From an uncultured Isosphaeraceae bacterium (GTDB taxonomy: Bacteria; Planctomycetota; Phycisphaerae; Phycisphaerales; SM1A02), in NCBI GenBank assembly GCA_964474235.1, contig CAYYRP010000010.1:4934-68933 (forward strand): a stretch of DNA of 64,000 nucleotides. Reading direction: 5' to 3'. Both the position numbers and the translations under genes were made by a program. Each line of letters opens with the position of its first letter. The first letter of the stretch is position 1. This document shows positions 1 to 64,000 of the stretch, piece by piece. The notes beneath the pieces were generated by a model. That model was not told where the DNA came from, did no database searches, and was given only the letters and a program-made list of their open reading frames with translations.

Positions 1-838
1 GCCCGCGCTGCACAAGCAATTCAACTGCTTCGCGTTTTCCCGCAACATACCCGCCAGCCCCACCACCGAGTGCTTTACCAAGTGTTCCTGTAAAAATGTC
101 AATGTCCGCGCCCGCCATACCGTAATGTTCATGTGTACCGCGACCGGTCTCGCCCATCACGCCTGTGCCGTGCGAATCATCTACGACTAAGACTGCGCCG
201 AATTCATTGCACAACTCGCGTATTTTGGGAAGCAAAGCAATGTCCCCTTCCATCGAGAATACGCCGTCAGTTATAACGAAAAGAGAACCTTCATCAGAAC
301 GCTTTTCAGTTGCGGTGACTAATGCATCTCTTAGCGATTTCATATCGCTGTGTTTATAAATACACTTTGATACGCCGCGATGAATCGCAGTTGTCAAACG
401 CATTGAGTCAATGATGCACGCATGATTCAGTTCATCGGAGACAATCACATCTCCGTCTTGGCAAAGGGTTGGGAACGTCGCTTCAGTTGCGTTCCAACAC
501 GAAACAAATGTGTAACTCGCCTCAACGCCGAGAAACGAAGCGATTCGTTCTTCTAGTGCTTCGTGGGGCGCAAACGTACCGCAGATAAAACGCACCGATG
601 AAGTCCCCGCTCCGTACTTGCGAAGCCCTTGAATTCCAGCTTCAACAACATCAGGATGATTCGCTAGACCAAGGTAATTGTTCGAACAAAAACAATCGAC
701 TTCGCCTCGCCCCCGAATAGAAATCCGTGGTCCCATGGGCGATTCAATCATTTGCAATTTTTTAAGCTGGCCAGTTTCTTCAAGGTGTGCAAGAATTGCA
801 GATGAACGATCAATGAACGATGTAGATGTTGTAGTCAT
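1..838 (-). CDS. kbl: glycine C-acetyltransferase / 2-amino-3-ketobutyrate CoA ligase (PLP-dependent); C-terminus runs off the left edge
   Basis: Hand translation of the minus strand from the ATG at 838 gives MTTTSTSFIDRSS...CSNNYLGLANHPDVV...VVDDSHGTGVMGETGRGT...FTGTLGKALGG, which contains the alpha-oxoamine synthase PLP-lysine motif. It is absent from the ORF track because no stop lies in the window. Its start overlaps the tdh stop as ATGA. Confidence 0.85.
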   Translation of the reverse strand, partial: MTTTSTSFIDRSSAILAHLEETGQLKKLQMIESPMGPRISIRGRGEVDCFCSNNYLGLANHPDVVEAGIQGLRKYGAGTSSVRFICGTFAPHEALEERIASFLGVEASYTFVSCWNATEATFPTLCQDGDVIVSDELNHACIIDSMRLTTAIHRGVSKCIYKHSDMKSLRDALVTATEKRSDEGSLFVITDGVFSMEGDIALLPKIRELCNEFGAVLVVDDSHGTGVMGETGRGTHEHYGMAGADIDIFTGTLGKALGGGAGGYVAGKREAVELLVQRG

Positions 839-1902
839 GAGACGCTCTCGTATTGCTTTGTAATGTTTGGAACAAGGTACTCCTCAAACGCTTGTTCAAG
901 TGTATATTTCGGTTTGAATCCCCAGTCGCTTTCAGCAACGCTGCAGTCGAGTGCTTCTGGCCAAGAATCGACAATCGCTTGCCGTCTTTCATCTGGTTCA
1001 AATGCGATTGTAGCTGAAGGGAAATAATGCTTCACCAATTCTGCAACTTCGCCAGCAGACGGGCTAAAGCTTGCGATGTTATAGACAATTTGCGTCAGTT
1101 CATTCCGTGGGGCTGCAGCTAACTTGAGCGTTGCGTTGATTGCTTCAGGCATTGTCATGAATGGAATGCGCGAATCTGCTCGAACAAAACATGTATATGC
1201 TTCACCTCTTGCGGCAGCATGTAACATCTCAGGGACGAAGTCACTTGTGCCACCTGTGGGAATGGTTTCCGCAGAAATCAACCCGGGATACCGAACGCAA
1301 CGGAAATCGACAACACCTCGATTCTTGTCATCTCCTTGCACGCTATCTTGCGCAAGTTGTCGATAGGAATGGGCGTAGTACCGTCCAAGGTGTTCGCAAT
1401 ACAACTTGTTACAGCCATACATCGTTGACGGTTTGCAATGTTCATATTCTGAAACAGCACCTGCTTCTGTTTTCTGCGCGAGGGATCCAAAACCGTACGC
1501 TGCTATCGAGCTTGGAAAGACAACTTTTACTGGCTCGCCATACATTCGACCTTGTTCTGCAGCAATTTGAAGAATGTTTACGGTGCCATTCACATTGACT
1601 TGGTGTGCAACTTCGGGTGCAAGTTCCGCGCGAGTACTCAGCACAGCGGCTAAGTGATAAATTTCTTTCACTTGGTACATCGCAAGAAGGCGATCAAGGG
1701 CATCACGATCGCACACATCTGCAAGATATGTCTCGGCGCACTGCCCTCGCAGTGACAGTTCAATATCTCGAAGATCAGTTGCGACAATGTCAAGGTTTCC
1801 ATCCCCACTAAGAGAAGAAATCAAACCGTGGCCGACTTCTCCGCCAGCACCGGTGATAAATACCGCTGGTTTTCTACGTTCACCTAAATTGCTTTGCTCC
1901 AT
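835..1902 (-). CDS. tdh: L-threonine 3-dehydrogenase, NAD-dependent epimerase/SDR type
   Basis: 355 aa with a Rossmann motif VFITGAGGEVGHGL and an epimerase-like YxxxK region (YGCNKLYCE). It sits directly upstream of and is translationally coupled to kbl, the classic threonine degradation pair. Confidence 0.75.
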   Translation of the reverse strand: MEQSNLGERRKPAVFITGAGGEVGHGLISSLSGDGNLDIVATDLRDIELSLRGQCAETYLADVCDRDALDRLLAMYQVKEIYHLAAVLSTRAELAPEVAHQVNVNGTVNILQIAAEQGRMYGEPVKVVFPSSIAAYGFGSLAQKTEAGAVSEYEHCKPSTMYGCNKLYCEHLGRYYAHSYRQLAQDSVQGDDKNRGVVDFRCVRYPGLISAETIPTGGTSDFVPEMLHAAARGEAYTCFVRADSRIPFMTMPEAINATLKLAAAPRNELTQIVYNIASFSPSAGEVAELVKHYFPSATIAFEPDERRQAIVDSWPEALDCSVAESDWGFKPKYTLEQAFEEYLVPNITKQYESVS

Positions 1903-1929
1903 GTTGCATATTCTAGTATCTTGTACGGG

Positions 1930-2868
1930 ATGTTAGGCGTGCAGAGCAAGAATAGCGACATACAAAAATGGCGAGCGTTTTATCGAAAAAACGCCTCCCC
2001 AGAATTAGCTGAAACCTCGATTACTCCCTGCAAAGTAGTGGATGACTACGGAACAAAGAAATTCCTTCTGAAACTCAATGATGGGCTTGAAACAGAGTCG
2101 GTCATCCTGCCAATCAAGGGATTTAAGAAAACACGCCACACACTTTGCCTCTCATCGCAGGTCGGCTGTGCCATGGGTTGTGCCTTTTGCCAGACTGCCC
2201 AAATGGGATTGCTTCGGGATCTCACAACGGCTGAAATTGTTGCCCAGTGGCACGCGGCGCATCATGCCCTTGGAACCAAAATCGACAACATCGTGTTCAT
2301 GGGAATGGGCGAGCCGCTTGAAAATCTTGATGCAGTGATTCCTGCGATTGAGATACTTGCTGATAACAATGGCCCCGCAATCGCAAGTTCAAAAATCTGC
2401 GTTTCGACTGTCGGCAGAATTGAAGGCATTCAGTTGCTCGCTGCAATGGCACGAACCGACGGATTCAAACGATTATCGCTCGCGTTTTCTGTGAATGCAC
2501 CAAACGACGACGTACGGAAACAAATCATGCCTCTCGCACGTGCTGTTTCGATGGAGCAATTGCGTGATGCAATTTTGATGTATCCACGACACGATTGCGG
2601 TGGCGTACTCGCTGAATATGTTTTGATTCCGGGAGTCAACGACAGCGATGCGCATGCATTGGAAATCTGCGAATATCTCAAGCCCATTGGCTGTGGCTTA
2701 AACGTAATTCCATACAACCCTCGCGACAATAGCCCCTGGCCAGCGCCAACTGAAGAATCAGTTGATCGCTTTGTTGCTACTGCAAAATCAACTGGCCAAT
2801 TTGTTCGCCGCCGCATTACACTCGGCCGCGACGCGATGGCAGCCTGCGGCCAACTCGGTAATCATTGA
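1930..2868 (+). CDS. rlmN: RlmN/Cfr-family radical SAM adenine-C2 methyltransferase
   Basis: Contains the radical SAM motif CLSSQVGCAMGCAFCQT and the conserved C-terminal AACGQL. The ORF-track start at 1894 overlaps the divergent tdh start, so the Met at 1930 (MLGVQSK) is preferred. The start remains uncertain. Confidence 0.8.
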   Translation: MLGVQSKNSDIQKWRAFYRKNASPELAETSITPCKVVDDYGTKKFLLKLNDGLETESVILPIKGFKKTRHTLCLSSQVGCAMGCAFCQTAQMGLLRDLTTAEIVAQWHAAHHALGTKIDNIVFMGMGEPLENLDAVIPAIEILADNNGPAIASSKICVSTVGRIEGIQLLAAMARTDGFKRLSLAFSVNAPNDDVRKQIMPLARAVSMEQLRDAILMYPRHDCGGVLAEYVLIPGVNDSDAHALEICEYLKPIGCGLNVIPYNPRDNSPWPAPTEESVDRFVATAKSTGQFVRRRITLGRDAMAACGQLGNH

Positions 2869-2952
2869 CTCGGGGCAGAGGGTGCAACATCGGGTATTGA
2901 TGTGTGCACATACCGAGACCCGGGGTCAATGATGTCGAGGAACGACCCGCAA

Positions 2953-2994
2953 AAACAACCCGCGGGGTTGTTTATTTCGCGGGGTTGTTTATTT
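2953..2994. repeat. REP hairpin copy (2953..2973) followed by a 17-nt tandem duplication of its right arm (cgcggggttgtttattt x2, 2961..2994)
   Basis: The sequence aaacaacccgcggggttgttt is read directly. It lies between convergent rlmN and the 2989..4449 gene. The TAA stop of the latter (2989..2991) lies inside the duplicated arm. Confidence 0.85.
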
Positions 2995-4449
2995 GGCAGC
3001 GGCGATTTTGAGAAAGTTAGCGAGATATTGTCCACTTTGGTTGTAATCATTGACGACAGCACCATGGAACTGTTCGGAGTAACAAGGGCGAATTGTAGAT
3101 TTGATGGTTTGGATATATGTACTGTGGCCAGTTTCGACGAACTCGGTATATCGAGGGTCTTCTAGAAACAAAGGGCTGATCGCCCAACTGTGAATCTCGA
3201 CTGCACAAAAACCATCAGAAATACCTTCGAAAATTGGATCGGTTTTGTATTCAGGAACGACCTCGACAAGGGCAGGCGTCTCACCTTTCGTAATTCTAAA
3301 CATCGTGTCATCAAACCATCCCATCCAATGCGCAAAACTTTGCCCATAAGCCATTGCATAAAACTCGTTACCCGCGCAGATACCCATCATCGGGATGTCG
3401 TTGACTTCTCGGTACATTTCAAATTCGCCGTAATATTCAAACATGGGCAAATTTTGCCAATCTGCATTATTACCGCTAAAAATGATCGCCATTGGTTTAT
3501 TTGTAAGTGATTCAAGAACTTGCAACGACATCTCGTAATGTGGGACAGTCACTGTTTTATAGCCTTGTGATTCAACAAACGCGGCAAGTTGCGTATAAGT
3601 AAACCCATTCATCTGGTTCCCAATGATCAGGACATAGTCACCTTCTGGAACGTCTGGTGTTTCTGGTTCACCCTGAACGTATGGAATAATACAATTGATC
3701 TGAGCTTGCAATGCATTTTGTTTTGATATGGAAAGACGGTAATAACGCGCGTTGACCGATTCGAAATCTATGATATTACGATACGTGTCATTTCCAACTA
3801 CTTTGGTACCTTGAATATCCACCCACCGCGCACCATCATTACTTGCTTGCCACACAAAATCTGTCAGCCATCCTGAACCAAGCGTAGAATTTCGTATTGA
3901 CAACATCCAGAACCTACTTACTGGAGTTTGCTTTCCCATATCAAACATCACCCAAGGGGTAGTGTGGTGCTTTCCGGGGGGCTCACTGTTCCAATATGTA
4001 ACTTGCCCTTGATCATTCCAATCAATAATATTCTTTGCATCTTGCCCCCCAGAAACTAAGATGTCCGAAACCTCAGCACGAAGATACCCTGAAAATGTCT
4101 GCGAGTTTGCAACATCAACGTAAAACCGTGTTGTGTTCCAATCACTATCGCCGTCATTAGTAACTGTTTTAGCCCGCCAATAATACGTGCCGTCATCAAG
4201 TGCATGTTGAGGTTCCACTTGTTTTTCAGAAATATGTTGATTTTGCTGCGTAATTCCTTCATACCGAAGCATGACTTCTTGAAATGAACGCTCAGTTGAA
4301 AGTTCGTACGTAATTGTGTACTGATCCACACCTTCAGGATTACCAACTGAAAGGATCGGCTGTGTATTCGTGCAAATAACATCTAACTGTGGATTATTGT
4401 TGAAAGTTGGTGGCGAAACTGTGACGAGCAATAACAATGATAAAAACAT
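2989..4449 (-). CDS. secreted multidomain protein: F5/8 type C (discoidin)-like domain plus C-terminal class I glutamine amidotransferase-like domain
   Basis: Hydrophobic N-terminus MFLSLLLLVTVSPP. The central segment WNSEPPGKHHTTPWVMFDMGKQTPVSRFWML...WQASNDGARWVDI...ARYYRL looks discoidin-like. The C-terminal part has a nucleophile-elbow-like MGICAGNEFYAMAYG and a later EQFHGAV (compare the GATase1 QFHPE motif). Confidence 0.5.
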   Translation of the reverse strand: MFLSLLLLVTVSPPTFNNNPQLDVICTNTQPILSVGNPEGVDQYTITYELSTERSFQEVMLRYEGITQQNQHISEKQVEPQHALDDGTYYWRAKTVTNDGDSDWNTTRFYVDVANSQTFSGYLRAEVSDILVSGGQDAKNIIDWNDQGQVTYWNSEPPGKHHTTPWVMFDMGKQTPVSRFWMLSIRNSTLGSGWLTDFVWQASNDGARWVDIQGTKVVGNDTYRNIIDFESVNARYYRLSISKQNALQAQINCIIPYVQGEPETPDVPEGDYVLIIGNQMNGFTYTQLAAFVESQGYKTVTVPHYEMSLQVLESLTNKPMAIIFSGNNADWQNLPMFEYYGEFEMYREVNDIPMMGICAGNEFYAMAYGQSFAHWMGWFDDTMFRITKGETPALVEVVPEYKTDPIFEGISDGFCAVEIHSWAISPLFLEDPRYTEFVETGHSTYIQTIKSTIRPCYSEQFHGAVVNDYNQSGQYLANFLKIAAAK

Positions 4450-4460
4450 TTGTTTACCTT

Positions 4461-4497
4461 ATAAAAAACTGCCTCAAAAAATACTTTGAGGCAGTTT
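4461..4497 (-). terminator. rho-independent terminator after the 4519..6147 gene
   Basis: Perfect 13-bp stem aaactgcctcaaa / tttgaggcagttt (4466..4497) with a 6-nt loop. On the minus strand it is followed by TTTTATAAGG. Confidence 0.7.
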
Positions 4498-4518
4498 AGT
4501 CGAATACATAGTAGATTG

Positions 4519-6147
4519 TTACCGAGGTTGACGCCCACCGCCACCACGGCTTCCAGGGCCTTGGCTGCCCCCTTGATCGCCACCTCTTCCGGGAGGTCCA
4601 CCGCCATTGCGGAAATGTTCTCGAATTGCTTCGCGTTCTGACTCGCTAATTTCACCATCGCCATTTTTATCAAACTGCTGCATAAATGCTTCACGGTCCC
4701 CATCAAAACCACCTCGGCGATTTCCACGGTCACCCCGATCACCACGCCCACGATCTTCGCGGACTTCACGTTTCTTCAAACCACCAAGTTCTTCGATTTG
4801 TTCTTCGGTGAGAAGAAGTCGGAGTTGTTGCAAATAATTTTCTTCTACAGTTTCACGATTTTCTTCAGCTTTACGAATTGGGCTTTCTGGACGATCCGAT
4901 TGTCCACCCGACATTCTCGATCTAAACCTGATCATTCGCTCAAGTTCTTCTTGAGATTCCCAACGTTTTGTCTCAGAAAGGATTTGCTCATTTGCATATT
5001 CCAATTCCGTCAACAACGCGTCGTACAACTCAACTACTGAGATCAAAATTTCAGGATCGATCTCTTCGAGTTCCATAGCACCAAGATATGCTCGCTCAAC
5101 TCGCGTTGTTCTAAAAATTCTGGGATACGCTCGTTCACGTGCAAGATGCGTAAATGCAGACCCTTCTTCAGAAGGCAACGCCATTGCAATTTGCATTACT
5201 GCATCATCATTGATTTGACGTACTGTTTCAGCAAGCCTCGCTTGCTCCTTCATAAGTCCATCGCTCGCATTGTCCGTTGATCTAAAAGATGCCATCAAGG
5301 CACCTTGATTTTCTACGAGATGGTCATCTCGCGCTTGCAGAGCAGAAGTAACATGCACATCCCATTCGTTAATTGCAGGGAGCAAAGCGGAAAGAGTTTC
5401 GTCATCGTAATCTTGTTGTTCTACAAGACCCATCACATCAAGAGTTTCACCGCTCAGTCTACCCTGAGGCAATAATCGATCACGAATCAAGATCCTCTTC
5501 AGTGGCGGCCACAAAAGTAACTGCTCTTCATTCAGAACAGTAACGAGGTCAGTCTCAAATTCAATTCGCATTTGCTTTTTTATACGCAGTTGGTCAGTGA
5601 CGTACAGCGAGAGTTCTTCCATTGCAGTTTGTCGTTCAGGGGATTCCCACTGCGCGGCGCGGGCTTCATTCATCTGCTGCCGAATTTCTTCCATTTCAGC
5701 ATTCAACCGCTCTTGCAATTCTTGCATTCCATCTTCGTCTTGAAGTTGGCGAGCGGAGTCCATCTTTTCTCGAATTTCTCTCATGCGATCGCGAAGCTGT
5801 TGCGATTGTTGACGGGCGGGATCATCCTCACCCCCACGCATGTTGGAAAAAGCCCCTCGCATTCCTTCTTCACTTGCAGTTGAAGCTTCTCTGAAGGATT
5901 CATCATAATCTCGAAGAATTTGTTCAACGATGACAGTTTGTTCTTCGTCAAGATTGAGCGTTTCTTGAAATCGTCTCAAATCACGCAGCATGTAATCGGG
6001 AGATGTGCCACCAGCAGTGATTCTTGACATCATTCCGCCACCTCTTCCTCCACGACCTCCACCCGGTTGAGCGTAAAGTGCTGTGGTGCAAGAAATTATG
6101 GCAATTGAAATAATGAATGTTTTCAGCGGTGATTGTATAAAACGCAT
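4519..6147 (-). CDS. periplasmic coiled, charge-rich protein with LTxxQ-like motifs, a C-terminal EF-hand and Gly/Arg-rich ends
   Basis: The start is moved to the ATG at 6147 (MRFIQSPLKTFIISIAIISCTTALYAQ, a signal peptide), which is preceded by AAGGAG 7 nt upstream. Motifs seen: LNLDEEQ, LNEEQ, LTEEQIEEL, the EF-hand loop DKNGDGEISESE, and GGRGGRGGG / GGGGRQPR tails. Confidence 0.5.
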   Translation of the reverse strand: MRFIQSPLKTFIISIAIISCTTALYAQPGGGRGGRGGGMMSRITAGGTSPDYMLRDLRRFQETLNLDEEQTVIVEQILRDYDESFREASTASEEGMRGAFSNMRGGEDDPARQQSQQLRDRMREIREKMDSARQLQDEDGMQELQERLNAEMEEIRQQMNEARAAQWESPERQTAMEELSLYVTDQLRIKKQMRIEFETDLVTVLNEEQLLLWPPLKRILIRDRLLPQGRLSGETLDVMGLVEQQDYDDETLSALLPAINEWDVHVTSALQARDDHLVENQGALMASFRSTDNASDGLMKEQARLAETVRQINDDAVMQIAMALPSEEGSAFTHLARERAYPRIFRTTRVERAYLGAMELEEIDPEILISVVELYDALLTELEYANEQILSETKRWESQEELERMIRFRSRMSGGQSDRPESPIRKAEENRETVEENYLQQLRLLLTEEQIEELGGLKKREVREDRGRGDRGDRGNRRGGFDGDREAFMQQFDKNGDGEISESEREAIREHFRNGGGPPGRGGDQGGSQGPGSRGGGGRQPR

Positions 6148-6244
6148 ACGTTGCTCCTTTTTTATGTACGCACCCAATATGTAGGGCAGAAGTGTTTAAC
6201 GCATAGTGACATGAAATATATCAATTTTTTTACTTTTTATTCGT

Positions 6245-6625
6245 TTATTTTTGATCAAAAACAGGCAGTGTAGATTCGTAATAGGCTATTGTTGGCGGCG
6301 AATATCCAAGGTTTACCGTAATGAGGTCAACTCGCAAATTACATCTGTGGAAGTTCGCGATCGCTCGCAATTGCCTTGCTGCTCGCAACATACAACGACG
6401 CTTCTGATGACCAACTGTATCCCTTGGGTCTTTTGCTGGATTCTTCGTAGACCGAACCTCTACCAAAGCGAGCGTTTCGCCTTTCGGAGAAACTGCAAGA
6501 ATATCAATTTCGTCTTTGTCTACGCGCAGATTTTTTTCGACGATTCTCCAACCCCGCTTGCGTAGAAATGTACGAGCCAATCGCTCGCCTCGAACTCCCG
6601 TCGATGTACTTCTCCAAAAAAACAC
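6245..6625 (-). CDS. yraN: YraN family (UPF0102) endonuclease-like protein
   Basis: GERLARTFLRKRGWRIVEKNLRVDKDEIDILAV...LALVEVRST matches the UPF0102 pattern, and the size (126 aa) is typical. Confidence 0.8.
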   Translation of the reverse strand: MFFWRSTSTGVRGERLARTFLRKRGWRIVEKNLRVDKDEIDILAVSPKGETLALVEVRSTKNPAKDPRDTVGHQKRRCMLRAARQLRAIANFHRCNLRVDLITVNLGYSPPTIAYYESTLPVFDQK

Positions 6626-6627
6626 AA

Positions 6628-7839
6628 TTAATGCATATACCGTGTTACTGCAACATACAAAATACGCTCAACCATTGCATTAAATTCGTCGTAACTCCCA
6701 TCGGCAAGGATACGATCAAGGAAACGTTTTTCTTCAATCATGCTCTGAATTCCAAACAAACGTTCTCGAAGAAATAATTGCACTTGGGGATCCCAAATTG
6801 ACGCAGTTTGTGGCTCATTCATTTCAACAACAGTGAACCAATACATCGACGAACCAATTTGTATTGGACCAACGACTTCACTTTCTTCTAAGCCAACAAT
6901 GTGCGACTTAATTGAATCTGCAACATCAATACCCTCCAGCCCGGTCGCATCAACTTCAAATGAATCCCACACTCCATCGTTTTCCATTCCTACACTTGTT
7001 GCAACTGTTGCAAAAGAATCACCTCGAGCAAATGAGGACGTGACTACTTCAATATCTTCTTCGCTTGACACATGAATCATTCCAAGTGTAATTTTTCCGG
7101 CAACATTAAGATTCCCTTTGTTCTTCTCCCAATCACGCTTCACATCACGCCATGTCACTTGAATGTGCGGAGAAACTTTTTCACGCAGCAACTGTTCAAT
7201 CAACACCTGCTGCTGCTTATAATCCAAATACTCATCAACAGTCTGCCCTTCTTCATCAAGCAACTGGCGAGTCACCGCACTTTGACTACCTCCCTCAGAT
7301 GATGCCATATCTTCCCGAACTCTTTGCAAATATGCAAACAATCCTTGTTTCTCTTCAACAGTCATTCCCGATTTTGCCTCTGATAACAATAATTCACTCT
7401 TCACAACGGCTTGCATTTGAGAGGCAATGAGTTGCTTCGCTCCATTTTTAAATGCGGTAGTATCGTGTTGGATTTCCTCAGAAAAAATAAGGAGTTGATC
7501 CGCTATTGGCTCAAGAATTTCGTTTGCAAAAATTGGCCGACCATTCACCTGACCAACCAACGATTCAACAACTACAGGCGTCCCCGCTCTCGTTGGCATC
7601 AATACTGATTCTTCAGCAGCAAATGCAAGTTGGTCGTGTTCTATCTCTGCAACTTCTTCAACGACCGCTTCTTCAATAAACAGATCATCTGCTGGCGATT
7701 CAACTTCCCCCGCAACACCAACAAAATCAGCTGGTGTGATCAAACGCCTTGTCTCTTGAACAACTTCTAACTGCCTTGTGCAACCAAGAGAAAAGGTACA
7801 CACGATAAGTATTGCAATCCATAGCTTCATGGGTATCAT
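6628..7839 (-). CDS. SurA/PrsA-like periplasmic chaperone lipoprotein with a degenerate parvulin-like C-terminal domain
   Basis: The real start is taken as the ATG at 7839 (MIPMKLWIAILIVCTFSLGC, a lipobox). The longer ORF-track start at 8103 would overlap the well-supported DUF1844 gene. The C-terminal segment ITLGMIHVSS...GDSFATVATSVGMENDG...YWFTVVE is parvulin-like. Confidence 0.5.
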   Translation of the reverse strand: MIPMKLWIAILIVCTFSLGCTRQLEVVQETRRLITPADFVGVAGEVESPADDLFIEEAVVEEVAEIEHDQLAFAAEESVLMPTRAGTPVVVESLVGQVNGRPIFANEILEPIADQLLIFSEEIQHDTTAFKNGAKQLIASQMQAVVKSELLLSEAKSGMTVEEKQGLFAYLQRVREDMASSEGGSQSAVTRQLLDEEGQTVDEYLDYKQQQVLIEQLLREKVSPHIQVTWRDVKRDWEKNKGNLNVAGKITLGMIHVSSEEDIEVVTSSFARGDSFATVATSVGMENDGVWDSFEVDATGLEGIDVADSIKSHIVGLEESEVVGPIQIGSSMYWFTVVEMNEPQTASIWDPQVQLFLRERLFGIQSMIEEKRFLDRILADGSYDEFNAMVERILYVAVTRYMH

Positions 7840-7913
7840 TGTACCCTCGAATTTGTCTATAATGACAAAATTATGCCTTTTGGCAATACAGATCACAAAT
7901 TTGGAGAGACACA

Positions 7914-8375
7914 ATGACCGAATCCCAAGATACCCCAGACGCAGCACCGAAACTCGAAATCGATTCTGATTGGAAAGCAGAAGCCCAAGCTGAAAAAGAG
8001 AAGCTTGCCCAAGCCGAACAAAAAGTAGAAGAACGAGCTGAAGCAAGAAAAACGCCAGATGCAGACTTTCGAGGTTTACTCGGAGCCCTTGCCTCACAAG
8101 CACTTATGGGCCTCGGCATGCACCAAGACCCCAGCGGCAAAGGTGTCATGGTCGATCTTGAAGGCTCAAAATTCGTCATTGATCTGATCGGTGTCGTCGA
8201 AGAAAAAACCAAGGGCAACCTCTCCGAAGAAGAAGAAACTGAACTGAAACAACTGTACAGTGAATTGCAAAATAGATTTGTACAAATTGCGCAACTTGTT
8301 GCTGCTCAAGGACAGGGCGAAGGTGGTCCCCAAGCATCCCCCGCTGTTCCGGGGATCATCGACCCAACGGCGTAA
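7914..8375 (+). CDS. DUF1844 domain protein
   Basis: DFRGLLGALASQALMGLGMHQDP...IDLIGVVEEKTKGNLSEEEETELKQLYSELQNRF matches my recollection of the DUF1844 signature (..KTKGNL..EE..). GGAGAG lies upstream of the ATG. Confidence 0.75.
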   Translation: MTESQDTPDAAPKLEIDSDWKAEAQAEKEKLAQAEQKVEERAEARKTPDADFRGLLGALASQALMGLGMHQDPSGKGVMVDLEGSKFVIDLIGVVEEKTKGNLSEEEETELKQLYSELQNRFVQIAQLVAAQGQGEGGPQASPAVPGIIDPTA

Positions 8376-9632
8376 CTACAACCACAAGCACGCAAGCCGC
8401 ACCGTGATGATCAACATCGCGGCGATTTGCAATAGAAACAAGACTCTCGGCAATTGCTTCCACCAAATGATCGGTAACAAAAATGCCCACACTATCAGAA
8501 AACGATCAAAGACAAATCCCTGCGTGCATGCATACAAGAGCCAACCTAGCATGAGCGTGTAAAAAGAAATATGCGTCACTGTTTCTTTACGGGAAGTTTG
8601 CTGCATTCCAAGAAGACCAGCCAGCCCGATTCCAGCAAGAACAGCGAGCAAGATAGTCTGAAATTTTGTATCACTTGTTAGCATCTTCACTGCTGTACCA
8701 ACGATCCCCTGAAACCGCTGCGTAGGGTTGTCATAATCAATTGTAGACGGGACAAATAAATCTGGAGTTGCAAACAACACCAGAAGTACACCAACAATTG
8801 CAGCGCCAAAAAGCCACCTGCGATTCGTTTGTTTCTTCCATGCATACACTGCAAATATCCCGACGAACGGAGCGAGCGCGGCAGCTAGATATGAAAGACT
8901 TTCAAGTCTAAAACCAAGCCCATGCAAGTTTTGATACTTTGGGCTCACCAAACCATCCCACCGTATCCACAGCGGAATCCTCGACAATCCCGCAAGTGCG
9001 CCTGCTACCCACCACGGCCAACTTCTCACACCGTCGCGTAAAAGAGCAACAATACAAATTGCACCCACAAGTGCAACGACATGGATACGGCTATGGAGCG
9101 CAATCGCAACAAGAAGCCCAAACAAAATTGGTGAGCACAAATTTCGATGATCTCTCGCATGCAAGTAGACCGCGACGATGAGTAGTTCAATGAGAATAAA
9201 TGAAATTTCTCCCATCACAATCTCGCTGAACACCAACGCATAAGGGAATAGTAACCAGCCGATTGCAACTGCTACATGCCCACCTCTTCGGACACCGCAT
9301 ACAGAAGCGATGTAGGCGAGCACAGCCATACATCCGATACTGCTCGACACACTAACCATACGAAGTGCATTGAGTGATCCACCAAAAAGTTCGCCCAAAA
9401 AAGCATAGGGCCAAATCATCGCTGGCCCTTTTGTTTCTTCAAAATCAATTGCTCTTTGAACGCTCCACCCTTGCTCAATTAAGTCATTGATCGGGACGGT
9501 TATATATTGTTCATCAAATACAAAATCGGATTGCAAAATGCTCGACCCAAACCGAACACAGAGTAGAACAAATGCAACAAACAGAACCGCCCCGACCATC
9601 CACCGCCAATCATGTTTTGTTGAACTATACAT
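8376..9632 (-). CDS. polytopic membrane protein, GT-C fold (ArnT/PMT-like) glycosyltransferase candidate
   Basis: Many predicted TM helices. A DE motif lies in the first extracytoplasmic loop (FVFDEQYITVP), as in GT-C enzymes. The start is uncertain (9632 or 9599). It is convergent with and abuts the DUF1844 stop with a 0-nt gap. Confidence 0.4.
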   Translation of the reverse strand: MYSSTKHDWRWMVGAVLFVAFVLLCVRFGSSILQSDFVFDEQYITVPINDLIEQGWSVQRAIDFEETKGPAMIWPYAFLGELFGGSLNALRMVSVSSSIGCMAVLAYIASVCGVRRGGHVAVAIGWLLFPYALVFSEIVMGEISFILIELLIVAVYLHARDHRNLCSPILFGLLVAIALHSRIHVVALVGAICIVALLRDGVRSWPWWVAGALAGLSRIPLWIRWDGLVSPKYQNLHGLGFRLESLSYLAAALAPFVGIFAVYAWKKQTNRRWLFGAAIVGVLLVLFATPDLFVPSTIDYDNPTQRFQGIVGTAVKMLTSDTKFQTILLAVLAGIGLAGLLGMQQTSRKETVTHISFYTLMLGWLLYACTQGFVFDRFLIVWAFLLPIIWWKQLPRVLFLLQIAAMLIITVRLACLWL

Positions 9633-10485
9633 TTCTTTGACTAAGGATATTGATATACGAATCTGATGGACAACGACGTAACACTTCTTCTGCCGTTGCA
9701 GGTTCAACATCACCAGTTACATCGTCAACAATTGTAAAACCAAAACCAAGTGAACTCAGCCAATCTAAAAGTGAAGCCGCGTCAGCACCTGCACCTTTTA
9801 ACTGCGCTGGTGACAATTCCCAAATTACTTTGATTGATGTATTATTTTGCAACAAGCGTTCCATTCCGTGGAATGCTGCAGACTCTGCGCCCTGCACATC
9901 CATCTTGATCAAATCAACTTGATCGTCGCTGGCGAAAAATTCATCAAGTTTCACACAATTAACTGTGACGCCTTTGCGACTTGCGCTGTGATATATTTGA
10001 TGGTCGCCAGAATTAAAAGTTGACGGGTGCAACTGCACATTTCCTGCAACATGAGAAACAGCAGCGTTGATAAGTTCAAGTTGCAAGTCATTTGCCTCTG
10101 CATTGCGAGACAACATTGCAAAATTTGCCGGATGTGGCTCAAAGGCTACAACACGACCACTGTTCCCAACCCATTTCGCTGCAGGCAAAGCAAAGAGTCC
10201 GACATGCGCGCCGACATCAACGAAGGTCATGCCTTTTTTTAATATCGATTGCATGATGTGTGTTGTGACTGGCTCGTACTCCCCCGTAGATTCCGCCTCA
10301 AGCGTTACGCCAAAGTCTCCACTTGGCAATTCAAACTGGAGTCCACAACGTTCAAGCGTACCTTTTTGCTTGATTTTCAATATTGCAACTGCCATAAAAC
10401 GCAGCGGTGGAAAATGTTCTAGAAGGGGACGAATGAATGGGGCGAGCCGTCTTCGTAAGTTTGAAAATGTACTACTTTTTTGCAT
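9625..10485 (-). CDS. FkbM family SAM-dependent methyltransferase
   Basis: MTFVDVGAHVGLFALPAAKWVGNSGRVVAFEPHPANFAMLSRN is a typical FkbM core. The start at 10485 (MQKSSTF) has AGGAG upstream and avoids overlap with hemW. Confidence 0.75.
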   Translation of the reverse strand: MQKSSTFSNLRRRLAPFIRPLLEHFPPLRFMAVAILKIKQKGTLERCGLQFELPSGDFGVTLEAESTGEYEPVTTHIMQSILKKGMTFVDVGAHVGLFALPAAKWVGNSGRVVAFEPHPANFAMLSRNAEANDLQLELINAAVSHVAGNVQLHPSTFNSGDHQIYHSASRKGVTVNCVKLDEFFASDDQVDLIKMDVQGAESAAFHGMERLLQNNTSIKVIWELSPAQLKGAGADAASLLDWLSSLGFGFTIVDDVTGDVEPATAEEVLRRCPSDSYINILSQRNV

Positions 10486-10513
10486 TGAGCTCCTGCATAC
10501 AGGTATCGACCAC

Positions 10514-11803
10514 CTAGGTTTCATCCATGAGAAGGCCCCCAATAATAGAGTCAGCGATCATGATTCCCTCGCTAGTAAGGCGTAAATTTGTATCCCAAGT
10601 CAGCAATCCGTTTGCCACGTACCCTTCGATAACCTTTCGCCGCCAAAGTCCGTGTTTCACATTCAAGAGTTGCTCTACCTGCTCGTTTGAAATGCCAGCA
10701 CGTAATCTAAGCCCTAGCATGAAGGTTTCACCCGCTTGTCCATTTTCGGAAAGGAGTTCAATATCTTCAACGGGAGGCAAGGTGGTACCTGCAAGGTACT
10801 GCGAAAGCCTCGGCACATTCCGCCATCTACGACCTGTGACATGCCCAGCAGCAGCGGGTCCAAATGGCCACCATGATTCATTATTCCAGTACATCAGATT
10901 GTGTTTGCATCTATGTTTTGGTTTTGCAAAATTGCTGATTTCATAGTGCTCGTACCCTTCTGAAGTCAATATTGACATCGTTTCTTCAAACATATTCGAC
11001 TCTAGTTCTTCGCCAATTTTCTGTATTTCTCCACGTTTTTCACGGACATATAGCGGTGTATTGGGTTCATACGTCAAGGCATAGGAACTGATGTGGTCAG
11101 GTGCTAGATCTATTGTTTGCTGAATGTCATTTCTACATACTCCCATCGATTGATGTGGAATACCGAAGATTAAATCAAGATTTATATTTTCAATTCCTGC
11201 TTTGCGAAGGCACTTCATACTTTTTGCAACACTTTCTGGAGCGTGCCACCGTTCAAGCGTTTTAAGGCAATCAGTGTCAAAACTTTGAGCGCCGATGCTC
11301 GCCCTGTTTACGCCTGCGTCTGCAAGACGCTTCGCAATTTCTGGTGTTACCGTTTCTGGATTTGCTTCGATTGTCCATTCGTACTGATCTGTGAACATAA
11401 AATTCGCTGCGATTGCTTCAAACATGCTCGAGAGTAATGGTCCATGTAATAGTGTCGGAGTCCCGCCGCCTATAAAAATGGTATCGATCGGCTGCGTTAT
11501 GTATGGAGCAACCAAGGAAAACTCGGAAACAAGCCGCTCTACAAACATTTCTTGCTGCCGTTCATCACCAACAATACTGAAAAAATCACAATAATGGCAT
11601 TTATGGAAGCAAAACGGAACGTGCACATACAATCCACAAACGCCAGAAGCGCTTTCAAGCCAAGGAGTTGCGGTCTTATGAGCTGATAATAGAGATGTTT
11701 CTTGTAATGCCCCACTGTTCTTGGTAAACTGGGGAAGGTTTAAGGGGGTATTGGGGTTTCTGGGGTTTCGGGGTTTGTGTGATTCAGAAGGCACAAAGAA
11801 CAT
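10514..11803 (-). CDS. hemW: radical SAM heme chaperone HemW (oxygen-independent coproporphyrinogen oxidase-like)
   Basis: GLYVHVPFCFHKCHYCDFFS is the CxxxCxxC radical SAM motif, and a HemN_C-like tail is present. The start is moved to the ATG at 11803 because the ORF-track extension overlaps the FHA gene on the other strand. Confidence 0.8.
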   Translation of the reverse strand: MFFVPSESHKPRNPRNPNTPLNLPQFTKNSGALQETSLLSAHKTATPWLESASGVCGLYVHVPFCFHKCHYCDFFSIVGDERQQEMFVERLVSEFSLVAPYITQPIDTIFIGGGTPTLLHGPLLSSMFEAIAANFMFTDQYEWTIEANPETVTPEIAKRLADAGVNRASIGAQSFDTDCLKTLERWHAPESVAKSMKCLRKAGIENINLDLIFGIPHQSMGVCRNDIQQTIDLAPDHISSYALTYEPNTPLYVREKRGEIQKIGEELESNMFEETMSILTSEGYEHYEISNFAKPKHRCKHNLMYWNNESWWPFGPAAAGHVTGRRWRNVPRLSQYLAGTTLPPVEDIELLSENGQAGETFMLGLRLRAGISNEQVEQLLNVKHGLWRRKVIEGYVANGLLTWDTNLRLTSEGIMIADSIIGGLLMDET

Positions 11804-11827
11804 TCTAGGGACTTTTGAGAGAAACTT

Positions 11828-12145
11828 ATGGGCATTGAACTCACCATCACGAACCAAGACGGAACAATCCGCTCTTTTGAATTGACGAAGGATCGGACTA
11901 CGATCGGTCGGCGTAGAAACTGCGACCTCCATGTCGCGCTCCCAACTGTTGCCCCTCTTCACTGTGAAATCAAAGTTGTCAATGGTTTGATTCAACTTCT
12001 CAACCGAGACCCAGATGCCCAAACTTTTCACAATGGCAATGCTGTCAATGCGGCTGACCTCATTCATGAGGATGTGGTGCAGATCGGACCAGTGGAATTT
12101 ACGGTTTCCGTCAAAGATGACGAGACGATCATTCGCAGGCATTGA
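11828..12145 (+). CDS. small stand-alone FHA domain protein
   Basis: 105 aa. TIGRRRNCDLHVALPTVAPLHCEI...NGLIQLLNRDPDAQTFHNGNAV...GPVEFTV shows the FHA pattern (G-R ... S/T-xx-H ... N-G). Its stop overlaps the purA ATG as ATGA. Confidence 0.8.
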   Translation: MGIELTITNQDGTIRSFELTKDRTTIGRRRNCDLHVALPTVAPLHCEIKVVNGLIQLLNRDPDAQTFHNGNAVNAADLIHEDVVQIGPVEFTVSVKDDETIIRRH

Positions 12146-13476
12146 CGCCCAATGCTAGAATGGGCACGATGAGTGCACATAAAAATACTGCTATTGTTGG
12201 TCTTCAGTGGGGTGATGAAGGCAAGGGGAAAATCGTAGATTTGCTCACTGCAAAACACGACGTCATTGTTCGCTACAACGGCGGCGCAAACGCTGGGCAC
12301 ACTGTTGTAGTTGGAGATGAACGATACGCACTGCACTTGATCCCATCAGGCATTTTATACAAAGACAAACTCTGTGTCATCGGCAATGGCGTTGTAGTTG
12401 ACCCAGTACAACTAATCAAAGAAATCGATACGCTTCGGGACCGGTCAATTGAAGTTTGGGACAACTTAAAAGTTTCAGATCGATCGCATGTCGTGATGCC
12501 GTATCACAAAGAACATGACGCAGCACTAGAGCGCAAACTTTCGCAAGCAGCTGGCAAAGGCGACCAATCAATTGGCACAACAAAACGCGGAATTGGCCCA
12601 GCGTATGCGGACAAAGTGCATAGAGCAACTGCAATTAGAATGGGAGATTTACTTGACCACGATGTATTGCTTGAAAAGTTGAAAATCACTTGTTCAATTC
12701 GCTGCGCCGAACTGAGTGCACTTGGCGTTGATGCACCCCCGCTTGATCCACTTGCTCTTGCAGAAGAATACGCAGAATACGGCACGCAACTTTCGCCGCA
12801 TATTATTGACACAGTGTATGAATTGCATGACTGCGTTCAAGACGGAAAATCTTTGCTGTTCGAAGGTGCTAATGCTTGTTTGCTTGACATTGACCACGGC
12901 ACGTTCCCTTTTGTTACAAGTTCTAACTGCTCGACACTTGGCATTCATGCTGGTACGGGGCTTCCGGGTAAATACGTCAACCATGTTGTTGGCATTATGA
13001 AGGCGTACTCAACAAGGGTTGGCGCAGGCCCATTTCCGAGTGAAGAGTTAGGCGAAGTGGGCGAACAAATTCGCGATAAAGGGAATGAATACGGCACAAC
13101 GACCGGGCGCCCCCGGAGATGTGGGTGGATCGATCTAGTTGCAGTCAAATACTCAGCGATGATTTGCGGAACAACTTCAATTGCCTGCATGCTCTTAGAT
13201 GTCCTTAGTGGTTTTGATGAGATTAAACTGTGCGTGGGCTATGCATTGCCTGATGGAACTACAAGCGATCGGTTTATTCCCGATGCTCGTAAACTAGCCA
13301 CTGCAAAACCAATTTTTGAAACTATGGCTGGCTGGTCAGAAGAAATTGATGATGTCACTTCGCCAAGTGATCTACCTGCAAACGCGCAGGCGTACCTTGA
13401 TCGCATTTCAGAATACCTTGATCTTCCGATATCAATCGTGAGCGTTGGACCAAAACGATCGCAAACGGTAATATAA
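12142..13476 (+). CDS. purA: adenylosuccinate synthetase
   Basis: Contains the P-loop GLQWGDEGKGKIVD, GGANAGHTV and TTKRGIGPAY. The length is typical. The start could also be the Met at residue 7 or 10. Confidence 0.95.
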   Translation: MTPNARMGTMSAHKNTAIVGLQWGDEGKGKIVDLLTAKHDVIVRYNGGANAGHTVVVGDERYALHLIPSGILYKDKLCVIGNGVVVDPVQLIKEIDTLRDRSIEVWDNLKVSDRSHVVMPYHKEHDAALERKLSQAAGKGDQSIGTTKRGIGPAYADKVHRATAIRMGDLLDHDVLLEKLKITCSIRCAELSALGVDAPPLDPLALAEEYAEYGTQLSPHIIDTVYELHDCVQDGKSLLFEGANACLLDIDHGTFPFVTSSNCSTLGIHAGTGLPGKYVNHVVGIMKAYSTRVGAGPFPSEELGEVGEQIRDKGNEYGTTTGRPRRCGWIDLVAVKYSAMICGTTSIACMLLDVLSGFDEIKLCVGYALPDGTTSDRFIPDARKLATAKPIFETMAGWSEEIDDVTSPSDLPANAQAYLDRISEYLDLPISIVSVGPKRSQTVI

Positions 13477-13478
13477 AA

Positions 13479-13499
13479 AAACAACCCGCGGGGTTGTTT
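13479..13499. repeat. REP hairpin copy, acting as a bidirectional terminator between purA and uppS
   Basis: The sequence aaacaacccgcggggttgttt is present. On the minus strand it reads CAT TAA ACAACCCCGCGGGTTGTTTTTTTAT, so the uppS stop codon sits in the stem and a T-run follows. Confidence 0.85.
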
Positions 13500-14184
13500 A
13501 ATGAATTTTACCAAAGGTTCGTTTCCGGCTTGCGTACTCGGCAATTGCTACATCAAGCGACGCACCATCGAAGCCTGGCCAGCACTGCTCGGTTACGTAT
13601 ATCTCGCTGTATGCAATTTGCCAAAGCAAAAAATTTGAAATACGCATTTCCCCTGCTGTTCGAATGAGCAAATCGGGGTCTGGAACACCCGAAGTAAACA
13701 GACGTTTCTCGAGGTTTTCCTCTGTCACTTCAACAGCATCTTGTACAAGGCGCTCAACCGCGTGAAGCAATTCGTTTCGTCCTGAATAATCGAGAGCAAG
13801 ACCGAGGGTAAGACGATTACAATTTGAAGTCAATGCAATTGCTTCATCTAATGCTTGCATGACTTCTGGGGTGAAACGATCGCGCCGTCCATAATGGCGT
13901 AGAGAAACACCCTTCTCAATTAACTCTGGAACTTCAGAAACTAACTTTTGGACAAGCAATGCCATCAACGCTTCTATTTCTTCTTGTGGTCGTCCCCAGT
14001 TCTCAGTAGAAAAAGAATAGAGCGTCAGATACGCAACACCAAGTTCTCCGCATCGCTCAACAATTTTCTTGACAGAAAGTGCGCCCGCTTCGTGGCCTGT
14101 ACTACGAGGAAGTCCTTTCGCCTCTGCCCAGCGGCCATTGCCGTCCATAATGATTGCAATGTGTTTTGGGAGAGATACTGCCAT
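13498..14184 (-). CDS. uppS: undecaprenyl diphosphate synthase (cis-prenyltransferase)
   Basis: Contains HIAIIMDGNGRWA, the TLYSFSTENW motif and RTAGEMRISNFLLWQ. Confidence 0.95.
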   Translation of the reverse strand: MAVSLPKHIAIIMDGNGRWAEAKGLPRSTGHEAGALSVKKIVERCGELGVAYLTLYSFSTENWGRPQEEIEALMALLVQKLVSEVPELIEKGVSLRHYGRRDRFTPEVMQALDEAIALTSNCNRLTLGLALDYSGRNELLHAVERLVQDAVEVTEENLEKRLFTSGVPDPDLLIRTAGEMRISNFLLWQIAYSEIYVTEQCWPGFDGASLDVAIAEYASRKRTFGKIH

Positions 14185-14201
14185 TCATCGAATGATACAA
14201 G

Positions 14202-14232
14202 AAAGGCGTAGAAGGAGAACTTCTACGCCTTT
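14202..14232 (-). terminator. perfect 13-bp hairpin downstream of the Cys-repeat gene (no clear T-run)
   Basis: The hairpin is aaaggcgtagaag-gagaa-cttctacgccttt. It lies between the stop at 14258 and the uppS start at 14184. Confidence 0.4.
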
Positions 14233-14257
14233 CTCAAAGAACGAATCTATCTTTACA

Positions 14258-15502
14258 TTAGAAGCATGGACCCCAAGCAGCGATGACAATCAAAATATCA
14301 TCAACGTTGACAATACCGTCACCGTTTACATCGCCATCACATCCAGCATGACACTCGATCATTTCACAGTGCGTGTTTGCATGGAATGAACCCGAGACTG
14401 AAAGACAGTCATCTTCCCAAAGCATCAAACATCCACCATTGATACAACACGCGCCTTCAACAGGTTCACCGCCACATGCAACATCTTCGCAGAGTGCTCC
14501 CGCACCTTGCCAATCGCCGCCTTCATTAAAGCAGTGCATTTCAGTGATCATGATGCATCCATTGTCGATGCAACATGCGCCATCTTCTGGCTGCCCGCAA
14601 ATTGAAGGATCGCAATGTGAGCCAACGCCGAAGAATTCGCCACCAACTTTGTTACACATCATTTCAGTGACTTCTTCGCAGTAACCTTCTACGCAGCAAG
14701 CGCCTGTATCGTTTATTGTGCATTCAATTGCATCGCACCCAGTAGGAAACCACATGCCACCTTCGCTGATGCAGTGTTCTTCCGTAAAATCAAAGCACAT
14801 ATCATCTATGCAGCAAGCACCAATTTGGCCGCCAGAACATGGCATGTCTGCACAACTACCACCAAACCATACACCATTATTCATGTAACATTCTTCCATT
14901 CCAGTCATAACACAATCATTGTCAAAACAACATGCGCCAACTGTAATGTCGTCGCATTCCACCGATTCACAATCCATGCCATGGAAGATGCCGCCTTCTT
15001 GCGTACAATGATCCATAGTTAACATGTGGCAATCAGCCCCGATGCAGCATGCACCTTCTCCAGAACCACCACCACACGAGTCAGCGTTACACATAGTATT
15101 CTCGCCTTGCCAATCGCCGCCCTCTAAGATACAGCCTTCTTCTGGGATGTTGTCATAGCATTGCCCTTCAAAACAGCAAGCACCTGCTGCGGGACCAGAA
15201 CAAGTTGTAGTTTCACACGCAGTGTCTTGACCAAGCCAATCGCCGCCCTGAGCTACACAAAGATCTTCTGCCATGACAGCACATTGCCCATTAAAACAAC
15301 ATGCGCCGAAATTATTTCCGCCACATGAGTCAACACATGTTGTACCTGCACCTTGCCAGTCACCCCCGCCTTGAACACAAACATTTTCGGGCATCACTTG
15401 ACATCCTTGTTCAAAACAACAAGCGCCCATTCCATCTTGAGCAGTTGCGAACCCTGTACAACACAGAATCACTGCTGCCATCATCATCTTTACTGCACGC
15501 AT
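14258..15502 (-). CDS. secreted protein with 9 six-Cys GACC repeats and a C-terminal dockerin/EF-hand-like segment
   Basis: Signal peptide MRAVKMMMAAVILCCTGFATAQ. Nine units begin GACCF/I/V (for example GACCFEQGCQVMPENVCVQGGGDWQGAGTTCVDSC). The tail is CDGDVNGDGIVNVDDILIVIAAWGPCF. A strong SD (AAGGAG) precedes the ATG. Confidence 0.8.
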   Translation of the reverse strand: MRAVKMMMAAVILCCTGFATAQDGMGACCFEQGCQVMPENVCVQGGGDWQGAGTTCVDSCGGNNFGACCFNGQCAVMAEDLCVAQGGDWLGQDTACETTTCSGPAAGACCFEGQCYDNIPEEGCILEGGDWQGENTMCNADSCGGGSGEGACCIGADCHMLTMDHCTQEGGIFHGMDCESVECDDITVGACCFDNDCVMTGMEECYMNNGVWFGGSCADMPCSGGQIGACCIDDMCFDFTEEHCISEGGMWFPTGCDAIECTINDTGACCVEGYCEEVTEMMCNKVGGEFFGVGSHCDPSICGQPEDGACCIDNGCIMITEMHCFNEGGDWQGAGALCEDVACGGEPVEGACCINGGCLMLWEDDCLSVSGSFHANTHCEMIECHAGCDGDVNGDGIVNVDDILIVIAAWGPCF

Positions 15503-15623
15503 ATCAATTCTCCTTTTGTGATATTTTAGAACGTAATTTTAAATTTAAATTTAACTAATCATATCTCTAGCTATACGTACACCCTACCCTGCAGTTGCTC
15601 AAATCGCAAACAAAATCGCCCTA

Positions 15624-15677
15624 AAATAAAAAAACTCGCCCCACCAGTCATTTTGCGGATGAGAGTGGCGGGACGAG
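15624..15677 (-). terminator. rho-independent terminator after the giant gene
   Basis: The minus strand reads CTCGTCCCGCC...GGTGGGGCGAG (11 bp including 2 G-T pairs) followed by TTTTTTTATTTT. Confidence 0.55.
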
Positions 15678-15705
15678 CATAAAAACGTACTTTAATGTCG
15701 ATGAT

Positions 15706-18700
15706 CTAGTTCGGCAATTTCTCGAAATACAAGATCTTTGGCTTGTCTTGCGGGGTGTTTACCTCGCTACGATCGACGAGCATGACATAGCGTGAGTCAT
15801 CAATAATGTAGTCGAGATCGGTTGCATCCCAAACACCTGTTGCTGAATTTTTCCTGAACGTACGAATACGCATGTGCACAGTAAACACATCACTTGTAGT
15901 TGTGATCAAATTCGAAATACCCGCTTGTAACATATTTAGTTCTTCAGAGTCGCCACTTACACGATCACCAATTAAAGAATCTTCTTCGTAAATATCTACA
16001 GGAGCACCTTTGTCATCAACAACATTTCGTGAATTCACATCAGTGCTGATCGGCGCACCAACACCATCTGCAATCCAATTAGAATTAGAAGTGCCAAATT
16101 CAGAAAATGGTTCTAAGCCAGCATAATCAATACGCCATGCTGCAGGGCCTCGGATCGCTTGATGATTAGAACTGCTCCAAGGTTCAACAACGAACTCAGG
16201 TTTATACTCCGTTTCCATGGTGTCAAACGGTGATGCAGAGAGCATACCAATTTGCGATGGAGATGCAAACCCACGTGTTTCTTCAAGCATTGAGGCATTA
16301 CCGAGCCCTAAGCGCCACGAACGATCTGAATAATCAGGAGCACCAACAATGCCGGTCCCTACAATTTGATCTGCAAAACCGTTGCCATTTTCTCGCCATT
16401 GAAGGATAGATTCAGGAATAAGTGACCGCGGGTTCACATCTCCTGAAACGGCACCCCCACTATCGGATTGTTGCGTAGCGTGGACAATTTTGTTCATGTG
16501 TGGGAGCGCCCGCATCGCTTCAACTGTCGCTGTGTTAATGTTGATCATTCCCGGCGTAGATTTTCCTGTAAACCCATTCGCGTTATAAAAAGAGAACCAC
16601 TGCGTATCTGATGGTTGCAAATCTCCACCTAACCGACCTGGACCATCGCACACGAACGTATCAAGCACTCTGCCTGCAACTGACAAACGCGGCCATGGGT
16701 ACTCAGCAACACGATACGAACTGATCGAATCATCCCAACCTAGTTGCGTGCCACCTAGCATCATCGGCAATGTCATTTGTTGCGTGTCATTTGGATCAAG
16801 TGTATTCTCAAAATCCTCAACGCCTTGATTAAATCGGAGTCTATTCACGCGTGCATCAACATAGAATTCTGTGCGAGTTTCGTCAATATCTGCAGGACCA
16901 TCGAGATCATCTAAGGAAGAGAATCTAGCAATCCCCGTCAATGGTGCCCACCAATCCCAATCAGGATTTCCGTCACCATCTTCATCATCAGCAAGAAGAT
17001 CACCATCTTTATCAATAATTTTTGGGAACATAAATTCGCTAAATGTGACTTGTGTACCAGTGCTATGAATATCGCCTCCGTCGAGAGGGCCTCGGTTCAA
17101 ACTAAAAGTAACATCCGGTAGTGCTTGGTCAAAAAGTATATCGCTTTCAATCATGTGCCCAAAGAGCCAGCAGTTGAGCACTTCGCCAACCTGCTCAAAG
17201 TCGTCATCTTTTTGCAACATCTGCATCGAGAATGGAAATGCCATATCTCGCTCGGCTTCGCCCTCAACACCATCTCCGACTACGAAACCATCTTCATCAA
17301 GATCAGTATCTTCAAACAATGCTTCGTTTTCACCAATGCCGTCCGCAGCATCTGCATCAAAAGGATCAAATTCAAAATCTAGGAACGCAGGGTTAGCAGC
17401 AAAAGTTCCGTCCTCAGCATATTCGTGAGGTGCCCAAGTGCCATCAGTTGGGTCGTGAATCGCTTCCTTTCGAGATTGTCCATACCATCCCTTATCTGGG
17501 AATAGAGCATTCTCTTGATAGTTCATATCGAAGTACGTTGGTTTTCGATTCCTCAAGCCGCCAGCAATAAGCCCATCATTGATAATCTCGTTGTCTCCAC
17601 GGGGAGACCATGTTTCAACTGTAAACCATGGATCAGGATCATCGGCGACCATATCATCGTCGCCACTGTCTGGATTACCATCGCCGTTCATATCATCAGG
17701 ATCTTCGGGTGTTGCTAACTCCCATTTCCATTCAAACACGGAAGTGTGATCTATATTTGGATCTGTTTCGGCTGTATTCATAACAGGTAGCAGATCCAGT
17801 GATCGTATGTGATCACGAGCTGAGAACACAAATCGTGGATTACGTTCCCAGCTGTCATACGTACCATTGTGCCAACCGTACATGTCGGGTACATCTACGC
17901 CCCACGCTCTTGTAGCGCGATCCCACTGCACAAAGAGAACATCATGTGGATTATCAGGATCAGTTACAAGGATTTCAGTATCGATGAATCCATCATCTGC
18001 ATCATCGTCTTTGTCGACTTTATCCCACTCATCTTCCATATCATCAACGACACGTTTAGTAAAACTATTGAACTCATCCGGTCTGTCTAACCGGTCAATT
18101 AAAACCAGTTGGTCAACATCTGTCTTGTAAAGCGCGACTGCATGTTGCGCTTCATCAGAAAGTGCGTCATACCATTCACGCTGCGTACTCCAATCCCCTT
18201 CAGGAACTTCTGCAATGATAGAACCTGCCGCGCCTGCGGGATGATCAGCAACATCGAGGTCTAAGAAATCCAACCAATCAATTCTAAATTGCGGATTCGC
18301 AATTGGGGCAAATTCTTCTTTTGGAATTGTAATAGTTTCTTCATCTGTCATTGCATACAAGATTAACGTCGCAGGATTTTCTGGCGTTGACGGGTATAAA
18401 AATTGTTGGTTTGTTGAAACCAAGAAACTTAAATCTAGTCTCTGTCCAAAAAACTCAACTGTGTAATCTGAAAGGTCAATGACGCGATCAAACGGATTGG
18501 CGAGTTGCACAACGGCGACAGTTTCTTGCGGACATTCATCTGTGTCAGGAGTGACAAGATAAAACGGCTCACACGTTGTAGAAGTACACACAGTACCGTC
18601 GCCTTGATACGTACCATTGATCAAGCCACACGCGTCACCATCAACAACCATCAAACAACTTCCACTAGAGACGCAACACGAACCAAGTCCACAAGGGGAA

Positions 18701-21700
18701 GGGTCGCAATTCGTTCCATCACCCCAATATTGACCTTGCAAATCATTACAAGAAGTTTCATCAACTTCTTTGCATTGTCCTGTTGGCAAGCAACATGCCC
18801 CCACCTCGATAACACATTGGTTATCGCAATCGCTGCACAATGTGTCATCGCCCCAGTACTGAATGCCACCACTTGCAACACAAAATAGTTCAGTAACTTC
18901 CATACAACTAGAACTATCTAAACAACACGCTCCTACAATGCAATTGGTTGCATCACATAACGAATCATCGCCTTGATAGAATCCTGCAAGTAATAAACAG
19001 GATGGCTCTGTCACTTCGACACACTCCCCTATACCCAAACAGCATGCTCCATCAGGACGACCGGGGACACTCGCTCCGCCAACGCAACAGCAATGCCCAT
19101 CAACACACAGAGTTCCGTCTCCACTGTATTCACCGCCAAGTTCACTGCATGTAAATGGTGATACTTCAGTACATTCAAATGTAATAATGCAACATGCACC
19201 TTTTACACATGGACTTGTATCACACATCACCCCGTCACCTTGATACAGACCGCCAAGATCAACGCACGATGTTTGCGGAACATTCACACACGGTTCATCC
19301 GGAATACAACAAGCGCCTTCTATATTTGGAGTACATGGATCTCCTGCGCAAGTTGTAATGCCGTCCCAAACGCCGAGCATCAAGTCACATTGATCCTGTG
19401 TGATGTCTGCACATTCATCTGTGTTGAAGCAACATCGGCCAAGAATAAGAGGCGCTGGTGCGCACGATGCATTGTCACAATCAACGCCGTCCCCTTCATA
19501 CGAACTGAGGAGATCGTCGCACATAGCAAGTGTCATTTGTTCACACGTTCCATCAAGTAAGCAACACGCACCGACTGTACAAGGGGCAGCGCCACACGTG
19601 GTTCCATCGCCTTGATACGTCCCTGCTTTATCAATACATGCTTCTTCAGTGATTGTGACACAATAATTATCTTGAAGACAACAAGCACTTTCAATAACAT
19701 CAAGACATGGATCGGTACTGCAGAGTGTTCCATCACCTTGATAACTCCCAGCGAGATTGTCACACAAGTTTAATGGTGTCACTTCACACTCACCTGTTGG
19801 CAAACAACACGCGCCCGTATCGCAAATTCCTTCACAGCAACTCGTCGAATCGCCTTGGTATGTTCCTGCAATGAGTGCACATACAGATTGAGGAATTGTC
19901 ACACAACCTTCTAACCCCAGACAGCATGCGCCTTCAAAAACTGCAGGGCAATTTGAGTCAAAGCAAGTTGTATCTGAACCAATAAATGCTCCGCCAAGGT
20001 CCAGACAAGTAGAACTTCTTACAGTTTCGCAGAGTTGCAGATCGCTTATGCAGCAAGCTCCAACTTCTGATGAATCAGGAACATCTCCGCAGGTTCCCTC
20101 TACACAAGAACCACCATCGATTGAACCACCCAAGCTTAAACAAGTGCTAGATAAAATATTTTCACAGTTCCCATCGGGCAAACAACACGCTTGCGTGCTA
20201 CAAGAACCATCTTCACAGCTTGAGCTGATACCACCAAAGATGCCTGCTAAGTCATCGCATATATCTTCTGTAACTTCGTAACAAGCGCTTGCTAGGCAAC
20301 AGGCGCCCTCAAATACATCACAACATGGTTCACCCGAACATTCAGAACCATAGCCTTGGAACGAACCAAGCAAATCAGTTTCACAAATGTGCCGTGTAAT
20401 TTCTTCACAGAACAAAGCCTCATCATCACCAGCAGTAAAACAGCATGCGCCACCGCACTCGATTGCACCACACAAGACGCCATCAAAGTACGAGCCACCT
20501 ATATCATGGCATTCTGAGGAAGCAGTTTGCATATTATCTCCATTTGAATCCACAGTTGATGTCATGTTGATACAACTACCACTCCCAAGGCAACATGCGC
20601 CTGTTATGAGGCATGGAGCCTCTGCACAGAATGTTCCAGAATTGTATTCGCCTTCAAACACAGATTCGCAGTATTCTTCAGTCCACACATCCATACAATC
20701 ACCATTTGGTAAGCAGCAAGATCCAGTTGTACAAGCGATGCTTGCACAGTCCGTTGAGGCACCTAAATAATCACCGCCGAGTGTTACGCACTCTGCTTCA
20801 GAAAATACATCGATACAACTTCCACTTCCAAGGCAACAGGCGCCTGTCGAATTACACACCTCCTCTGTGCAATCTAGCCCGTCACCCCTATACACGCCAC
20901 CATACAACATACATGTTTCTTCGATCAGGGTTACACATGTGCTCGCCGGCAAACAACATGCACCAACCGTAGGATCTGTACATAAACCAACCGAACACGA
21001 AACGCCTTCCGTCCACTGTGTATCTTCCACAGGAACACCAGAAAGTTTTGTAAGTTGCTCACAGTGAACGAGAGAAATTTCAAGACATTCGCCAGTTGCA
21101 ATCAAACAACATGATCCAATGACTGCTGGCGATCCAGTACAGTCTGCACATGTAGTTGCCTCACCTTGATAAACACCTGAGAGCATTGTACAGAAACCTT
21201 CTGTCACTACTTCGCAACGGAATTCGCCAATACAACACGCTCCAATAGCACATGGTGCAGAATCGCAAAGTTCACCGTCCCCTTTGTACTCGCCACCCAT
21301 GTCATAACAGACCAGTGCGTCCACTTCAATACAAAAGCCAATTGGCAAATCAAGCGGATCCGACCCAGTTGGGATCTCAGGGATATGCGTAATACAACAT
21401 GCACCAGATCCACAAGGATCAGTTGAACACAAAACAGACAGCCCCGCAAAAGTACCGCCAACTGTTGCGCATTGCGCAGCCGTTAAATCTTCACATATTC
21501 CCGCAGTTGGCTGACCAGTTGGCGAATTATTTGCAATACAGCAGCCACCCAATGCAGGTGTTACCGCTCCGCCACAGGGGTCGGTGTCACAAAATATATC
21601 GTCACCTGAATATGTTCCACCAAGGGCAGTACAGACTACAAATGTGATATCAACACAATCAGTCCCCACACAACACCCTCCGCGAGGAGTACAAGTAACA

Positions 21701-24700
21701 GTATCGCATGTTGTCCCAGCACCTTGGAACGTACCGTATAGTTGTTCCTCGCACGTGCGTATCGAAACGTCTTCACATCCACCCTTTGGCAAACAACAGG
21801 CGCCAAAACATTCGATATCAGAGCAATTTTGACCCGCAAAATATGTACCGTCAAAGTTCAAGCAAGAATCTTCAGAGATATATACACAAGAGCCAGAATT
21901 AAGCGATGTACCAGCTGCAAGATCATCGTCTGTATCAAGACAACAAGCTCCGAATGCTCCGCCACTCCCGCCGCATGGATCTTCGGCACAAGTTACACCC
22001 AACTGATAGGTGCCACTGAGCTCAAAACAAGTGCTAATAGTTACATTTGTACACTGCCCACTGTCTAGGCAACACGCACCTCCACACGGATCATCAATAC
22101 AAAATCTTCCCAATTGAAACACGCCGCCAAAATCTAGACACGTGGTTTCGCCTGCTTCTCGTATATCAATACAACTTCCACTTAGCAAACAACATGCCCC
22201 TTCTGGAGTACACGGAAGAGAAACACAATCAGAATCTATACCTTTGTATTCACCGCCCATATCTGTACAACTCTCTTCTGAAAGTAATTCACAGCCGAGT
22301 AAATCATCTATATCAAGATCAAAACAGCATGCACCCCCACAAGAAATTTCACAACAGAGTTCACCATCATGATATTCACCACCAAGTGTAATGCAATGTT
22401 CTCTGGCGATTTCAATGCAATTTCCTGCCGGTAGACAACATGCCCAACATGAAACAAGTTCGGGGCAAGTCACATCGACACACAAAGAATCTGCATGGAA
22501 TTCTAAACCGCCAAGGAGCGAGAGGCATGTTTCTTCGGAAACTTCTTCGCAGATGGTTTCAGAATCACAACCCGATAAGCAACATGCGCCAAGTGGTTCT
22601 GGGACTTTTGCTTCATGGACGTGCGCAATGAATGTTTCAAGTATAAATGGCTGCGCTTCGAGCCCGAGCATTTGGACTGAACCACCTGCGTCGTTTGAAA
22701 AATTTGTTCCGATTATTGGTAGAGCATTCTGATCATGATCACGCTGCCTGCCAAGGACAGGAGGAGTCACTGCAGAACTCAAAGGCAAACTAGACCTTGC
22801 AAAGGACCCGTTTGGATTAAATGGCAACAGGGAATGATCTCGCCATGCGTCATCTGTATCTTTGTATGCCATCATATTAGAGGCGAGTCCTGCAGCCATT
22901 AACCTCGTTTGCTGATAGGGATCTTGTAAATCACCATTACTTTGGATGGACGTACCATCCATTTCTCCAGCAACTGTACGACCATATCCATTCCAAACTC
23001 CAGTTTCAGAACCGTCGAACATACTCGTAGTTCCTGATTCTTGAGAATCTGTCATTGCAAGCAATAGTGCCAAAGGGGCTCTTTCAGAAAATGTTAATGT
23101 GCCATCGGCGTAAGATTCCCACCATGGATCTCCAAATGCAAAAGTGCCAAAATATTCTCGCAAATCCACTTTGGTTGTTGCTTGTTCTCTCCACTTGTTT
23201 GCAACATCTAAGAATGCCTCTTGCTCTTGACCAGGAGGCGAATCAGATGCAGCTTGCACGGCTTCGTATACAACCTTGAGCGGGAACATTTGCCCCCAAA
23301 CATTTGTTGGTGCTGCGTAGGAATAGTATGCACTTATGTCTAAGGGATCACCATCATCACCACTTGGCAAATCACCCTCTGAGAGATCTGGGTCAAAGCG
23401 ATTGGCAAACCGATCTTCCCATCGAAGCCATGGTGGAAGCAGATCATTTCTTACACCACTAAACAAAGTCATCTTGCGTCGATTATCGAAAACAAGTTGC
23501 GAATTTGTGAGTTGATCACGCAGCTCACTTGCTTCGTGAGCTTTGGTGTAATCACTGCGAATGAATTGCTGACCTACATCGCCATTGGCATTCACTCTGT
23601 TAATACTATTTTCGAATCGGCTTCCAATAAATTGGTAGTTATTCCCCTCGTTAATTCTGAGTTCTATTTCATCAGAGAGGTTGTAGGGTCTAAATCCACG
23701 TCTCGCGTTGAGTGGATTTCTGCCTACGAGTTGCCAATACCAGCGGCGACCATACAGAGAAGTAATGTTATCCCATGGATCATTCAAATCAGCAAATGGA
23801 TTCGCAGTTGTATCGTAAAAAATATCATTCGAAGTCGAGCCACTGACCTGCGCTCCAACTTCATCAAGGATTGATGCATACTCTTGGTCTTGCCAACGGT
23901 CCGTATCCCAAGCCACGACAACTCTTGGGTCATTGGGGTCATCAAGTTCACCGTATGTGATCCAATCTGGTGCGTTAGCAGGTGTATCAAGAAAGCCTAC
24001 TTTCCAATTTGAATCTGTTTCGCTGTAGACATCGTTTTGTGCAACAAGAGCGATGTCGGCAGGTGTATGACCTCTAGTCCCTTCCCCGCCAAGGGCTACC
24101 ATCGGCTGACTCGTACTTGGCATCCCCTCGCCTCTTTGTGGCATTGATGCAGTAATGCCTGAGCTAGAAACATCAACACGATGAAACCGTGACCCAACGT
24201 TAAAATTTACTTTTCCAGAGTTATCAGTAATAGAAATACCAACAATTTGACGAATGTCCGAGCCTGCTTCATACGGTGACAAGTGCCAAATAGAATCTGT
24301 AAAGCCGTCGCCATCAGAGTCTGTCAGCGTTCGTTCTACCATCCACCGTGGAGTCCCATCTTCGAAGGCATCCATCGGCCGTTCACCCTGTTCATGCTGG
24401 ACCCCGTCATTATCTAGATCACTTAAATTCAAGAAGTTGATTGGTAGTAGTTCACTATTAGATTGTGCATTTACCCAGCCATCTAAACTGTACCAATTGT
24501 ACCAACGAGTCCAAAAGTCACCATTGTTATCTAATACATTGCCATCGCTAATTGGCAAATCAAAACCGAGCCCGACTTCGGCAGGCAGTTGCCCCCCAAC
24601 AGTTGGGCGCCACGAGGGCCACTGCTCAACTGGTACATCGAGATCTGTCATCACGCCATCGCCGCCAATATCTGAAATATTGCGTACAGGTCTCCATGCA

Positions 24701-25317
24701 TTCGTGCTTTGTGAGAGGTTCGTCAAATGACGCCAATGCGTAAAGGTGTCAGGTGTACCATCAACGTCATTCCACTCATCTGGGAGATCCTCAGTGGCAA
24801 CATCCACTCGTAAATCTGCTCGCTGTGGCTCCGTGTCACGCAGCCAACGTGCATCACCAAATGATGGACCACCAAGAGGATTATCAGGTCCGACGTTATC
24901 ATCAAAGAAACCACTGCCATTATCATCAACCCTATTGTAATCGTCTGGTGGATTCGTCCAAGGAATGACTGCGTATGGAGCAAAGTTATATGGATTATTT
25001 GGATCGTGCGTCCAACGAGTCTCACCAATATCTGGCAAACGTCTTCGATTATTTGCACTCCCTTGCGGAGCGCCACCTGTAGGAATTTCAGGTTTGACGA
25101 AAAGCGCAAGGGCAATATCATCTGCGATTGCTTGCCCAATAAACCTTGCACTGTTACTCCTCGCAGCCGCGATACGTTGTGCTTTTGCAGTCACACGCGT
25201 ACCTTGCGTGCGTGTCAAGAACGCTGTTGTGACGAGTACGAGAAGAACCAAAACACCAACAACTAAAATCAAAGCGTTTGCACGGCGAAGCGGATTGTGT
25301 ATTTGTTTCATGTTCAT
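15706..25317 (-). CDS. giant (3203 aa) GspK/PilX-like minor pseudopilin carrying an internal array of about 31 six-Cys repeats and multiple DxDxDG Ca-binding-like loops
   Basis: The start is set to the ATG at 25317 (MNMKQIHNPLRRANALILVVGVLVLLVLVTTAFL), which overlaps the upstream stop as TAATG. The N-terminal hydrophobic helix lacks the G-FTLIE/E5 motif, as in GspK. A C-terminal PGMININTATVEAMRALP motif (about 16528..16548) resembles the T2SSK NxNTA helix-hairpin-helix signature. The gene sits in the position after the J-like gene. Confidence 0.7.
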   Translation of the reverse strand: MNMKQIHNPLRRANALILVVGVLVLLVLVTTAFLTRTQGTRVTAKAQRIAAARSNSARFIGQAIADDIALALFVKPEIPTGGAPQGSANNRRRLPDIGETRWTHDPNNPYNFAPYAVIPWTNPPDDYNRVDDNGSGFFDDNVGPDNPLGGPSFGDARWLRDTEPQRADLRVDVATEDLPDEWNDVDGTPDTFTHWRHLTNLSQSTNAWRPVRNISDIGGDGVMTDLDVPVEQWPSWRPTVGGQLPAEVGLGFDLPISDGNVLDNNGDFWTRWYNWYSLDGWVNAQSNSELLPINFLNLSDLDNDGVQHEQGERPMDAFEDGTPRWMVERTLTDSDGDGFTDSIWHLSPYEAGSDIRQIVGISITDNSGKVNFNVGSRFHRVDVSSSGITASMPQRGEGMPSTSQPMVALGGEGTRGHTPADIALVAQNDVYSETDSNWKVGFLDTPANAPDWITYGELDDPNDPRVVVAWDTDRWQDQEYASILDEVGAQVSGSTSNDIFYDTTANPFADLNDPWDNITSLYGRRWYWQLVGRNPLNARRGFRPYNLSDEIELRINEGNNYQFIGSRFENSINRVNANGDVGQQFIRSDYTKAHEASELRDQLTNSQLVFDNRRKMTLFSGVRNDLLPPWLRWEDRFANRFDPDLSEGDLPSGDDGDPLDISAYYSYAAPTNVWGQMFPLKVVYEAVQAASDSPPGQEQEAFLDVANKWREQATTKVDLREYFGTFAFGDPWWESYADGTLTFSERAPLALLLAMTDSQESGTTSMFDGSETGVWNGYGRTVAGEMDGTSIQSNGDLQDPYQQTRLMAAGLASNMMAYKDTDDAWRDHSLLPFNPNGSFARSSLPLSSAVTPPVLGRQRDHDQNALPIIGTNFSNDAGGSVQMLGLEAQPFILETFIAHVHEAKVPEPLGACCLSGCDSETICEEVSEETCLSLLGGLEFHADSLCVDVTCPELVSCWACCLPAGNCIEIAREHCITLGGEYHDGELCCEISCGGACCFDLDIDDLLGCELLSEESCTDMGGEYKGIDSDCVSLPCTPEGACCLLSGSCIDIREAGETTCLDFGGVFQLGRFCIDDPCGGACCLDSGQCTNVTISTCFELSGTYQLGVTCAEDPCGGSGGAFGACCLDTDDDLAAGTSLNSGSCVYISEDSCLNFDGTYFAGQNCSDIECFGACCLPKGGCEDVSIRTCEEQLYGTFQGAGTTCDTVTCTPRGGCCVGTDCVDITFVVCTALGGTYSGDDIFCDTDPCGGAVTPALGGCCIANNSPTGQPTAGICEDLTAAQCATVGGTFAGLSVLCSTDPCGSGACCITHIPEIPTGSDPLDLPIGFCIEVDALVCYDMGGEYKGDGELCDSAPCAIGACCIGEFRCEVVTEGFCTMLSGVYQGEATTCADCTGSPAVIGSCCLIATGECLEISLVHCEQLTKLSGVPVEDTQWTEGVSCSVGLCTDPTVGACCLPASTCVTLIEETCMLYGGVYRGDGLDCTEEVCNSTGACCLGSGSCIDVFSEAECVTLGGDYLGASTDCASIACTTGSCCLPNGDCMDVWTEEYCESVFEGEYNSGTFCAEAPCLITGACCLGSGSCINMTSTVDSNGDNMQTASSECHDIGGSYFDGVLCGAIECGGACCFTAGDDEALFCEEITRHICETDLLGSFQGYGSECSGEPCCDVFEGACCLASACYEVTEDICDDLAGIFGGISSSCEDGSCSTQACCLPDGNCENILSSTCLSLGGSIDGGSCVEGTCGDVPDSSEVGACCISDLQLCETVRSSTCLDLGGAFIGSDTTCFDSNCPAVFEGACCLGLEGCVTIPQSVCALIAGTYQGDSTSCCEGICDTGACCLPTGECEVTPLNLCDNLAGSYQGDGTLCSTDPCLDVIESACCLQDNYCVTITEEACIDKAGTYQGDGTTCGAAPCTVGACCLLDGTCEQMTLAMCDDLLSSYEGDGVDCDNASCAPAPLILGRCCFNTDECADITQDQCDLMLGVWDGITTCAGDPCTPNIEGACCIPDEPCVNVPQTSCVDLGGLYQGDGVMCDTSPCVKGACCIITFECTEVSPFTCSELGGEYSGDGTLCVDGHCCCVGGASVPGRPDGACCLGIGECVEVTEPSCLLLAGFYQGDDSLCDATNCIVGACCLDSSSCMEVTELFCVASGGIQYWGDDTLCSDCDNQCVIEVGACCLPTGQCKEVDETSCNDLQGQYWGDGTNCDPSPCGLGSCCVSSGSCLMVVDGDACGLINGTYQGDGTVCTSTTCEPFYLVTPDTDECPQETVAVVQLANPFDRVIDLSDYTVEFFGQRLDLSFLVSTNQQFLYPSTPENPATLILYAMTDEETITIPKEEFAPIANPQFRIDWLDFLDLDVADHPAGAAGSIIAEVPEGDWSTQREWYDALSDEAQHAVALYKTDVDQLVLIDRLDRPDEFNSFTKRVVDDMEDEWDKVDKDDDADDGFIDTEILVTDPDNPHDVLFVQWDRATRAWGVDVPDMYGWHNGTYDSWERNPRFVFSARDHIRSLDLLPVMNTAETDPNIDHTSVFEWKWELATPEDPDDMNGDGNPDSGDDDMVADDPDPWFTVETWSPRGDNEIINDGLIAGGLRNRKPTYFDMNYQENALFPDKGWYGQSRKEAIHDPTDGTWAPHEYAEDGTFAANPAFLDFEFDPFDADAADGIGENEALFEDTDLDEDGFVVGDGVEGEAERDMAFPFSMQMLQKDDDFEQVGEVLNCWLFGHMIESDILFDQALPDVTFSLNRGPLDGGDIHSTGTQVTFSEFMFPKIIDKDGDLLADDEDGDGNPDWDWWAPLTGIARFSSLDDLDGPADIDETRTEFYVDARVNRLRFNQGVEDFENTLDPNDTQQMTLPMMLGGTQLGWDDSISSYRVAEYPWPRLSVAGRVLDTFVCDGPGRLGGDLQPSDTQWFSFYNANGFTGKSTPGMININTATVEAMRALPHMNKIVHATQQSDSGGAVSGDVNPRSLIPESILQWRENGNGFADQIVGTGIVGAPDYSDRSWRLGLGNASMLEETRGFASPSQIGMLSASPFDTMETEYKPEFVVEPWSSSNHQAIRGPAAWRIDYAGLEPFSEFGTSNSNWIADGVGAPISTDVNSRNVVDDKGAPVDIYEEDSLIGDRVSGDSEELNMLQAGISNLITTTSDVFTVHMRIRTFRKNSATGVWDATDLDYIIDDSRYVMLVDRSEVNTPQDKPKILYFEKLPN
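18571..22590 (-). repeat. coding tandem array of about 31 diverged units of about 43 aa (CC-x5-C-x7-C-x12-C-x5-C) inside the giant gene
   Basis: Counted by eye in the translation. Units start G-A-C-C-[LFIV], for example GACCLPTGECEVTPLNLCDNLAGSYQGDGTLCSTDPC. The first GACC codons are at 22590 and the last Cys codon is at 18571..18573. Confidence 0.85.
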
Positions 25318-27110
25318 TATTCGCGCTCCGGTATATTGACGACAAATTGATATGTCCACCCAGCACCAAGTCGATTATCTGGATCTTGTAATCGAAGCGT
25401 TACCTTAATAGCCGTTGGTCTTGGGGTGTATCGCCACACGACATTACCTGCCTGATCACCGTTGTCCCACCCACCATCTTCTACTGCTCCATCATCTACA
25501 TTCGGATTCGCAGAATATTCATTCACAAAATCTAAACCATTTTCGAGAAATGGATCTGCGTTGTTATATCCAAAGATCGCCCAATATTCATTCACGCCAT
25601 CATCGTCTATCCCCTCAACAGTGGGAACGGGTGCGAGGGAGGAGCCCTCACCATCCACGAAAGTTCGCTCTATAAACCAAGGGTCAATCGACCACGCTGC
25701 AATGTCTGCAAATTCCGCATCATCGTCTGCAATATCTGTATCGTGGGTTGCAAACGGGTCATCTTGGGTGTGTATCCCATCCCAAGGATTACCTGTCGCT
25801 TGATTATAAAAATCTTGGAGTGTAGAGAACTCAATTGAGTAATCATATTCATCATCTCGTGTGGAACCACCCCACCACGGTTGCTGCCACTGATTTGCAT
25901 AATTAAAGCCAGGAAACCACTGCCCGCTTGTATCAATTGCTTCACCAACACCCTCGTCATACGTCCATTCAACTTGAAACGTGACGCACCCTTGCGCAAT
26001 TGCTGCAACTCGCATCGCCTGATCTGCCCTGTCCAACGTTGGTGGAATTGGTTCTACTCTCGGCCAATACATAAGACTTGCAATCAGTTCTTGTTGATCT
26101 ACATTGTCGGGAACTTGATTCGTGTTTCCTAAAAATGCTCCCTGCCAGACACGATCTTCAGAAGAACTAGACCCTTCTTCCCACTGAAGAACGGATTCGC
26201 GAATATCCGCTAAGTGGGTTGCAGCAGTGTCCACTCTGCTGTGCTGGATTTGAGGAATAGTTTCACCTGCTTCGACACGTGGGTCCCATGGAAATATACT
26301 GCGTGCAGCAAGCGCGCCAGGAGAATAGGTGCCAGACGAAAGGTAAATCGTCTTACTTGTATCTCGTGGAGAATTATCATCATCATCTGCGAGGACAACA
26401 AGTTGCCTGCATAAAATCCAATCGGTTGGGTTTGGCTGCGTGCCCCCTGCAAAACCGCCTTCGCCATCAACGATATCAAATCGTTCAGCTTGACCATCAG
26501 AATAGATTCTTGATTGAAAAGAGACCATTCCCTCGTACCATGGGGTAACCACTTGCTGCGTGCTAGAAGGAAAGAGAACGGGATCCGCCGATTGGTTCGA
26601 CGTAGGCGTGCCATATTCATCCTCAGCAATACCGTCTAATCGAGGAAACTGCAGCCCATGTCCGTAATACACCATCGCAGAACATCCTTGTCCTGCAAAA
26701 TTAGTGCCGCCATTTGTCCCTGGTGAAGCACCATTAAAAACCATTGGGCTCGCGACAGCTTCGGTGAGGAAAATCAATTGGTCACATCGCACAATTGCAG
26801 AAGCATCTTGCGAAGGATCTAAGAGGTCGTATTCACTACGGACGTTATTCGCAACAGCAACACTTCGAATTGCAAAGAACCCTTCTGGAGAAATCTTTGC
26901 AATATCTTCTCGCAATTGTTGTTCGATAGCAATAGCCTGCTGAAGCGTACTCGTTGTAGCGGCACCAATAGCAGCAACCTTGCTCGTCACGCTAAATATT
27001 CTTGAAACTGCAATCATAATTGCTAGTAGTACGACGATTGAAACCATAAGTTCCATTAACGTGAACCCAACTCGTAAACTATTTCTGAACCTTTCAAGAA
27101 CAGTAGACAT
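25317..27110 (-). CDS. prepilin-type N-terminal domain protein, GspJ/PilW-like position (597 aa)
   Basis: N-terminus MSTVLERFRNSLRVG-FTLMELMVSIVVLLAIM (class III signal with E5). It lies between the I-like and K-like genes. Confidence 0.7.
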   Translation of the reverse strand: MSTVLERFRNSLRVGFTLMELMVSIVVLLAIMIAVSRIFSVTSKVAAIGAATTSTLQQAIAIEQQLREDIAKISPEGFFAIRSVAVANNVRSEYDLLDPSQDASAIVRCDQLIFLTEAVASPMVFNGASPGTNGGTNFAGQGCSAMVYYGHGLQFPRLDGIAEDEYGTPTSNQSADPVLFPSSTQQVVTPWYEGMVSFQSRIYSDGQAERFDIVDGEGGFAGGTQPNPTDWILCRQLVVLADDDDNSPRDTSKTIYLSSGTYSPGALAARSIFPWDPRVEAGETIPQIQHSRVDTAATHLADIRESVLQWEEGSSSSEDRVWQGAFLGNTNQVPDNVDQQELIASLMYWPRVEPIPPTLDRADQAMRVAAIAQGCVTFQVEWTYDEGVGEAIDTSGQWFPGFNYANQWQQPWWGGSTRDDEYDYSIEFSTLQDFYNQATGNPWDGIHTQDDPFATHDTDIADDDAEFADIAAWSIDPWFIERTFVDGEGSSLAPVPTVEGIDDDGVNEYWAIFGYNNADPFLENGLDFVNEYSANPNVDDGAVEDGGWDNGDQAGNVVWRYTPRPTAIKVTLRLQDPDNRLGAGWTYQFVVNIPERE

Positions 27111-28336
27111 TAGAGTTCCTCCACCATTGCAAATATAGGGACAATTGTACGATTCAAGGAATCACTTGTTGGCAAATACCAAATATCTGTGACAACACCT
27201 TCTTCTACCATGCCCCCAAAAGAACCTGTTGGGATAACGGGCGGATTTTGCAGTGCGCCTTCCCACCAATTCACATTCGTTGGAGCGGCCACACTTGCAT
27301 CATTTACTGAAGGAGAGACCATCACACTTGCTGGAGCTGAGATGAGTTTCACTTCTTCATCCGAGAGTCTTCTTCGACCTCGCTGTACTCGGTGGATGTG
27401 TCCATTTTGATCCACAATCCACTGGCCCACTGCTTGCCAATGGTTGTTCGGTTCGTTTGGATTGTCTGCATCTGTTCCTGCAAGAACATTCGTTGTTGCA
27501 TCCCATGATCCAGTAGAACTATCAATAAGAGAACGATAAAACGGTAACTGCGGTGTTTGCCAATTCGTAGTGTCTACTATGTATGGTCCTGTTTCATTTG
27601 AATCAACAATTCTATACACGAATATTGCGACAAGAATTCTTTGTTCATACCTGCGGAACATACAGTCCCAATAATATTTACCGCCATCACGAGAAGTAGG
27701 ATCATATCCTTCAAGCGTATTTACTCGTGGATCACCATCCCACATTGGGTATTGACGTTCAGAAGCAGTTATACGGATTACAGGGGGGCGATCGGCAAGC
27801 GGGTTCCCTGAGTCATCGATTTCATTTGGAAATTTTTCTTTGTTATAAGGGATTCCTGGGACGTCAGTTGATGAAGCCCATCGCTCTGCTATATGGTCGG
27901 AATCAGGGTAACCAAAAATGTCTATTGCGCCACGCAATGTCACATCAACTGGGTTTGAAGCATCGCCAAATCCTGAAGGAATAAAAGCAGGACGACGCCA
28001 CATCCAATCGCCACAAATTGTTCTCCAATGATTTGAATTACCACTTGGAGTACCAACATTAAAATCGCATAAATCTGGTGACCAATTAATAGGATCAAAC
28101 ACTTCGCAATATCCGAAATCATCTGGCTTAAGTTTGGAACGAAGCAACGTCATTGCATTGTTTGCAACAATAGGACCAAGAAGATCATCGGCGGCACGTT
28201 GTTGTTGCCGAATCCCCGCAGGCAAGAGTGCCGCGATGCTAATAATTCCAATGCCAAGAATAAAAATGGCGAGCAACAGTTCGATCAAAGAAAAACCTTG
28301 TGGTTTACGGTTAATTATTTTTCTAGGACGAATCAT
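27110..28336 (-). CDS. prepilin-type N-terminal domain protein, GspI/PilV-like (408 aa)
   Basis: N-terminus MIRPRKIINRKPQG-FSLIELLLAIFILGIGIISIAALLP, which resembles PilV/GspI leaders. Its stop shares base 27110 with the ATG of the J-like gene. Confidence 0.7.
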   Translation of the reverse strand: MIRPRKIINRKPQGFSLIELLLAIFILGIGIISIAALLPAGIRQQQRAADDLLGPIVANNAMTLLRSKLKPDDFGYCEVFDPINWSPDLCDFNVGTPSGNSNHWRTICGDWMWRRPAFIPSGFGDASNPVDVTLRGAIDIFGYPDSDHIAERWASSTDVPGIPYNKEKFPNEIDDSGNPLADRPPVIRITASERQYPMWDGDPRVNTLEGYDPTSRDGGKYYWDCMFRRYEQRILVAIFVYRIVDSNETGPYIVDTTNWQTPQLPFYRSLIDSSTGSWDATTNVLAGTDADNPNEPNNHWQAVGQWIVDQNGHIHRVQRGRRRLSDEEVKLISAPASVMVSPSVNDASVAAPTNVNWWEGALQNPPVIPTGSFGGMVEEGVVTDIWYLPTSDSLNRTIVPIFAMVEEL

Positions 28337-29268
28337 TTTTCAGGAACCCCGCTATACCTATTAAATTGAATTCGATCTGTTGTGTTATTTATAAAATCGG
28401 TAAAATGCCAATCACGGTCGTACTTGTCAACAGTACCGTTGCTAGGATTACGTTCCCAATCCGATCGTGCAATATCTGTAAAGTTTGGGTAGTTAGTTCG
28501 AGTAGCGCCCCATTTTTCACGGAAAGCATCATAGTCAAAAATTGAAAGCAAATTAGCTAGCCCAATGTAGGTCTCACTTTCAGGAGCCTCCACATCAAAA
28601 TAGGCTCCACTAGGAAGGTCGTTAACAGGTTGTGTCCAATCAACAAAAATAGGATCAAATTCATCATCGTTTCGTAATGCAAGATCGATAGTTTGAATTC
28701 CATCTCTATCGAAATCAACCCAGATACGATCGCTACCACTTTCAGAGTTACGTACTACTACGCGACCTTCAGGGTTATAAAGAATGCCAACCATTTCGCC
28801 CATCAACGATATATTTTTGACAACTGCATTTGATGGCAAGTACGTACATACCCACCAAATATGATCTGCATTCAATGCAATTCCAGGTGCAGCTACGCCA
28901 ATTCCAATTGGGAGATTTTTTGGTTTCTGCCCATCGATAGGAACAAAGCGGTCGTATGTCCAATCACCAGCGTTCTGCGAATCACCAAACCACTCTGCTA
29001 CCACGCATTCGTAATACTGCTCACTGCCATCACCTGATAACTTAGGTCGAAAAACTGTAATCACATATCGATTGTTTTTTATTGCAAACGCGCGAGCGTT
29101 ATCGAGAGCTGCGATGATCGTGTTCTTCGCAGTTGAAAGTCGCATATTTTTCGCAACTTTGACATACGCCATGGCAGAAAAACCTGCGATTATCGCAATA
29201 ATAATAATCACAACGACTAATTCAACAAGCGTAAAACCACGCTTCAGATTGGACGGCATTCTACTCAA
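28333..29268 (-). CDS. prepilin-type N-terminal domain protein, GspH/FimU-like (311 aa)
   Basis: N-terminus MSRMPSNLKRG-FTLVELVVVIIIIAIIAGF, followed by ...LDNARAFAIKNNRYVITVF as in the GspH family. ATGA overlaps occur at both ends. Confidence 0.7.
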   Translation of the reverse strand: MSRMPSNLKRGFTLVELVVVIIIIAIIAGFSAMAYVKVAKNMRLSTAKNTIIAALDNARAFAIKNNRYVITVFRPKLSGDGSEQYYECVVAEWFGDSQNAGDWTYDRFVPIDGQKPKNLPIGIGVAAPGIALNADHIWWVCTYLPSNAVVKNISLMGEMVGILYNPEGRVVVRNSESGSDRIWVDFDRDGIQTIDLALRNDDEFDPIFVDWTQPVNDLPSGAYFDVEAPESETYIGLANLLSIFDYDAFREKWGATRTNYPNFTDIARSDWERNPSNGTVDKYDRDWHFTDFINNTTDRIQFNRYSGVPEK

Positions 29269-29981
29269 CGCGCATCCTCCACAACAAACGGCTCGTACGA
29301 CGTTACGTTATCCAACGTTGCATTCCATGTGTCATCATCTCTTGAATATGGATTTGCTTGGTACCGATATCCCCACAGACCATCGGGACCCGCAGAGACT
29401 AAATATGAGCGTTTATTCAAACATGAACCAAGCCCATCTTCTGCTTGATCGCGTATGGTTAAATCACCCGATTCGTCTTCCGCAAGGGTGATCAACCCAG
29501 AATCTTCAAAGTCGCCGCAAGGAAAAACTATTCCTATAGGAAAACCCCAAGCATCAACAACGCGAGCACCGTGTTCATCTTCCTCTATCAAGTCAGGGTG
29601 AATCTTTGCAAGTATATTTTTACTTGCTTCAAGTTCTATGAGTAATATCCAAAGCTGTTCTGCACGGTAATCCATTGCTTCGGTCATATCAGATTGATCA
29701 ACACTTGCATTAAAAGATGGAATACCAAGTATGCCATCATTTTCAATGTCGTACGTGCCACCAACTGAACCTACAGATGCGAACGTCATTGATCGACCCA
29801 TTTCTGTTTCCCATTCAGAAATAGCTGTGTCAAGAAGAGTAATAGCATCTTTGGTTTTTCTTATCTCGCTGCCACGAAGCACTTTGTTAGAAATACCAAG
29901 CGTCAACCCTGCAAGTAACACAATGATTGCAATCACAATCATCATTTCGATCAAAGTAAAACCGCGCGTTTCTTTTGTCAT
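29265..29981 (-). CDS. prepilin-type N-terminal domain protein, second GspG-like pseudopilin (238 aa)
   Basis: N-terminus MTKETRG-FTLIEMMIVIAIIVLLAGL, then ...KTKDAITLLDTAISEWE. Confidence 0.75.
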   Translation of the reverse strand: MTKETRGFTLIEMMIVIAIIVLLAGLTLGISNKVLRGSEIRKTKDAITLLDTAISEWETEMGRSMTFASVGSVGGTYDIENDGILGIPSFNASVDQSDMTEAMDYRAEQLWILLIELEASKNILAKIHPDLIEEDEHGARVVDAWGFPIGIVFPCGDFEDSGLITLAEDESGDLTIRDQAEDGLGSCLNKRSYLVSAGPDGLWGYRYQANPYSRDDDTWNATLDNVTSYEPFVVEDAR

Positions 29982-31135
29982 GGACCAATCTCCACTATGT
30001 TGTCAGCGTTAAATTCATCAGTTGCGTCATCACTATCATTTCCAGGCAAACCAAAAACGTCCGCCCGTATTCGAGTATTTAATTGCTTATCTGCGCCTGC
30101 GGAGAAAAAAGCAATGTTTCCTGTTTGCAATTCAAGTGTTGTAGAAGGGTCTCCATTCCCATACGCTTCGTTGTAATCACCAAAACTTGCATTTACTGGG
30201 CTACTTGGCAAATTGAAAGGACGTAAGACAATGTAGTCGCTGAGTGTTGGGCGCGCAAAATCAGAGCCGGGAGGATAGATTCGTGAAATGCCTGATTCAA
30301 TTTCTCGGTCAACTTCGTCCGTTTGAGGGAATTGATTTTTAAATGGATAGACTTGCCGATAGTAGCGGATAGGTGATCCCCATGAGTCTACAAGCACCAT
30401 CGGATTTTCTTGGTTATCCGTCGAATAATCAGGATCCCCCGGATAGTGCACAATCGGCTGACCTGTTAGTGGATCAAGTGTAGCATCGGGTGCTCCATCA
30501 CCATCCCTGTCAGGGCCAAGGACAATTCTTCCAAGCATTTGTTCATTTTTTACTTCAATATAAGGTCCGTAAGTTTTACCACCAGCAGCAATTGCGTACC
30601 CACGATCTTCGAAATCCCATGTTCCTCGATCGCAACCCCAATCTGGAAATGCACAACGATCTGTCGCGCCCCAAACACCGTCCATCGCGGGATGACGAAT
30701 ACCGAGTGCTGGTGATTCGTCTCTGTTTTGAATGGGACCACCGAGAACTCGATATGAACCGTAGCCATCCTCATCACGCCCGCCGTAGCCAAGCAAGTAT
30801 TCAGCGGGTGAAGTAATAGAATACCAATGCTGCGCAGTTCCTCGGTAACTCGATTGCTCGTTGCCCTGCATGCCAATTGGAGGATAATTAGGAAAGTTCG
30901 CGAGCCCACGGCTGTCATTCAAAATTGGCGGGTAATAGCCAATATCATTTTTAAAGGCAGTCATTCCTTGCGCCATTGCTGTCATGCGGGATCGTGTTTC
31001 TGCTCGCTTAGCTGCCGTTCTTGCAGCACTAGTTGCGACAACGAGCACAGCAACCAAGATCACGATGATCACAATGACCATTAACATCTCGATGAGTGTA
31101 AAAGCAGAAAGCAAATTGGATCGACGTTGATGCAC
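29978..31135 (-). CDS. GspG-like major pseudopilin candidate with a long C-terminal extension (385 aa)
   Basis: N-terminus MHQRRSNLLSA-FTLIEMLMVIVIIVILVAVLV...AKRAETRSRMTAMAQGMTAFKNDIGYYPP follows the GspG pattern (..A..L..Y..D.G.YP). Position -1 is Ala rather than Gly. It is the first gene after the platform gene. Confidence 0.7.
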   Translation of the reverse strand: MHQRRSNLLSAFTLIEMLMVIVIIVILVAVLVVATSAARTAAKRAETRSRMTAMAQGMTAFKNDIGYYPPILNDSRGLANFPNYPPIGMQGNEQSSYRGTAQHWYSITSPAEYLLGYGGRDEDGYGSYRVLGGPIQNRDESPALGIRHPAMDGVWGATDRCAFPDWGCDRGTWDFEDRGYAIAAGGKTYGPYIEVKNEQMLGRIVLGPDRDGDGAPDATLDPLTGQPIVHYPGDPDYSTDNQENPMVLVDSWGSPIRYYRQVYPFKNQFPQTDEVDREIESGISRIYPPGSDFARPTLSDYIVLRPFNLPSSPVNASFGDYNEAYGNGDPSTTLELQTGNIAFFSAGADKQLNTRIRADVFGLPGNDSDDATDEFNADNIVEIGP

Positions 31136-31142
31136 TGTTTGT

Positions 31143-32438
31143 CTAATCCTGTGATACCGATTCGATCATCTTCACAAGTGGCATAAAGAGTGCGAGAACG
31201 ATGGTACCGACAATGCCACCAAGGACAACAACCAATGCAGGTTCAAGCAAACTCAACATGGCTGTAACGGCAACATCAACTTCTTCATCGTAGTTGTCAG
31301 CAATTTTAATCAACATGACATCGAGATCGCCAGTCTCCTCGCCAACTTCGATCATATTGACGACGATTGAGTCACACACCTTCGCTTCACGCAAAGGGTC
31401 GGCGACTGTTTCACCTTCACGGATTGAGTCATGCACATCAGTAAGCGCTTTTTCATACACATAATTGCCCGAAGTATCTCTTGTAATCAGCACCGCTTCA
31501 AGAATAGGAACACCTGCCGCAACAAGCGTGCCAAGGGTTCTAGTAAATCTCGCTACAGATGTTTTCATGACGAGTGGACCGATGACTGGAACTTTCATTC
31601 GAATAATGTCAGTAGCAGCTCGACCCGGACCAGTTCTGCGGATTAACTTTAAGAAGAAGAAAATTAAGAACGGAGAAGTCACGATCCAAATAAATCCAGG
31701 AATAGCCTGCGTCCCTTCTTTTGGTGTTCCCGCTACCCACAAACTTGTTTCGATTAGCCAAAGGGTCAATCCAGGCAATTCAACTTCAAAGTCATTAAAA
31801 ATATCTTCAAACTTTGGGATAACAAAATACATAATGCCAGTCACAATCAACACTGCTACAACGATGACACAAATCGGATAGATCATTGCGCCTTTAATTC
31901 TTGCCTTCAACCGTTCTGCTTTTTCCATAAAATTTGCAAGACGTTGCAAAATGACATCGAGCACGCCGCCGATTTCACCAGCAGCAACCATCTTTGAGTA
32001 GAGACGGTCGAACGCCTTGGGGTGCTTACTCATCGAATCTGAAAGGCTACTGCCTGATTCAACATCTTCAACAACTTCTAATAGGATAGATTTTAGTTTA
32101 CCCGGTTTTTGCTGTTGTTCAAGAATTTGCAACGATCGCAAAAGAGGAAGACCAGCATCTTGAAGCGTAGAAAGTTGTCTTGTAAATTGGCATAAGTTTT
32201 TTGTTTTTACCTTCCCAAAAGAAATCGACATTCCTTTTTTCTTCTTGTCTTTTTTCGCTTTCTTTTCTTTTTTTTCACCACCACCACTACCACCACCGAC
32301 CGAATCTTCTCGAACAGAAGTGGGAAAGAAGCCTTGCTGCCGAATTGAAGAAATTGCTTCGTCACTCGAACCGGCTTCGATGCGGCCTTTTTCTGTTTTT
32401 CCCGCTGCGTTCAGCGCTTCATAGACATACGTAGGCAT
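31143..32438 (-). CDS. type II secretion / type IV pilus platform protein (GspF/PilC family)
   Basis: 431 aa with two T2SSF-type repeats and three TM segments (MIYPICVIVVAVLIV, FIWIVTSPFLIFFFL, VVVLGGIVGTIVLALFMP). It carries a Gly/Lys-rich insert GGGSGGGEKKEKKAKKDKKKKG near the N-terminus. Confidence 0.9.
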   Translation of the reverse strand: MPTYVYEALNAAGKTEKGRIEAGSSDEAISSIRQQGFFPTSVREDSVGGGSGGGEKKEKKAKKDKKKKGMSISFGKVKTKNLCQFTRQLSTLQDAGLPLLRSLQILEQQQKPGKLKSILLEVVEDVESGSSLSDSMSKHPKAFDRLYSKMVAAGEIGGVLDVILQRLANFMEKAERLKARIKGAMIYPICVIVVAVLIVTGIMYFVIPKFEDIFNDFEVELPGLTLWLIETSLWVAGTPKEGTQAIPGFIWIVTSPFLIFFFLKLIRRTGPGRAATDIIRMKVPVIGPLVMKTSVARFTRTLGTLVAAGVPILEAVLITRDTSGNYVYEKALTDVHDSIREGETVADPLREAKVCDSIVVNMIEVGEETGDLDVMLIKIADNYDEEVDVAVTAMLSLLEPALVVVLGGIVGTIVLALFMPLVKMIESVSQD

Positions 32439-32456
32439 GTGTCAGGCTCCAATTCA

Positions 32457-34262
32457 TTAATCATTTGAAATGGTTTCGCGAACCACTTCGTCAATAGTTG
32501 TTTGTCCGTCAAAAATAGAGAGCATCCCGCACTCTCGAAGGGATCGCATACCACGTTTTTGCGCTTCAACGCGGATCACGGCAGTAGACGCTTGAGAAAG
32601 GATCAATTCACGGAGTGAATCGTCAAACTCCATGATCTCAAATAATGCCAAACGTCCACTGTATCCACTGTTGTTGCACGAGTCACACCCTTTGCCTCGA
32701 AAGAAAGTACGCCCAGCAACATCTTCACGATGCAATTGCAATTCAAGCAATTCTTCATCACTTGGTTCGTATTCTTCCTTACATTTCGTGCAAATTCTTC
32801 GCACGAGGCGCTGCGCAACAATTGCTTCTACTGTTGCAGTGATCAAAAAGCTTTCAACACCTAAATCAACGAGGCGAAGAATTGTAGAGGGTGCATCATT
32901 TGTGTGGACTGTTGTAAAAACTAAGTGACCAGTCAATGAAGCTTGGACAGCAATCTGCGCTGTTTCAAGGTCACGAATTTCACCAACGAGAATCACGTCG
33001 GGGTCTTGACGCAAGAATGAACGAAGCAATTTTGCAAAGGTTAATTTTTGATCGGTATTCACTTGGCATTGAATCAACCCATCAATATCATATTCAACAG
33101 GATCTTCTGCGGTAAGAATTTTTGTCTCTGGATCGTTGAGTTCATTCAGTGCAGAGTACAGCGTAGTAGTTTTACCTGAACCTGTAGGACCTGTCACAAC
33201 AACAATGCCATTAGGGCGCTTAATAACATCAGCCATTTTGTCGTAATCTGCTGCACGCAAACCAATCTTGTCCATACTTAATTGAACGTTCGATCTGTCA
33301 AGCACACGCATTACGACTGATTCACCAAACATCGTGGGAAGCACTGAAACCCGAAGGTCAACTGGCGAGGCTGCGACTGTTAACTCAATACGACCATCTT
33401 GCGGAAGCCTGCGTTCTGCAATGTCTAGATTTGCCATAATCTTAATACGCGAAACAATTGGCATTGCTAAGTGCATTGGTGGTGGAACCATTTCATAGAG
33501 CACACCATCAATTCGGTATCGCATTTTGAACTCTTCTTCGAATGGTTCAAAATGAATATCAGATGCTTTATCTTTAATTGCCTGCAAAAGAACAAGGTTG
33601 AGCAAGCGAACAATTTTATTATCACCCGCTGCTGATGAAAGATCGTCAAGGTCTACTGAGTCACCGCGTCCGCCAAAACGAGAGAGGTCATCAGATTCGG
33701 CAAGTTGATTCATCATGTCGGACATGGAAGGACCGCCAGAGGAATACTTTGCCTTGACCACTTCATCAACTTGCTCGGGCAATGCAACGACAGCATTCAC
33801 TTTGAAGCCCATCAATAAACGAAGGTCATCTACTGCTCGAAAGTTATCTGGTGTCTTGAGCGCAATGGTGATTGTTTTTGTTTTCTCGTCGTAGGCAACG
33901 GGTGCAATCCCATAGGTTGTCGCTGTCTCCATTGGCAGGGCTTCAACTGCAGAGTCTGGAATTGAATCAACTTCCAAACTAAGAAATCGTAGTCCCGCCT
34001 GACCAGCGAGGGCTTGAAGGACATCATGTTCAGTAATGAGTCCCATCTCTATCATGATTTCACCAATTTTTCGGCGGTCGCCTTTCTTACGGGCAACTTT
34101 CTGAACTTGAAGTGCTTCATGAACCTTTTCACGATTAAGTTTTCTTAATTTGGTCAATACACGACCGAAGCGACGACCCTTTAATTGCGAAGGATCAACG
34201 GTCTTTGCTGTTGTAGAACCACTTCTACTTGATGATGCTTTTTTTACTCGGTCCTGTGCCAT
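32457..34262 (-). CDS. GspE/PilB-type assembly ATPase (second copy) with an MshEN-like N-terminal domain
   Basis: Walker A GPTGSGKTTTLYSAL, a Walker B/Asp box, the His box LTGHLVFTTVHTND and a tetracysteine CTKCK...CDSCNNSGYSGR. The N-terminal GSPII_E_N-like segment is RFGRVLTKL...KIGEIMIEMGLITEHDVLQALAGQ. Confidence 0.9.
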   Translation of the reverse strand: MAQDRVKKASSSRSGSTTAKTVDPSQLKGRRFGRVLTKLRKLNREKVHEALQVQKVARKKGDRRKIGEIMIEMGLITEHDVLQALAGQAGLRFLSLEVDSIPDSAVEALPMETATTYGIAPVAYDEKTKTITIALKTPDNFRAVDDLRLLMGFKVNAVVALPEQVDEVVKAKYSSGGPSMSDMMNQLAESDDLSRFGGRGDSVDLDDLSSAAGDNKIVRLLNLVLLQAIKDKASDIHFEPFEEEFKMRYRIDGVLYEMVPPPMHLAMPIVSRIKIMANLDIAERRLPQDGRIELTVAASPVDLRVSVLPTMFGESVVMRVLDRSNVQLSMDKIGLRAADYDKMADVIKRPNGIVVVTGPTGSGKTTTLYSALNELNDPETKILTAEDPVEYDIDGLIQCQVNTDQKLTFAKLLRSFLRQDPDVILVGEIRDLETAQIAVQASLTGHLVFTTVHTNDAPSTILRLVDLGVESFLITATVEAIVAQRLVRRICTKCKEEYEPSDEELLELQLHREDVAGRTFFRGKGCDSCNNSGYSGRLALFEIMEFDDSLRELILSQASTAVIRVEAQKRGMRSLRECGMLSIFDGQTTIDEVVRETISND

Positions 34263-34320
34263 TGTTTTCTTACTCCGTAGACACCCATTGCGTTCGGGTA
34301 CCTGCCACTACACTTTTATG

Positions 34321-34349
34321 ATCATTGGATGTTAAACATCCTTTGACAA
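34321..34349 (-). promoter_or_regulatory. candidate internal sigma70-like promoter in the 170-nt pilT-gspE gap
   Basis: The minus strand reads TTGTCA-N17-AATGAT. A weak hairpin (AGTACA..TGTACT) plus a T-run lies just after the pilT stop. This is sequence pattern only. Confidence 0.25.
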
Positions 34350-34432
34350 CTGCAATAGGAGTGCTTTTTACATTTGCCACCTAGATTATTCACTTAACCT
34401 CTCGAAAAATCAAGTACAAAGTTGTCCTGTAC

Positions 34433-35536
34433 TTACCCTTCATCTAACTCACTCCTGCCCACTGTACCACCAGTGCTATGAACCTTTTGGGTTAAGGAGT
34501 TGGAATCTCTGCCCTTATCAATCATTTCCTCGGCTCCAATCATGCCTCGTTCATACAACGACCAAAGGTGATCGTCGAGGAGTTGCATGCCAAATTTTCG
34601 CCCAGTTTGAATAGCGGAGTCAATCCGGAACGTCTTATTTTCACGAATAAGGTTCGCGACAGCTGGCGTAACGACAAGGAATTCGTAGGCAGCAACACGG
34701 CCAGATTTATCAATTCTTCGTAGAAGTACCTGCGAGAGAACTGAAATGAGGGAGGTAGAAAGTTGCACCCGAACTTGTTCTTGCTGGTTCGTTGGAAAGG
34801 CATCAACAATCCGGTTGATTGTGCCCGCAGCACCAGTTGTATGCAAAGTCGCAAACACCAAGTGACCGGTTTCAGCCGCTTGAATTGCAGCTTCAATTGT
34901 TTCCAAGTCTCGCATTTCCCCAACGAGAATGACATCGGGGTCAGCACGCAATACACGACGAAGCGCTTCCGAGAAACTTGGAACATCGTTGCCAACTTCA
35001 CGCTGATTCACAATCGATTTTTTGTGGTAGTGATAATATTCAATCGGATCTTCTGCAGTTACAATGTGACGCTCAAGATTGGCATTGACATAATCGATCA
35101 TCGTCGCAAGCGATGTCGTCTTTCCCGATCCAGTCGGCCCCGTCACAATAAACAAACCCCGAGGTCTACGGATCAATTCTTTCAAAATTTTCGGCAAACC
35201 AATCTGTTCAAATGTCAGCAATTCATTTGGAATCAAACGCAATACAAGGGTAATGTCACCACGCTGGCGAAAAATCGCGACCCGAAAACGTGCTTGCGTT
35301 CCAAACGCAAAACCAAAGTCACAACTTCCCTCTTCCTGTAATTCTTGCTGTGCTTTTTCGGGCGTAATTTGCTTCATCAAAGCAACACAGTCATCACCGT
35401 CGAGCACTTTTGTGTCAAGGTTTTTTAAGCCGCCATGCAAGCGTAATGTAGGTTTTCGACCAACAGTTAAGTGAAGGTCTGAAGCCCCTGTACGAACAAC
35501 TGTGTCGAGCAATCTATCTATTTGAATCGTTGACAT
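34433..35536 (-). CDS. pilT: type IV pilus retraction ATPase PilT
   Basis: 367 aa with ASDLHLTVGRKPTLRLHG, GPTGSGKTTSLATMIDYVN, ETGHLVFATLHT and the PilT-specific AVANLIRENK region. Confidence 0.9.
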   Translation of the reverse strand: MSTIQIDRLLDTVVRTGASDLHLTVGRKPTLRLHGGLKNLDTKVLDGDDCVALMKQITPEKAQQELQEEGSCDFGFAFGTQARFRVAIFRQRGDITLVLRLIPNELLTFEQIGLPKILKELIRRPRGLFIVTGPTGSGKTTSLATMIDYVNANLERHIVTAEDPIEYYHYHKKSIVNQREVGNDVPSFSEALRRVLRADPDVILVGEMRDLETIEAAIQAAETGHLVFATLHTTGAAGTINRIVDAFPTNQQEQVRVQLSTSLISVLSQVLLRRIDKSGRVAAYEFLVVTPAVANLIRENKTFRIDSAIQTGRKFGMQLLDDHLWSLYERGMIGAEEMIDKGRDSNSLTQKVHSTGGTVGRSELDEG

Positions 35537-35556
35537 ATATGTAGGTTCCGTCCGTA

Positions 35557-37296
35557 TTAAATATCCACATTACCTTCAAGAAGCGCCTCTGCCTGTGCAA
35601 ATTTAGCAATTTCTTCAGGTGTTGTATCACCTCTGAGCACTTTAATTTTCCCGTCCTCAACAAGCGTAGTCATGCCACCACGAACTGCAGCAGCACGAAG
35701 TTGGCCTAGCGGGGCTCGGTTGAATGCAAGTTCTCGCGTTTCATTGTTCATCACCATCATTTCAAAAATCGCTTTTCGACCTTTGTATCCACGGTTATTA
35801 CAAACGCTGCAACCAACTGGTTTGCAAATTTCTGCATTTGCTGCTTCTTCTGGTGAAATATCAAGAAGTTTGAGGAATTTTTTATCCGGCGACTTATCTA
35901 TCTTTTTGCATTTTGAGCAAAGGATTCTCGTGAGACGTTGCGCCATAATTGCTTGAATTGAACTTGCAACAAGGTATGGTTTCACACCCATGTCAATCAA
36001 ACGCGTGATCGCAGAGGGTGCGTCATTGGTGTGCAATGTTGAGAAAACCAAGTGCCCAGTCAACGCGGCTTGAATTGCAATGTCAGCTACTTCACGGTCA
36101 CGTATTTCACCTACAAGAATAATGTTTGGTGCTTGTCGCAACATCGCCCGAAGAATAGCGGTGAAGGTTAAGCCAATCGAATCACGGATTTGACACTGGT
36201 TGATACCAGCAAAACTATATTCAACTGGATCTTCTGCAGTAATAATTTTGCGTTCGGGCGTGTTTAATACATCCAATGCAGAATACAACGTTGTCGTCTT
36301 ACCTGAGCCAGTTGGTCCTGTCACAAGGAGAATACCGTTGGGTCTACGGATCAATTTATTAAAACGATCAAGATTTGCTTGCTCAAAACCAAGATTTTTC
36401 AAACCGATTCGAACAGAGTCGGGACGCAAAATCCGCAACACAATCGACTCGCCATGATACGCAGGACATGCACTCACACGAAAGTCAATTTGATCGCCAT
36501 CGATGCCCATCTTAATACGACCATCTTGCGGGATACGTTTTTCCGCAATGTTTACACCAGCCATCAATTTTAATCTTGCCAAAATTGCTGATTGCATTCG
36601 CTTTGGCAAGTTATCGCGAACATGACAAACACCGTCAATGCGATATCGTAAGACAACACGATCTTCCATTGGCTCAACATGGATATCAGAGGTATTATTC
36701 CGAACCGCTTCGGTAATCATTCGAGTCACAAGTTTGACAATGGGTGCTTGGTCACCGTCAACATCAATTGAAGCGTCAACGGATGTATCAACACTTCTAT
36801 CAACTGTCACGTCAACAGAATCTGTAACGAGAGAAGTGTCGGTAAACATTGATTCAGAACCACCCAAATCACCAGAAATAAACGCTTGAATTGCAGATTT
36901 TGTTGAGAGTGCTGGTTCAATTTCACAGTTAAGTCTAAACCGCAACAAGTCGAGCAATTCCAAATTAAGTGGATCGTGAATGATTAACTTTAATTTACCG
37001 CCCTCTTTGCTCAGTGGCAAAATCGCATGTTTTTGGATGACATCATTTGGAATGAGTTCCATATCAGGCGTTGGACATCCTTCACTCCCATCAAGGGGAA
37101 TAAAATCCATGCCGAATTGTTCAGCGAGTGCCTTGATGACAGCCTGTTCGTTACAGGCACCTTGTTCAATCAACACTTCACCAACTCGCTTCGCTGTGCC
37201 TTCTGCTGCCTTCAATGCCTCGCGGAATTGATCCTTTGTCACAACTTTTTGTGAGACAAGGATCTCACCTAATTTTTTTCTTCGTTTTCGTGCCAT
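35557..37296 (-). CDS. GspE/PilB-type assembly ATPase (first copy) with tandem MshEN-type motifs
   Basis: GPTGSGKTTTLYSAL, LTGHLVFSTLHTNDA and CSKCKK...CSVCNNRGYKGR. The N-terminus is KLGEILVSQKVVTKDQFREALKAA-EGTAK-RVGEVLIEQGACNEQAVIKALAEQ. Confidence 0.9.
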   Translation of the reverse strand: MARKRRKKLGEILVSQKVVTKDQFREALKAAEGTAKRVGEVLIEQGACNEQAVIKALAEQFGMDFIPLDGSEGCPTPDMELIPNDVIQKHAILPLSKEGGKLKLIIHDPLNLELLDLLRFRLNCEIEPALSTKSAIQAFISGDLGGSESMFTDTSLVTDSVDVTVDRSVDTSVDASIDVDGDQAPIVKLVTRMITEAVRNNTSDIHVEPMEDRVVLRYRIDGVCHVRDNLPKRMQSAILARLKLMAGVNIAEKRIPQDGRIKMGIDGDQIDFRVSACPAYHGESIVLRILRPDSVRIGLKNLGFEQANLDRFNKLIRRPNGILLVTGPTGSGKTTTLYSALDVLNTPERKIITAEDPVEYSFAGINQCQIRDSIGLTFTAILRAMLRQAPNIILVGEIRDREVADIAIQAALTGHLVFSTLHTNDAPSAITRLIDMGVKPYLVASSIQAIMAQRLTRILCSKCKKIDKSPDKKFLKLLDISPEEAANAEICKPVGCSVCNNRGYKGRKAIFEMMVMNNETRELAFNRAPLGQLRAAAVRGGMTTLVEDGKIKVLRGDTTPEEIAKFAQAEALLEGNVDI

Positions 37297-37345
37297 AAAA
37301 CCTTTTTAGATATGAACGGAGTTTTCACGCCGCTTACAAGGTAGT

Positions 37346-38026
37346 ATGATCGCCATTCACGCCTACCGCAAGGCTCTCATCCCAATGTCAACAACTATTC
37401 TTATCACTGCAGGAGCCACAAGGGAGCAAATCGACCCCGTCAGGTTTCTCGGAAACCGCTCTTCTGGGCATCTTGGATGCCAACTTGCCCTCGCTTCGGC
37501 AATTGCTGGATTTCAAACCACTCTTCTTTTAGGATCAGGCAGTCAAAGACCCACTTGCCATCCTCGGCTTCAAACACACACTTTTATTTCCACGCGTGAT
37601 CTTGAAGCGCTCATCCATCAACACTGGCCGAGCCACAAATATCTCATTATGGCGGCTGCAGTTGCAGACTTCACACCAATAGGCGGACCGAGCCAAGAAA
37701 AAATCCACCGTAAAGCAGAAATGACGCTCGAGTTTGTCCCAACACAAGATCTTGTTGCGGGCGCTGCGAACAATGCAAGGGACGATCAAAAAATTATTGC
37801 CTTTGCTCTCGGTGATCCCAAAACACTAGAGCAGGTCGCCAAACAAAAATTAGAACGCAAAGGCGTCGATGCAATTGTTTCAAATCCACTACAAACGATG
37901 GGCGCACCAACTATTTCAGCTGCGGTGTATTGCAAAGACGGCAGAACATTTTCACCGCCTACGCACTGCACAAAATCTGCATTCGGCATTTGGCTTATTG
38001 AAAACATAAAGGAAATCAGTCAATGA
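37346..38026 (+). CDS. coaB: phosphopantothenate-cysteine ligase (stand-alone CoaB domain)
   Basis: ILITAGATREQIDPVRFLGNRSSGHLGCQLALA matches the CoaB half of Dfp. There is no CoaC flavoprotein half. The start may be the Met at 37385. Confidence 0.75.
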   Translation: MIAIHAYRKALIPMSTTILITAGATREQIDPVRFLGNRSSGHLGCQLALASAIAGFQTTLLLGSGSQRPTCHPRLQTHTFISTRDLEALIHQHWPSHKYLIMAAAVADFTPIGGPSQEKIHRKAEMTLEFVPTQDLVAGAANNARDDQKIIAFALGDPKTLEQVAKQKLERKGVDAIVSNPLQTMGAPTISAAVYCKDGRTFSPPTHCTKSAFGIWLIENIKEISQ

Positions 38027-39138
38027 TCGCGCCCTTACTCATAACAGTATTTTGTCTGCCACCTGTGTTCACACCAGAACAACGCACACTGATTGAATCA
38101 ATGGCGAACCCTGCGATTGAACCTGATCCAACAAACGCGTATGAACAAAATGAACAAGCAGCGAAGATTGGGCAACAGATCTTTTTTGATCCACAGTTTT
38201 CATCAAACGGTGAAGTTTCGTGTGCAACTTGCCATAAACCTGAATTATATTTTACCGATGGTAAAGCGGTTTCCACAGGAATTTCCGCAGTTACGCGGAA
38301 TACACCTACAGTACTGAACGCCGCCCATCAACGCTGGTTTTTTTGGGATGGGCGGACAGACACATTGTGGGGGCAACCAATTCAAACATTTGAACATCCT
38401 GCAGAGATGGGTGCTGATCGAAATGACATTGCAAATAAAATGACAACCGACCCTGTCTACGCAACACTCTGGAAAGAAGTCTTTGGTGACACAAAAAATG
38501 TGTCTGTTGATGCTACCGCAGCAAATGTAGCAAAAAGCCTTGCTGCATACCAAACAAAATTAGTAGCGCTCAATTCACCTTTTGATCGGTTTGCACTCGG
38601 CGAGCAAGATGCAATGAGTGAATCTGCGCAGCGCGGTTTGCAATTTTTTATTGGCGAAGGCGGATGTTTACGATGTCATTTTGGACCGTGGTTCACCGAT
38701 GGCGCCTTCCATACAGTTGGAGTAGGACCACTTGACGGCGGCGCGTTGCGCGATGCAGGTAGATTTGACGCAATCGAAAAATTACAAACAGCAAAGTTTA
38801 CTGCTGGAAGTGAACAAAGCGACGACAGGCTTGGTACACGCGCAGTTATTTCTAAACACATCGCTCGCCGCCGTGAAGATTGGGGCGCGTTTCGAACACC
38901 AAGTTTACGCAACGTAGCTAAGACCCCTCCGTACATGCATGCTGGGCAACTTCCTTCCCTCGAAGATGTCGTTGAACATTACTCCACTCTTGATAATTTC
39001 GTAACTGCTGACCACCACCGAGAAACAATCCTCGTCCCGCTAGAACTCGACACGCAGGGCAAAGCCGACCTCATTGCGTTCCTCAAATCCCTCACAGGAA
39101 CACTCCCCCCAGATCACCTCCTTGCCCCAATAAACTAA
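38023..39138 (+). CDS. di-heme cytochrome c peroxidase (CCP/MauG family)
   Basis: Two CxxCH motifs (CATCHKPELYFTDG and CLRCHFGPWFTDG) and a conserved PSLRNVAKTPPYMHAG. Its start overlaps the coaB stop as ATGA. Confidence 0.85.
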   Translation: MIAPLLITVFCLPPVFTPEQRTLIESMANPAIEPDPTNAYEQNEQAAKIGQQIFFDPQFSSNGEVSCATCHKPELYFTDGKAVSTGISAVTRNTPTVLNAAHQRWFFWDGRTDTLWGQPIQTFEHPAEMGADRNDIANKMTTDPVYATLWKEVFGDTKNVSVDATAANVAKSLAAYQTKLVALNSPFDRFALGEQDAMSESAQRGLQFFIGEGGCLRCHFGPWFTDGAFHTVGVGPLDGGALRDAGRFDAIEKLQTAKFTAGSEQSDDRLGTRAVISKHIARRREDWGAFRTPSLRNVAKTPPYMHAGQLPSLEDVVEHYSTLDNFVTADHHRETILVPLELDTQGKADLIAFLKSLTGTLPPDHLLAPIN

Positions 39139-39151
39139 CCGCGGTTAGTTT
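39132..39151. terminator. perfect 20-nt palindrome (REP-related), probably a bidirectional terminator
   Basis: aaactaaccgcggttagttt is followed by ttttt. It lies between the convergent peroxidase stop (39138) and the lipoprotein stop (39153). Confidence 0.6.
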
Positions 39152-39152
39152 T

Positions 39153-39530
39153 TTAGGGTTTCAAATACAATGGAACCTGTGCTCGCTCGATAATATCGCT
39201 CTCGTAGCGAATATCGAAGTAAATTTCCCAATCTCCGGGCATATGAAGCAACATCCCAGTCGTGAGAAATGATCCATCAGGCTGTTTTGTAGTTTTTGGA
39301 TCGGTCATCATGCCATGCCCATGTGCGGGCATTGCTGCGTCGACACGCAAAGAATCAACTTTGTCTTCACCATCCACCCAAGTAGTGATCTCAAACACTT
39401 CGTTGAGCGGCATCTCGTTCGGCGTTGGGGTAAAGGACACTGCCCAATGTTGCGCATTACTCGTAACTTGATGTTTCGCCGTTGCACAGCCAGTAAGTAA
39501 GGGGAGTATTAAGAGACTATTTTTTATCAT
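39153..39530 (-). CDS. YtkA/FixH-like lipoprotein with a His/Met-rich motif
   Basis: The start at 39530 gives MIKNSLLILPLLTGC (lipobox). AAMPAHGHGMMTDPKTTKQPDGSFLTTGMLLHMPGDWEIYFDI resembles YtkA-like domains. Confidence 0.45.
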   Translation of the reverse strand: MIKNSLLILPLLTGCATAKHQVTSNAQHWAVSFTPTPNEMPLNEVFEITTWVDGEDKVDSLRVDAAMPAHGHGMMTDPKTTKQPDGSFLTTGMLLHMPGDWEIYFDIRYESDIIERAQVPLYLKP

Positions 39531-40890
39531 TTTTGTTTGTCCAAAATCTACCCCGACCAAAAGTTACGAGCCACGTACCATCTTGTGCATACATTTGCGC
39601 CCGATGGTTCCCCCAATCCACGACAACGATTTTTTTATCCTCTAATACAGTGATGCCCGCAGGCTTATTCATTTGATGTGGATCAAATCCTTTTTCACCA
39701 AACGTAAGGAGCAATTTACCATCGGGCGAAAAACGCTTGATATGCGACGCCCCAATATCAGAAACAAGAATGTTTCCGTTTTCTTCAATCGCAATACCTT
39801 GCGGTTCAACGAAACCAGTGATTGTTGCCAATATTTCAAAATCTTCTGTCGACAACAATTGAACAGATTCGGCAACACGATCAACTGCCCACATTGTCTT
39901 TCCATCAGCTGCTACAGCAATATCTGTTGCACTTGGCATCACCTTGTCACGATCAAATGGGCCAACAAAACACTGGTTACTAACAGATTGCTGAAACTTC
40001 ACCATTCCCGGAATCGCACGCATGTTACTTTCTCGATCATGTTCAAATGTAAATGTCTTCAAACTACCATTCCCAATCGCTTTCACAACTCCATCGCCAA
40101 TCCACAATCCATCTATCCAATTGAATTGATGCGGAGCATCTCCCTCTCCTCCAAAACGAGTGAGTTGAATTGGAACTTCCAAACCCGTGCGAAACAAATA
40201 AATGTCACCGAGTTCAGGTTCTGCAATAACAATGAGATCACCATACGAATCGATATGCTTTCCAAAGTGCGCAATGTTTGTTATTGGCGGCGGTGCTTGT
40301 AGTTCACCTTCACCGAGTTTAAAAATTTGAATACGCCCCTCAAATCCTTCGCAAACAATGATTCGTTTCCCATCACGAGTGAGCGAAACAGAATCTGGAT
40401 AATGCAATTTTCCTTTTCCTTCGTGGGGCAACACCGCATGGGTCCCCCATTTTCCAATCCATTTTCCTGTTTCATCAAAATGGTGAATTGCATGCCCAAG
40501 TCGATCAGGAACAATCCAACCAAAATCTGTTTTCGCACCAACTCCTGGGGTTCTCAATTCGACACCAGACCAAGCAGGGAATAGCGTTGGAACAGAATCA
40601 ACGACGAGTTCACCATCGACAACAGAAAGATGCATCGGCGCATCATGCGCACCTTCCAAAAGCCCAACTCGATTACCTTCGCTGTCAAGAAGGATGACTT
40701 GGTCAGCCATCCGATCCGCGACCGCGAACCCACCCGTTGGCAATTCGATCGCATGTACAGGTTCAAGAAAACCGTCTATTTGTTGGACAAACCTGCCGAG
40801 TGGTGCGGCAAGTGTAATAAGTAATAAAGGGGAGATGATCATCACAACACTGTACACGACAGAGCGGGTATTCTGTGCCCCCTTATTCAT
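39517..40890 (-). CDS. NHL-repeat beta-propeller protein (exported)
   Basis: Repeated blades with P.GIAV../..V.D..N.R.Q.F patterns, for example PAGITVLEDKKIVVVDWGNHRAQMY and PQGIAIEENGNILVSDIGASHIKRF. The N-terminus has a TM/signal segment. Confidence 0.7.
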   Translation of the reverse strand: MNKGAQNTRSVVYSVVMIISPLLLITLAAPLGRFVQQIDGFLEPVHAIELPTGGFAVADRMADQVILLDSEGNRVGLLEGAHDAPMHLSVVDGELVVDSVPTLFPAWSGVELRTPGVGAKTDFGWIVPDRLGHAIHHFDETGKWIGKWGTHAVLPHEGKGKLHYPDSVSLTRDGKRIIVCEGFEGRIQIFKLGEGELQAPPPITNIAHFGKHIDSYGDLIVIAEPELGDIYLFRTGLEVPIQLTRFGGEGDAPHQFNWIDGLWIGDGVVKAIGNGSLKTFTFEHDRESNMRAIPGMVKFQQSVSNQCFVGPFDRDKVMPSATDIAVAADGKTMWAVDRVAESVQLLSTEDFEILATITGFVEPQGIAIEENGNILVSDIGASHIKRFSPDGKLLLTFGEKGFDPHQMNKPAGITVLEDKKIVVVDWGNHRAQMYAQDGTWLVTFGRGRFWTNKNDKK

Positions 40891-40891
40891 T

Positions 40892-42349
40892 ATGCAACAA
40901 AATCAGTACAAAAAATCAAAAGCCCCGATTGCCATATTTACGCTCATCATTGCACTCGGCATTGCTGGCTGGCTCGGATGGTTCCTCGCAGGACATCATG
41001 ATGGACATGCCGCTCACCATGAACAGCACATGCCTCACCTTTGGTACGTTGGCATTCTTCCATTTGTCGCGATCCTTGGTGCAGTCGCCGTATTCCCACT
41101 TCTTAACTTTACAAGACACTGGTGGGAATACAACATCAATCGCTTTTTTATTGCGATGTGTTGCTCTGCAGCGACAATTGGATACATGATCTTCACTTCG
41201 GGCGGCGAGTCAATTGGTCCGATGCTTGATCACTCAATCATGAAAGATTTTATCCCTTTCATTGTGTTACTTTTTAGTTTGTATGTCATCAGTGGTGGAA
41301 TTTATCTCAGCGGCGACCTGGCAGCATCTCCAAAAGTAAACACAACGTTCCTTGCAATCGGCGCAGGAATAGCAAGTTTTATTGGAACAACTGGCGCGAG
41401 CATGTTATTGATTCGCCCACTTCTTAAAACAAACTCTCAACGCAAATACAAAGTGCACACAATAGTAGTCTTTATTTTCTTGGTGAGTAATATTGGGGGT
41501 ACGTTGCTACCGATTGGTGACCCCCCATTATTCCTTGGTTATTTACGCGGCGTTCCGTTTATGTGGACACTTGGGCTGTGGCCAATGTGGGCGACTGCTT
41601 GCGGAATTTTACTCGTCGTGTATTTCGTTTGGGATTCAATGTTGTACAGAAAAGAATCTTCGAAAGATCACAAGCTCGACGAATCAAAACATCAGCCTCT
41701 CCGGCTCCAAGGCGGCATCAACTTTCTTTGGATCGGGGGTATCGTTGCGACTGCGGCACTCGTTGATAGCGCCAAACCATTCGTAGGTACCGACTGGGTC
41801 CCGTTCCCGTGTTGCCGTGAACTCATCATGTTGTTTTTCGTCGTGCTTTCACTTAAAACAACAGCAGAAGCAATACACAAAGCAAACAACTTTACATACG
41901 CAGCGATTCTTGAAGTTGCAGCATTATTTTCTGGAATTTTCATCGCAATGCAAGTACCACTCGCTGTTCTTGAAGCTAGCGGAAAAACAATCACCGCTAC
42001 TATGAATCAACCGTGGCATTTCTTTTGGTCAACGGGAACTTTATCAAGTTTTCTTGATAACGCGCCGACGTACGTTGTGTTCTTTAAACTTTCGCAATCA
42101 CTTCCAGAGGGTGAAATGCTAGCAGTAAACAACGGGAGTGTTCCTGTTCTGTTGCTGATCGCAGTTAGTCTTGGCTCTGTATTTATGGGTGCTATGACGT
42201 ACATTGGCAATGGACCGAACTTTATGGTGAAAGCTATTGCTGAACAGGAAGGCGTCGAAATGCCATCTTTCTTTGGATTTATGTTCAAATACAGCATTCC
42301 TGTACTGGTTCCAATTTTTCTTTTAATTACGATTTTCTTCCTACTCTAA
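40892..42349 (+). CDS. ArsB/NhaD-superfamily ion transporter (putative sodium:proton antiporter or CitMHS-like permease)
   Basis: About 485 aa and highly hydrophobic, with 10 or more TM segments. The start is set to the ATG at 40892 (MQQNQYKKSKAPIAIFTLII) because the ORF-track extension overlaps the NHL gene. Confidence 0.5.
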   Translation: MQQNQYKKSKAPIAIFTLIIALGIAGWLGWFLAGHHDGHAAHHEQHMPHLWYVGILPFVAILGAVAVFPLLNFTRHWWEYNINRFFIAMCCSAATIGYMIFTSGGESIGPMLDHSIMKDFIPFIVLLFSLYVISGGIYLSGDLAASPKVNTTFLAIGAGIASFIGTTGASMLLIRPLLKTNSQRKYKVHTIVVFIFLVSNIGGTLLPIGDPPLFLGYLRGVPFMWTLGLWPMWATACGILLVVYFVWDSMLYRKESSKDHKLDESKHQPLRLQGGINFLWIGGIVATAALVDSAKPFVGTDWVPFPCCRELIMLFFVVLSLKTTAEAIHKANNFTYAAILEVAALFSGIFIAMQVPLAVLEASGKTITATMNQPWHFFWSTGTLSSFLDNAPTYVVFFKLSQSLPEGEMLAVNNGSVPVLLLIAVSLGSVFMGAMTYIGNGPNFMVKAIAEQEGVEMPSFFGFMFKYSIPVLVPIFLLITIFFLL

Positions 42350-42361
42350 GGAGGCCCTGCA

Positions 42362-43189
42362 ATGATCAAACGAATTCTAGTCGCACTCAGTGGAACACCA
42401 TGCACGCAATCTGCAATTGCACATGGTGTCGAACTTGCAAAAGTACATGATGCAGAACTCTCTGGTGTTACAGTGATCGACCCTGATCGGTTGCACGATG
42501 TTGGACCCATTCCAATCGGCGGCGCAGCAGCAGCGCACGAACTTGGCGAGCATCGAATGCGATTGGCAACAGAACATATCGAAGAGGCGATCGGGCAATT
42601 TGAAAAAGCGTGCGGTGAAGCTGGTGTATCGAATCGAGTGCTCAAAGAATCCGGAGACAGTGCCCAGCGTTTACTTGCTGATTGGCGCTATCACGATCTC
42701 ACTGTGATTGGTTTACGAGGTTTGTTTGAATACGGCGTGTTGCACGATCATGGGCACCTTGTCCTTGATGTCATTGGCGCTGGGCTCCGTCCACTGCTTG
42801 CAGTCAGCGAAGTACACCGACCAATTCATTCTGCGATGATTGCCTACGAAGGATCTGCTCTTTCTGCTAGAGCGATGAAAGCGTTTTGCATGCTTGGCAT
42901 TTGGAAACCGATGCCAGTGACTGTCGCGTGTTTTAAAGGTCAAGATGGCGATCCTGAAGAATTACTCAGAGACGCCGCTTCCTATCTCGACGCTCATACA
43001 TTTGCTGCAACGAAGAAACGAGTTGAAGAGAAGCCTCGGAATGCAATTCTTGACACAATGGAATCATGCGACGCAGACTTGTTGGTGATGGGGGCAGCAA
43101 AACGAACTCGAATAGGCCGCAAAATGCTCGGAGATACAGCAAGGTTCGCGTTAGAAAATTCAACACAGCCAATTTTCCTGCATCACTAG
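42362..43189 (+). CDS. tandem universal stress protein (UspA) domain protein
   Basis: Two Usp halves (MIKRILVALSG... and ...ADLLVMGAAKRTRIGRKMLGDTARFALENSTQPIFLHH). Confidence 0.8.
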   Translation: MIKRILVALSGTPCTQSAIAHGVELAKVHDAELSGVTVIDPDRLHDVGPIPIGGAAAAHELGEHRMRLATEHIEEAIGQFEKACGEAGVSNRVLKESGDSAQRLLADWRYHDLTVIGLRGLFEYGVLHDHGHLVLDVIGAGLRPLLAVSEVHRPIHSAMIAYEGSALSARAMKAFCMLGIWKPMPVTVACFKGQDGDPEELLRDAASYLDAHTFAATKKRVEEKPRNAILDTMESCDADLLVMGAAKRTRIGRKMLGDTARFALENSTQPIFLHH

Positions 43190-43204
43190 CGGTACAATTC
43201 TATT

Positions 43205-43399
43205 GTGATTACTATGAATGGGAAAAAAATTGAATTTGACACTGTTTTGTTGAGCGACTTACTCGTGCAGATGGAGTTATCTAATCAATTGTGTGCTGTG
43301 GAAGTAAACAAAAAACTCGTGCCTCATAAAGAAAGAGATTCGTACAAACTGCAAGACGGTGACGAGGTTGAAATAGTCACACTTGTAGGCGGAGGATAA
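43205..43399 (+). CDS. thiS: sulfur carrier protein ThiS
   Basis: 64 aa ending in ...[14 protein letters not shown] (C-terminal GG). It lies immediately upstream of thiG. Confidence 0.85.
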
Positions 43400-43403
43400 A
43401 GAG

Positions 43404-44249
43404 ATGACAACAATAACAACCAATGCTATACCACCCCTGCAACTTCAAGATGTCACTTTGACAAGTAGGCTCGTTGTTGGAACAGGAAAATATTCTGATT
43501 ACGAAACAATGCAAGCAGCACTTGATGCGAGCGGGTGCTCAGCTGTTACTGTTGCTGTTCGCAGGGAACGACTTGTTGACAGCGAAGGTCGCTCAATTTT
43601 AGATTTCATCGATTGTGACAAGTACACAATTCTTCCAAATACGGCTGGTTGTTTTACTGCAGAAGATGCTATACGGGTCGCAAGACTTGGAAGAGATATT
43701 CTCGAACAACTACAAAATGCAGGCAGCAGTTGGGTAAAACTTGAAGTACTCGGCGACAAAACAACATTATTGCCTGATCCTGTTGGCACATTAGAAGCGT
43801 GCAAAGAATTGGTTGCCGATGGTTTTTCGGTAATGTGCTATTCAAGCGATGATCCGATTATGGCAACTCGTATACGTGATGCTGGCGCTACTTGCGTCAT
43901 GCCTGCGGGAAGCCCAATTGGAACAGGTCGCGGGGTTGCGAATCCTTGCGCGATTCAGTTATGTATTGATTTGCTCAAAAAACCAGAACATGGGGGCGAT
44001 CCGAATTACCCCGTTATTGTTGACGCTGGCGTTGGCACGCCAAGCGATGTGACAGTTGCAATGGAACTCGGTGCTGATGGCGTCTTGCTCAATACTGGTA
44101 TTGCCCTTGCAACTGACCCTGTCCAAATGGCAACTGCGATGAAACTTGCCTGCGATGCCGGGTACCACGGGTACCGCGCTGGCCGTATTCCAAGGAAACT
44201 CCACGCAACGGCTTCATCCCCATGGGACGGCACCATCGCCGGCGAGTAA
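43404..44249 (+). CDS. thiG: thiazole synthase
   Basis: LVVGTGKY...ILPNTAGC...WVKLEVLGD...[13 protein letters not shown]...[13 protein letters not shown] is the characteristic ThiG pattern. Confidence 0.95.
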
Positions 44250-44252
44250 TAG

Positions 44253-44310
44253 AAACAACCCCGCGGGTCGTTTATTTGTCGAGTAATAGAAACAACCCCG
44301 CGGGTTGTTT
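44253..44310. repeat. REP doublet (37-nt period), left flank of the RAYT gene
   Basis: The copies are aaacaaccccgcgggtcgttt and aaacaaccccgcgggttgttt. The 37-nt unit cgagtaatagaaacaaccccgcgggt(c/t)gtttattt is repeated and includes the last thiG codons and stop. Confidence 0.9.
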
Positions 44311-44312
44311 AT

Positions 44313-45062
44313 TTACAGTAAGGGTTGCTGGCCATCTGCAACGAGAACTTGAGGAATCGTCTTTGGCCTTCCAGGTTTTCTTGCCGTATGCTCTAATCCA
44401 TGCTCCTGTATCATCAAATCAATCCAATTGTCATCTCCAAAAGGTGCTCCCCGAGCAAGAGATATCTTCAATTTTTGCCGATCTTTGCGTGACATTTTCA
44501 TTTTTCGAAATAGCAAATCCGACAAGTCTCGGTGGTGCGGCTCCGGTCCCTCGTGTAGTTTGATATCAGATGAATAAGATTTATATTTTGCCCTTCGCGA
44601 TGATCCCCAACGCCATTGCCAAGGCTCCTGCACCAGGTTCGCTTTCACAGGATTCATAGAAAGATAATTGCGCAATTTATATAAATGCGGACCGGGGCTT
44701 ACAATAAACGCTTTAAATCTATCCTGATAGAGGGAACCCTCCCCGACTGTGCTAGTCGCTTCTCTCCAATTTTTAGCATGCGTATTACATAACCAACCCA
44801 TAAATTCAGAAAGTTTGGTTTTGTACTCGGGCCATGCGAGTAGATGAAAATGGTTTGGCATGAGAACCCATTCTAGAATTCTTAGATCAAATTTAGCAAT
44901 CGCTTGACCTAATAAATTTCTAAATTCAGAATAATCTTGTTCAGAAGTAAACAAAATTTGCCTATCTACGCGCCTGTTCAAAGCATGCACTACATGACCT
45001 GTAAAATCTGGACGTTTTTTTGTCATGCACGTCATTATTCCAAGGTTTTTGGCAACTCCCAA
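44313..45062 (-). CDS. REP-associated tyrosine transposase (RAYT; IS200/IS605 TnpA-like Y1 HUH enzyme)
   Basis: HUH motif in LMPNHFHLLAWP and a catalytic Tyr motif in LRNYLSMNPVKANLV. The N-terminal segment is HVVHALNRRVDRQILFTSEQDYSEF. It is flanked by REPs. The start is uncertain (M1, M10 or M13). Confidence 0.85.
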   Translation of the reverse strand: MGVAKNLGIMTCMTKKRPDFTGHVVHALNRRVDRQILFTSEQDYSEFRNLLGQAIAKFDLRILEWVLMPNHFHLLAWPEYKTKLSEFMGWLCNTHAKNWREATSTVGEGSLYQDRFKAFIVSPGPHLYKLRNYLSMNPVKANLVQEPWQWRWGSSRRAKYKSYSSDIKLHEGPEPHHRDLSDLLFRKMKMSRKDRQKLKISLARGAPFGDDNWIDLMIQEHGLEHTARKPGRPKTIPQVLVADGQQPLL

Positions 45063-45100
45063 ATAAACTGCCTTTTTTCTTGAAAATAAATAATATATTT

Positions 45101-45158
45101 AAACGACCCGCGGGGTTGTTTCTCAATTTTGACCATTAAACGACCCGCGGGGTTGTTT
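45101..45158. repeat. REP doublet (37-nt period), right flank of the RAYT gene
   Basis: Two copies of aaacgacccgcggggttgttt. The second is embedded in a 16-bp extended hairpin gaccattaaacgaccc-gcg-gggttgtttaatggtc (45131..45165) and contains the stop codon of the 45157..46527 gene. Confidence 0.9.
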
Positions 45159-46527
45159 AATGGTCGACGCGTAGGCCAAGGAGTGGGGAAACTTCAGCGA
45201 CACGGGCGGCAACGTTTTCTGGAGTTGCGGCTTCGAGGTTAAGCCGAAGGAGTGGCTCGGTATTTGACGCTCGCACATTGCACCACCAACCGCCGCAATC
45301 AACAGTCACGCCGTCGAGTCGATCAACGATTGCATCTGGAAATGCAGCAACAAGCATCGACATTGCTGCATCTTTGTCGTCAGCCTCAAAATTGATCTCA
45401 CCACTTTGTGCAAGTTGTTGGTGTGGCGTAATTTGTTCACTCATTGAGAGATCACTATTTGCAAGTGCAGTCACGACTGCTGCAAACGCCATCGCGCCGC
45501 TGTCTGCATAAAAATTGTCTCGGAAATAAAAATGACCTGAGAGCTCGCCACCAAATGGTGCATCATGTTCTGCCATTGCTTGTTTCATAAACACATGACC
45601 AACGCGGCTTCGAACCGAAGAACCGCCCGCTGCTTCGATTGCTTTTGCAACTGCATGGCTAGAACGAAGGTCATACACAATTGATCCGGATTCCTCATTT
45701 TCTAAAAACTTCGGCGCAAGCCAAGCAGTGATTAAATCACATCCAACAATATTGCCTCTCTCATCAACAACCATACATCTGTCAGCATCACCATCAAAAC
45801 AAATACCTAGATGGCAATCATGTTCTTTCACAGCGTCAATTGTCTGCTGCAAGTTAGCATCAACAAGTGGATTTGGTTCATGAACAAATGTACCTTTGTC
45901 ATTTTCAAAGTTGATTTCAACCAGTTCAAGCCCTTTGACATCGCTGAATAACCTCGGAACCATCGTTCCAGCCATGCCATTTGATGCGTCTACTGCTGCA
46001 CGAATAGTTATCTCGCCACTCTGTATTTTAGGATCAAGATACGTGAACACATGCTCTCTGTATGCATCCCACAAATCAATTGATTTTTCTGTCCCGCTGA
46101 CAACAGCAATTGTTGGGTGATCAGTATCCTCTGCCATCTTTTGAATCTTTTCTAAACCAGTGCCCATACCAACTGGTTTTGCTTTTGCTCTGCAAATTTT
46201 AAACCCGTTGTATTGCGAAGGATTATGTGATGCAGTTGTTTGAATCCCACCAATCGCGTCCAAATGATTTACCGCAAAAGCAATAAAAGGCGTATCAACT
46301 AAACCTACATCAATTACATCGCAACCTACTTCGAGCAATCCATCTTTTAATGCTGCTACAAGTGATGGGCTGCTCAATCGCATGTCGTGCCCAACAACCA
46401 TCGTCTTGGGACCATCTGCTTCTGCGAGCATGAGTCTACCTGTTGCCAAACCAATTTTTCGTGCCGTTTTCTCGCAAAGCGGATCTGGATACACCGCGCG
46501 AACGTCATAAGCTTTAAATACTGTCAT
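45157..46527 (-). CDS. phosphomannomutase/phosphoglucomutase
   Basis: Active-site GIQTTASHNPSQYNGFK, the metal loop FDGDADRC, and alpha-D-phosphohexomutase length (456 aa). Confidence 0.9.
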   Translation of the reverse strand: MTVFKAYDVRAVYPDPLCEKTARKIGLATGRLMLAEADGPKTMVVGHDMRLSSPSLVAALKDGLLEVGCDVIDVGLVDTPFIAFAVNHLDAIGGIQTTASHNPSQYNGFKICRAKAKPVGMGTGLEKIQKMAEDTDHPTIAVVSGTEKSIDLWDAYREHVFTYLDPKIQSGEITIRAAVDASNGMAGTMVPRLFSDVKGLELVEINFENDKGTFVHEPNPLVDANLQQTIDAVKEHDCHLGICFDGDADRCMVVDERGNIVGCDLITAWLAPKFLENEESGSIVYDLRSSHAVAKAIEAAGGSSVRSRVGHVFMKQAMAEHDAPFGGELSGHFYFRDNFYADSGAMAFAAVVTALANSDLSMSEQITPHQQLAQSGEINFEADDKDAAMSMLVAAFPDAIVDRLDGVTVDCGGWWCNVRASNTEPLLRLNLEAATPENVAARVAEVSPLLGLRVDH

Positions 46528-46539
46528 GCTGACATTCTA

Positions 46540-48552
46540 CTAGAAGCAATCCTCGGCTGCTAAATCAACAACCTCAACGCCTTCAGGTAGCGAGGCAAGA
46601 AAAGCACCACCGTAAAACTTCCGAACAACCCTCGAATCCAAAATTGAAACATCACCACGATCATTGCTACTGCGAATGAGTCTGCCAATTCCTTGACGAA
46701 AACGAATGATCGCCCTTGGTAACTGGTCATCCATAAAAGGATTCCCACCACCCTCTTTTATAATTTCTTGCCGAGCTTCTACAATTGGTCGATCAGGCAC
46801 TTCAAAAGGAAGGCGCGTAATAATTACATTTCGCAAATTTTCTCCGCGAATATCCACACCTTGCCAAAAGCTTGCCGTCCCGAAAAGAACAGAGTTTTCA
46901 TTCGAACGAAATTGTTCTAGCAAAACAGTCCTGGTCACAGAGGAACCATGCTCCAACAACGTCATTCCCTTGCCTTCAATTTCATAGCATGTTAACTGCG
47001 CTACTTCATTGAGTAATTTATAACTCGTAAACAAAACAAAGGCGCCACCGTTTGTTCTCCCTACAAGATCAACAATTCGATCTGCAAGTTTCTGTGTGTA
47101 TTCAATACTTGACGGTTCAGGCATTGTCGTATCAACCCACGCACGCATTTGCCGTGCGAAATCAAATGGACTGCCAAGGCGTAACTCATCGACATCATCA
47201 CAACCAAGGCGGGACTTCATCAGTGAAAAATCACCACCTCCAGTCGCGAGCGTTGCAGAAGTTAACACGACCGACGCGGGTGCATCAAACAAATGTTCTT
47301 TCAGGACCGGCGCAATATCAACCGCCATTGCTCGAAGCGATGACCTCGGCGGCCTGCCCTTGGAAGCATGCATTGGAACGCCTTCGACTGCATAGACGCA
47401 ACCAGAAATTTCTTGGTTGACCAACAACGCACAACTTTTTCCCATATCCAATGCTCTTTGCCCATAGCCACCCGCTTCGGCTGCCTCTGCGTCACTTGTG
47501 AGTGATTCTCGCAGCAAAACAAGGTGTTTTCCTAATTCGATCATTGGAATTGAAAGCGTATTTTCGACAACACCGGGAGAGGAAACACGACCGTTCCGAG
47601 GGGCTTTTTCCTTAGCCCACAAAACTAGCGAATCAAAAAATTCATTCGAAGCAAACTCGCAACGCGTGACACACTCGATGCATTGAGAAACCAATTCAGG
47701 ATCCGCACCATCACGTTGCAGGGATTGCAAAAAACCAGCCGACTTTGCTTTGCGTGAAGATGAAAGCAGCGACCGAAGAAAATACTCCACTCTTGCTTCT
47801 GAAATCGAAGCACCAAAGTGATCGGAAGCAACATCTTCAATTGAATGCGCCTCATCCAAAATGACATGGTCATAACTTGGCAAAAAACCACGGTCGATCA
47901 TTCGAAGTGCCAAATCAGAAAAAAACAAAGCATGATTGCAAATAAGTAAATTCCCACGCTCCATTTCTCGGCGTGCTTCTTGATAAAAACATGTTTCGTG
48001 TTTCGGACACTTTCGCCCAAGACAATTCCCCGCATCACTTCTTGCCAAATCCCAAACATCGCCCCGTGGCAACGTTGGCATAGTTGCTTTAGATCCATCT
48101 GTTGTCACTTTTGACCACTTCACTAGTTGGTCTAAGGATTTGATTGCATTTGCATCACTCAACAGAGATGACGCTCTCTGTTTTGCACGTTCCAACCTTC
48201 GGAGTGAAACGTAATTTGCTCTACCCTTCACAAGAACCGGCGAAAATCCACCGCCAAACGCCTTGTGCAATGTTGGCGCATCACTATGCATCAATTGTTC
48301 CTGCAACGTAATTGTGTTCGTAGCGATGACAACTTTCTCTCCATATTCACGAATTCTTCGTATCGCAGGAACAAGATATCCAAATGATTTTCCAACACCT
48401 GTCCCTGCTTCAACGAGCAACGTTCGCTTCGTTTCTAAAGCATGCGCAACAGCAGATGCCATCTCCACCTGTTGCGAACGAGGCTCCCAGCCAGTCAAGC
48501 ACTGGCTCAGAGGGCCGTCCACAGTAAACATCGGATCGATTGTAACTGTCAC
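46540..48552 (-). CDS. dinG: DinG/XPD-family ATP-dependent DNA helicase (Fe-S type)
   Basis: Walker A EAGTGVGKSFGYL, the DEAH box VILDEAHSIED and a Cys cluster CLGRKCPKHETCFYQEA. The C-terminal helicase motifs include FGTASFWQGVD. Confidence 0.85.
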   Translation of the reverse strand: MTVTIDPMFTVDGPLSQCLTGWEPRSQQVEMASAVAHALETKRTLLVEAGTGVGKSFGYLVPAIRRIREYGEKVVIATNTITLQEQLMHSDAPTLHKAFGGGFSPVLVKGRANYVSLRRLERAKQRASSLLSDANAIKSLDQLVKWSKVTTDGSKATMPTLPRGDVWDLARSDAGNCLGRKCPKHETCFYQEARREMERGNLLICNHALFFSDLALRMIDRGFLPSYDHVILDEAHSIEDVASDHFGASISEARVEYFLRSLLSSSRKAKSAGFLQSLQRDGADPELVSQCIECVTRCEFASNEFFDSLVLWAKEKAPRNGRVSSPGVVENTLSIPMIELGKHLVLLRESLTSDAEAAEAGGYGQRALDMGKSCALLVNQEISGCVYAVEGVPMHASKGRPPRSSLRAMAVDIAPVLKEHLFDAPASVVLTSATLATGGGDFSLMKSRLGCDDVDELRLGSPFDFARQMRAWVDTTMPEPSSIEYTQKLADRIVDLVGRTNGGAFVLFTSYKLLNEVAQLTCYEIEGKGMTLLEHGSSVTRTVLLEQFRSNENSVLFGTASFWQGVDIRGENLRNVIITRLPFEVPDRPIVEARQEIIKEGGGNPFMDDQLPRAIIRFRQGIGRLIRSSNDRGDVSILDSRVVRKFYGGAFLASLPEGVEVVDLAAEDCF

Positions 48553-49280
48553 TTCTTTTGTTTTCCGCCGATTGGATCACGCTTAGGTTCACCCGGAACT
48601 CTTGGATATTTTTGCGGCGTGTGTTCTTTTTTTCGAATAATGACAACAGTTCCAGTTGTCGATCGATCCATAGATTCCACTTCACAATGTAAAATATGCA
48701 ACGCTTTCCGCGCTTGTTCAATTTCTTCCTGTGCTTTTTCGCCTTTTATTGCAATCACGATTCCATCAACTTTTGCCATCGGCACAGTCAATTCCAATAA
48801 AACTTGCAACGGACCCACAGCGCGTGCGATCACGGCATCTGCTGCATCACGAAAACCACCATTCTTCGTGCCTACATCTTCAGCACGAGCGTTTGCAATC
48901 GTCACATTATCTAATTCTAAAACTTCCACGACATGCCTGAGAAAGTCCGCTTTTTTTCCGGTCGCTTCAACCAATACAAATGTTGTTTCTGGCATTGTGA
49001 TTGCAAGTGGGATACCTGGCAACCCGCCGCCGCTTCCGACATCAATCACGTGTTTCGCTTCTTCCTTTGCAAGAACAGGTAGCAACGACAAACTGTCAAG
49101 AATATGTCGGCTCCAACCATCTACAGGTTCTTTGATCGCTGTCAAATTAAACATGCGATTTGTTTCTAACAACAAATCTAAGTATTGACCAAGTTTGGTC
49201 ATATCGCCATCGTCAAATGCAATTCCTAGAACTGCGGTTTGTCGATAAAATTCTTCGGGGATACATTCAACTGCATGCAT
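48549..49280 (-). CDS. rsmG: 16S rRNA (guanine527-N7)-methyltransferase
   Basis: HILDSL..., the SAM motif VIDVGSGGGLPGIPLAI, and a GidB-like size. Confidence 0.85.
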   Translation of the reverse strand: MHAVECIPEEFYRQTAVLGIAFDDGDMTKLGQYLDLLLETNRMFNLTAIKEPVDGWSRHILDSLSLLPVLAKEEAKHVIDVGSGGGLPGIPLAITMPETTFVLVEATGKKADFLRHVVEVLELDNVTIANARAEDVGTKNGGFRDAADAVIARAVGPLQVLLELTVPMAKVDGIVIAIKGEKAQEEIEQARKALHILHCEVESMDRSTTGTVVIIRKKEHTPQKYPRVPGEPKRDPIGGKQKK

Positions 49281-50452
49281 TATTCATACGCTCCATCTGT
49301 AAAAGTAAATCCTTCTCGGGTCATAAGTGGGTCGCGACGCATCGCGATACCGAACAGGATACCCGCCATGAGCCAAGCCACCACCAAACTTGAACCGCCT
49401 GCGCTCATAAAAGGGAGCGTCAAGCCGGTAATTGGAGCCAGCCCGAGTGTCATCGCGGTATTGATCACCATTTGAGAGAGCAACATTGCAGTCAATCCCA
49501 CTGCAACAAGCCTTGGAAATGGATCGCGGCATCCAATTGATGCGATGATTCCACCGATGCCCAGAATTGCATACAAAGACCACACAACAATTGCTCCTCG
49601 AAGCCCCCACCGCAAAACAATCACTGCAAAAATCATATCGTTATGTTCTTCGGGCAAGTGATTTGCTGCAAGAAGTTCCTTTGCATCTGCTTCGCCAACG
49701 CCCCACATTTCTCCAGCGCCAATCAGTGTCATCGCCCGCGCGCCTTGGTATCCAATATTTTGTTCGTATCTGTCATCACCTTGGATTTGCGCAATAAGTG
49801 CACTGATTCTATCTTTCTGATGCGGCTTCAATATCGGGTACATCAACGCAGATGTAGTAATTCCAAGCAATGCAATAATGACAAGATGTTTATATCTTGC
49901 CCCAGCAGCAATAAGCATCGCGAGCATTGCGGGCAAAAATAACATCGCTGTTCCAAGATCTGGTTCAATCAAAATAAGAAATGCCGAAGGAACAACAACA
50001 CAAAGTGCAACAAGAAGACCGCCAAACTTTCGATAGTGTTGTTTGAAACGAAGGTGTGAAGCGAGCGCAAGGACAAACGCAATTTTTACTAACTCAGATG
50101 GTTGAAAATCCATCAGTCCAAGATTGATCCACCTTCTTGCGCCATTTCGAGAGTGCACAATAAAATCTGGCACACCCGGAATGAGCAAGAAAATTAAAAG
50201 GAACAACCCGAAACCAAGCAGCCACCAACTTGCCTGCCGAAGCCGCCTTATTGGGATCGTTGCAACCGCAATTCCAACTCCAATTCCTAAACAACCAAGC
50301 ACGATTTGGCGCATCGCAGTGCTTGGACGAGTCGTGTCAATTGTTATGACTCCAATGACTGTGAGCGCGAGTGCAGCTGCGACAACGAGCCAACCTGCAT
50401 GGACAAAACGAATTGAAGACAGGTTTAATTTTTTCGCACCAAAACGGCTCAT
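49280..50452 (-). CDS. rodA: peptidoglycan glycosyltransferase RodA (SEDS family)
   Basis: FtsW/RodA/SpoVE pattern: QPSELVKIAFVLALA, EEHNDMIFAV and the C-terminal GLTLPFMSAGGSSLV. It is coupled to mrdA (ATGA) and to rsmG (TAATG). Confidence 0.9.
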   Translation of the reverse strand: MSRFGAKKLNLSSIRFVHAGWLVVAAALALTVIGVITIDTTRPSTAMRQIVLGCLGIGVGIAVATIPIRRLRQASWWLLGFGLFLLIFLLIPGVPDFIVHSRNGARRWINLGLMDFQPSELVKIAFVLALASHLRFKQHYRKFGGLLVALCVVVPSAFLILIEPDLGTAMLFLPAMLAMLIAAGARYKHLVIIALLGITTSALMYPILKPHQKDRISALIAQIQGDDRYEQNIGYQGARAMTLIGAGEMWGVGEADAKELLAANHLPEEHNDMIFAVIVLRWGLRGAIVVWSLYAILGIGGIIASIGCRDPFPRLVAVGLTAMLLSQMVINTAMTLGLAPITGLTLPFMSAGGSSLVVAWLMAGILFGIAMRRDPLMTREGFTFTDGAYE

Positions 50453-52614
50453 CGAATCTCCCCCAAATACCCTTCGTCTTGCAATGCATGGATCACTTGA
50501 TTTGCAATTGGCCCTGCAACCATACCGCCAGAACCTCCGTTTTCAACAAGCACGGCGACAATCACGCTTGGTTTCGTTTCATCTTGTTGCGATGCCATCA
50601 CTAAAAACCAAGAATGATCTAACCCAGTTATTGGTTCGGCATCAGGCGATTGCTTGTACGGTGGCGCCTCAGCCGTCCCTGTTTTTCCCCAAAGCCGCAC
50701 ACCATGCACATCAAAAACTCGATCTCTATCATTTGCTCCATACCGAATCAGTGCACCAGTTCCGTAATCTTTTGTGAGTGAATCGTGCAAACCAGCCATA
50801 GCGAGATTCACACCAATAGGATTGAGTTGTATATCGACGACCTCTTGCTCACCTGTATGAAGAAGCGTAGGCGACTTCCAAATACCGCGGCGCGCAAGCG
50901 TTGCATACGCAGCTGCTGCGTGCAAAGGCGACCACGTAATGGGTCCCTGTCCAATTGCCATACTAATAGTTTCAAATGCAAGTTCACCACGCTTCTTCCA
51001 ACGTACGATGTCATCTTGTTTCGGCGCATGCCCCTGCGATCCACTGGCAGAAAAATCTGTAAGTTTTGCCGACAACGGTTGTGTCAATCCAAATCTTTGA
51101 TACCAAAGAAGTAAACGATCAAACCCTAATCTTGTTCCAAGTTCATAGAAAAAGATATTGCACGAACGAGCTAGTGCATCAATTGCTGTGAGTTTTCCGT
51201 GTGTTGCGAAGTTGTACCCTTTTCGGTAAATCCAACATCTTGCTGCATTTTTCACGTGCTCAAAATAATGACCAGTACAAGCAATCTCTTCATCTTCTTC
51301 GTACAGATGTTCGGACGATGCTGCTGCAAGAACTAAAGGTTTTACAATCGAACCTGCAGGGTACAACCCATCTGCAGCGCGATTCAACCACGGATACCCA
51401 TCCACATCTTCCTCGTCATGCAACGCTGGTGTCGAAGCCATCGCAAGCACACCACTATTTGCATCAAGGACAACGACTGCTCCCCGAAGAGGCGTTCCAA
51501 TTTCTAACCCCTTGTTCCGGTGCCATGATTGCACCGTCATCAATCCAATTTCAGGCGATAGTATCGCTTCCAACCTTGCTTGCAATGCAATGTCCAAAGT
51601 AAGTTGCACATCACTCCCGCCAGTTGGCGCAGTACGTTCTATTTCATTCCCCGCTCGATCACGAACGACCCGGCCTCGTAAACCACGCAGTTTTTTTTCA
51701 AGTGCCAATTCTAAACCGCGATTTCCTACTTCATCTCCTGTTCGGTACCCGCCAAGATCGTCTCCCTGATGAAACGGGCGGCGTTCCATATCCTCAGCCC
51801 ACACCTTTGAACGAATGTCGCCAAGCAACAGATCTCCCACCCCAGGAAGTGTGATTTTTTCTACTGATGATGAACGAAGAGGTCGAGGCAGGGTAGATCT
51901 CGAGAGAAACACAGTTTGTACTTTTTGTGGGTATTGACGGTTTCTAGCATGTTGTACTTCTATTGCGTCATCAAGTTGCTCGCTCAACCTCGAAAAATCC
52001 ATTGCAATTTCGTCGTCCACTGCAAAAAATACAACATGGGAAGAGCGCTGTTCAGCAATTGGTTGTTGGTCGAATTCTTCAATATCCCCGTAGCGCTTGA
52101 GGTGCTCTTCTTCTTGCCGACGCCAAACAACCTCTGCGGTTTTCTGTACTTTCTTTTGAACTTCTGCAATTCGTTCATCTAATTCGTTGCGCGAAACTTT
52201 TGCAGTTTCTGTTAGCAACTCCCAAAAGTTTTCAAGTTGGGCAAGTTGTTCAGGCAAGTACACATCTGCTACTTGTTGACGATCTTCGGGCGACAATGCT
52301 TTCCATTGCTCTCGCCCAATACGTGCTCGAGCACGTTGTCTAGCCGTCGCCTTGGCTCTATCGCCCGTAATGAGATCCCATGGGACAGCGATATCGTACG
52401 AAGCTTTGTCCTCCGCGAGTACTCGCCCTTTTGCATCAATAATACGACCTCGCCAAGTAGGAAGGTATCTCGTGTAAAAAAGGCGACCTTTCGCCTGCTC
52501 AAGCCGCAGCGAACCTTGAACAACTGTGAGTTGGACCGCCTGATAGGAAAGGAGACCACAAACTCCAATAAAGATGATGGCAAGTGCAATAAGACGACGG
52601 TGAAAGAGCAGCAT
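50449..52614 (-). CDS. mrdA: penicillin-binding protein 2 (elongasome transpeptidase)
   Basis: N-terminal TM segment and a dimerisation domain. The transpeptidase motifs are PAGSIVKP (SxxK), an SxN-like SCN (LARSCNIFF) and GKTGTAE (KTG). It lies upstream of rodA. Confidence 0.9.
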   Translation of the reverse strand: MLLFHRRLIALAIIFIGVCGLLSYQAVQLTVVQGSLRLEQAKGRLFYTRYLPTWRGRIIDAKGRVLAEDKASYDIAVPWDLITGDRAKATARQRARARIGREQWKALSPEDRQQVADVYLPEQLAQLENFWELLTETAKVSRNELDERIAEVQKKVQKTAEVVWRRQEEEHLKRYGDIEEFDQQPIAEQRSSHVVFFAVDDEIAMDFSRLSEQLDDAIEVQHARNRQYPQKVQTVFLSRSTLPRPLRSSSVEKITLPGVGDLLLGDIRSKVWAEDMERRPFHQGDDLGGYRTGDEVGNRGLELALEKKLRGLRGRVVRDRAGNEIERTAPTGGSDVQLTLDIALQARLEAILSPEIGLMTVQSWHRNKGLEIGTPLRGAVVVLDANSGVLAMASTPALHDEEDVDGYPWLNRAADGLYPAGSIVKPLVLAAASSEHLYEEDEEIACTGHYFEHVKNAARCWIYRKGYNFATHGKLTAIDALARSCNIFFYELGTRLGFDRLLLWYQRFGLTQPLSAKLTDFSASGSQGHAPKQDDIVRWKKRGELAFETISMAIGQGPITWSPLHAAAAYATLARRGIWKSPTLLHTGEQEVVDIQLNPIGVNLAMAGLHDSLTKDYGTGALIRYGANDRDRVFDVHGVRLWGKTGTAEAPPYKQSPDAEPITGLDHSWFLVMASQQDETKPSVIVAVLVENGGSGGMVAGPIANQVIHALQDEGYLGEIR

Positions 52615-52664
52615 AGGAGTAGGTATGGAATCCTACTTGCTCATCGCACATTATGGAGATCAAT

Positions 52665-52722
52665 AAACAACCCGCGGGGTTGTTTATTGATCGATAATGA
52701 AAAACAACCCGCGGGGTTGTTT
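52665..52722. repeat. REP doublet (37-nt period) in the divergent mrdA / tRNA-Gln intergenic region
   Basis: aaacaacccgcggggttgttt occurs at 52665..52685 and 52702..52722. The first copy extends to a 16-bp stem gatcaataaacaaccc-gcg-gggttgtttattgatc. Confidence 0.9.
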
Positions 52723-52726
52723 AATT

Positions 52727-52735
52727 TGCTATAAT
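52727..52735 (+). promoter_or_regulatory. extended -10 element (TGCTATAAT)
   Basis: Exact TGnTATAAT match immediately downstream of the REP doublet and upstream of the GC-rich structured segment and tRNA-Gln. Confidence 0.35.
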
Positions 52736-52741
52736 CCCCGT

Positions 52742-52886
52742 CCTTCTCCCCAGAATGGGGCCGTCGGTGACAGATCGGATATCTGGCGCCGCACTGGGCA
52801 TCGTCGCGGCGACAGATGCTCGAGCCTCGGAGAGATTTCGCCGCGGATGTGCCTAGCAACCAGCAAGCACCCTCCGCGATTTTTTA
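52742..52886 (+). ncRNA. candidate structured small RNA or leader, family unassigned
   Basis: The segment is visibly more GC-rich than its surroundings. Hairpins: ggtgacagat-cggat-atctggcgcc (52766..52790); cgcggcga (52805..52812) pairing with tcgccgcg (52838..52845); and a terminal imperfect hairpin gcggatgtgc...gcaccctccgc followed by gatttttt. The only ORF here is spurious and spans a REP and the tRNA. Confidence 0.3.
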
Positions 52887-52967
52887 CGCGTCGATCTAAG
52901 ATTACAGGATCATTGATCGGCAGGAGGACAGCGCTGCGTTGTGCAAAACACTTCGCATCTCAACATT

Positions 52968-53039
52968 TGGCCCGTGGTGTAATCGGTAACACACCTGGTT
53001 TTGATCCAGGCATTCCAAGTTCAAGTCTTGGCGGGCCAG
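52968..53039 (+). tRNA. tRNA-Gln (anticodon UUG)
   Basis: Cloverleaf folded by hand: acceptor TGGCCCG/CGGGCCA, D-stem GTGT/ACAC, anticodon stem CCTGG/CCAGG with loop TTTTGAT, T-stem CCAAG/CTTGG with loop TTCAAGT, and discriminator G. CCA is not encoded. Confidence 0.9.
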
Positions 53040-53081
53040 TTCCCCCGGGTTGGCAATGAGTACAAATACCCAATCAGTGAG

Positions 53082-53858
53082 ATGACAAAAGAAACGAACA
53101 ATCAAACACCTCTCGCAGCAATCATTCTTGCTGCCGGAAAAGGCACGCGCATGGGAAGCGATCTGCCAAAGGTGCTTCACCCCGTCGCACAAAAACCTAT
53201 GGTGCAATGGGTTGTTGATGCTGTAACCGAAGCTGGTGTCAACCGTACTGTTCTCGTTGTCGGACACGGTGCTGACGAAGTGAAAACGCAAATACCAAAT
53301 TGTGAATTTGTGCTACAAGAACCTCAACTTGGTACTGGCCACGCAGTAGACGTATGCAGAGAAACGCTAGCTGATTTCGATGGCGACATTCTTATTCTTG
53401 GCGGCGATGGCCCGCTCATCCGTGCTGAAACCATTGGACAAATGGTAGAAAAACAAAAAGAAACCAATGCCTCTGCAACCCTCGCAACTTCAACTATTCC
53501 TGACCCAACAGGGTACGGGCGAATTGTCCGCGATGACAACGATCGTTTTCTCGCAATCGTTGAGCACAAAAACGCGACCCCAGCGCAATTAGAACTCCAC
53601 GAAGTCTATCCAAGTTATGCAATCTTCAAATCAGCAGCACTTTGGTCATGTCTTGAGAACCTTGAAAAAAATCCTGTAAGTAACGAGTACTACTTAACTG
53701 AGGTGCCAGCAATGATGCTTGCTCGTGGTGAAAAAGTGGAAATCGTCAACGCAGTTCCGCCTGAAGATATTCTTTCGATCAACACACCCCAGCAACTTGC
53801 AGAAGTCGAAGCGATGCTCCATGCTCGCCTTGACAAAACTGTGGAGTCAACATCATGA
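53082..53858 (+). CDS. GlmU-like sugar-1-phosphate nucleotidyltransferase (uridyltransferase domain only, 258 aa)
   Basis: LAAIILAAGKGTRMGSDLPKVLHPVAQKPMVQWVVDA...QEPQLGTGHAV...ILGGDGPLI. The start is moved to the ATG at 53082 because the ORF-track start lies inside the tRNA. No left-handed beta-helix acetyltransferase domain is present. Confidence 0.75.
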   Translation: MTKETNNQTPLAAIILAAGKGTRMGSDLPKVLHPVAQKPMVQWVVDAVTEAGVNRTVLVVGHGADEVKTQIPNCEFVLQEPQLGTGHAVDVCRETLADFDGDILILGGDGPLIRAETIGQMVEKQKETNASATLATSTIPDPTGYGRIVRDDNDRFLAIVEHKNATPAQLELHEVYPSYAIFKSAALWSCLENLEKNPVSNEYYLTEVPAMMLARGEKVEIVNAVPPEDILSINTPQQLAEVEAMLHARLDKTVESTS

Positions 53859-54841
53859 GCCACGATGATCACAAACAAATGAAGATTTTTTCCGCAACAG
53901 GCGGCGCGCATCTTGCTGAAGCAATGTGTAAACATTTGGAACTTCCAATTGCTGCTGCTACTGTCGAACGTTTTCCTGACGGCGAAATTATTGTCAAAAT
54001 TGATGAAGATGTTCGCGGGCGAGATTGCTTCATAGTTCAATCAACATCAATGCCTGTCAACGAAACGCTCATGGAATTGTTGATCTGGATTGACACCCTT
54101 CGAAGAGCTTCTGCTGGGCAAATCACCGCGGTCATCCCATATTTTGGATATGCAAGGCAAGATCGAAAAGACGAAGGCCGCGTCCCAATTACTGCAAAAC
54201 TTGTTGCTAATCTCATCACCGCAGCCGGCGCGAACCGCGTTCTCTGCATGGACCTGCACGCAGCGCAGATTCAGGGCTTCTTTGATATTCCTGTGGATCA
54301 CCTGACAGCAACGAAAGTTTTCTGCGACCACTTCGCAACACAACAAGACATGCAAGGCGACAACATGGTGATCGTTTCTCCTGACGTTGGCAATGTGAAA
54401 GTTGCAAACATGTATGCAGGTTTGCTCGACGCTAAACTCGCAATTATTGATAAGCGACGCGAATCTGGCAGCAAAGTTGTTTCAAAACGTTTGATTGGTA
54501 ACGTCGAAGGCAAAGTCGTCCTGATGGTTGATGACATGATTTCAACTGCCGGCACAATTTGCGAAGCAGCGAAACTTGTCACAGAACATGGTGCAACTAA
54601 AATTATCGCTGCAGCAACACACGGCGTATGCGTCGGCCCTGCTGTTGAGCGCATCAACGATTCACCAATTACAGAAGTTGTCATCACCGATACGATCCTC
54701 CCTGACGAGCGACTCGACGGTCTTGGCGACAAACTACAAGTTCTCACTGTGGCTCGCTATCTAGGCGAAGCTATTCACCGAATTCATCACCATATGTCAA
54801 TTTCCGCGTTGTTTACTCGCGGCGAAGGCCCTAAGAAATAG
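53855..54841 (+). CDS. prs: ribose-phosphate pyrophosphokinase
   Basis: AVIPYFGYARQDRK, DLHAAQIQGFFDIPVDHL and the PRPP loop VLMVDDMISTAGT. Confidence 0.95.
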   Translation: MSHDDHKQMKIFSATGGAHLAEAMCKHLELPIAAATVERFPDGEIIVKIDEDVRGRDCFIVQSTSMPVNETLMELLIWIDTLRRASAGQITAVIPYFGYARQDRKDEGRVPITAKLVANLITAAGANRVLCMDLHAAQIQGFFDIPVDHLTATKVFCDHFATQQDMQGDNMVIVSPDVGNVKVANMYAGLLDAKLAIIDKRRESGSKVVSKRLIGNVEGKVVLMVDDMISTAGTICEAAKLVTEHGATKIIAAATHGVCVGPAVERINDSPITEVVITDTILPDERLDGLGDKLQVLTVARYLGEAIHRIHHHMSISALFTRGEGPKK

Positions 54842-54855
54842 ATAGGAAAGAATTT

Positions 54856-55518
54856 ATGTCCAAAGAAACCCCACAAATTAAAGTAGAGTTGCGAGAAAAG
54901 TTAGGCACACGGTATGCCCAGCGACTTCGCAAGAGCGGACGACTGCCAGCATCCGTGTATGGTTCAGGAAGCGAGCCAGTTTCTGTAAGCATCGATGAAA
55001 AAGAAATCATCACGCATCTTCGCCACGGAAACCACGTCATGGAACTCGACAATGGCGACGGCAGTCCTGCAACAGTTCTCGTGAAAGATCTCCAATTTGG
55101 CTACCTAGGAGACAACCTGATACACGTTGACTTTGCACGTGTAAACCTCACGCAAATTGTTACTGTAAATGCAAAACTCAATATCGTTGGACAACCAACG
55201 CAATCGTCCGCCCCAGGCGCGATGCTTGAAATCATTCGACCTGAAATCGAAATCGAATGCATGGTGAAAGATATTCCCGGAATTATTACTGTTGATCTCT
55301 CAACTGTTGAAGAAATCTTTACAATTGGCGATCTTGTACTTCCAGACGGTGTCAAAGCAACTCTCGACGATGCTCGACACATCGCACACGTTACTATTGT
55401 GCAAGAAGAAACTGAAGATGTTGTTGATGGCGAAGCAACAGATACCGATGCTACAACTCCAGAAGTCATCGGTGGCGATTCAGCTGCTGAAGAATCATCA
55501 GAAGGCGATAGCGAGTAA
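54856..55518 (+). CDS. rplY: 50S ribosomal protein L25 / general stress protein Ctc
   Basis: LREKLGTRYAQRLRKSGRLPASVYG...LVKDLQFGYLGDNLIHVDF, a two-domain Ctc form with an acidic tail. Confidence 0.9.
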   Translation: MSKETPQIKVELREKLGTRYAQRLRKSGRLPASVYGSGSEPVSVSIDEKEIITHLRHGNHVMELDNGDGSPATVLVKDLQFGYLGDNLIHVDFARVNLTQIVTVNAKLNIVGQPTQSSAPGAMLEIIRPEIEIECMVKDIPGIITVDLSTVEEIFTIGDLVLPDGVKATLDDARHIAHVTIVQEETEDVVDGEATDTDATTPEVIGGDSAAEESSEGDSE

Positions 55519-55521
55519 CAG

Positions 55522-56118
55522 ATGAAGCTGATCGTAGGTTTAGGCAATCCCGGTTCTAAGTACAACGGATCCCGACATAATGTCGGGTTCGATGTCGTGG
55601 ATCGCTTAGCTTCAATAATCGCTTGCAGCGAACCTGCACGATCAAAGTTTGATTCCGTCATTGTTGAAACACAACAAAATGGCGAAAAAATATTGTTCAT
55701 GAAACCTCAAACGTTCATGAACCGAAGTGGGCACGCAGTGAAACAAGCACTAACCTTCTTCAAAACTGATCCAGTGGATGCACTTCTCGTCATCGTTGAC
55801 GACATTCATTTACCTTGCGGGTCTCTCCGACTTCGCAACGAGGGATCAGCCGGTGGACACAACGGACTCCATGACATCACGAACCACATTGGAAATGGAA
55901 ACTGGGCTCGCCTTCGCATTGGCGTTGATGAGCCGGGCAACATTCCACAGGCTTCGTATGTTCTTGGTCGCTTTACTCCAGAACAGCAGGAATTCATGGA
56001 ACCTGCAATAGAAACTGCTGTCGCATCATCGATCACGTGGATCGAATCAGGTGCAGAAGCAGCGATGAACCAATTCAATCAAAAGCGGGAAACCGCTCAA
56101 CCAAATGAGGATAAATAA
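55522..56118 (+). CDS. pth: peptidyl-tRNA hydrolase
   Basis: MKLIVGLGNPGSKYNGSRHNVGF...PQTFMNRSG...GGHNGLHDI. Confidence 0.95.
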   Translation: MKLIVGLGNPGSKYNGSRHNVGFDVVDRLASIIACSEPARSKFDSVIVETQQNGEKILFMKPQTFMNRSGHAVKQALTFFKTDPVDALLVIVDDIHLPCGSLRLRNEGSAGGHNGLHDITNHIGNGNWARLRIGVDEPGNIPQASYVLGRFTPEQQEFMEPAIETAVASSITWIESGAEAAMNQFNQKRETAQPNEDK

Positions 56119-56661
56119 ATGAGCAACGAACGAATACGAACTTATGAGGGCATGTTCCTCTTTCCACAATCCGCGACTGCTAACTTGCAAGAAGCTGCAG
56201 ACCACATCAAGGGGATTCTTGATCGATGCGGTGCAACGATCGTTAGTTTCCAAAAGTGGGACGACCGCCGGCTCGCTTACGAAGTACAGGGCAACAAACG
56301 AGGTGTCTACTTCTTGGCATATTTCACAGCGCCAACAACAGCACTTGCTGAAATTGAACGCCGATGCAATCTTTCAGAAGAACTTCTCAGAACAATGGTG
56401 ACTTCGGCTGAACATATTCCATCTGAAATTATCGAAGCGAATGAAGGGCAAGAAGATCTTGCTGCTGAAATTCAACTTCGAAGTGAGAAAAAGAGCGATA
56501 GTGGTTCAAAATCAGCAAGCAAAATATCTAAAAAAAGCGATGAGAAAGCAGCAAAAGCAGAGGCCGCTAAAACTGAAGAGGTTGCCAAAATTGTAGAAGA
56601 AGCACCTGAAGACTCAAAAGAGGCTCCTGAAACTACTGAAGAGGTATCAACAGAAGCATAA
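56119..56661 (+). CDS. rpsF: 30S ribosomal protein S6 with a Lys/Glu/Ala-rich C-terminal extension
   Basis: YEGMFLF...WDDRRLAYEVQGNKRGVYFLAYF. It sits in the rpsF-ssb-rplI context. Confidence 0.9.
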   Translation: MSNERIRTYEGMFLFPQSATANLQEAADHIKGILDRCGATIVSFQKWDDRRLAYEVQGNKRGVYFLAYFTAPTTALAEIERRCNLSEELLRTMVTSAEHIPSEIIEANEGQEDLAAEIQLRSEKKSDSGSKSASKISKKSDEKAAKAEAAKTEEVAKIVEEAPEDSKEAPETTEEVSTEA

Positions 56662-56678
56662 TGCCTTTTGGCGTACTT

Positions 56679-56708
56679 TTGAGATATCACAATTTCTTAT
56701 GGTAGAAT
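56679..56708 (+). promoter_or_regulatory. candidate sigma70 promoter for ssb
   Basis: TTGAGA (56679..56684), an 18-nt spacer, then TGG-TAGAAT (-10 at 56703..56708 with an extended TG). GGAGA lies 7 nt before the ssb ATG. Confidence 0.4.
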
Positions 56709-56739
56709 GACTACGTTCACAAAATAATGGAGAAACAAA

Positions 56740-57141
56740 ATGCCTAGTTACAACAAAGTTTTACTCATGGGTAACCTCACACGAGACCCGCAACTGAAAC
56801 AGACACCAAACAATTTGTCTGTTGCTGAAATCGGCCTTGCGTGCAACCGCAAGTTTAAAAGCAAAGACGGCGAAATGCGAGAAGAAGTGACATTTGTCGA
56901 CTGCGAAGCATGGGGACGTACCGCCGAAACAATGGCAAAATACCTCAGCAAGGGAAAGCCTGTTTTCGTCGAAGGCCGCCTCAAATTAGACCAGTGGCAG
57001 GATAAAGAAGGAAACAACCGATCAAAACTTCGTGTTGTGATCGAAAGTTTCCAATTCATTGACAGTCGTGGTGGTCAGTCATCGACACCACCACAGGCGG
57101 CAGCGACAACAGCGCCCCCATCAGACGACGTCCCTTTCTAA
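56740..57141 (+). CDS. ssb: single-stranded DNA-binding protein
   Basis: MPSYNKVLLMGNLTRDPQLK... forms an OB fold. A Gly/Pro/Gln-rich linker follows, and the acidic tip is DDVPF. Confidence 0.95.
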   Translation: MPSYNKVLLMGNLTRDPQLKQTPNNLSVAEIGLACNRKFKSKDGEMREEVTFVDCEAWGRTAETMAKYLSKGKPVFVEGRLKLDQWQDKEGNNRSKLRVVIESFQFIDSRGGQSSTPPQAAATTAPPSDDVPF

Positions 57142-57230
57142 TATAATAATACCCCGCGGTCCGGCAACCGCTCAACAATCTGGCTGAGGTCGTGCCGGCG
57201 ACTTCTAACTTTCCTTGAAAGGACACCATT

Positions 57231-57836
57231 ATGGCTAGTGCTCGAAGAATCGAACTCCTGCTCAACAGCAATGTAGAAAACCTCGGAATAGTGGGCGACG
57301 TTGTTCGCGTGCGTATGGGTTTTGCTCGTAATTTCCTCATTCCTATGGGGATTGCTGAAATTCCAACACCAGAAAAGATAGAAGCGCTCGCAGCGGAACG
57401 TGAAATTGCGCTTCAAAGGTACGAAGAAAATCAAACGGTGCAAGCTGCATTGATCGAACGTCTCGCAGATGTAGCATTGACACTTACGCGAAGTGCAAAC
57501 GATCAAGGTGGTCTGTATGGTTCCGTTACGCAACGGGATATTTCAGATGCGCTTGCTGAAAATGACTTTGTAGTTCCTACACGTGCGGTTCGATTGCACC
57601 AAGCAATTCGCCGAGTTGGTGAATACAGCGTTACTATTCAGTTCGGCAAAGATCTCCGCACAGATATTGAGATCATCGTGAATCCAGATCGACCACTCGA
57701 AGATCGAGAAGAAATGGAATTTGACGACGAAGGCAACCTCATGATTGTTGAACAATCACCGAGTGCCACAGTTGAAGAAAGCAATCCTGAAACCAAAGAA
57801 GCTCCAGCAGAAGATACTGCCCAAGTCACTTCATAA
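57231..57836 (+). CDS. rplI: 50S ribosomal protein L9 with an acidic C-terminal extension
   Basis: IELLLNSNVENLGIVGDVVRVRMGFARNFLIPMGIA is the L9 N-domain signature. Confidence 0.9.
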   Translation: MASARRIELLLNSNVENLGIVGDVVRVRMGFARNFLIPMGIAEIPTPEKIEALAAEREIALQRYEENQTVQAALIERLADVALTLTRSANDQGGLYGSVTQRDISDALAENDFVVPTRAVRLHQAIRRVGEYSVTIQFGKDLRTDIEIIVNPDRPLEDREEMEFDDEGNLMIVEQSPSATVEESNPETKEAPAEDTAQVTS

Positions 57837-57857
57837 GAATTGTGAACAGACAAACTA

Positions 57858-57887
57858 CAACGGGCTCGCCTTGCGGCGAGCCCGTTG
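57858..57887. terminator. bidirectional rho-independent terminator between rplI and the convergent TSCPD gene
   Basis: Perfect 13-bp stem caacgggctcgcc-ttgc-ggcgagcccgttg. T-rich flanks follow on both strands. Confidence 0.7.
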
Positions 57888-57913
57888 TTAATTTCGGGGA
57901 GGGATCGGCGGCG

Positions 57914-58312
57914 CTAGGCGGCTGATGCCTCACGAGATAAGCAGTTAAATTCCATATCTAAATACTGCGCGACGTAATCCAAAATACTCGTCGCTTGTGG
58001 AATGGATGGGTTTGAAGTAATACCAAGAGGATCAAAACGCATGTTTCTAAAGCGTTCGACAGCATCAGTTAAAGGAAGCCCATATTGAATTGCAAGAGAA
58101 AACGCTCTACAAAATCCTTGGATCAATCCTGAAAGCGTAGAACCTTCCTTGCTCATTTTGATAAAGATTTCACCAGGCGTTCCATCATCAAAAAGCCCTA
58201 TTGTGAGATACCCTTCGTGGCCATTGATCGAAAATTTATGCGTCACAGACTCATGGGTCGGCGGAAGTGCTCTTCGAGGACTTTTTTTTCGATTGTCGAT
58301 CGTAGCAGACAT
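57914..58312 (-). CDS. stand-alone TSCPD-like domain protein (homologous to the C-terminal segment of class II ribonucleotide reductase)
   Basis: GYLTIGLFDDGTPGEIFIKMSKEGSTLSGLIQGFCRAFSLAIQYGLPL...FDPLGITSNPSIPQATSILDYVAQYL. The start is moved to the ATG at 58312 because the ORF-track extension reads through a REP. Confidence 0.6.
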   Translation of the reverse strand: MSATIDNRKKSPRRALPPTHESVTHKFSINGHEGYLTIGLFDDGTPGEIFIKMSKEGSTLSGLIQGFCRAFSLAIQYGLPLTDAVERFRNMRFDPLGITSNPSIPQATSILDYVAQYLDMEFNCLSREASAA

Positions 58313-58363
58313 TGGGTACCGAAATCTATCGGGCAACAACCTTGTAAGACTTGAAAGACAATA

Positions 58364-58384
58364 AAACAACCCGCGGGATTGTTT
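58364..58384. repeat. REP hairpin copy (variant aaacaacccgcgggattgttt) containing the mfd stop codon
   Basis: Read directly. The minus strand gives CGG TAA ACAATCCCGCGGGTTGTTTTATTG. Confidence 0.8.
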
Positions 58385-61300
58385 ACCGAACCAAGGCATT
58401 TCGAAAAAGGAATAATACGGCTTCTGAGTCAAGAACACCAATTGCAGGTCGAACAAACACAGCGATCGCCCCAGAGGATAGCCGTTGCCCTACTACACGA
58501 ACAGTTGCATCAACGATTTTCAAAGCACGTTTGAGTGCTTCTGGATCACGAGTCCGGACAACTACATCACCCTCTTGGACCATGATTGATTCAATATCCA
58601 ATTTTGTTGCGGCAACTCGAAGTTCGTGATACTGGACGAGTAACTTCGCCACATCTGGCAACGGACCGTACGCACTTTCAAGATCGCCAAGCACGCCCTT
58701 GAGCACTTCGAGTTCACGCGCTTCGGCGAGCCTTCGATACAGCGCAAGCCGTCTTGGTTCTGAAGAAACATATACCTTAGGCAAGCGACCAGTAGCACCA
58801 AGGCCGATCATTGCATCTTTAACAAGAGGCGAAACACCATCTCGCAAATCATGTACAGCTTTGTCTAGCAATTGGCAGTACATATCATATCCAACAGCCG
58901 CAATATGTCCCGACTGTTCTGCACCAAGCAAGTTTCCAGCGCCGCGAATTTCTAAATCGCGAATCGCAATTTGGAAGCCTGCTCCAAGCATTGAAAATTG
59001 TTCAATTGCATGCAAACGTTTTCGTGCAACTTTATTCACCAAACGATCTTTCGGTAGCAAAAGTGTGCAATACGCTCGATGCTTATAACGACCAACCCTT
59101 CCTCGTAACTGATGCAAATCAGAAAGTCCAAAACGATCTGCATTTGCAATAAACATTGTGTTTGCATTTGGAATGTCAATGCCAGACTCAATAATTGTTG
59201 TCGAAACAAACACGTCTGCCTCACCCCGTACAAACTGCGCCATTACGTTTTGCAATTGCCTTGCTGGCATTTGCCCGTGTCCTACTATCACACTCGCCTC
59301 AGGAACCATTGCGCGAATTTCATCTGCAACAGCTTCGATGTCATAGACTCGGTTGTGGACGTAATAAGTTTGACCTTCCCTTGCAAGTTCCCTTCGGATG
59401 CCCCTGGCAATAAGATTTTTATCCCAACCAGTTACTTCGGTCACAACAGCCCTTCGATCAACAGGTGCGGTTTGCAGGGAACTGATGTCTCGAATTCCAA
59501 CCAATGCCATATGCAGGGTTCGGGGAATTGGCGTAGCCGTTAATGTCAATACATCCGCTTCAGCTCGCAGTGAGAGCAATCGCTGTTTATGCTCCACACC
59601 AAAGCGCTGTTCTTCATCAACAACAACGAAACCAAGACGCTTAAACAACACATCTTTACTTAAAATCCTATGTGTCCCAATTAAAATATCTATTTCGCCA
59701 ATTGCAAGACGCTCGAGTATTTCTTTTTGCTCCGCTGGAGTATGAAATCGAGTCATCGATTCAACAACAAATGGATAATCAGCGAGTCTTGATCGAAATG
59801 TTTTTTCATGTTGAATTGCAAGAACTGTCGTTGGCACAAGGACAGCAACTTGTCTCCCAGATTCTACCGCTTTAAATGCACCTCGAATTGCAACTTCTGT
59901 TTTCCCAAAACCAACATCACCGCAAACGAGGCGATCCATTGCTCTAGGAGATTCCATGCCTTTCTTCATCACTGCGATTGCATCAATTTGGTCTTCTGTT
60001 TCATCCCACGGAAAACTTGATTCGAATTCCTGCATCCACGTTGTGTCTTTTGGAAATGCAATTCCTGCAGCACTTTCACGAATCGCCTGCACGCGCATCA
60101 ATTCGCTTGCAAGATTGACTACTGCATGTTTCGCTTTATCTTTTTGACCTGACCACTTAGTTCCGCCCAATGTCGAAAATTCAGGCCGACCCTTAAACGC
60201 ACCAACATATTTCTGAACGAGATGTGCGTGAGTAGAAGGAACATGCATCCACTTTCGGCTTGCAAATTCCAAGGCAAGAAACTCGATGTCGCCCTGCCCA
60301 GCAACTTGCTGCAACCCTGAATATTGCGCAATTCCGTGATCTCGATGGACAACTATATCACCAATTTCAAAATGCGAAATTGCTTGGCGCATTGTCTTTG
60401 GCTTACGAGTTCCACGATGTTTCACTTCATATCGATGAAACACTTCATGTGAGGGAACAAGCGCAAGCGCATCTTGCACGATGAAACCCCTGTGCACAAA
60501 CTGCTCAACAATTTCTAACTGCGAAGCATTTGCCAACGCTTCGCCAGTAGATGTCAATTCTTGCATGCGTTGCGTTTCACCTGAAGTACGGCACGCAAGC
60601 ATCACTTGATGGGTTTGCGAGAGCGTGTGCAGTTCAACGAGTGCTCTCGATCCAGACGTATCAAATTTAGGAATCGCACTAACTGGCAAGACTACATCTA
60701 CTGCAACAGCTGGCGAAGCACAAAAACCAACCATGCCGTAAAGTTTTTTTGACAAATTTGATTGGAGATCGTTGTAATGCGCAATTTCTGAAGTGTCTTC
60801 GGCTCTGTCAATGTAACTCTTCGCTTGCCTACCAACTTCTTCAACATCATCGAGCATTGAGATCCAATCCGAGGAGAGGTGATCGATGATCGTCGCACTG
60901 CATGAACCTCTTGTAGTAGCAGTCAATACAACCTCTTCAATCACTCTGTCAGAACCAAGTGAGACAGGATCCACTTCGTGGATCGTATCAATCGTGTCAC
61001 CAAAAAAATCAAGCCGTACAAACTCTCCTGATGCTGTCGCGATATCAACGATTCCACCACGATGAACGAATTGGCCAGATTCTTCAAGCGTTTTTCTTCG
61101 CTCATATCCCGCATCAATAAGCCATTCTTGAAATGTTGAAAGCTCGCAAGTAATTCCCCGCTTCAACAACCTGACCTTGCTTTGAATAGTAGTACTTCTT
61201 GGAGTCATCTGCATCACAGAAGTAATCGGAGCAACAACCACACCTTCAAACGCACCGTTGTTCAATCGTTCCAACAACGACAGCCTTGCAGCAACAAGTT

Positions 61301-61550
61301 CGGTAGCTTCTTCAAATTCAAGTGCCGGAAACAAAACCACAGGTGTTTCCAATCCCCTTAAAGTAGCGCACGCTTCATCTGCGTCTTCACCATGGGCAGT
61401 AATCAATAAAACGTTGCGTTTCTTTGAAGCAATTGAAGCCAATACAACATGCGACGAACCGTGGACAGGACCTGCAGTCATGTTGCCACCACTTGCTATT
61501 TTTTTTGCAAAAGGTTCTAATGAAGTAAAAATGTCACAAGTTGTATTCAC
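58383..61550 (-). CDS. mfd: transcription-repair coupling factor
   Basis: 1055 aa with a UvrB-homology N-terminus, a CarD-like RID (GDIVVHRDHGIAQY), SF2 helicase motifs (VCGDVGFGKTEVA, VVDEEQRFGV, LTATPIPRTL, QLRGRVGR) and a TRCF C-terminal domain. Confidence 0.95.
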   Translation of the reverse strand: MNTTCDIFTSLEPFAKKIASGGNMTAGPVHGSSHVVLASIASKKRNVLLITAHGEDADEACATLRGLETPVVLFPALEFEEATELVAARLSLLERLNNGAFEGVVVAPITSVMQMTPRSTTIQSKVRLLKRGITCELSTFQEWLIDAGYERRKTLEESGQFVHRGGIVDIATASGEFVRLDFFGDTIDTIHEVDPVSLGSDRVIEEVVLTATTRGSCSATIIDHLSSDWISMLDDVEEVGRQAKSYIDRAEDTSEIAHYNDLQSNLSKKLYGMVGFCASPAVAVDVVLPVSAIPKFDTSGSRALVELHTLSQTHQVMLACRTSGETQRMQELTSTGEALANASQLEIVEQFVHRGFIVQDALALVPSHEVFHRYEVKHRGTRKPKTMRQAISHFEIGDIVVHRDHGIAQYSGLQQVAGQGDIEFLALEFASRKWMHVPSTHAHLVQKYVGAFKGRPEFSTLGGTKWSGQKDKAKHAVVNLASELMRVQAIRESAAGIAFPKDTTWMQEFESSFPWDETEDQIDAIAVMKKGMESPRAMDRLVCGDVGFGKTEVAIRGAFKAVESGRQVAVLVPTTVLAIQHEKTFRSRLADYPFVVESMTRFHTPAEQKEILERLAIGEIDILIGTHRILSKDVLFKRLGFVVVDEEQRFGVEHKQRLLSLRAEADVLTLTATPIPRTLHMALVGIRDISSLQTAPVDRRAVVTEVTGWDKNLIARGIRRELAREGQTYYVHNRVYDIEAVADEIRAMVPEASVIVGHGQMPARQLQNVMAQFVRGEADVFVSTTIIESGIDIPNANTMFIANADRFGLSDLHQLRGRVGRYKHRAYCTLLLPKDRLVNKVARKRLHAIEQFSMLGAGFQIAIRDLEIRGAGNLLGAEQSGHIAAVGYDMYCQLLDKAVHDLRDGVSPLVKDAMIGLGATGRLPKVYVSSEPRRLALYRRLAEARELEVLKGVLGDLESAYGPLPDVAKLLVQYHELRVAATKLDIESIMVQEGDVVVRTRDPEALKRALKIVDATVRVVGQRLSSGAIAVFVRPAIGVLDSEAVLFLFRNALVR

Positions 61551-62017
61551 TTGACATCCTCGCTAGATGCAACAGTTCTTCTGCATCTCGCTACTTTTAT
61601 TGGACCAATGCCATGCACTTGTAACAAATCTTCTGGACTCTTCAACCTGTGCGTTTCACGATAGAGAATAATTCTTTCGGCAAGCGAAGAACCGATTCCC
61701 TCAAGCAACATGAGTTCATCTTTTGGTGCGTGCTGAATGTCGACTCTCCATGGAGCATGCAATTCATTTGGCGCTGTTGGGATGCGCTCGAAAACGATCA
61801 TCCACAATGACGCAAATAAAATCAACGTAAAAAGGAATCGAGAACCAATCAGACCTACGCTTCTTCCTTCGGTGGAAGTTGTCTCTCGCCAAGTGGTTGA
61901 CGAAGTTTTCTGCGCATACCGACCAAACGGCTTAAGAGTTGCCTCGGTTTCCCTTGTTTGGAAACCATTGCTGCCGCCTTCAGTTGTGGGTTGTCGTGAT
62001 CGAAAAGATCTGTCCAT
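61547..62017 (-). CDS. ComEA-like helix-hairpin-helix DNA-binding protein
   Basis: TM segment LFTLILFASLWMIVF, then LMLLEGIGSSLAERIILYRETHRLKSPEDLLQVHGIGPIKV (HhH x2). The N-terminal 50 or so codons overlap the upstream gene, so the start is uncertain. ATGA overlap with mfd. Confidence 0.6.
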   Translation of the reverse strand: MDRSFRSRQPTTEGGSNGFQTRETEATLKPFGRYAQKTSSTTWRETTSTEGRSVGLIGSRFLFTLILFASLWMIVFERIPTAPNELHAPWRVDIQHAPKDELMLLEGIGSSLAERIILYRETHRLKSPEDLLQVHGIGPIKVARCRRTVASSEDVK

Positions 62018-63381
62018 ATCACCGACTCTACAAAAGGTTTACTTAAAGCAATGAAAAACATATAGTTCGCCCACTGCTGTTGACTATCTTCAGTCCAAGG
62101 CAATTTCCACCAACCACCTCGTTCGTCTATTATCTCACATGGAACACCCAAACTCGAAATAATAAGCGGTATTTCGAAAAAAACGAATCGGTCTAGCAAA
62201 GAACTATAGTTCATGAGGTCCCTTGTGGCCCTCCCACCGCCTGTACCACCGAGCACTTGCACGCCCAATGCGTCTAAATTGATCCCTTCTTGCTGCAAGC
62301 GGCTCCAGAAAACTTTTACGCTCGCAGCATCAGAGTCAGTTGCTACAAACTCTGAAAAAGGTTCCGAAAATTCAATCATCACCCGCGCATCTCTTCGTGC
62401 TTGTCGAACGACTAGCACTGCTGTGCGTACGAGGTCGACCATACTTGAAACTGAAAGACGGACGTGTGCATTTGTATTAATTCCCGAAGTTACATTCCAA
62501 AAAGAAATCGCACCGCCATACCGCCGAATGACTCGTTCGACAAAGTCATAACAACGATCCTTGAATTCTGAATAATCATGTTCCCATGCACGAACCCATT
62601 GTGGTATTGCATCTTTCTGTGAAAAATCTAGAAGTGGACCGGCAATGATATTTTTGCCTTTGTTATGCGCCCATTTCACCCATTGATCTGTGGCTTCCCA
62701 ATTGAACTTCCCTTGCTCTGGTTCAATTTCATTCCAAGGAATAGGAATTGATACGAGATCCATATCTTTTTCAATTAAATCGCGTAATGGTTTATCAAAT
62801 CGTGAACCATTCACTCGAACGCCAAGTGTTGATGACGATGCGCACTTGGTTGTGTACCGCCGATGCAGAAGTAAAACCGCGTGTGCTAGTGCAAGATGTT
62901 CCGTTGCATCAATTGCATAACGAAGCGCTTTGCGGGCAAGTTCCAACACTTCATTCTCATCAAGAGAGACCAGCGCGGTAGTAAACATTTGTCTAGCCTT
63001 TTCCCACTTGACTGTCGCAGCATGGTCTTCGCTGAGATGAAACATGCTCCACTCTTCACTCTTGTCGAGAAAAAGTTTTATTCGATACCGAGCAAGTTCA
63101 AGTGCAAGAATATAGGGTTCGTCGCGGCTCGGCAAAATTGGTGTTTGAAGCATCAACCGACCCGCCTTGCCTGTGTCATAGAGCAGACAAATAGCGAAAT
63201 TCGTTTGTCCATGGGCGTTTGCCTGAATCACACCATCTTTGACCTCAATTTTGCCGGGCACAATTTGGTTGTCCCGCACGATGATATGGGCATTGATTGC
63301 TTGAGAGGCAACGAGATTTGCTGGACTGGTTTTAAATCGTAGCATGTGACTATTTGTATTGTATGCAACCAAAGCTGTCAT
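61855..63381 (-). CDS. TIM-barrel protein distantly resembling glycoside hydrolase family 10; function unknown
   Basis: IPIPWNEIEPEQGKFNWEATDQWVKWAHNKGKNIIAGPLL...RVIRRYGGAISFWNVTSG resembles the GH10 N.MKW..EP..G.F.F..AD pattern. The start is uncertain (63381 or 63345). The ORF-track start at 63453 would overlap purC. Confidence 0.35.
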   Translation of the reverse strand: MTALVAYNTNSHMLRFKTSPANLVASQAINAHIIVRDNQIVPGKIEVKDGVIQANAHGQTNFAICLLYDTGKAGRLMLQTPILPSRDEPYILALELARYRIKLFLDKSEEWSMFHLSEDHAATVKWEKARQMFTTALVSLDENEVLELARKALRYAIDATEHLALAHAVLLLHRRYTTKCASSSTLGVRVNGSRFDKPLRDLIEKDMDLVSIPIPWNEIEPEQGKFNWEATDQWVKWAHNKGKNIIAGPLLDFSQKDAIPQWVRAWEHDYSEFKDRCYDFVERVIRRYGGAISFWNVTSGINTNAHVRLSVSSMVDLVRTAVLVVRQARRDARVMIEFSEPFSEFVATDSDAASVKVFWSRLQQEGINLDALGVQVLGGTGGGRATRDLMNYSSLLDRFVFFEIPLIISSLGVPCEIIDERGGWWKLPWTEDSQQQWANYMFFIALSKPFVESVIWTDLFDHDNPQLKAAAMVSKQGKPRQLLSRLVGMRRKLRQPLGERQLPPKEEA

Positions 63382-63410
63382 GTCTGAGTACAATCCACAG
63401 TATGAATACA

Positions 63411-64000
63411 ATGAAATCTGCCGTCTACAAAACAGACCTTCCATTCCCCTCAAGAAGACAGGGCAAGGTGCGAGATATCTACCAAATCCCTGCCTTGCAT
63501 GGCGAAGCTGGCAAGGTATTGATCATCGCGAGCGACCGAATCAGCGCATTTGATGTCGTGATGCCTACGCCAGTGCCAAGCAAGGGAAAGGAACTCACGA
63601 AGGTCAGTTGCAAATGGTTCGACTTTATCCAAGGATTGAATTTGATTGAAGATCATCTGATTGGGACAGAACCGTGCGATGTGGAAGGGCTTGACGAGTC
63701 GTTCTATCCTGAATGCGAAGGCAGAATGATGCTCGGGCGAGCATGTGAAGTGATTCCCATCGAGTTCGTCGTTCGAGGGTATCTCGCCGGTAGTGGTTGG
63801 AAGGAATATCAGCAAAACAGTACCGTTTGCGGCATCGAGTTACCAGAAGGTTTGCAATTGTCGAGTACATTACCGGAGCCTATTTTTACACCTGCGACCA
63901 AAGCCGAAGAAGGACACGATGAAAATATCGACTTTGACACTGCTTGCGCTGTTGCTGGACGCGAAGTTATGGAGCGGTTGCGCGATGTTTCGCTCAAAAT
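63411..64000 (+). CDS. purC: phosphoribosylaminoimidazole-succinocarboxamide synthase (SAICAR synthetase); 3' end beyond the window
   Basis: Hand translation from the ATG at 63411 gives MKSAVYKTDLPFPSRRQGKVRDIYQIP...VLIIASDRISAFDVVMPTPVPSKGKELTKVSCKWF...IEFVVRGYLAGSGWKEY...PIFTPATKAEEGHDENI. It is not in the ORF track because there is no stop in the window. Confidence 0.9.
   Translation, partial: MKSAVYKTDLPFPSRRQGKVRDIYQIPALHGEAGKVLIIASDRISAFDVVMPTPVPSKGKELTKVSCKWFDFIQGLNLIEDHLIGTEPCDVEGLDESFYPECEGRMMLGRACEVIPIEFVVRGYLAGSGWKEYQQNSTVCGIELPEGLQLSSTLPEPIFTPATKAEEGHDENIDFDTACAVAGREVMERLRDVSLK

Follow-up and report, generated by a model that had tools for sequence, protein, structure and literature searches.

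The 64-kb stretch of DNA analysed here (hereafter the window) carries on its reverse strand a gene for a 414-aa, predicted secreted, cysteine-rich protein (the small gene and the small protein) next to a giant gene for a GspK-like tip pseudopilin, an arrangement given in the original prediction and borne out here. The operon upstream of the small gene reads, in this order, GspE-like ATPase, PilT-like ATPase, GspE/PilB, GspF, five pseudopilins and the giant. The features of the locus are as follows.

13498..14184 (-), uppS (undecaprenyl-diphosphate synthase; PF01255, E=8.9e-78), the downstream synteny anchor
14199..14235 (-), 16-bp hairpin resembling a terminator, downstream of the small gene (dG -26.8, z -6.1)
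14258..15502 (-), CDS of the small gene, an ORF for a 414-aa secreted Cys-repeat protein, stop codon included
14261..14341 (-), single dockerin-like (F-hand) segment at the C-terminus, made up of a putative Ca-binding loop and a helix, between Cys388 and Cys413
14351..15427 (-), array of nine Cys6 modules in tandem (residues 26-384), all with six invariant Cys
15323-15427, 15200-15307, 15074-15184, 14954-15055 and 14837-14938 (-), Cys6 units 1-5
14720-14821, 14597-14704, 14474-14581 and 14351-14455 (-), Cys6 units 6-9
15440..15502 (-), Sec-type signal peptide, residues 1-21, with an SPase I site (ATA↓QDG) predicted from sequence
15510..15515 (-), AAGGAG ribosome-binding site of the small gene, 7 nt ahead of its start codon
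15627..15678 (-), intrinsic-terminator hairpin and U7 after the giant gene, between both genes (dG -26.9 kcal/mol, z -3.7)
15706..25359 (-), giant GspK-like tip pseudopilin gene, 3217 aa, with about 32 Cys6 modules at roughly 18571..22590

The small gene: expression and export

The small gene starts with ATG, and the strong AAGGAG site in an AT-rich region that had been predicted ahead of it is indeed there, as the spacer between the giant and small genes (124 nt) has a GC content of 31.5% compared to 45.9% across the window. Comparison with four orthologues (L001, L008-L010) gave dN/dS values of 0.06-0.11; one of them, 0.086, was obtained at a dS of 0.40, which is unsaturated. These values confirm that the small gene is real. 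It is under strong purifying selection wherever it is retained. The possibility that it is not a real gene was ruled out by these ratios together with its conservation. Furthermore, a contig search placed the exact same protein on 9 metagenome contigs, where a listing of cluster members had given it as absent.

The terminator predicted between the two genes at 15624..15677 agrees with the 13+4 bp hairpin and U7 found here after the giant gene. This structure is near-invariant in three other lineages (L001, L002 and L004) and recognisable in three more (L003, L005 and L006). A second terminator-like hairpin, absent from the original prediction, lies after the small gene, 15 nt ahead of the uppS start codon. 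With terminator hairpins on both sides, the small gene therefore looks monocistronic. A sigma-70 promoter scan of the spacer at 15503..15626 returned no credible candidate, a result of little information given that planctomycete promoters are poorly defined, and a search of positions 14100..15800 against Rfam returned sub-threshold chance matches only.

The N-terminus of the small protein reads MRAVKMMMAAVILCCTGFATA↓QDG. The putative SPase I site was read from the sequence itself, and all four orthologues share its AxA↓Q. Consistent with the Sec signal peptide proposed originally, this Sec-like leader suggests that the small protein is exported and cleaved by SPase I. Searches of Pfam and NCBIfam found neither N_methyl nor IV_pilin_GFxxxE in the small protein, while the upstream genes match; its Sec-like N-terminus, without the class III G-F-x-x-x-E motif, is not that of a prepilin or pseudopilin. 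Sorting signals at the C-terminus (PEP-CTERM, LPXTG, GlyGly-CTERM and T9SS CTD) had no NCBIfam or Pfam match at E<=0.01.

Cys6 modules, C-terminal tail and protein family

Between its signal peptide and its tail, the small protein consists of Cys6 modules of about 35-40 aa each, which follow the spacing GACC-x4-C-x7-C-x11..13-C-x3..4-C. They have the characters of an uncatalogued domain (GACC-x4-5-C-x7-C-x3-GG-x3-G-x3-C-x3-4-C), namely six invariant Cys with constant spacing, a CC pair preceded by G-A and a central GG-x-aromatic. The original prediction had the general pattern right, but its fixed gap of twelve residues is in fact x11..13 (x13 in the first repeat) and its last gap is x3..4; likewise, the GGDWQG motif that it called conserved is present in only 3 of the 9 repeats, with GGDWLG in one further repeat. 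The protein has 58 Cys in total. The repeats account for 54 and the signal peptide for 2, and another 2 bracket the tail, so that 56 are left in the mature form and could form 28 disulfides. A profile built from the nine units recovered this ORF (E=3e-137) and 32 copies in the giant, in agreement with the claim that the two proteins carry the same domain type, and no further Cys6 carriers among the window ORFs.

An AF2 model of the small protein built from a 68-sequence alignment had a mean pLDDT of 81 and a pTM of 0.38. In each Cys6 unit of the model, a beta-hairpin leads into a short helix and a strand; pLDDT values are 85-95 except in unit 5, which was poorly predicted. The protein is thus modelled as beads on a string, an architecture for which a pTM of 0.38 is expected. 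When the full model was compared to the PDB using Foldseek, no match was found at E<=0.001, and the best one (ADAM17, E=0.45) was treated as noise. A separate model of the last two modules with the tail, built from a 4-sequence alignment, was unusable (pLDDT 42.8).

The tail (CDGDVNGDGIVNVDDILIVIAAWGPCF) is laid out as C388-DGDVNGDGIVNVDDILIVIAAWGP-C413-F, its second Cys being one residue from the C-terminus. A Pfam match to Dockerin_1 (PF00404), which surfaced only at a relaxed E-value, covers only positions 2-22 of the 57 in the profile and scores 15.9 bits with the whole protein or 20.3 bits with the tail alone, below the gathering cut-off of 22.9. A sequence profile searched against the PDB matched dockerins alone, through the tail (2y3n_B, E=3.7e-4), and the single tail aligns to either segment of 2y3n_B. 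The dockerin loop D-x-[DN]-x-[DN]-G-x-[VI]-x-x-x-D and its helix are both there (DVNGDGIVNVDD followed by ILIVIAAWG), and AF2 placed a helix at residues 400-409. The two tandem F-hand segments of about 22 residues that define a dockerin are not. Because the tail matches one of the two segments of a dockerin, we regard it as a half-dockerin. The dockerin-like or EF-hand tail that had been predicted thus stands as a dockerin-like, putatively Ca-binding segment, but as a single one and below the Pfam cut-off. In 15 family members its position is invariant, its sequence is near-invariant and its Ca-loop motif is conserved. The tail probably binds Ca2+, and it may serve for docking.

A candidate partner for such docking was sought in this window only. 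No match to cohesin (PF00963) was found by Pfam, which covered 37 of the 53 ORFs of at least 150 aa, the GspG-like, GspF and GspE proteins being covered by NCBIfam alone and purA by neither. No second F-hand or other half-dockerin partner was found in the 64-kb window either. This lack of a cohesin or a second F-hand in the window leaves the proposed docking step without a candidate receptor there, which counts against a stand-alone, tethered role for the small protein.

The small protein has all the characters of a family that we define here. Its members start with a signal peptide, which is followed by 5-13 Cys6 units and then by an invariant last unit (GACCINGGCLML...C..V.G); they close with a half-dockerin tail, in which a single residue comes after the motif C-x-GD[VI][ND]GDG-x-V-x-V-x-D[IL]L-x5-WG-x-C. 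Across 15 proteins of the family, last module and tail hardly vary, and Cys6 units pair one-to-one between orthologues. Exactly one copy was found in each of the 13 GTDB species-representative genomes that bear the family (13/13), a count in which incompleteness of the MAGs could mask second copies. The family is conserved, single-copy and widespread, and it belongs to marine Phycisphaerales.

Two subfamilies were distinguished. Type A forms a clade with 99% bootstrap support, apart from its sister subfamily, type B, the members of which share 37-46% identity with the window protein. In up to 17 loci (L007, L011-L018, L020, L021, L032-L036 and L038), a type B gene is flanked by upp (UPRTase) on one side and by an N6-methyltransferase gene of divergent orientation on the other, and no giant, pseudopilin, GspE or GspF gene was found in the flanks of these loci. 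The family was encountered roughly three times more often away from the filament operon than beside it.

Comparison of the two subfamilies also bears on how the small protein is processed. Instead of being released, it could be a membrane lipoprotein cut by SPase II at the conserved Cys of the h-region, its tail being a Ca-stabilised structural cap and not a docking module, and a Cys-Thr pair is found 6-7 residues before AxA in all five type A proteins, while a canonical LIGC lipobox is present in L014, a type B member. We consider this highly improbable, as positions -3 to -1 are mostly not lipobox-like (ILC, ICM, CCM), the signal peptides of the type B members L012, L016 and L018 are devoid of any Cys, and the AxA↓Q site is conserved.

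Relation of the small gene to the giant gene

Searches of Pfam and NCBIfam with the small and giant proteins found no domain at E<=0.01 apart from one negligible NCBIfam match of the giant, to enoyl-CoA hydratase (E 0.0059), and the Cys6 repeat had no match in Pfam, NCBIfam, PDB sequences or Foldseek searches. When 30 repeats of the window were combined into a profile and 1.84 billion cluster representatives were searched with it, there were matches to 6,951 clusters at E<=1e-3, 3,284 at E<=1e-10 and 739 at E<=1e-30; with some 7,000 clusters, the repeat is therefore not private to the small protein and the giant. A word-indexed search with the small protein returned 552 matches from MAGs of Phycisphaerae, Planctomycetota and Eisenbacteria; it overlooked an orthologue with 68% identity (L001), which was found afterwards by synteny. 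The partners to which the repeat is joined in these proteins include dockerin, PPC, beta-helix, reprolysin-like protease, L-type lectin and other extracellular domains. Judging from these searches, Cys6 is a large, uncatalogued and promiscuous extracellular domain family. A literature search that combined such a Cys repeat with pseudopilins of Planctomycetes gave no relevant result.

The small protein had been described as a paralogue of the giant, functionally linked to it by an otherwise unassigned repeat. Mean pairwise identity of its units is 37.2% to those of the giant, compared to 38.6% to those of unrelated proteins from other organisms, 42.0% to those of its type B relatives and 42.1% among themselves. 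Furthermore, the spacing between the CC pair and the third Cys is x4 in the small protein versus mostly x5 in the giant. A recent origin as a paralogue of the giant's repeats was rejected on these identities and spacings: the term has no specific support, and a repeat found in 6,951 clusters, with no special kinship between the two proteins, does not carry the link that had been drawn from it.

The same data bear on whether the locus records domain shuffling, the small gene having seeded the array of the giant or having been carved from it, with no present functional link. The array forms an insertion at a single site behind QPFILETFIAHVHEAK, most members of the GspK-like family of the giant being 1,400-1,600 aa long and devoid of a Cys array, and the clade with the array is also the one with the small gene, all of which would fit such a history. 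Nevertheless, we find it decidedly unlikely, since identity between the repeats of the two proteins does not rise above background, the spacing differs systematically, the closer relatives of the small gene sit at the type B locus, and any transfer would be too old to be visible. Instead, the giant gene may have acquired the Cys6 module independently.

We then compared the locus between lineages. The order giant, small gene, uppS and purA (reversed) was found in six lineages, namely the window with its identical contigs, L001 (the source of the 68%-identical orthologue), L008/L031, L009, L010 and L037. In five others (L002, L003, L004, L005 and L006) the small gene is absent and the giant is kept, uppS directly following the giant terminator; L003 is one of these and has a giant with 16 modules. 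Conservation beside the giant, which had been put forward as a test of linkage, thus holds in six lineages and fails in five that keep the giant. In two distant operons (L026 and L027), uppS and purA also follow, and there is neither a Cys6 array nor a small gene.

Trees built from purA and uppS, from uppS alone and from the C-terminal domain of the giant each contain two clades, with presence and absence of the small gene in both. In the uppS tree, L004, which lacks the small gene, is sister to the window with 100% bootstrap. It bears a scar in which about 57 nt of the small gene survive from the 3' end of the coding sequence (the last ~19 codons), together with the terminator hairpin of that gene and the region upstream of uppS, in a stretch with 80% identity over 192 nt to positions 14314..14124 of the window. 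The deletion in L002 has breakpoints unlike those of L004. Both states in both clades, the scar of L004 and the breakpoints of L002 therefore indicate that the small gene is ancestral at this site in the marine subclade with array-bearing giants and was lost at least twice, with the giant persisting. A gain in the window lineage was rejected, as L004 keeps the 3' coding remnant and the terminator.

The adjacency has nevertheless been retained in at least six lineages over both clades, with purA identities of 82-88%, which could reflect selection for linkage and would then speak against a stand-alone role. So would the observation that the clade with a Cys6-array giant is also the clade with the small gene at the locus.

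These results bear directly on the functional reading of the original prediction, in which the small protein is a partner or cargo of the filament system. Its description of the protein holds. The small protein would then be an accessory of the T2SS/T4P-like system, acting as a homotypic ligand of the giant array, as a matrix component bridging pili or as an exported substrate. Substrates of the T2SS are exported by Sec and then fold, with their disulfides, in the periplasm, a profile that the small protein matches; the order giant, small gene and uppS is conserved in six lineages of two clades, both genes are the sole Cys6 carriers in 64 kb, and the distant operons without an array are also without the small gene. 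On the other hand, the small gene was deleted at least twice while the giant and its operon persisted, it has terminators on both flanks, type B occupies another, unrelated locus whose surroundings carry no pilus genes, the repeats of the small protein are no nearer to those of the giant than generic repeats, the Cys6 domain occurs in thousands of unrelated secreted proteins, and the small protein has no prepilin motif. The promiscuous repeat, the terminators, the deletions and the type B locus have weakened this role, which we now regard as rather unlikely. Since the family usually lies elsewhere and was repeatedly deleted from this spot, a position beside the giant is weak evidence of partnership.

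We favor, with reasonable though not high confidence, a stand-alone protein of the extracellular space or cell surface, a stalk or binding array tethered through its half-dockerin. Such a protein would be exported by Sec as a disulfide-rich string of beads, in which the array of modules could provide a rigid extracellular stalk or a binding surface. The half-dockerin would tether this array in a Ca-dependent manner to a cohesin-like module, or to a second F-hand partner, located at the cell surface or carried by other secreted proteins. Synteny with the giant tip-pseudopilin gene would be old but dispensable, a historical trait, and the position of the small gene would signal no obligate role in the filament system.

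Comparison with dockerin-based assemblies and pseudopilins

The Cys6 domain described here is abundant and uncatalogued, with about 7,000 clusters at 50% identity that are not covered by the Pfam and NCBIfam copies searched. Also of note is a conserved, Cys-bracketed, single-repeat dockerin outside cellulosome-producing bacteria, in a single-copy family of marine Phycisphaerales. Furthermore, the locus teaches that a shared repeat and adjacency are insufficient to infer the partner of the giant when the repeat is promiscuous and the neighbour dispensable.

Naturally truncated, single-repeat 'group-2' dockerins of Ruminococcus flavefaciens have been shown by experiment to be functional cohesin binders, with two of them attaching to each cohesin, and classical dockerins may keep their function when reduced to one half (PMC12270676). 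Should the half-dockerin of the small protein bind a receptor, this single-repeat mechanism would extend to planctomycetes. Like type I dockerins (PF00404), the tail has a C-terminal D-x-N-x-D-G-x-V-x-x-x-D loop and an amphipathic helix; no other part of the small protein matches a solved structure, and the structures matched are dockerin segments. Unlike them, it has one segment, a score below the cut-off and a Cys...Cys bracket. Unlike the R. flavefaciens case, the host is a marine planctomycete instead of a cellulolytic Firmicute, and no cohesin was found in the window.

The 'planctosome' hypothesis proposes non-cellulosomal cohesin/dockerin assemblies of Phycisphaerae with reprolysin-like peptidases; the model is hypothetical, was put forward for a freshwater family, and involves full dockerins, cohesins, hyalin-repeat (HYR) and lamin-tail (LTD) domains (PMC6461901). 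By analogy, the half-dockerin and the Cys6 modules could make up an assembly code used throughout Phycisphaerae, in which two half-dockerins would pair with each other in trans or share one receptor and the array of about 32 modules in the giant would act as a scaffold or homotypic partner for loading proteins like the small one, yielding a 'planctosome' borne by a pilus; we see this as very unlikely. Like planctosome proteins, the small protein is predicted to be secreted and combines a dockerin module with repeats, and Cys6 elsewhere co-occurs with reprolysin-like domains. Unlike in the planctosome, however, the Cys6 module is not among the domains of the model.

Finally, GspK-type tip proteins and modular minor (pseudo)pilins of T2SS and T4P are represented at the locus by the giant, which carries the same Cys6 domain type as its neighbour. 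The small protein differs from these proteins in its Sec signal peptide and in the lack of a prepilin N-methylation motif, and is not a pilin.

The Cys6 array and its insertion site

The repeats of the giant gene, which encodes a GspK-like tip pseudopilin, lie in one block:

18571..22590, minus strand: array of about 32 Cys6 (six-Cys repeat) modules, within the giant gene (15706..25359)

This array is an insertion at a single site, preceded by 'QPFILETFIAHVHEAK' and followed by 'TVAVVQLANPFD'. The protein that carries it belongs to a family of GspK-like tip pseudopilins, and the remaining members, 1,400-1,600 aa long, lack the array (homologues P0127, P0129, P0131 and P0133-P0137, and the distant operons L026 and L027). 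Array length differs among relatives, with 15-23 units detected in loci L008-L010, and in P0144, a 3219-aa homologue that is 75% identical, the array is colinear with that of the giant protein, unit for unit. We also observed that in P0140, a partial homologue of 1551 aa (Planctomycetes MAG H8E86_09090), the array is split by some 350 aa of non-repeat sequence containing '...WLNELHYDDEGEDFNEFIEIAI...'. The insertion site appears to tolerate further domains.

Conserved noncoding sequences between the giant gene and uppS

Two noncoding elements are conserved downstream of the giant gene:

15627..15678, minus strand: hairpin after the giant gene (in relatives, L001 ~5280-5330; L002 ~2640-2690; L003 ~5395-5445; L004 ~3040-3090)
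14185..14215, minus strand: motif CTTTCTTGTAT[G/C]ATT, just upstream of uppS (13498..14184)

The hairpin sequence, …TCGTCCCGCCAC[G/T]CTCATCCGCAAAATGACTGGTGGGGCGAGTTTTTT, is nearly unchanged between the window and these relatives, loop included, in genomes whose flanking proteins are just 55-75% identical. Stem changes in L003 look compensatory, and Rfam returned no match for this hairpin. Its conservation is greater than an ordinary terminator would need.

The second motif lies directly 5' of the uppS start and is kept in the window, L001, L002 and L004. Since it lies only ~15 nt past the terminator of the small gene, which encodes the secreted nine-repeat protein, hardly any space is left for a uppS promoter or leader; uppS may be transcribed as a near-leaderless mRNA from a -10-like TATGAT, or by read-through.

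Reach of the searches and other genes in the window

A word-indexed homologue search with the small protein missed the 68%-identical orthologue from GCA_030748455.1, and a cluster-membership listing lacked the exact window protein, which contig lookup found encoded on 9 contigs. Negatives from these indexes should be read with care.

Elsewhere in the window are the following ORFs:

4519..6177, 6628..8103 and 8376..9713, all minus strand: three consecutive ORFs of 445-552 aa
44313..45062, minus strand: IS200-like Y1 transposase ORF (PF01797, E=2.8e-12)

The three consecutive ORFs had no Pfam match. They adjoin two other genes, one for an FkbM-type methyltransferase and one for a protein with F5/8 type C (discoidin) + GATase domains. 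The neighbours of the transposase ORF are housekeeping genes.

ATPase genes of the pseudopilin operon

32457..37296, minus strand: three tandem T2SSE-family ATPase genes at the operon head

No secretin gene was seen in this operon. One of the ATPases is GspE-like (579 aa) and has an MshEN domain, another is PilT-like (367 aa), and the third is a GspE/PilB protein of 601 aa whose N-terminus is MshEN/c-di-GMP-binding. L026 and L027, which are distant relatives, show the same three-ATPase arrangement.

What the first reader, a model, noticed from the sequence alone, without database searches (positions are those of the whole stretch)
15706..37296. Gsp-ordered type IV filament operon with uniformly oversized pseudopilins and an embedded PilT
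Read from the sequence, the minus-strand gene order is: PilB/GspE-like ATPase, PilT, a second PilB/GspE-like ATPase, a GspF/PilC platform, five ORFs that open with class III signal peptides, and a sixth ORF. The five signal peptides are SA-FTLIEM, RG-FTLIEM, RG-FTLVEL, QG-FSLIEL and VG-FTLMEL, all with Glu5. The sixth ORF has a hydrophobic N-terminus lacking Glu5. This reproduces the canonical gspG-H-I-J-K order. The products are 385, 238, 311, 408, 597 and 3203 aa, whereas textbook pseudopilins are roughly 120 to 350 aa. Junctions at 29978, 29265, 28333, 27110 and 25317 overlap as ATGA or TAATG, indicating translational coupling. A retraction ATPase inside a Gsp-type layout is a hybrid of T2SS and T4P logic. 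No secretin, prepilin peptidase, GspC/L/M or PilMNOP is encoded anywhere in these 64 kb. Taken together this looks like a distinct, poorly described filament system rather than a standard T2SS or T4aP.
Basis: partly seen in the sequence, partly recalled or inferred. Interest (0 to 1): 0.85.

Follow-up and report, generated by a model that had tools for sequence, protein, structure and literature searches.

The report
Phycisphaerae pilus operon with giant tip pilin
This is a real ten-gene operon, conserved in uncultured Phycisphaerae (Planctomycetota), that encodes the motor and subunits of a retractable type IV pilus-like filament; every subunit is two to ten times the usual size, and the sixth is a 3,203-residue GspK/PilK-like protein that probably puts an adhesin at the filament tip.

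Summary
The minus strand of 15706-37296 carries PilB-like ATPase, PilT, second PilB-like ATPase, PilC/GspF platform, five ORFs with class III signal peptides ([G/A]F[T/S]xxE), and a 3,203-aa ORF with a pilin-like N-terminus lacking Glu5. Four junctions overlap as stated; the fifth is GTTGA or a short gap. No secretin, prepilin peptidase, GspC/L/M or PilMNOP domain was found in the 64 kb.

The same ten-gene order occurs in 34 complete loci, and 78 of 81 related loci are consistent with it. All are Phycisphaerae-type MAGs, down to 24% identity, always with oversized subunits and a giant of at least about 1,580 aa.

N-terminal profile matches fit G, G, H, I (PilV-like), J. The K call rests on position, absent Glu5, an NxNTA motif and a conserved C-terminal helix-plus-three-strand module. 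Globular parts are dark, and AlphaFold/Foldseek gave nothing.

"T2SS/T4P hybrid" is overstated: the H-I-J-K core is common to both, and the ATPases sit closer to T4aP PilB than to GspE.

Best reading: a T4aP-like retractile filament with a built-in giant tip adhesin, here 31 Cys-rich repeats inserted at a variable site. It is a new variant of a known kind, uncharacterised and moderately to highly interesting.

The parts
35557..37296 (-). E1: PilB-type extension ATPase with N-terminal MshEN domain (candidate c-di-GMP sensor)
   Evidence: T2SSE 434.6 bits and MshEN 59.9 bits. NF053729 c-di-GMP motif 51.6 bits, above its cut-off of 38. Best PDB match is Geobacter PilB at 470 bits, against GspE at 369 bits. 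Walker A GPTGSGKTT and two CxxC motifs are present.
34433..35536 (-). PilT retraction ATPase
   Evidence: TIGR01420 PilT/PilU family 443.9 bits, above its cut-off of 319.1. It carries AVANLIRE, a variant of the AIRNLIRE PilT signature. It sits between the two PilB genes in every locus where that part is covered.
32457..34262 (-). E2: second PilB-type ATPase, paralogue of E1 (38% identity)
   Evidence: T2SSE 464.7 bits and MshEN 38.5 bits. Best PDB match is PilB at 537 bits, against GspE at 409 bits.
31143..32438 (-). PilC/GspF inner-membrane platform
   Evidence: T2SSF x2, 213.4 bits. PilC (Myxococcus model) 387 bits and GspF 385 bits, both below their equivalog cut-offs.
29978..31135 (-). 385-aa pilin, GspG/major-pilin-like alpha1; candidate shaft subunit
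   Evidence: SA|FTLIEM. The motif is kept in 59 of 59 homologues, which argues for the GTG start rather than the gene callers' Met17. hhalign vs GspG 95.5% over 77 columns. The profile hits major pilins in PDB through alpha1 only. Median mature length in the family is 356 aa.
29265..29981 (-). 238-aa pilin, GspG/major-pilin-like; second candidate shaft subunit
   Evidence: N_methyl 29.5 bits. hhalign vs GspG 98%. The profile hits M. xanthus PilA, geopilin and GspG through alpha1. The gene is duplicated in several related loci.
28333..29268 (-). 311-aa minor pilin, GspH/FimU-like
   Evidence: TIGR02596 38.9 bits and GspH 32.3 bits, both below cut-off. hhalign vs GspH 87.9% over 63 columns and vs GspG 94%. 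The start is either TTG at 29268 or ATG at 29259.
27110..28336 (-). 408-aa minor pilin, PilV/GspI-like
   Evidence: TIGR02523 PilV 33.2 bits (cut-off 52.2) and GspI 19 bits. Its best hhalign match is E. coli PpdB at 50%; all others are below 10%.
25317..27110 (-). 597-aa minor pilin, GspJ/PilW-like by position and N-terminus
   Evidence: Its best hhalign match is GspJ, 67% over 65 columns. The AF2 model has alpha1 at residues 3-71 followed by beta-sheets, pLDDT 65. Foldseek found no match. The family is found only in Phycisphaerae-type MAGs.
15706..25317 (-). Giant 3,203-aa PilK/GspK-like tip subunit. It has an N-terminal pilin helix without Glu5, a conserved N-domain (about residues 1-903), an array of about 31 Cys-rich repeats (residues 910-2259), a conserved C-domain with an NxNTA motif, and a terminal helix + 3 beta-strands.
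   Evidence: N-terminus RRA|NALILV, and the family motif RRG|N[AT]L[IV]LV. L006's 1,857-aa orthologue equals residues 1-903 plus 2247-3203 of this protein. Repeat units are listed. T2SSK motif hits occur in 5 of 12 homologues. The last about 70 aa have pLDDT of about 80, with a helix at 878-889 and strands at 898-908, 925-936 and 948-955 of the C-terminal 957 aa. Conservation is strongest in the last about 80 aa.
15630..15678 (-). Intrinsic terminator closing the operon
   Evidence: 13-bp stem followed by U7, -25.4 kcal/mol, z = -4.1; none of 200 shuffles folded as well.
14258..15502 (-). Adjacent separate gene: a secreted 414-aa protein with 9 copies of the same Cys-rich repeat and a dockerin-like tail. 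It is associated with the operon, not shown to be part of the machine.
   Evidence: Sequence; repeat units. Dockerin match 2y3n at E = 0.0011. It has its own AT-rich upstream region after the terminator. A similar gene lies after the giant in L026.

Best explanation
The operon encodes the cytoplasmic and inner-membrane motor and all filament subunits of a retractile, T4aP-like type IV filament specific to Phycisphaerae.

Shown:
- Two PilB-type ATPases, PilT and a PilC platform are present.
- Five proteins carry class III signal peptides with Glu5.
- A sixth, giant protein has a pilin-like N-terminus without Glu5.
- The architecture is strictly conserved.

Inferred mechanism:
1. A prepilin peptidase encoded elsewhere cleaves the six precursors after Gly/Ala.
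2. The giant K-like subunit is the apical subunit. Its extreme C-terminal strands fold back onto its N-terminal pilin module. That leaves 1,500-3,300 residues as an insertion that projects from the tip.
3. The I-like and J-like (408 and 597 aa) subunits and then the H-like (311 aa) subunit dock beneath it to form the priming complex. This follows the model described for GspIJK, PilIJK-PilC/Y1 and CpaL.
4. The PilB paralogues, probably gated by c-di-GMP through their MshEN domains, then polymerise one or both G-like pilins (385 and 238 aa) into an unusually thick shaft.
5. PilT depolymerises the shaft. Whatever the tip module has bound is pulled towards the cell, or the cell is pulled towards it.

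In this lineage the tip module is about 31 disulphide-rich 40-50-aa repeats. Copy number varies from 0 to about 45 among close relatives, as expected for a fast-evolving binding or adhesion array.
For: Domain identities.

Class III motifs are conserved across all five families, and the giant family lacks Glu5.

N-terminal profile matches follow the G, G, H, I, J order.

The ten-gene order is conserved in 34 complete loci, and 78 of 81 loci are consistent with it, at p597 identities from 89% down to 24%.

The insertion sits at a fixed point and has variable content. Four other giants have no Pfam domain at all.

The giant's C-terminal 80 aa are its most conserved part and are predicted with confidence as a helix plus three strands.

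The NxNTA motif is shared with Pfam T2SSK.

Published framework: PilK homologues invariably lack Glu5 and sit apically. Systems without PilC/PilY1 carry large insertions in the K homologue between the beta-sheet and a donor C-terminal strand; CpaL (about 600 aa) and ComZ are examples (PMC13533445). Modular pilins display adhesion modules at the pilus tip (PMC8179133).

The proteins are acidic. The 193 Cys in the repeat array fit an extracytoplasmic, disulphide-bonded module.
Against: - No globular domain of any subunit has a detectable relative.
- Giant versus E. coli GspK is not significant.
- The AF2 models were poor and gave no Foldseek matches. The fold-back topology and the H/I/J/K roles are therefore inferred, not shown.
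- PilM/N/O, which define T4aP, are not in the window, and neither are a secretin or a peptidase. The rest of the genome could not be searched.
- Which protein forms the shaft is unknown.
- No expression or imaging data exist.
- The binding function of the Cys-rich repeat is a guess. It has no Pfam model and no informative partner domains.
Confidence: 0.62

Rival explanations
1. It is a divergent type II secretion system. The pilin-like proteins would form a periplasmic pseudopilus piston that expels folded exoproteins. One candidate substrate is the adjacent Cys-rich/dockerin protein. PilT would help to reset the piston.
For: The contiguous E-F-G-H-I-J-K order matches gspE-K of E. coli. GspG, GspH and GspJ are the best N-terminal matches. 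The K-like protein supplies its own C-terminus and there is no PilY1, as in T2SS (PMC13533445). A secreted repeat protein lies next door.
Against: PilT is conserved in every locus. The ATPases are closer to PilB and carry MshEN rather than the GspE N-terminal domains. No GspC, L, M, D or O is in the locus. A tip subunit of 1,600-3,300 aa with a hypervariable repeat array is hard to reconcile with a short periplasmic piston.
Confidence: 0.1
2. It is a DNA-uptake (competence) pilus. The tip protein would bind extracellular DNA and PilT would reel it in.
For: The giant's conserved NxNTA helix-hairpin-helix-like motif weakly matches HHH_3, the ComEA type (E = 0.16). A ComEA-like HHH_3 gene is in the window at 61547-62017 (48.8 bits). 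Competence pili of Thermus and V. cholerae also use K homologues with insertions (PMC13533445).
Against: The same NxNTA motif occurs in non-DNA-binding GspK. The giant is strongly acidic (pI about 4.1), which is unfavourable for DNA binding. The ComEA gene is 24 kb away among housekeeping genes. Nothing explains the need for 1,600-3,300 residues.
Confidence: 0.08
3. It is not a long filament. The machine would insert and display very large prepilin-type surface proteins, in the manner of a bindosome or an anchored surface layer. The 'pilins' would be individual anchored exoproteins rather than polymer subunits.
For: All globular parts are large and unrelated to known pilin domains. Own knowledge: Planctomycetota encode many prepilin-type proteins that are not thought to form pili.
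Against: The strict six-gene H-I-J-K-like series, with exactly one Glu5-less member, is the signature of a priming tip complex (PMC13533445). PilT implies polymer disassembly. The alpha1 helices match polymerising major pilins.
Confidence: 0.1

Closest known systems
Type IVa pilus (Myxococcus, Pseudomonas, Neisseria; minor-pilin core FimU/PilH-PilV/I-PilW/J-PilX/K)
   Same: It has PilB-type extension ATPases, a PilT retraction ATPase and a PilC platform. It has short class III leaders with Glu5, an H-I-J-K-type series and a K member without Glu5. The ATPases score highest against T4aP PilB.
   Different: No PilM/N/O/P/Q or PilD lies in or near the locus. Two PilB paralogues flank PilT. There is no PilC/PilY1 gene. 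Every pilin is 2-3 times the usual size and K is 5-10 times. Candidate shaft pilins have mature lengths of about 230-370 aa, against 208 aa for the 'large' M. xanthus PilA (PMC11046646).
Type II secretion system pseudopilus (GspE-F-G-H-I-J-K; GspIJK tip, PDB 3CI0)
   Same: The contiguous gene order is the same. G, H and J are the best N-terminal matches. K carries an internal insertion and its own C-terminal strand, and there is no separate tip adhesin (PMC13533445).
   Different: PilT is present. GspC, D, L, M and O are absent from the locus. No Gsp equivalog model reaches its cut-off. The K insertion is 1,500-3,300 aa rather than an alpha-domain of about 180 aa.
K-type minor pilins with adhesin insertions: Caulobacter CpaL (about 600 aa), Thermus ComZ; modular pilins of Streptococcus sanguinis (PilB, PilC)
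   Same: The design is the same: a pilin module carries a grafted or inserted functional module at the filament tip, and the C-terminus returns to the pilin sheet (PMC13533445, PMC8179133).
   Different: The scale differs: 1,580 to more than 3,350 aa here, whereas the largest modular pilin noted in the InterPro survey is 860 aa (PMC8179133). The module content is entirely unannotated. No sequence similarity was detected.
Verru_Chthon cassette (TIGR02596-02600) of Verrucomicrobiota
   Same: It is a PVC-superphylum cassette of several prepilin-type proteins plus one large protein (own knowledge of the TIGRFAMs description). The 311-aa protein's best NCBIfam hit is cassette protein D (38.9 bits).
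   Different: The hit is below the cut-off of 70 bits and covers only the N-terminal helix. No hits to cassette proteins A, B or C were found for the other subunits.

Membership tests
Type IV filament superfamily | PilB/GspE-family ATPase, a polytopic PilC/GspF platform, and subunits with a class III signal peptide | tested here: met
   T2SSE 434.6 and 464.7 bits. T2SSF x2, 213.4 bits. N_methyl / TIGR02532 on the pilins. The motif is conserved in homologues.
Type IV filament superfamily | Prepilin peptidase (PilD/GspO) in the genome | not testable with these tools
   None is in the 64-kb window.
Type IVa pilus | PilT retraction ATPase | tested here: met
   TIGR01420 443.9 bits, above its cut-off of 319.1. 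AVANLIRE motif.
Type IVa pilus | PilM, PilN and PilO alignment complex (T4aP-specific according to PMC6916266) | tested here: not met
   No such domain is in any ORF of 150 aa or more in the window, and no extra genes appear within the operon in 34 complete loci. They could be encoded elsewhere in the genome, which was not testable.
Type IVa pilus | Extension ATPase of PilB type | tested here: inconclusive
   TIGR02538 PilB 598 and 614 bits, below its cut-off of 675.65. GspE 560 and 606 bits, below its cut-off of 630.25. PDB PilB scores exceed GspE scores. No phylogeny was made.
Type II secretion system | GspC, GspL, GspM and the secretin GspD together with GspE-K | tested here: not met
   No such domains are in the window. 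Compare the E. coli gsp locus.
Type II secretion system | No retraction ATPase | tested here: not met
   PilT is inside the operon in every locus where that part is covered.
GspK/PilK/PilX minor pilin | Pilin-type N-terminus lacking Glu5 (PMC13533445) | tested here: met
   RRA|NALILV in the window, and RRG|N[AT]L[IV]LV across the family.
GspK/PilK/PilX minor pilin | Sequence or fold similarity to GspK (Pfam T2SSK, PDB 3CI0) | tested here: inconclusive
   T2SSK is hit in 5 of 12 homologues, with a best E-value of 0.0085. The hits are below the cut-off and cover only profile positions 1-16. hhalign vs E. coli GspK gives 2%. The PDB profile search found nothing. The AF2 model has pLDDT 53 and no Foldseek hit.
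GspG / major pilin | Match to the GspG model beyond the leader | tested here: inconclusive
   385-aa protein: TIGR01710 35.9 bits, below its cut-off of 88.85. hhalign 95.5% for the 385-aa family and 98% for the 238-aa family, confined to alpha1. PDB hits are to alpha1 of major pilins only.
GspH/FimU, GspI/PilV, GspJ/PilW | Match to the respective equivalog models or solved structures | tested here: inconclusive
   All are below cut-off. The best hhalign partners follow the expected order, but only through the N-terminal 26-65 columns. There are no PDB matches to globular domains. Foldseek on the 597-aa model found nothing.
MshEN c-di-GMP receptor domain | NF053729 / PF05157 match at the ATPase N-terminus | tested here: met
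   E1: NF053729 51.6 bits, above its cut-off of 38, and MshEN 59.9 bits. E2: MshEN 38.5 bits, above its cut-off of 23.1, but NF053729 34.3 bits, below 38. Binding itself was not tested.
Verru_Chthon cassette | Proteins A-D matching TIGR02600, 02598, 02599 and 02596 | tested here: not met
   Only D is hit, at 38.9 bits, below its cut-off of 70. There are no hits to A, B or C.

The most novel reading that the evidence does not exclude
This would be a separate, Phycisphaerae-specific class of type IV filament. It would build an unusually thick shaft from pilins of 25-40 kDa and carry a tip subunit of 170-350 kDa. It would work with envelope components other than the canonical PilMNOPQ/GspCDLM set. 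It could be the gene set behind the thick, polysaccharide-binding 'pili-like fibres' seen on planctomycetes, whose genes are unknown. The filament would then act as a retractable fishing line for macromolecules or particles.
Probability: 0.18. Interest if true: 0.85.

Novelty: new variant of a known kind. Interest (0 to 1): 0.62.

Why it matters
Type IV filaments are among the most widespread prokaryotic machines, and models of their assembly assume small subunits. Here a whole lineage keeps every subunit 2-10 times the usual size.

That includes two shaft-type pilins larger than any structurally characterised major pilin. It also includes a Glu5-less K-type subunit of up to more than 3,300 residues. 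This is about four times the largest modular pilin noted in a published survey (PMC8179133).

If the model holds, three things follow:
- It is an extreme natural test of the recently proposed rule that the tip complex is licensed by a C-terminal beta-strand returning to the K pilin module (PMC13533445).
- It raises the question of how so large a tip passes the outer membrane.
- It gives a genetic handle on surface fibres of abundant marine and freshwater Phycisphaerae, which are particle-associated polysaccharide degraders (own knowledge).

It also points to a widespread Cys-rich repeat with no family model (about 4,100 representative proteins).

Tried and rejected
1. Pfam and NCBIfam on all ten proteins. 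Only the motor proteins and the N_methyl leader are recognised. No T2SSG/H/I/J/K, PilV/W/X or PilY1 domain passes a cut-off.
2. Family profiles against PDB sequences for the 597-, 238-, 385-, 311- and 408-aa proteins and for the giant's C-terminus. Only alpha1 matches to full-length major pilins appeared. The WD40 'hits' of the 311-aa profile are summed sub-threshold matches to an FSPDG-like motif, with no single stretch passing, so I rejected them.
3. AlphaFold2 of the 597-aa protein (pLDDT 65) and of the giant's C-terminal 957 aa (pLDDT 53), followed by Foldseek against PDB. No match reached E <= 0.001.
4. hhalign of giant N-terminal, C-terminal and 'mini-K' profiles against E. coli GspK. 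Not significant.
5. Profile search with the giant N-domain to reach other phyla. It returned only 11 hits, all Phycisphaerae-type. The word-index limit means that absence elsewhere is not proven.
6. Pfam on ten carriers of the Cys-rich repeat and on four other giants. Nothing informative, apart from one weak T9SS sorting-domain hit below its cut-off.
7. The simple terminator scan missed the operon terminator because its loop exceeds 8 nt. Folding confirmed the terminator.
8. A tandem-repeat search at DNA level found nothing, so the array is old and diverged rather than an assembly artefact.
9. I considered a PilY1-like identity for the giant and rejected it. The protein has a pilin-type Glu5-less N-terminus conserved across the family, and no PilY1/Neisseria PilC domain hit.

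Full report
**Observation**

The minus strand of 15706-37296 carries ten consecutive ORFs exactly as described.

Motor proteins (Pfam and NCBIfam):
- The 579-aa and 601-aa proteins are PilB/GspE-family ATPases with N-terminal MshEN domains.
- The 367-aa protein is a PilT/PilU-family ATPase: TIGR01420 443.9 bits against a cut-off of 319.1. It carries AVANLIRE, a variant of the AIRNLIRE signature.
- The 431-aa protein is a PilC/GspF platform with two T2SSF domains.

Pilin-like proteins:
- The sixth (3,203 aa from the ATG at 25317) opens with RRA|NALILVVGVLVLLV and has no Glu at +5.

Junctions and boundaries:
- Four junction overlaps are as stated.
- The 238/311 junction is GTTGA with a TTG start, or a 5-nt gap if the ATG used by gene callers is right.
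- A strong intrinsic terminator closes the operon: 13-bp stem, U7, -25.4 kcal/mol, z = -4.1.

Every plausible ORF of 150 aa or more in the 64 kb was scanned against Pfam. The neighbours are housekeeping genes. No secretin, prepilin peptidase, GspC/L/M or PilM/N/O/P domain was found.

**Origin and conservation**

The 597-aa protein occurs identically on several independent marine metagenome assemblies. Its relatives come only from Phycisphaerae or Phycisphaerales MAGs.

A scan of one genome per GTDB species returned 78 loci. All are from MAGs labelled Phycisphaerae or Planctomycetota, or from MAGs that are evidently mislabelled.

I classified stop-to-stop ORFs of all loci by BLASTP against the window's proteins. 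The order E1-T-E2-F-385-238-311-408-597-giant is complete in 34 loci. It is uninterrupted, as far as the contig reaches, in 78 of 81 loci, at p597 identities from 89% down to 24%. A few lineages carry an extra copy of the 238-aa gene.

Oversizing is a family trait:

| Subunit family | Median mature length (aa) |
|---|---|
| 385-aa | 356 |
| 238-aa | 253 |
| 311-aa | 300 |
| 408-aa | 406 |
| 597-aa | 553 |
| giant | never below about 1,580; more than 3,350 in some |

For scale, E. coli GspG, H, I, J and K are 145, 169, 125, 195 and 327 aa.

**Identity of the subunits**

The class III motif [G/A]F[T/S]xxE is kept in nearly all of the 59-80 homologues of each of the five families; 3 fragmentary ORFs lack it. 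For the 385-aa protein this supports the GTG start over the gene callers' internal Met, which would remove the leader.

The giant family keeps RRG|N[AT]L[IV]LV followed by a hydrophobic helix, with Leu or Val at +5. Lack of Glu5 is the published hallmark of PilK/GspK/PilX, the apical subunit of the priming complex (PMC13533445).

Family profiles compared with single E. coli K-12 sequences by hhalign gave best partners in the expected order:

| Family | Best partner | Probability |
|---|---|---|
| 385-aa | GspG | 95.5% (77 columns) |
| 238-aa | GspG | 98% |
| 311-aa | GspG / GspH | 94% / 88% (63 columns for GspH) |
| 408-aa | PpdB (the PilV/GspI-position protein) | 50% |
| 597-aa | GspJ | 67% |
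| giant | GspK | 2%, not significant |

These matches are limited to the N-terminal helix region.

No equivalog model reaches its cut-off. Family profiles against PDB sequences hit only alpha1 of full-length major pilins.

For the giant, 5 of 12 C-terminal segments hit Pfam T2SSK. The hits cover only profile positions 1-16, the NxNTA motif (GMININTATVEAMRALPHM in the window), and lie below the cut-off.

AlphaFold2 results:
- The 597-aa protein gave a pilin-like layout, alpha1 at 3-71 followed by beta-sheets, at pLDDT 65.
- The giant's C-terminal 957 aa gave pLDDT 53. Only the first about 150 and the last about 70 residues were confident; the latter form a helix plus three strands.
- Foldseek found nothing for either model.

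The G-G-H-I-J-K reading is therefore supported by order, leaders, N-terminal profiles and the single Glu5-less member. It is not supported by the globular domains, which are dark.

**Anatomy of the giant**

The 1,857-aa orthologue in L006 aligns to window residues 1-903 and 2247-3203 with nothing in between. The intervening about 1,340 residues are therefore a lineage-specific insertion.

The insertion consists of about 31 units of 39-54 aa, each with six Cys (consensus GACCx3-6Cx7Cx3GGxYxGx4Cx4-5C). That makes 193 Cys in all.

Among close relatives the array at this same point ranges from absent to about 1,950 aa. There is no DNA-level tandem identity, so the array is old and is not an assembly artefact.

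More distant giants of 2,200-2,900 aa carry other, equally unannotated inserts.

Across the family the conserved parts are the first about 630 and the last about 330 residues. The strongest conservation is in the last about 80...SNLxTTRSDVFTVYxRIRTF...SRYVMLVDRSxVNxPxDKPxILYFEKLPN. An invariant DxDGDGxTD..W loop lies in the N-domain.

**Comparison with what is known**

A 2026 study shows that T4F tip complexes are licensed by a C-terminal beta-strand added to the K pilin's sheet. That strand is supplied in trans by PilC/PilY1 in T4aP, and in cis by GspK in T2SS. In systems without a tip adhesin, the K homologue carries a large insertion between the sheet and the donor strand; Caulobacter CpaL (about 600 aa), Thermus ComZ and the V. 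cholerae competence pilus are examples (PMC13533445).

The giant fits this design at a far larger scale. The operon has no PilY1-like gene.

Modular pilins that display adhesion modules are documented. The largest noted in an InterPro survey is 860 aa (PMC8179133).

The ATPases score higher against full-length T4aP PilB (470 and 537 bits) than against GspE (369 and 409 bits). They carry MshEN, and E1 passes the c-di-GMP motif model.

E1 and E2 are 38% identical, and both look catalytically intact.

The H-I-J-K series is common to T4aP, T2SS, MSH and Com (PMC13533445, Table 1). PilB-PilT-PilC runs occur in T4aP loci (own knowledge). 'Hybrid logic' is therefore unnecessary. The system reads as a T4aP-like retractile filament whose genes happen to be contiguous.

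It fails the T2SS membership test: PilT is present, and GspC, D, L and M are absent from the locus. Within the window it also lacks the T4aP-specific PilMNO (PMC6916266). The rest of the genome could not be searched.

**Mechanism (inferred)**

The mechanism has four inferred steps:
- Leader cleavage happens first, by a peptidase encoded elsewhere.
- A K-I-J(-H) priming complex then assembles, with the giant apical and its insert projecting outwards.
- The PilB paralogues, possibly gated by c-di-GMP, polymerise one or both G-like pilins.
- PilT drives retraction.

The variable, disulphide-rich, acidic insert looks like an adhesion or capture module. Pili-like fibres 12 nm thick that bind dextran have been seen on other planctomycetes, without a genetic assignment (PMC5394234). 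Any link to this operon is speculation.

**Rivals**

The rival readings are a divergent T2SS, a competence pilus, and a display machine for anchored prepilin-type proteins. The competence reading is prompted by the HhH-like motif and by a ComEA-like gene at 61547-62017. None is excluded, but each fits fewer of the facts.

**Side observations**

Directly after the terminator lies a separately transcribed 414-aa secreted protein. It has nine copies of the same Cys-rich repeat and a dockerin-like tail.

The repeat occurs in about 4,100 representative proteins at E <= 1e-3, and in 1,111 at E <= 1e-10. It has no Pfam model. It is not confined to this lineage: one carrier is an Eisenbacteria protein annotated by NCBI as a T9SS type A sorting domain protein.

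**Verdict**

This is a new variant of a known kind: a conserved, uncharacterised, clade-specific T4aP-like system with uniformly oversized subunits and a giant K-type tip pilin.

The main weaknesses are the lack of structural confirmation and of the remainder of the machine.

Noticed in passing
window 14258-15502 (-): A 414-aa protein with a Sec-type signal peptide, nine copies of the same six-Cys repeat found in the giant, and a dockerin-like CDGDVNGDGIVNVDDILIVIAAWGPC tail (PDB 2y3n dockerin, E = 0.0011). It has its own upstream region after the operon terminator. A similar gene follows the giant in L026.
   Followed up: partly
window 18540-22590 (-) (giant residues 910-2259), and elsewhere: The Cys-rich repeat of about 40-50 aa (GACC...C...C...GG.Y.G....C....C) has no Pfam or NCBIfam model. 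It occurs in about 4,100 representative proteins at E <= 1e-3 (1,111 at E <= 1e-10), many of 1,000-4,000 aa. One carrier is an Eisenbacteria protein that NCBI annotates as a T9SS type A sorting domain protein. It is a widespread, undescribed extracellular module.
   Followed up: partly
window 61547-62017 (-): A 156-aa ComEA-like protein (HHH_3, 48.8 bits) next to mfd. It is a candidate periplasmic DNA receptor, which keeps a DNA-uptake role for the pilus formally open.
   Followed up: no
window 35557-37296 and 32457-34262 (-): Two PilB paralogues (38% identity) flank PilT in every related locus. Both have MshEN domains, but only E1 passes the NCBIfam c-di-GMP motif model (51.6 bits against 34.3; cut-off 38). 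Why two extension ATPases are kept is unexplained.
   Followed up: partly
L008, L043, L058, L059, L063, L086: Some lineages carry an extra paralogue of the 238-aa G-like pilin between the 385-aa and 311-aa genes. This gives seven pilin-like genes in those loci.
   Followed up: no
window giant residues about 330-345 (about 24280-24330, -): An invariant DxDGDGxTD..W loop in the giant's conserved N-domain (A6 columns D333, D335, G336, D337, G338, T340, D341, W344). It looks like a calcium-binding loop; its function is untested.
   Followed up: no
window 44313-45062 (-): An IS200-like Y1 transposase (Y1_Tnp, 47.3 bits) lies among housekeeping genes, about 7 kb upstream of the operon.
   Followed up: no
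window 4519-6177 (-): A 552-aa signal-peptide protein with Gly/Arg-rich ends, a long acidic coiled-coil-like middle and a weak EF-hand near the C-terminus. It has no family assignment.
   Followed up: no
L012-L014, L018, L020, L023-L025, L050, L065, L067, L069, L086: Record titles of many GTDB MAGs that carry this Phycisphaerae-type locus name unrelated taxa: 'uncultured Isosphaeraceae', 'Klebsiella sp.', 'Bifidobacterium sp.', 'Burkholderiaceae', 'Kuenenia stuttgartiensis'. These are probably mislabelled submissions.
   Followed up: no

What the first reader, a model, noticed from the sequence alone, without database searches (positions are those of the whole stretch)
15706..25317. 3203-aa GspK-like tip pseudopilin with a 1340-residue disulfide-rich repeat stalk inserted
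The ORF occupies the GspK slot and starts by TAATG overlap with the J-like gene. Its N-terminus RRANALILVVGVLVLLVLVTTAFL is a pilin-like helix without the G-F-T-L-I-E consensus, as in GspK. About 280 aa from the C-terminus it carries PGMININTATVEAMRALP, which matches the NxNTA helix-hairpin-helix signature I associate with the T2SSK family. The tail ends ...SDVFTVHMRIRT...RYVMLVDRS. Between these GspK-like ends lie large acidic regions with many DxDxDG-type loops (TDSDGDGFTDS, DLDNDGV, DMNGDGNPDSGDDD, DKDGDLLADDEDGDGNPDWD) and about 31 six-Cys repeats. If GspK caps the filament as in the T2SS, this protein would display a very long Ca-binding, disulfide-bonded module at the filament tip. That would be an adhesin or capture device built into a minor pilin. 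I do not know of a described precedent of this size.
Basis: partly seen in the sequence, partly recalled or inferred. Interest (0 to 1): 0.9.

Follow-up and report, generated by a model that had tools for sequence, protein, structure and literature searches.

The report
Giant pilus-tip subunit with cysteine-repeat loop
An uninterrupted 3203-residue gene in a marine Phycisphaerae bacterium most likely encodes the tip subunit of a retractable type IV pilus, and a 1340-residue loop of 31 disulfide-rich modules has been inserted into its already oversized head, making it an extreme but recognisable version of a "modular pilin".

Summary
Window 15706-25317 (-) is one intact 3203-aa ORF that overlaps the upstream pilin gene by TAATG. 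It carries 31 diverged six-Cys modules (aa ~906-2250).

- **Position and N-terminus:** the gene sits in the K slot of a PilB/PilT/PilC/pilin operon. Its N-terminal pilin-type helix lacks Glu5.
- **GspK similarity:** four GspK-like motifs occur in GspK order. GspK and XcpX are the best structural matches. T2SSK is the only Pfam family hit by several members other than FG-GAP. Every one of these signals is below significance.
- **Family:** it belongs to an unannotated Phycisphaerae family of 1400-3200-aa K-slot proteins, about 270 clusters at 50% identity. The family is distantly related to TIGR02600 (Verru_Chthon cassette protein A).
- **Scaffold:** only the extreme ends look GspK-like. The other roughly 1850 non-repeat residues form a conserved acidic family-specific head.
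- **Insert:** the Cys array sits in one variable loop of that head. A syntenic ortholog has no array, and other orthologs have about 18, 25 or 30 units. The array is therefore a closed loop, not a stalk carrying a distal domain.
- **Module:** the same module occurs in more than 440 other secreted or anchored planctomycete proteins.
- **Machine:** the operon encodes PilT, so it is type IVa-pilus-like rather than a T2SS.

Verdict: a new variant of a known kind. Interest 0.55.

The parts
15706..25317 (-). 3203-aa K-slot giant minor-pilin-like gene. Alternative starts are GTG 25359 and ATG 25311.
25093..25287 (-). N-terminal pilin-type segment (aa 11-75). It has RRA|NALILVV with no Glu at +5, followed by a long alpha-1 helix (model helix 13-70).
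24184..24321 (-). Family-invariant DSDGDGFTD calcium-loop-type motif (aa 333-341), followed by the beta-hairpin IRQIVGISITDNSGKVNFNVG. The hairpin aligns weakly to the first NLN motif of GspK.
18568..22602 (-). Inserted array of 31 six-Cys modules (aa ~906-2250). It is acidic (pI ~4, K+R 1.3%, Cys 14.4%).
22603..22671 (-). Conserved N-side flank of the insertion site (LGLEAQPFILETFIAHV, aa ~883-900).
18463..18567 (-). Conserved C-side flank of the insertion site (ETVAVVQLANPFDRVIDLSDY, aa ~2264-2285).
16501..16554 (-). PGMININTATVEAMRALP helix-hairpin-helix motif (aa 2922-2939). It aligns to the GspK INvNTa..lLaAL motif.
15709..15948 (-). Most conserved part of the family. It comprises a C-terminal helix plus three long beta-strands (aa ~3124-3203; SDVFTVHMRIRTF, RYVMLVDRS, KILYFEKLPN). 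These are the proposed pilin-sheet and tip-complex strands.
15634..15678 (-). Hairpin plus U7 intrinsic terminator that closes the operon after the giant gene.
25317..27110 (-). 597-aa J-slot minor pilin (GFTLMEL).
27110..28336 (-). 408-aa PilV/GspI-like minor pilin.
28333..29268 (-). 311-aa minor pilin resembling GspH and Verru_Chthon cassette protein D.
29265..31135 (-). Two further pilins (238 aa and 385 aa, GspG-like N-termini).
31143..37296 (-). PilC/GspF platform protein, a PilB/GspE-like ATPase, a PilT-family ATPase and a second PilB/GspE-like ATPase.

Best explanation
**What it is.** The ORF encodes the apical subunit (GspK/PilX/PilK class) of a retractile type IVa-pilus-like filament in an uncultured marine Phycisphaerae bacterium.

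**How it most likely works (inferred).**
1. The N-terminal Glu5-less helix and the highly conserved C-terminal helix-plus-three-strand unit come together to form the pilin-like module.
2. That module seats the protein on top of the H/I/J-slot minor pilins and primes the filament.
3. All the sequence between these ends projects from the tip as a very large acidic head, conserved across a Phycisphaerae family of 1400-3200-aa proteins.
4. The head carries at least one invariant DxDxDGxxD calcium-loop-type motif.

**The insert (shown).** In this lineage one variable surface loop of the head has been expanded by 31 tandem, diverged, six-Cys mini-domains. Each has a beta-hairpin, a short helix and a strand. 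The same module is widely used in secreted and surface-anchored planctomycete proteins. Both ends of the array re-enter the head within a loop's distance.

**Consequence (inferred).** The array forms a long, flexible, disulfide-stabilised closed loop at the pilus tip rather than a stalk. It most likely acts as a multivalent contact or capture surface. PilT-driven retraction would then pull the cell towards the bound target, or the target towards the cell.

**Shown versus inferred.** Shown: ORF integrity, operon context, family membership, the insertion site and its length polymorphism, and the fold class and spread of the module. Inferred: incorporation at the filament tip, calcium binding, disulfide formation and adhesive function.
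For: **Context**
- Gene order is PilB-like, PilT (443.9 bits against a cut-off of 319.1), PilB-like, PilC/GspF, five Glu5 pilins, then this gene, then a terminator.
- The same synteny holds around orthologs P0007 and L004.

**GspK class**
- The family N-terminal consensus is RRGN(T/A)xVLV..ILVLLVIIATAF, with no Glu5.
- A GspK HMM scores all 103 relatives above every one of 412 shuffled or reversed decoys: median 6.5 and maximum 25.8 bits, against a decoy maximum of 1.4.
- Using only the last 420 aa, 87 of 103 relatives beat all 618 decoys. The hits map to GspK HMM positions 213-231 (helix-hairpin-helix) or 264-297 (C-terminal strand).
- hhalign gives probability 61-62%, E about 8e-5, for the helix-hairpin-helix region.
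- Foldseek's top hit is 3ci0_K, with XcpX chains at ranks 5, 15 and 16.
- T2SSK is the only Pfam family hit by several members other than FG-GAP: 7 of 25, and 5 of 30 with best E 0.0024.
- TIGR02600 hits 16 of 25 members (best 1.7e-5) and NF037980 T2SS_GspK hits one (0.003).
- The fused-ends model has pTM 0.79, a 58-residue N-terminal helix and three long C-terminal strands.

**Insertion**
- The array aligns cleanly as an insert between conserved flanks.
- The insert-free loop is about 30-50 aa.
- The same profile position 730 holds 0, about 710-810, about 1300-1335 or about 1400 inserted residues in different orthologs.

**Module**
- The six-unit model has pLDDT 87 but pTM 0.47, which indicates well-defined units without a fixed arrangement relative to one another.
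- 447 other proteins carry the module, many with a signal peptide and a dockerin-like, IPTL-CTERM or other C-terminal anchor.

**Design precedent:** PMC13533445 and PMC8179133.
Against: - No single homology or fold test for GspK is statistically significant. The window protein itself hits neither Pfam T2SSK nor NCBIfam GspK.
- The helix-hairpin-helix motif is a common motif, and N-terminal hydrophobic helices match one another easily.
- The residue before the putative prepilin cleavage site is Ala here (RRA|N), where most relatives have Gly.
- No secretin, PilMNOP or prepilin peptidase gene lies in the window.
- A head of about 1850 aa plus a 1345-aa array is much bulkier than any tip protein known to pass a secretin.
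- The contacts between N- and C-terminal parts in the model could not be inspected. Only summary confidence values were available.
- No expression or localisation data exist.
Confidence: 0.65

Rival explanations
1. It is a membrane-anchored giant surface or periplasmic adhesin that is merely co-transcribed with pilins. In this view the N-terminal helix is an uncleaved signal anchor, the protein is never built into a filament, and the GspK-like motifs are coincidental or vestigial.
For: - All GspK similarity is sub-threshold.
- The residue at -1 is Ala instead of Gly.
- The protein is very large.
- The Cys module is otherwise typical of ordinary secreted or anchored surface proteins, including the neighbouring 414-aa gene.
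Against: - The K-slot position is strictly conserved and is translationally coupled (TAATG) to the J-slot pilin, both here and in orthologs.
- The N-terminus is a conserved RRGNxxVLV pilin-like motif, not a generic anchor.
- The strongest conservation lies at the extreme C-terminus, as expected for a tip-complex strand.
- The GspK motifs are collinear.
- No other K-type, Glu5-less subunit is encoded in the cassette.
Confidence: 0.2
2. It is the tip of a non-extruded T2SS-type pseudopilus. The giant head and Cys loop stay in the periplasm and act as a piston face or substrate-docking platform for secretion, not as an external adhesin.
For: - The pilins give their best, sub-threshold hits to GspG, GspH and GspI models, and the F protein scores similarly for GspF and PilC.
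- The bulk of the head argues against passage through a secretin.
- The periplasm is where disulfides form.
Against: - A PilT/PilU-family ATPase scoring above the curated cut-off sits inside the operon, together with two PilB-type ATPases carrying MshE-type c-di-GMP motifs. This is the signature of dynamic type IVa/MSHA-like pili and is not found in T2SS operons.
- No GspC, GspL, GspM or GspD genes lie nearby.
- The Cys module is otherwise found in extracellular, anchor-bearing proteins.
Confidence: 0.1
3. The long ORF is an assembly chimera, a collapsed repeat or a pseudogene.
For: Repeat-rich genes are prone to misassembly, and one related MAG contig ends inside the gene.
Against: - There is no DNA-level tandem repeat, and units are only about 37% identical.
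- Five independent assemblies give intact 3158-3225-aa orthologs at 74-83% identity with the same architecture.
- The conserved flanks are in frame.
Confidence: 0.03

Closest known systems
GspK / XcpX (T2SS) and PilX / PilK (T4aP) apical minor pilins (Pfam PF03934/PF21687; PDB 3CI0, 5VTM, 6UTU)
   Same: - It is the last gene of the H-I-J-K minor-pilin cassette.
- It has a pilin-type N-terminal helix without Glu5.
- An extra domain is inserted inside the pilin module.
- Two N-x-N(T) motifs and a C-terminal S-x-x-F-x-V strand occur in the same order.
- The C-terminal strand is supplied in cis, as in systems that lack PilY1/PilC (PMC13533445).
   Different: - It is about ten times longer: 3203 aa against about 330 aa.
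- The roughly 110-180-aa alpha-domain of GspK is replaced by about 2800 aa.
- It scores below every curated threshold.
- The structural match is not significant (E=0.39).
- The residue at -1 is Ala.
Verru_Chthon cassette protein A (NCBIfam/TIGRFAM TIGR02600, profile length 1296), with cassette proteins B, C and D
   Same: - It is a very large PVC-superphylum protein that follows several prepilin-type proteins.
- The C-terminal ~55-60 aa align to model positions 1202-1258.
- 16 of 25 family members give hits, best 1.7e-5.
- The 311-aa neighbour hits cassette protein D at 9e-10.
   Different: - All scores are far below the cut-offs (13.5 bits against 332 for this protein).
- Only the C-terminal part aligns.
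- The lineage differs (Phycisphaerae, not Verrucomicrobia).
- The TIGR02600 model did not match the Cys-array region of this protein; its only aligned stretch is aa 3133-3187.
Modular pilins and pilin-like tip adhesins (S. sanguinis PilB/PilC, ETEC CofB, Thermus ComZ, Caulobacter CpaL)
   Same: A functional module is grafted onto or into a tip-located pilin. ComZ and GspK carry the module inside the beta-sheet. CpaL has an N-terminal pilin-like domain, a large middle region and a C-terminal strand that returns to the pilin sheet (PMC8179133, PMC13533445).
   Different: - Size: the largest modular pilin in the InterPro survey of PMC8179133 was 860 aa, and CpaL is about 600 aa.
- There are two nested levels of insertion here: a roughly 1500-aa head, and within it a 1345-aa repeat loop.
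- No class III signal-peptide (N_methyl) signature was detected.
PilY1 / PilC tip adhesins
   Same: A large tip-associated, calcium-loop-bearing adhesin would be functionally equivalent. The invariant DxDxDGxxD loop recalls, from memory, the PilY1 calcium site. No separate PilY1 gene is present in the operon.
   Different: PilY1 is not a pilin and attaches in trans by a C-terminal strand. No PilY1 or Neisseria_PilC family hit was obtained.
Six-Cys repeat proteins of Planctomycetota, including proteins annotated as 'GC-type dockerin domain-anchored' and 'choice-of-anchor E'
   Same: They carry the same 38-54-aa module (GACC...C...C...GG.YQGDGT.C....C), and 447 proteins were found. One of them is the 414-aa gene immediately downstream.
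   Different: Those proteins are small (about 140-425 aa among the 120 listed) with 2-9 modules, a normal signal peptide and a C-terminal anchor. Here 31 modules are embedded in a loop of a pilin-like protein.

Membership tests
GspK/PilX/PilK apical minor pilin | Encoded last in the minor-pilin cassette, after H-, I- and J-type pilins | tested here: met
   The order is 311 aa (GspH/cassette-D-like), 408 aa (PilV/GspI-like), 597 aa, then this gene with a TAATG overlap. The same order holds around P0007.
GspK/PilX/PilK apical minor pilin | Pilin-type hydrophobic N-terminal helix that lacks Glu at +5 | tested here: met
   RRA|NALILVV has Leu at +5. The family consensus is RRGNTxVLV. All five upstream pilins have Glu5. 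The model helix spans residues 13-70.
GspK/PilX/PilK apical minor pilin | Gly at -1 of the prepilin peptidase site, and actual cleavage | tested here: inconclusive
   This protein and its closest orthologs have Ala at -1, while most relatives have Gly. Cleavage cannot be tested here, and no peptidase gene is in the window.
GspK/PilX/PilK apical minor pilin | Score above the curated thresholds of Pfam T2SSK (PF03934/PF21687) or NCBIfam NF037980 | tested here: not met
   The window protein gets no hit. Relatives give only sub-threshold hits: 7 of 25 with best E 0.02, 5 of 30 with best E 0.0024, and NF037980 in 1 of 25 at 0.003.
GspK/PilX/PilK apical minor pilin | Helix-hairpin-helix (I-N-x-N-T-A) insert-domain motif and C-terminal strand in GspK order | tested here: met
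   hhalign gives probability 61-62%, E about 8e-5, at GspK positions 150-252. GspK-HMM hits map to positions 213-231 and 264-297 and exceed all decoys in 87 of 103 relatives. This is a motif-level match only.
GspK/PilX/PilK apical minor pilin | Fold similarity to solved GspK/XcpX structures | tested here: inconclusive
   3ci0_K is the top Foldseek hit, and 6utu_C, 5vtm_X and 9a1f_T rank 5, 15 and 16. However E is 0.39-3.3 and TM-scores are low. The model has pLDDT 66.8 and pTM 0.79.
GspK/PilX/PilK apical minor pilin | Forms the tip complex with the I and J subunits and caps the filament | not testable with these tools
   No multimer prediction or experiment was available.
Verru_Chthon cassette protein A (TIGR02600) | Score above the curated cut-off (332.3 bits) over the 1296-position model | tested here: not met
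   The score is 13.5 bits, E=0.012, over aa 3133-3187 only. 16 of 25 relatives give sub-threshold hits, best 1.7e-5.
Verru_Chthon cassette protein A (TIGR02600) | Accompanied by cassette proteins B, C and D with prepilin-type N-termini | tested here: inconclusive
   The neighbours hit D (9e-10, 38.9 bits against a cut-off of 70), B (0.046) and C (0.014). All are below the cut-offs and the matches lie mostly in the N-terminal helix.
Modular type IV pilins (sensu PMC8179133) | [quoted passage not shown] | tested here: not met
   Pfam N_methyl and TIGR02532 are not detected in this protein, although they are detected in the upstream pilins. GspK-type subunits typically lack this motif as well.
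Modular type IV pilins (sensu PMC8179133) | A module not specific to pilus biology is grafted onto or into the pilin | tested here: met
   The six-Cys module also occurs in 447 non-pilin secreted proteins. It is absent from ortholog P0007 at the same site.
Type IVa pilus machinery (operon context) | PilT/PilU retraction ATPase together with a PilB-type ATPase and a PilC platform protein | tested here: met
   TIGR01420 scores 443.9 bits against a cut-off of 319.1. PilB models score 598-614 bits against 675.65 and PilC/GspF about 385 bits, slightly below their cut-offs.
Type IVa pilus machinery (operon context) | Secretin, PilMNOP and prepilin peptidase | tested here: not met
   None was found in the 64-kb window. 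They may lie elsewhere in the genome.

The most novel reading that the evidence does not exclude
The tip of a retractile pilus carries a closed loop of 31 disulfide-locked acidic mini-domains, perhaps a few tens of nanometres long. In this reading the loop is a dedicated multivalent capture device, for example for cations, mineral or polysaccharide particles, or other cells. Its length would be tuned between closely related strains (0, ~18, ~25 or ~31 units). The same module on dockerin-anchored surface proteins, including the adjacent gene, would belong to one shared recognition system. Together with the roughly 1500-aa conserved head, this would define a previously unrecognised class of giant tip complexes in Phycisphaerae. 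It would also raise the question of how such a complex crosses the outer membrane.
Probability: 0.2. Interest if true: 0.8.

Novelty: new variant of a known kind. Interest (0 to 1): 0.55.

Why it matters
- **Size limit.** If the protein really caps a pilus, the known size range of pilin-family subunits grows several-fold. The previous range was about 330 aa for GspK, about 600 aa for CpaL and 860 aa for the largest modular pilin in a database survey.
- **Design rule.** The arrangement of an N-terminal helix, an arbitrary cargo and a returning C-terminal strand would tolerate nearly 3000 inserted residues at two nested levels.
- **Export problem.** It poses a concrete mechanical question: how does a tip complex of about 340 kDa, built with oversized H, I and J partners, get through the envelope?
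- **Natural experiment.** Orthologs at one locus carry 0, about 18, about 25 or about 31 modules in the same loop. This could be used to ask what the array does.
- **Annotation gaps.** Two widespread planctomycete sequence families have no Pfam or NCBIfam model that reaches threshold. One is the giant K-slot family, about 270 clusters at 50% identity. The other is the six-Cys module, found in more than 440 proteins.
- **Limits.** All of this rests on metagenome-assembled sequence from uncultured bacteria, so function remains inferred.

Tried and rejected
- **Pfam and NCBIfam on the whole protein and on four segments.** Nothing significant was found. The only hits were HHH_3 at E=0.28 on the NINTA motif and TIGR02600 at E=0.012.
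- **phmmer and a family-profile hmmsearch against PDB sequences.** There were no meaningful hits.
- **Structure prediction with fused sub-sequences of the homologs.** It was accepted once only the first row was fused.
- **Foldseek of the fused-ends model.** GspK came top but was not significant.
- **hhalign of the family against 37 GspK sequences.** Both 18- and 204-sequence family profiles gave only the N-terminal helix and the helix-hairpin-helix region, at probability 45-62%. Adding sequences did not improve the result.
- **Foldseek of the six-repeat model.** There was no significant fold match. The best was the ADAM17 cysteine-rich/disintegrin region at E=0.39, so the module stays unclassified.
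- **Representative-library search with the C-terminal 344 aa.** This gave the family size, but the 150 listed hits are all family members. It provided no bridge to canonical GspK.
- **Literature searches.** No paper was found on TIGR02600 / Verru_Chthon, or on giant pilins in Phycisphaerae.
- **Assembly artefact.** Considered and rejected.
- **Recent duplication or exchange with the neighbouring 414-aa repeat gene.** Considered and rejected. Units are about 33% identical between the two genes and about 37% identical within each.
- **The generic terminator scan.** It missed the terminator after the ORF because of its long loop. Direct folding shows it.
Full report
**1. The observation**

Window 15706..25359 on the minus strand is one open frame. 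From the ATG at 25317 it encodes 3203 aa. That ATG shares its A with the TAA of the upstream 597-aa pilin gene (…GAATAATGAAC…), and a GGAG lies 8 nt upstream.

The protein has 197 Cys, and only three lie outside aa 912-2262. The 35 CC pairs reduce to 31 units of 37-54 aa with six Cys each, once four CC pairs internal to a unit are discounted. The unit consensus is GACCxxxGxCxxxxxxxCxxxGGxYxGxGxxCxxxxC.

The ORF is not an assembly product. Tandem Repeats Finder sees no tandem repeat in the DNA. Units are on average 37% identical and at most 56%. Intact orthologs of 3158, 3221, 3219 and 3225 aa, 74-83% identical, occur in other assemblies. One related MAG contig does stop inside the gene.

**2. 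Context**

On the same strand, upstream, the operon encodes in order:
- a PilB/GspE-like ATPase (35557-37296);
- a PilT/PilU-family ATPase (34433-35536), scoring 443.9 bits against a curated cut-off of 319.1;
- a second PilB/GspE-like ATPase (32457-34262); both PilB-like proteins carry MshE-type c-di-GMP motifs;
- a PilC/GspF platform protein (31143-32438);
- five pilins with a canonical G/A-F-T/S-L-x-E N-terminus: 385 aa, 238 aa, 311 aa (GspH/cassette-D-like), 408 aa (PilV/GspI-like) and 597 aa.

The giant gene follows. It is closed by a strong hairpin plus U7 (ΔG -25.4 kcal/mol, z = -4.1). This is a type IVa-pilus-like operon with a retraction ATPase, not a classical T2SS. No GspC, GspL, GspM, secretin or prepilin peptidase gene is in the window.

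All minor pilins are two to three times larger than their canonical counterparts.

**3. The protein belongs to a family, and the Cys block is an insertion**

*The family.* I searched with the two non-repeat parts fused (aa 1-905 plus 2251-3203). This returned 103 proteins. Every one that carries an organism name comes from a metagenome-assembled genome, nearly all Phycisphaerae or other Planctomycetota, with one labelled Gemmatimonadetes. Almost all are annotated as hypothetical, and they range from about 1400 to 3200 aa. An exhaustive search with the last 344 aa found 271 clusters at 50% identity with E ≤ 1e-3. The match was at the very C-terminus of long proteins in all but a few of the listed hits.

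*An insert-free ortholog.* P0007 (1857 aa) covers 100% of the fused query at 46% identity, has no Cys repeats, and sits in the same syntenic locus: E/F genes, five pilins, the K-slot gene, then uppS and purA.

*The insertion site.* In an alignment with 25 insert-free relatives, aa ~906-2250 align to nothing. The block falls exactly between two conserved segments, LGLEAQPFILETFIAHV and ETVAVVQLANPFDRVIDLSDY. In relatives the loop between these segments is about 30-50 aa. The same profile position (730) holds different insert lengths in different orthologs:

| Insert at profile position 730 | Approximate units | Example proteins |
|---|---|---|
| none | 0 | P0007 |
| ~710-810 aa | 17-19 | P0005, P0006, P0011-P0016 |
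| ~1300-1335 aa | ~30 | P0001-P0004 and this protein |
| ~1400 aa | 21-25 | P0008-P0010 |

More distant long members carry 60-230-aa non-Cys inserts at this position.

*Consequences.* The array is a lineage-specific, length-polymorphic insertion into one variable loop. Its two ends must come back together, so it is a closed loop rather than a stalk with a distal cargo.

**4. Is it GspK-like?**

*Supporting signals*
- It occupies the K slot.
- Its N-terminus is RRA|NALILVV…, with family consensus RRGN(T/A)xVLV..ILVLLVIIATAF. [quoted passage not shown]
- A GspK HMM built from 37 diverse GspK sequences scored all 103 relatives above every shuffled or reversed decoy.
- With only the last 420 aa, 87 of 103 relatives exceeded all 618 decoys. 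The hits mapped to GspK positions 213-231 (I-N-x-N-T-A helix-hairpin-helix) or 264-297 (C-terminal strand).
- hhalign aligned TPGLININTAPxEVLRAL to GspK's INvNTa..lLaAL with probability 61-62% and E about 8e-5. Weaker collinear alignments paired VAVSIVDNSAMLNANVAT with GspK's i.D.q.cFNLNaLa, and SNLITTRSDVFTVYFKVRS with l.v.S.yF.v.
- An AlphaFold2 model of aa 1-640 plus 2860-3203, built with 32 homologs, has pLDDT 66.8 and pTM 0.79. It shows a 58-residue N-terminal helix, a hairpin at 342-378, and a C-terminal helix followed by three long strands.
- Foldseek against the PDB placed GspK (3ci0_K) first and XcpX chains at ranks 5, 15 and 16.
- T2SSK is the only Pfam family hit by several members other than FG-GAP (7 of 25, and 5 of 30 with best E 0.0024).
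- TIGR02600, Verru_Chthon cassette protein A, hits 16 of 25 relatives (best 1.7e-5). It also hits the window protein's aa 3133-3187 at E = 0.012.

*Against*
- None of these signals reaches a curated or conventional significance threshold. The Foldseek E-value is 0.39.
- The window protein itself has no Pfam hit.
- PDB sequence searches are empty.
- The residue before the putative cleavage site is Ala here.

*Reading.* I take the gene to be the K-class apical subunit of this system. Membership of the GspK family in the strict, model-defined sense is not established.

**5. What lies between the GspK-like ends**

Only the first ~75 aa, the hairpin near 355-378 and the last ~340 aa resemble GspK. 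The remaining conserved scaffold spans aa ~80-900 and 2251-2860. It is family-specific, strongly acidic (pI ~4.0-4.4, 14-20% D+E) and matches no model.

The protein contains three canonical DxDxDGxxD loops, at 333, 2542 and 2778. The first, DSDGDGFTD, is invariant across the family and lies just before the conserved hairpin. FG-GAP-type hits appear in 4 of 25 relatives (3 to FG-GAP_3, 1 to FG-GAP). Calcium binding is a reasonable inference but is untested.

In effect, the alpha-domain position of GspK is occupied by a head of about 1500 aa in the family. In this lineage the head itself carries the 1345-aa array.

**6. The Cys module**

A six-unit segment modelled with 63 homologs gives pLDDT 87 but pTM 0.47. 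Each unit has a beta-hairpin, a short helix and a strand, and neighbouring units have no fixed mutual orientation. Foldseek finds no significant PDB match; the best is the ADAM17 cysteine-rich/disintegrin region at E = 0.39. Pfam and NCBIfam have no model for it.

The module is nevertheless common. 447 proteins match at E ≤ 1e-3, and those that carry an organism name are almost all from Phycisphaerae, other Planctomycetota or Candidatus Eisenbacteria. Most listed proteins have a signal peptide, 2-9 units and a C-terminal anchor or tag, such as a GC-type dockerin-like tail, IPTL-CTERM, or a recurrent …TWGxIKxxYR tail.

The gene immediately downstream of the giant ORF (14258-15502, minus strand) is one of these. 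It has a signal peptide, nine units and the tail CDGDVNGDGIVNVDDILIVIAAWGPC. It is absent from the syntenic loci of P0007 and of the 3225-aa ortholog. Its units are no closer to the giant's units (33%) than the giant's units are to one another (37%), so a recent transfer between the two genes is unlikely.

Many of these proteins consist only of the repeats and an anchor. The repeats are therefore probably functional surfaces in their own right and not just spacers.

**7. Mechanism proposed**

Inferred steps:
1. After membrane insertion, and possibly prepilin processing, the Glu5-less helix and the C-terminal strands form the pilin-like module.
2. That module nucleates the tip complex with the J-, I- and H-slot subunits. 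This follows the cis C-terminal-strand arrangement described for GspK, ComGG and CpaL (PMC13533445).
3. PilB-driven polymerisation pushes the complex outward, and the acidic head with its 31-unit disulfide-bonded loop is exposed at the tip.
4. The loop makes multivalent contacts, and PilT-driven retraction transmits force.

Shown: the sequence architecture, the operon, the insertion polymorphism, and the fold class and spread of the module.

Not shown: tip location, export, Ca2+ binding, disulfide bonding, and the ligand.

The main physical objection is size. About 340 kDa at the tip, plus oversized partners, must cross the outer membrane.

**8. Comparison and novelty**

Modular pilins are a recognised and widespread design. 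The largest in the InterPro survey of PMC8179133 was 860 aa. That paper describes GspK and ComZ as pilins with a domain inserted into the sheet. CpaL (~600 aa) has a middle adhesin region and a C-terminal strand that returns to the pilin sheet (PMC13533445). Very large K-slot proteins in the PVC superphylum already have a curated model, TIGR02600.

The present case is therefore a new, extreme variant of a known kind and not a new kind of system. What is new:
- the unannotated Phycisphaerae family of giant K-slot proteins;
- the nested insertion of a 31-unit six-Cys array at a polymorphic loop;
- the overall size.

I found no paper describing this family, the module or TIGR02600.

**9. Verdict**

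- Observation: confirmed.
- Interpretation: partly supported.
- Confidence that this is the apical K-class subunit of a type IVa-pilus-like filament carrying an inserted repeat loop: about 0.65.
- Rivals: an anchored adhesin that is not in the filament (0.2), a periplasmic pseudopilus cap (0.1), and an artefact (0.03).
- Interest: 0.55.

Noticed in passing
window 14258-15502 (-): A 414-aa secreted protein made of a signal peptide, nine copies of the same six-Cys module and a GC-type dockerin-like tail (CDGDVNGDGIVNVDDILIVIAAWGPC). It lies directly downstream of the giant gene, beyond that gene's terminator hairpin. It is absent from the syntenic loci of the insert-free ortholog (L001) and of a 3225-aa ortholog (L004). 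It has no Pfam or NCBIfam hit.
   Followed up: partly
window 25317-29268 (-): The H-, I- and J-slot minor pilins are all two to three times larger than canonical ones (311, 408 and 597 aa). The whole tip complex, not only the K subunit, appears to be enlarged.
   Followed up: no
window 32457-37296 (-): One operon holds two PilB/GspE-like ATPases, each with an MshE-type c-di-GMP-binding N-terminal motif, flanking a PilT/PilU-family ATPase. This points to c-di-GMP-controlled extension and to retraction.
   Followed up: partly
window 15634-15678 (-): A strong hairpin (ΔG -25.4 kcal/mol, z = -4.1) followed by U7 lies just after the giant ORF's stop codon. The generic terminator scan missed it because of its long loop.
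   Followed up: yes
proteins P0104-P0223 (other metagenomes): Many small proteins carrying the six-Cys module end in a recurrent C-terminal tail, ...(S/T)WGxIKxxYR. Others end in dockerin-like or IPTL-CTERM tails. The WGxIKxxYR tail looks like an unrecognised sorting or anchoring signal.
   Followed up: no
window 44313-45062 (-): An IS200-like Y1 transposase (Pfam Y1_Tnp, 2.8e-12) lies among housekeeping genes.
   Followed up: no
window 4519-6177 (-): A 552-aa protein with a signal-like N-terminus, Gly/Arg-rich ends and a long, charged, Glu/Arg/Gln-rich central region. It has no family hit.
   Followed up: no
L011 (JABHZL010000112.1, Phycisphaerae bacterium SI047_bin83), positions 1-126: A contig from a probably conspecific MAG (98% identity over the last 42 aa) ends inside the giant gene. 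Some short-read assemblies therefore break in this gene.
   Followed up: no
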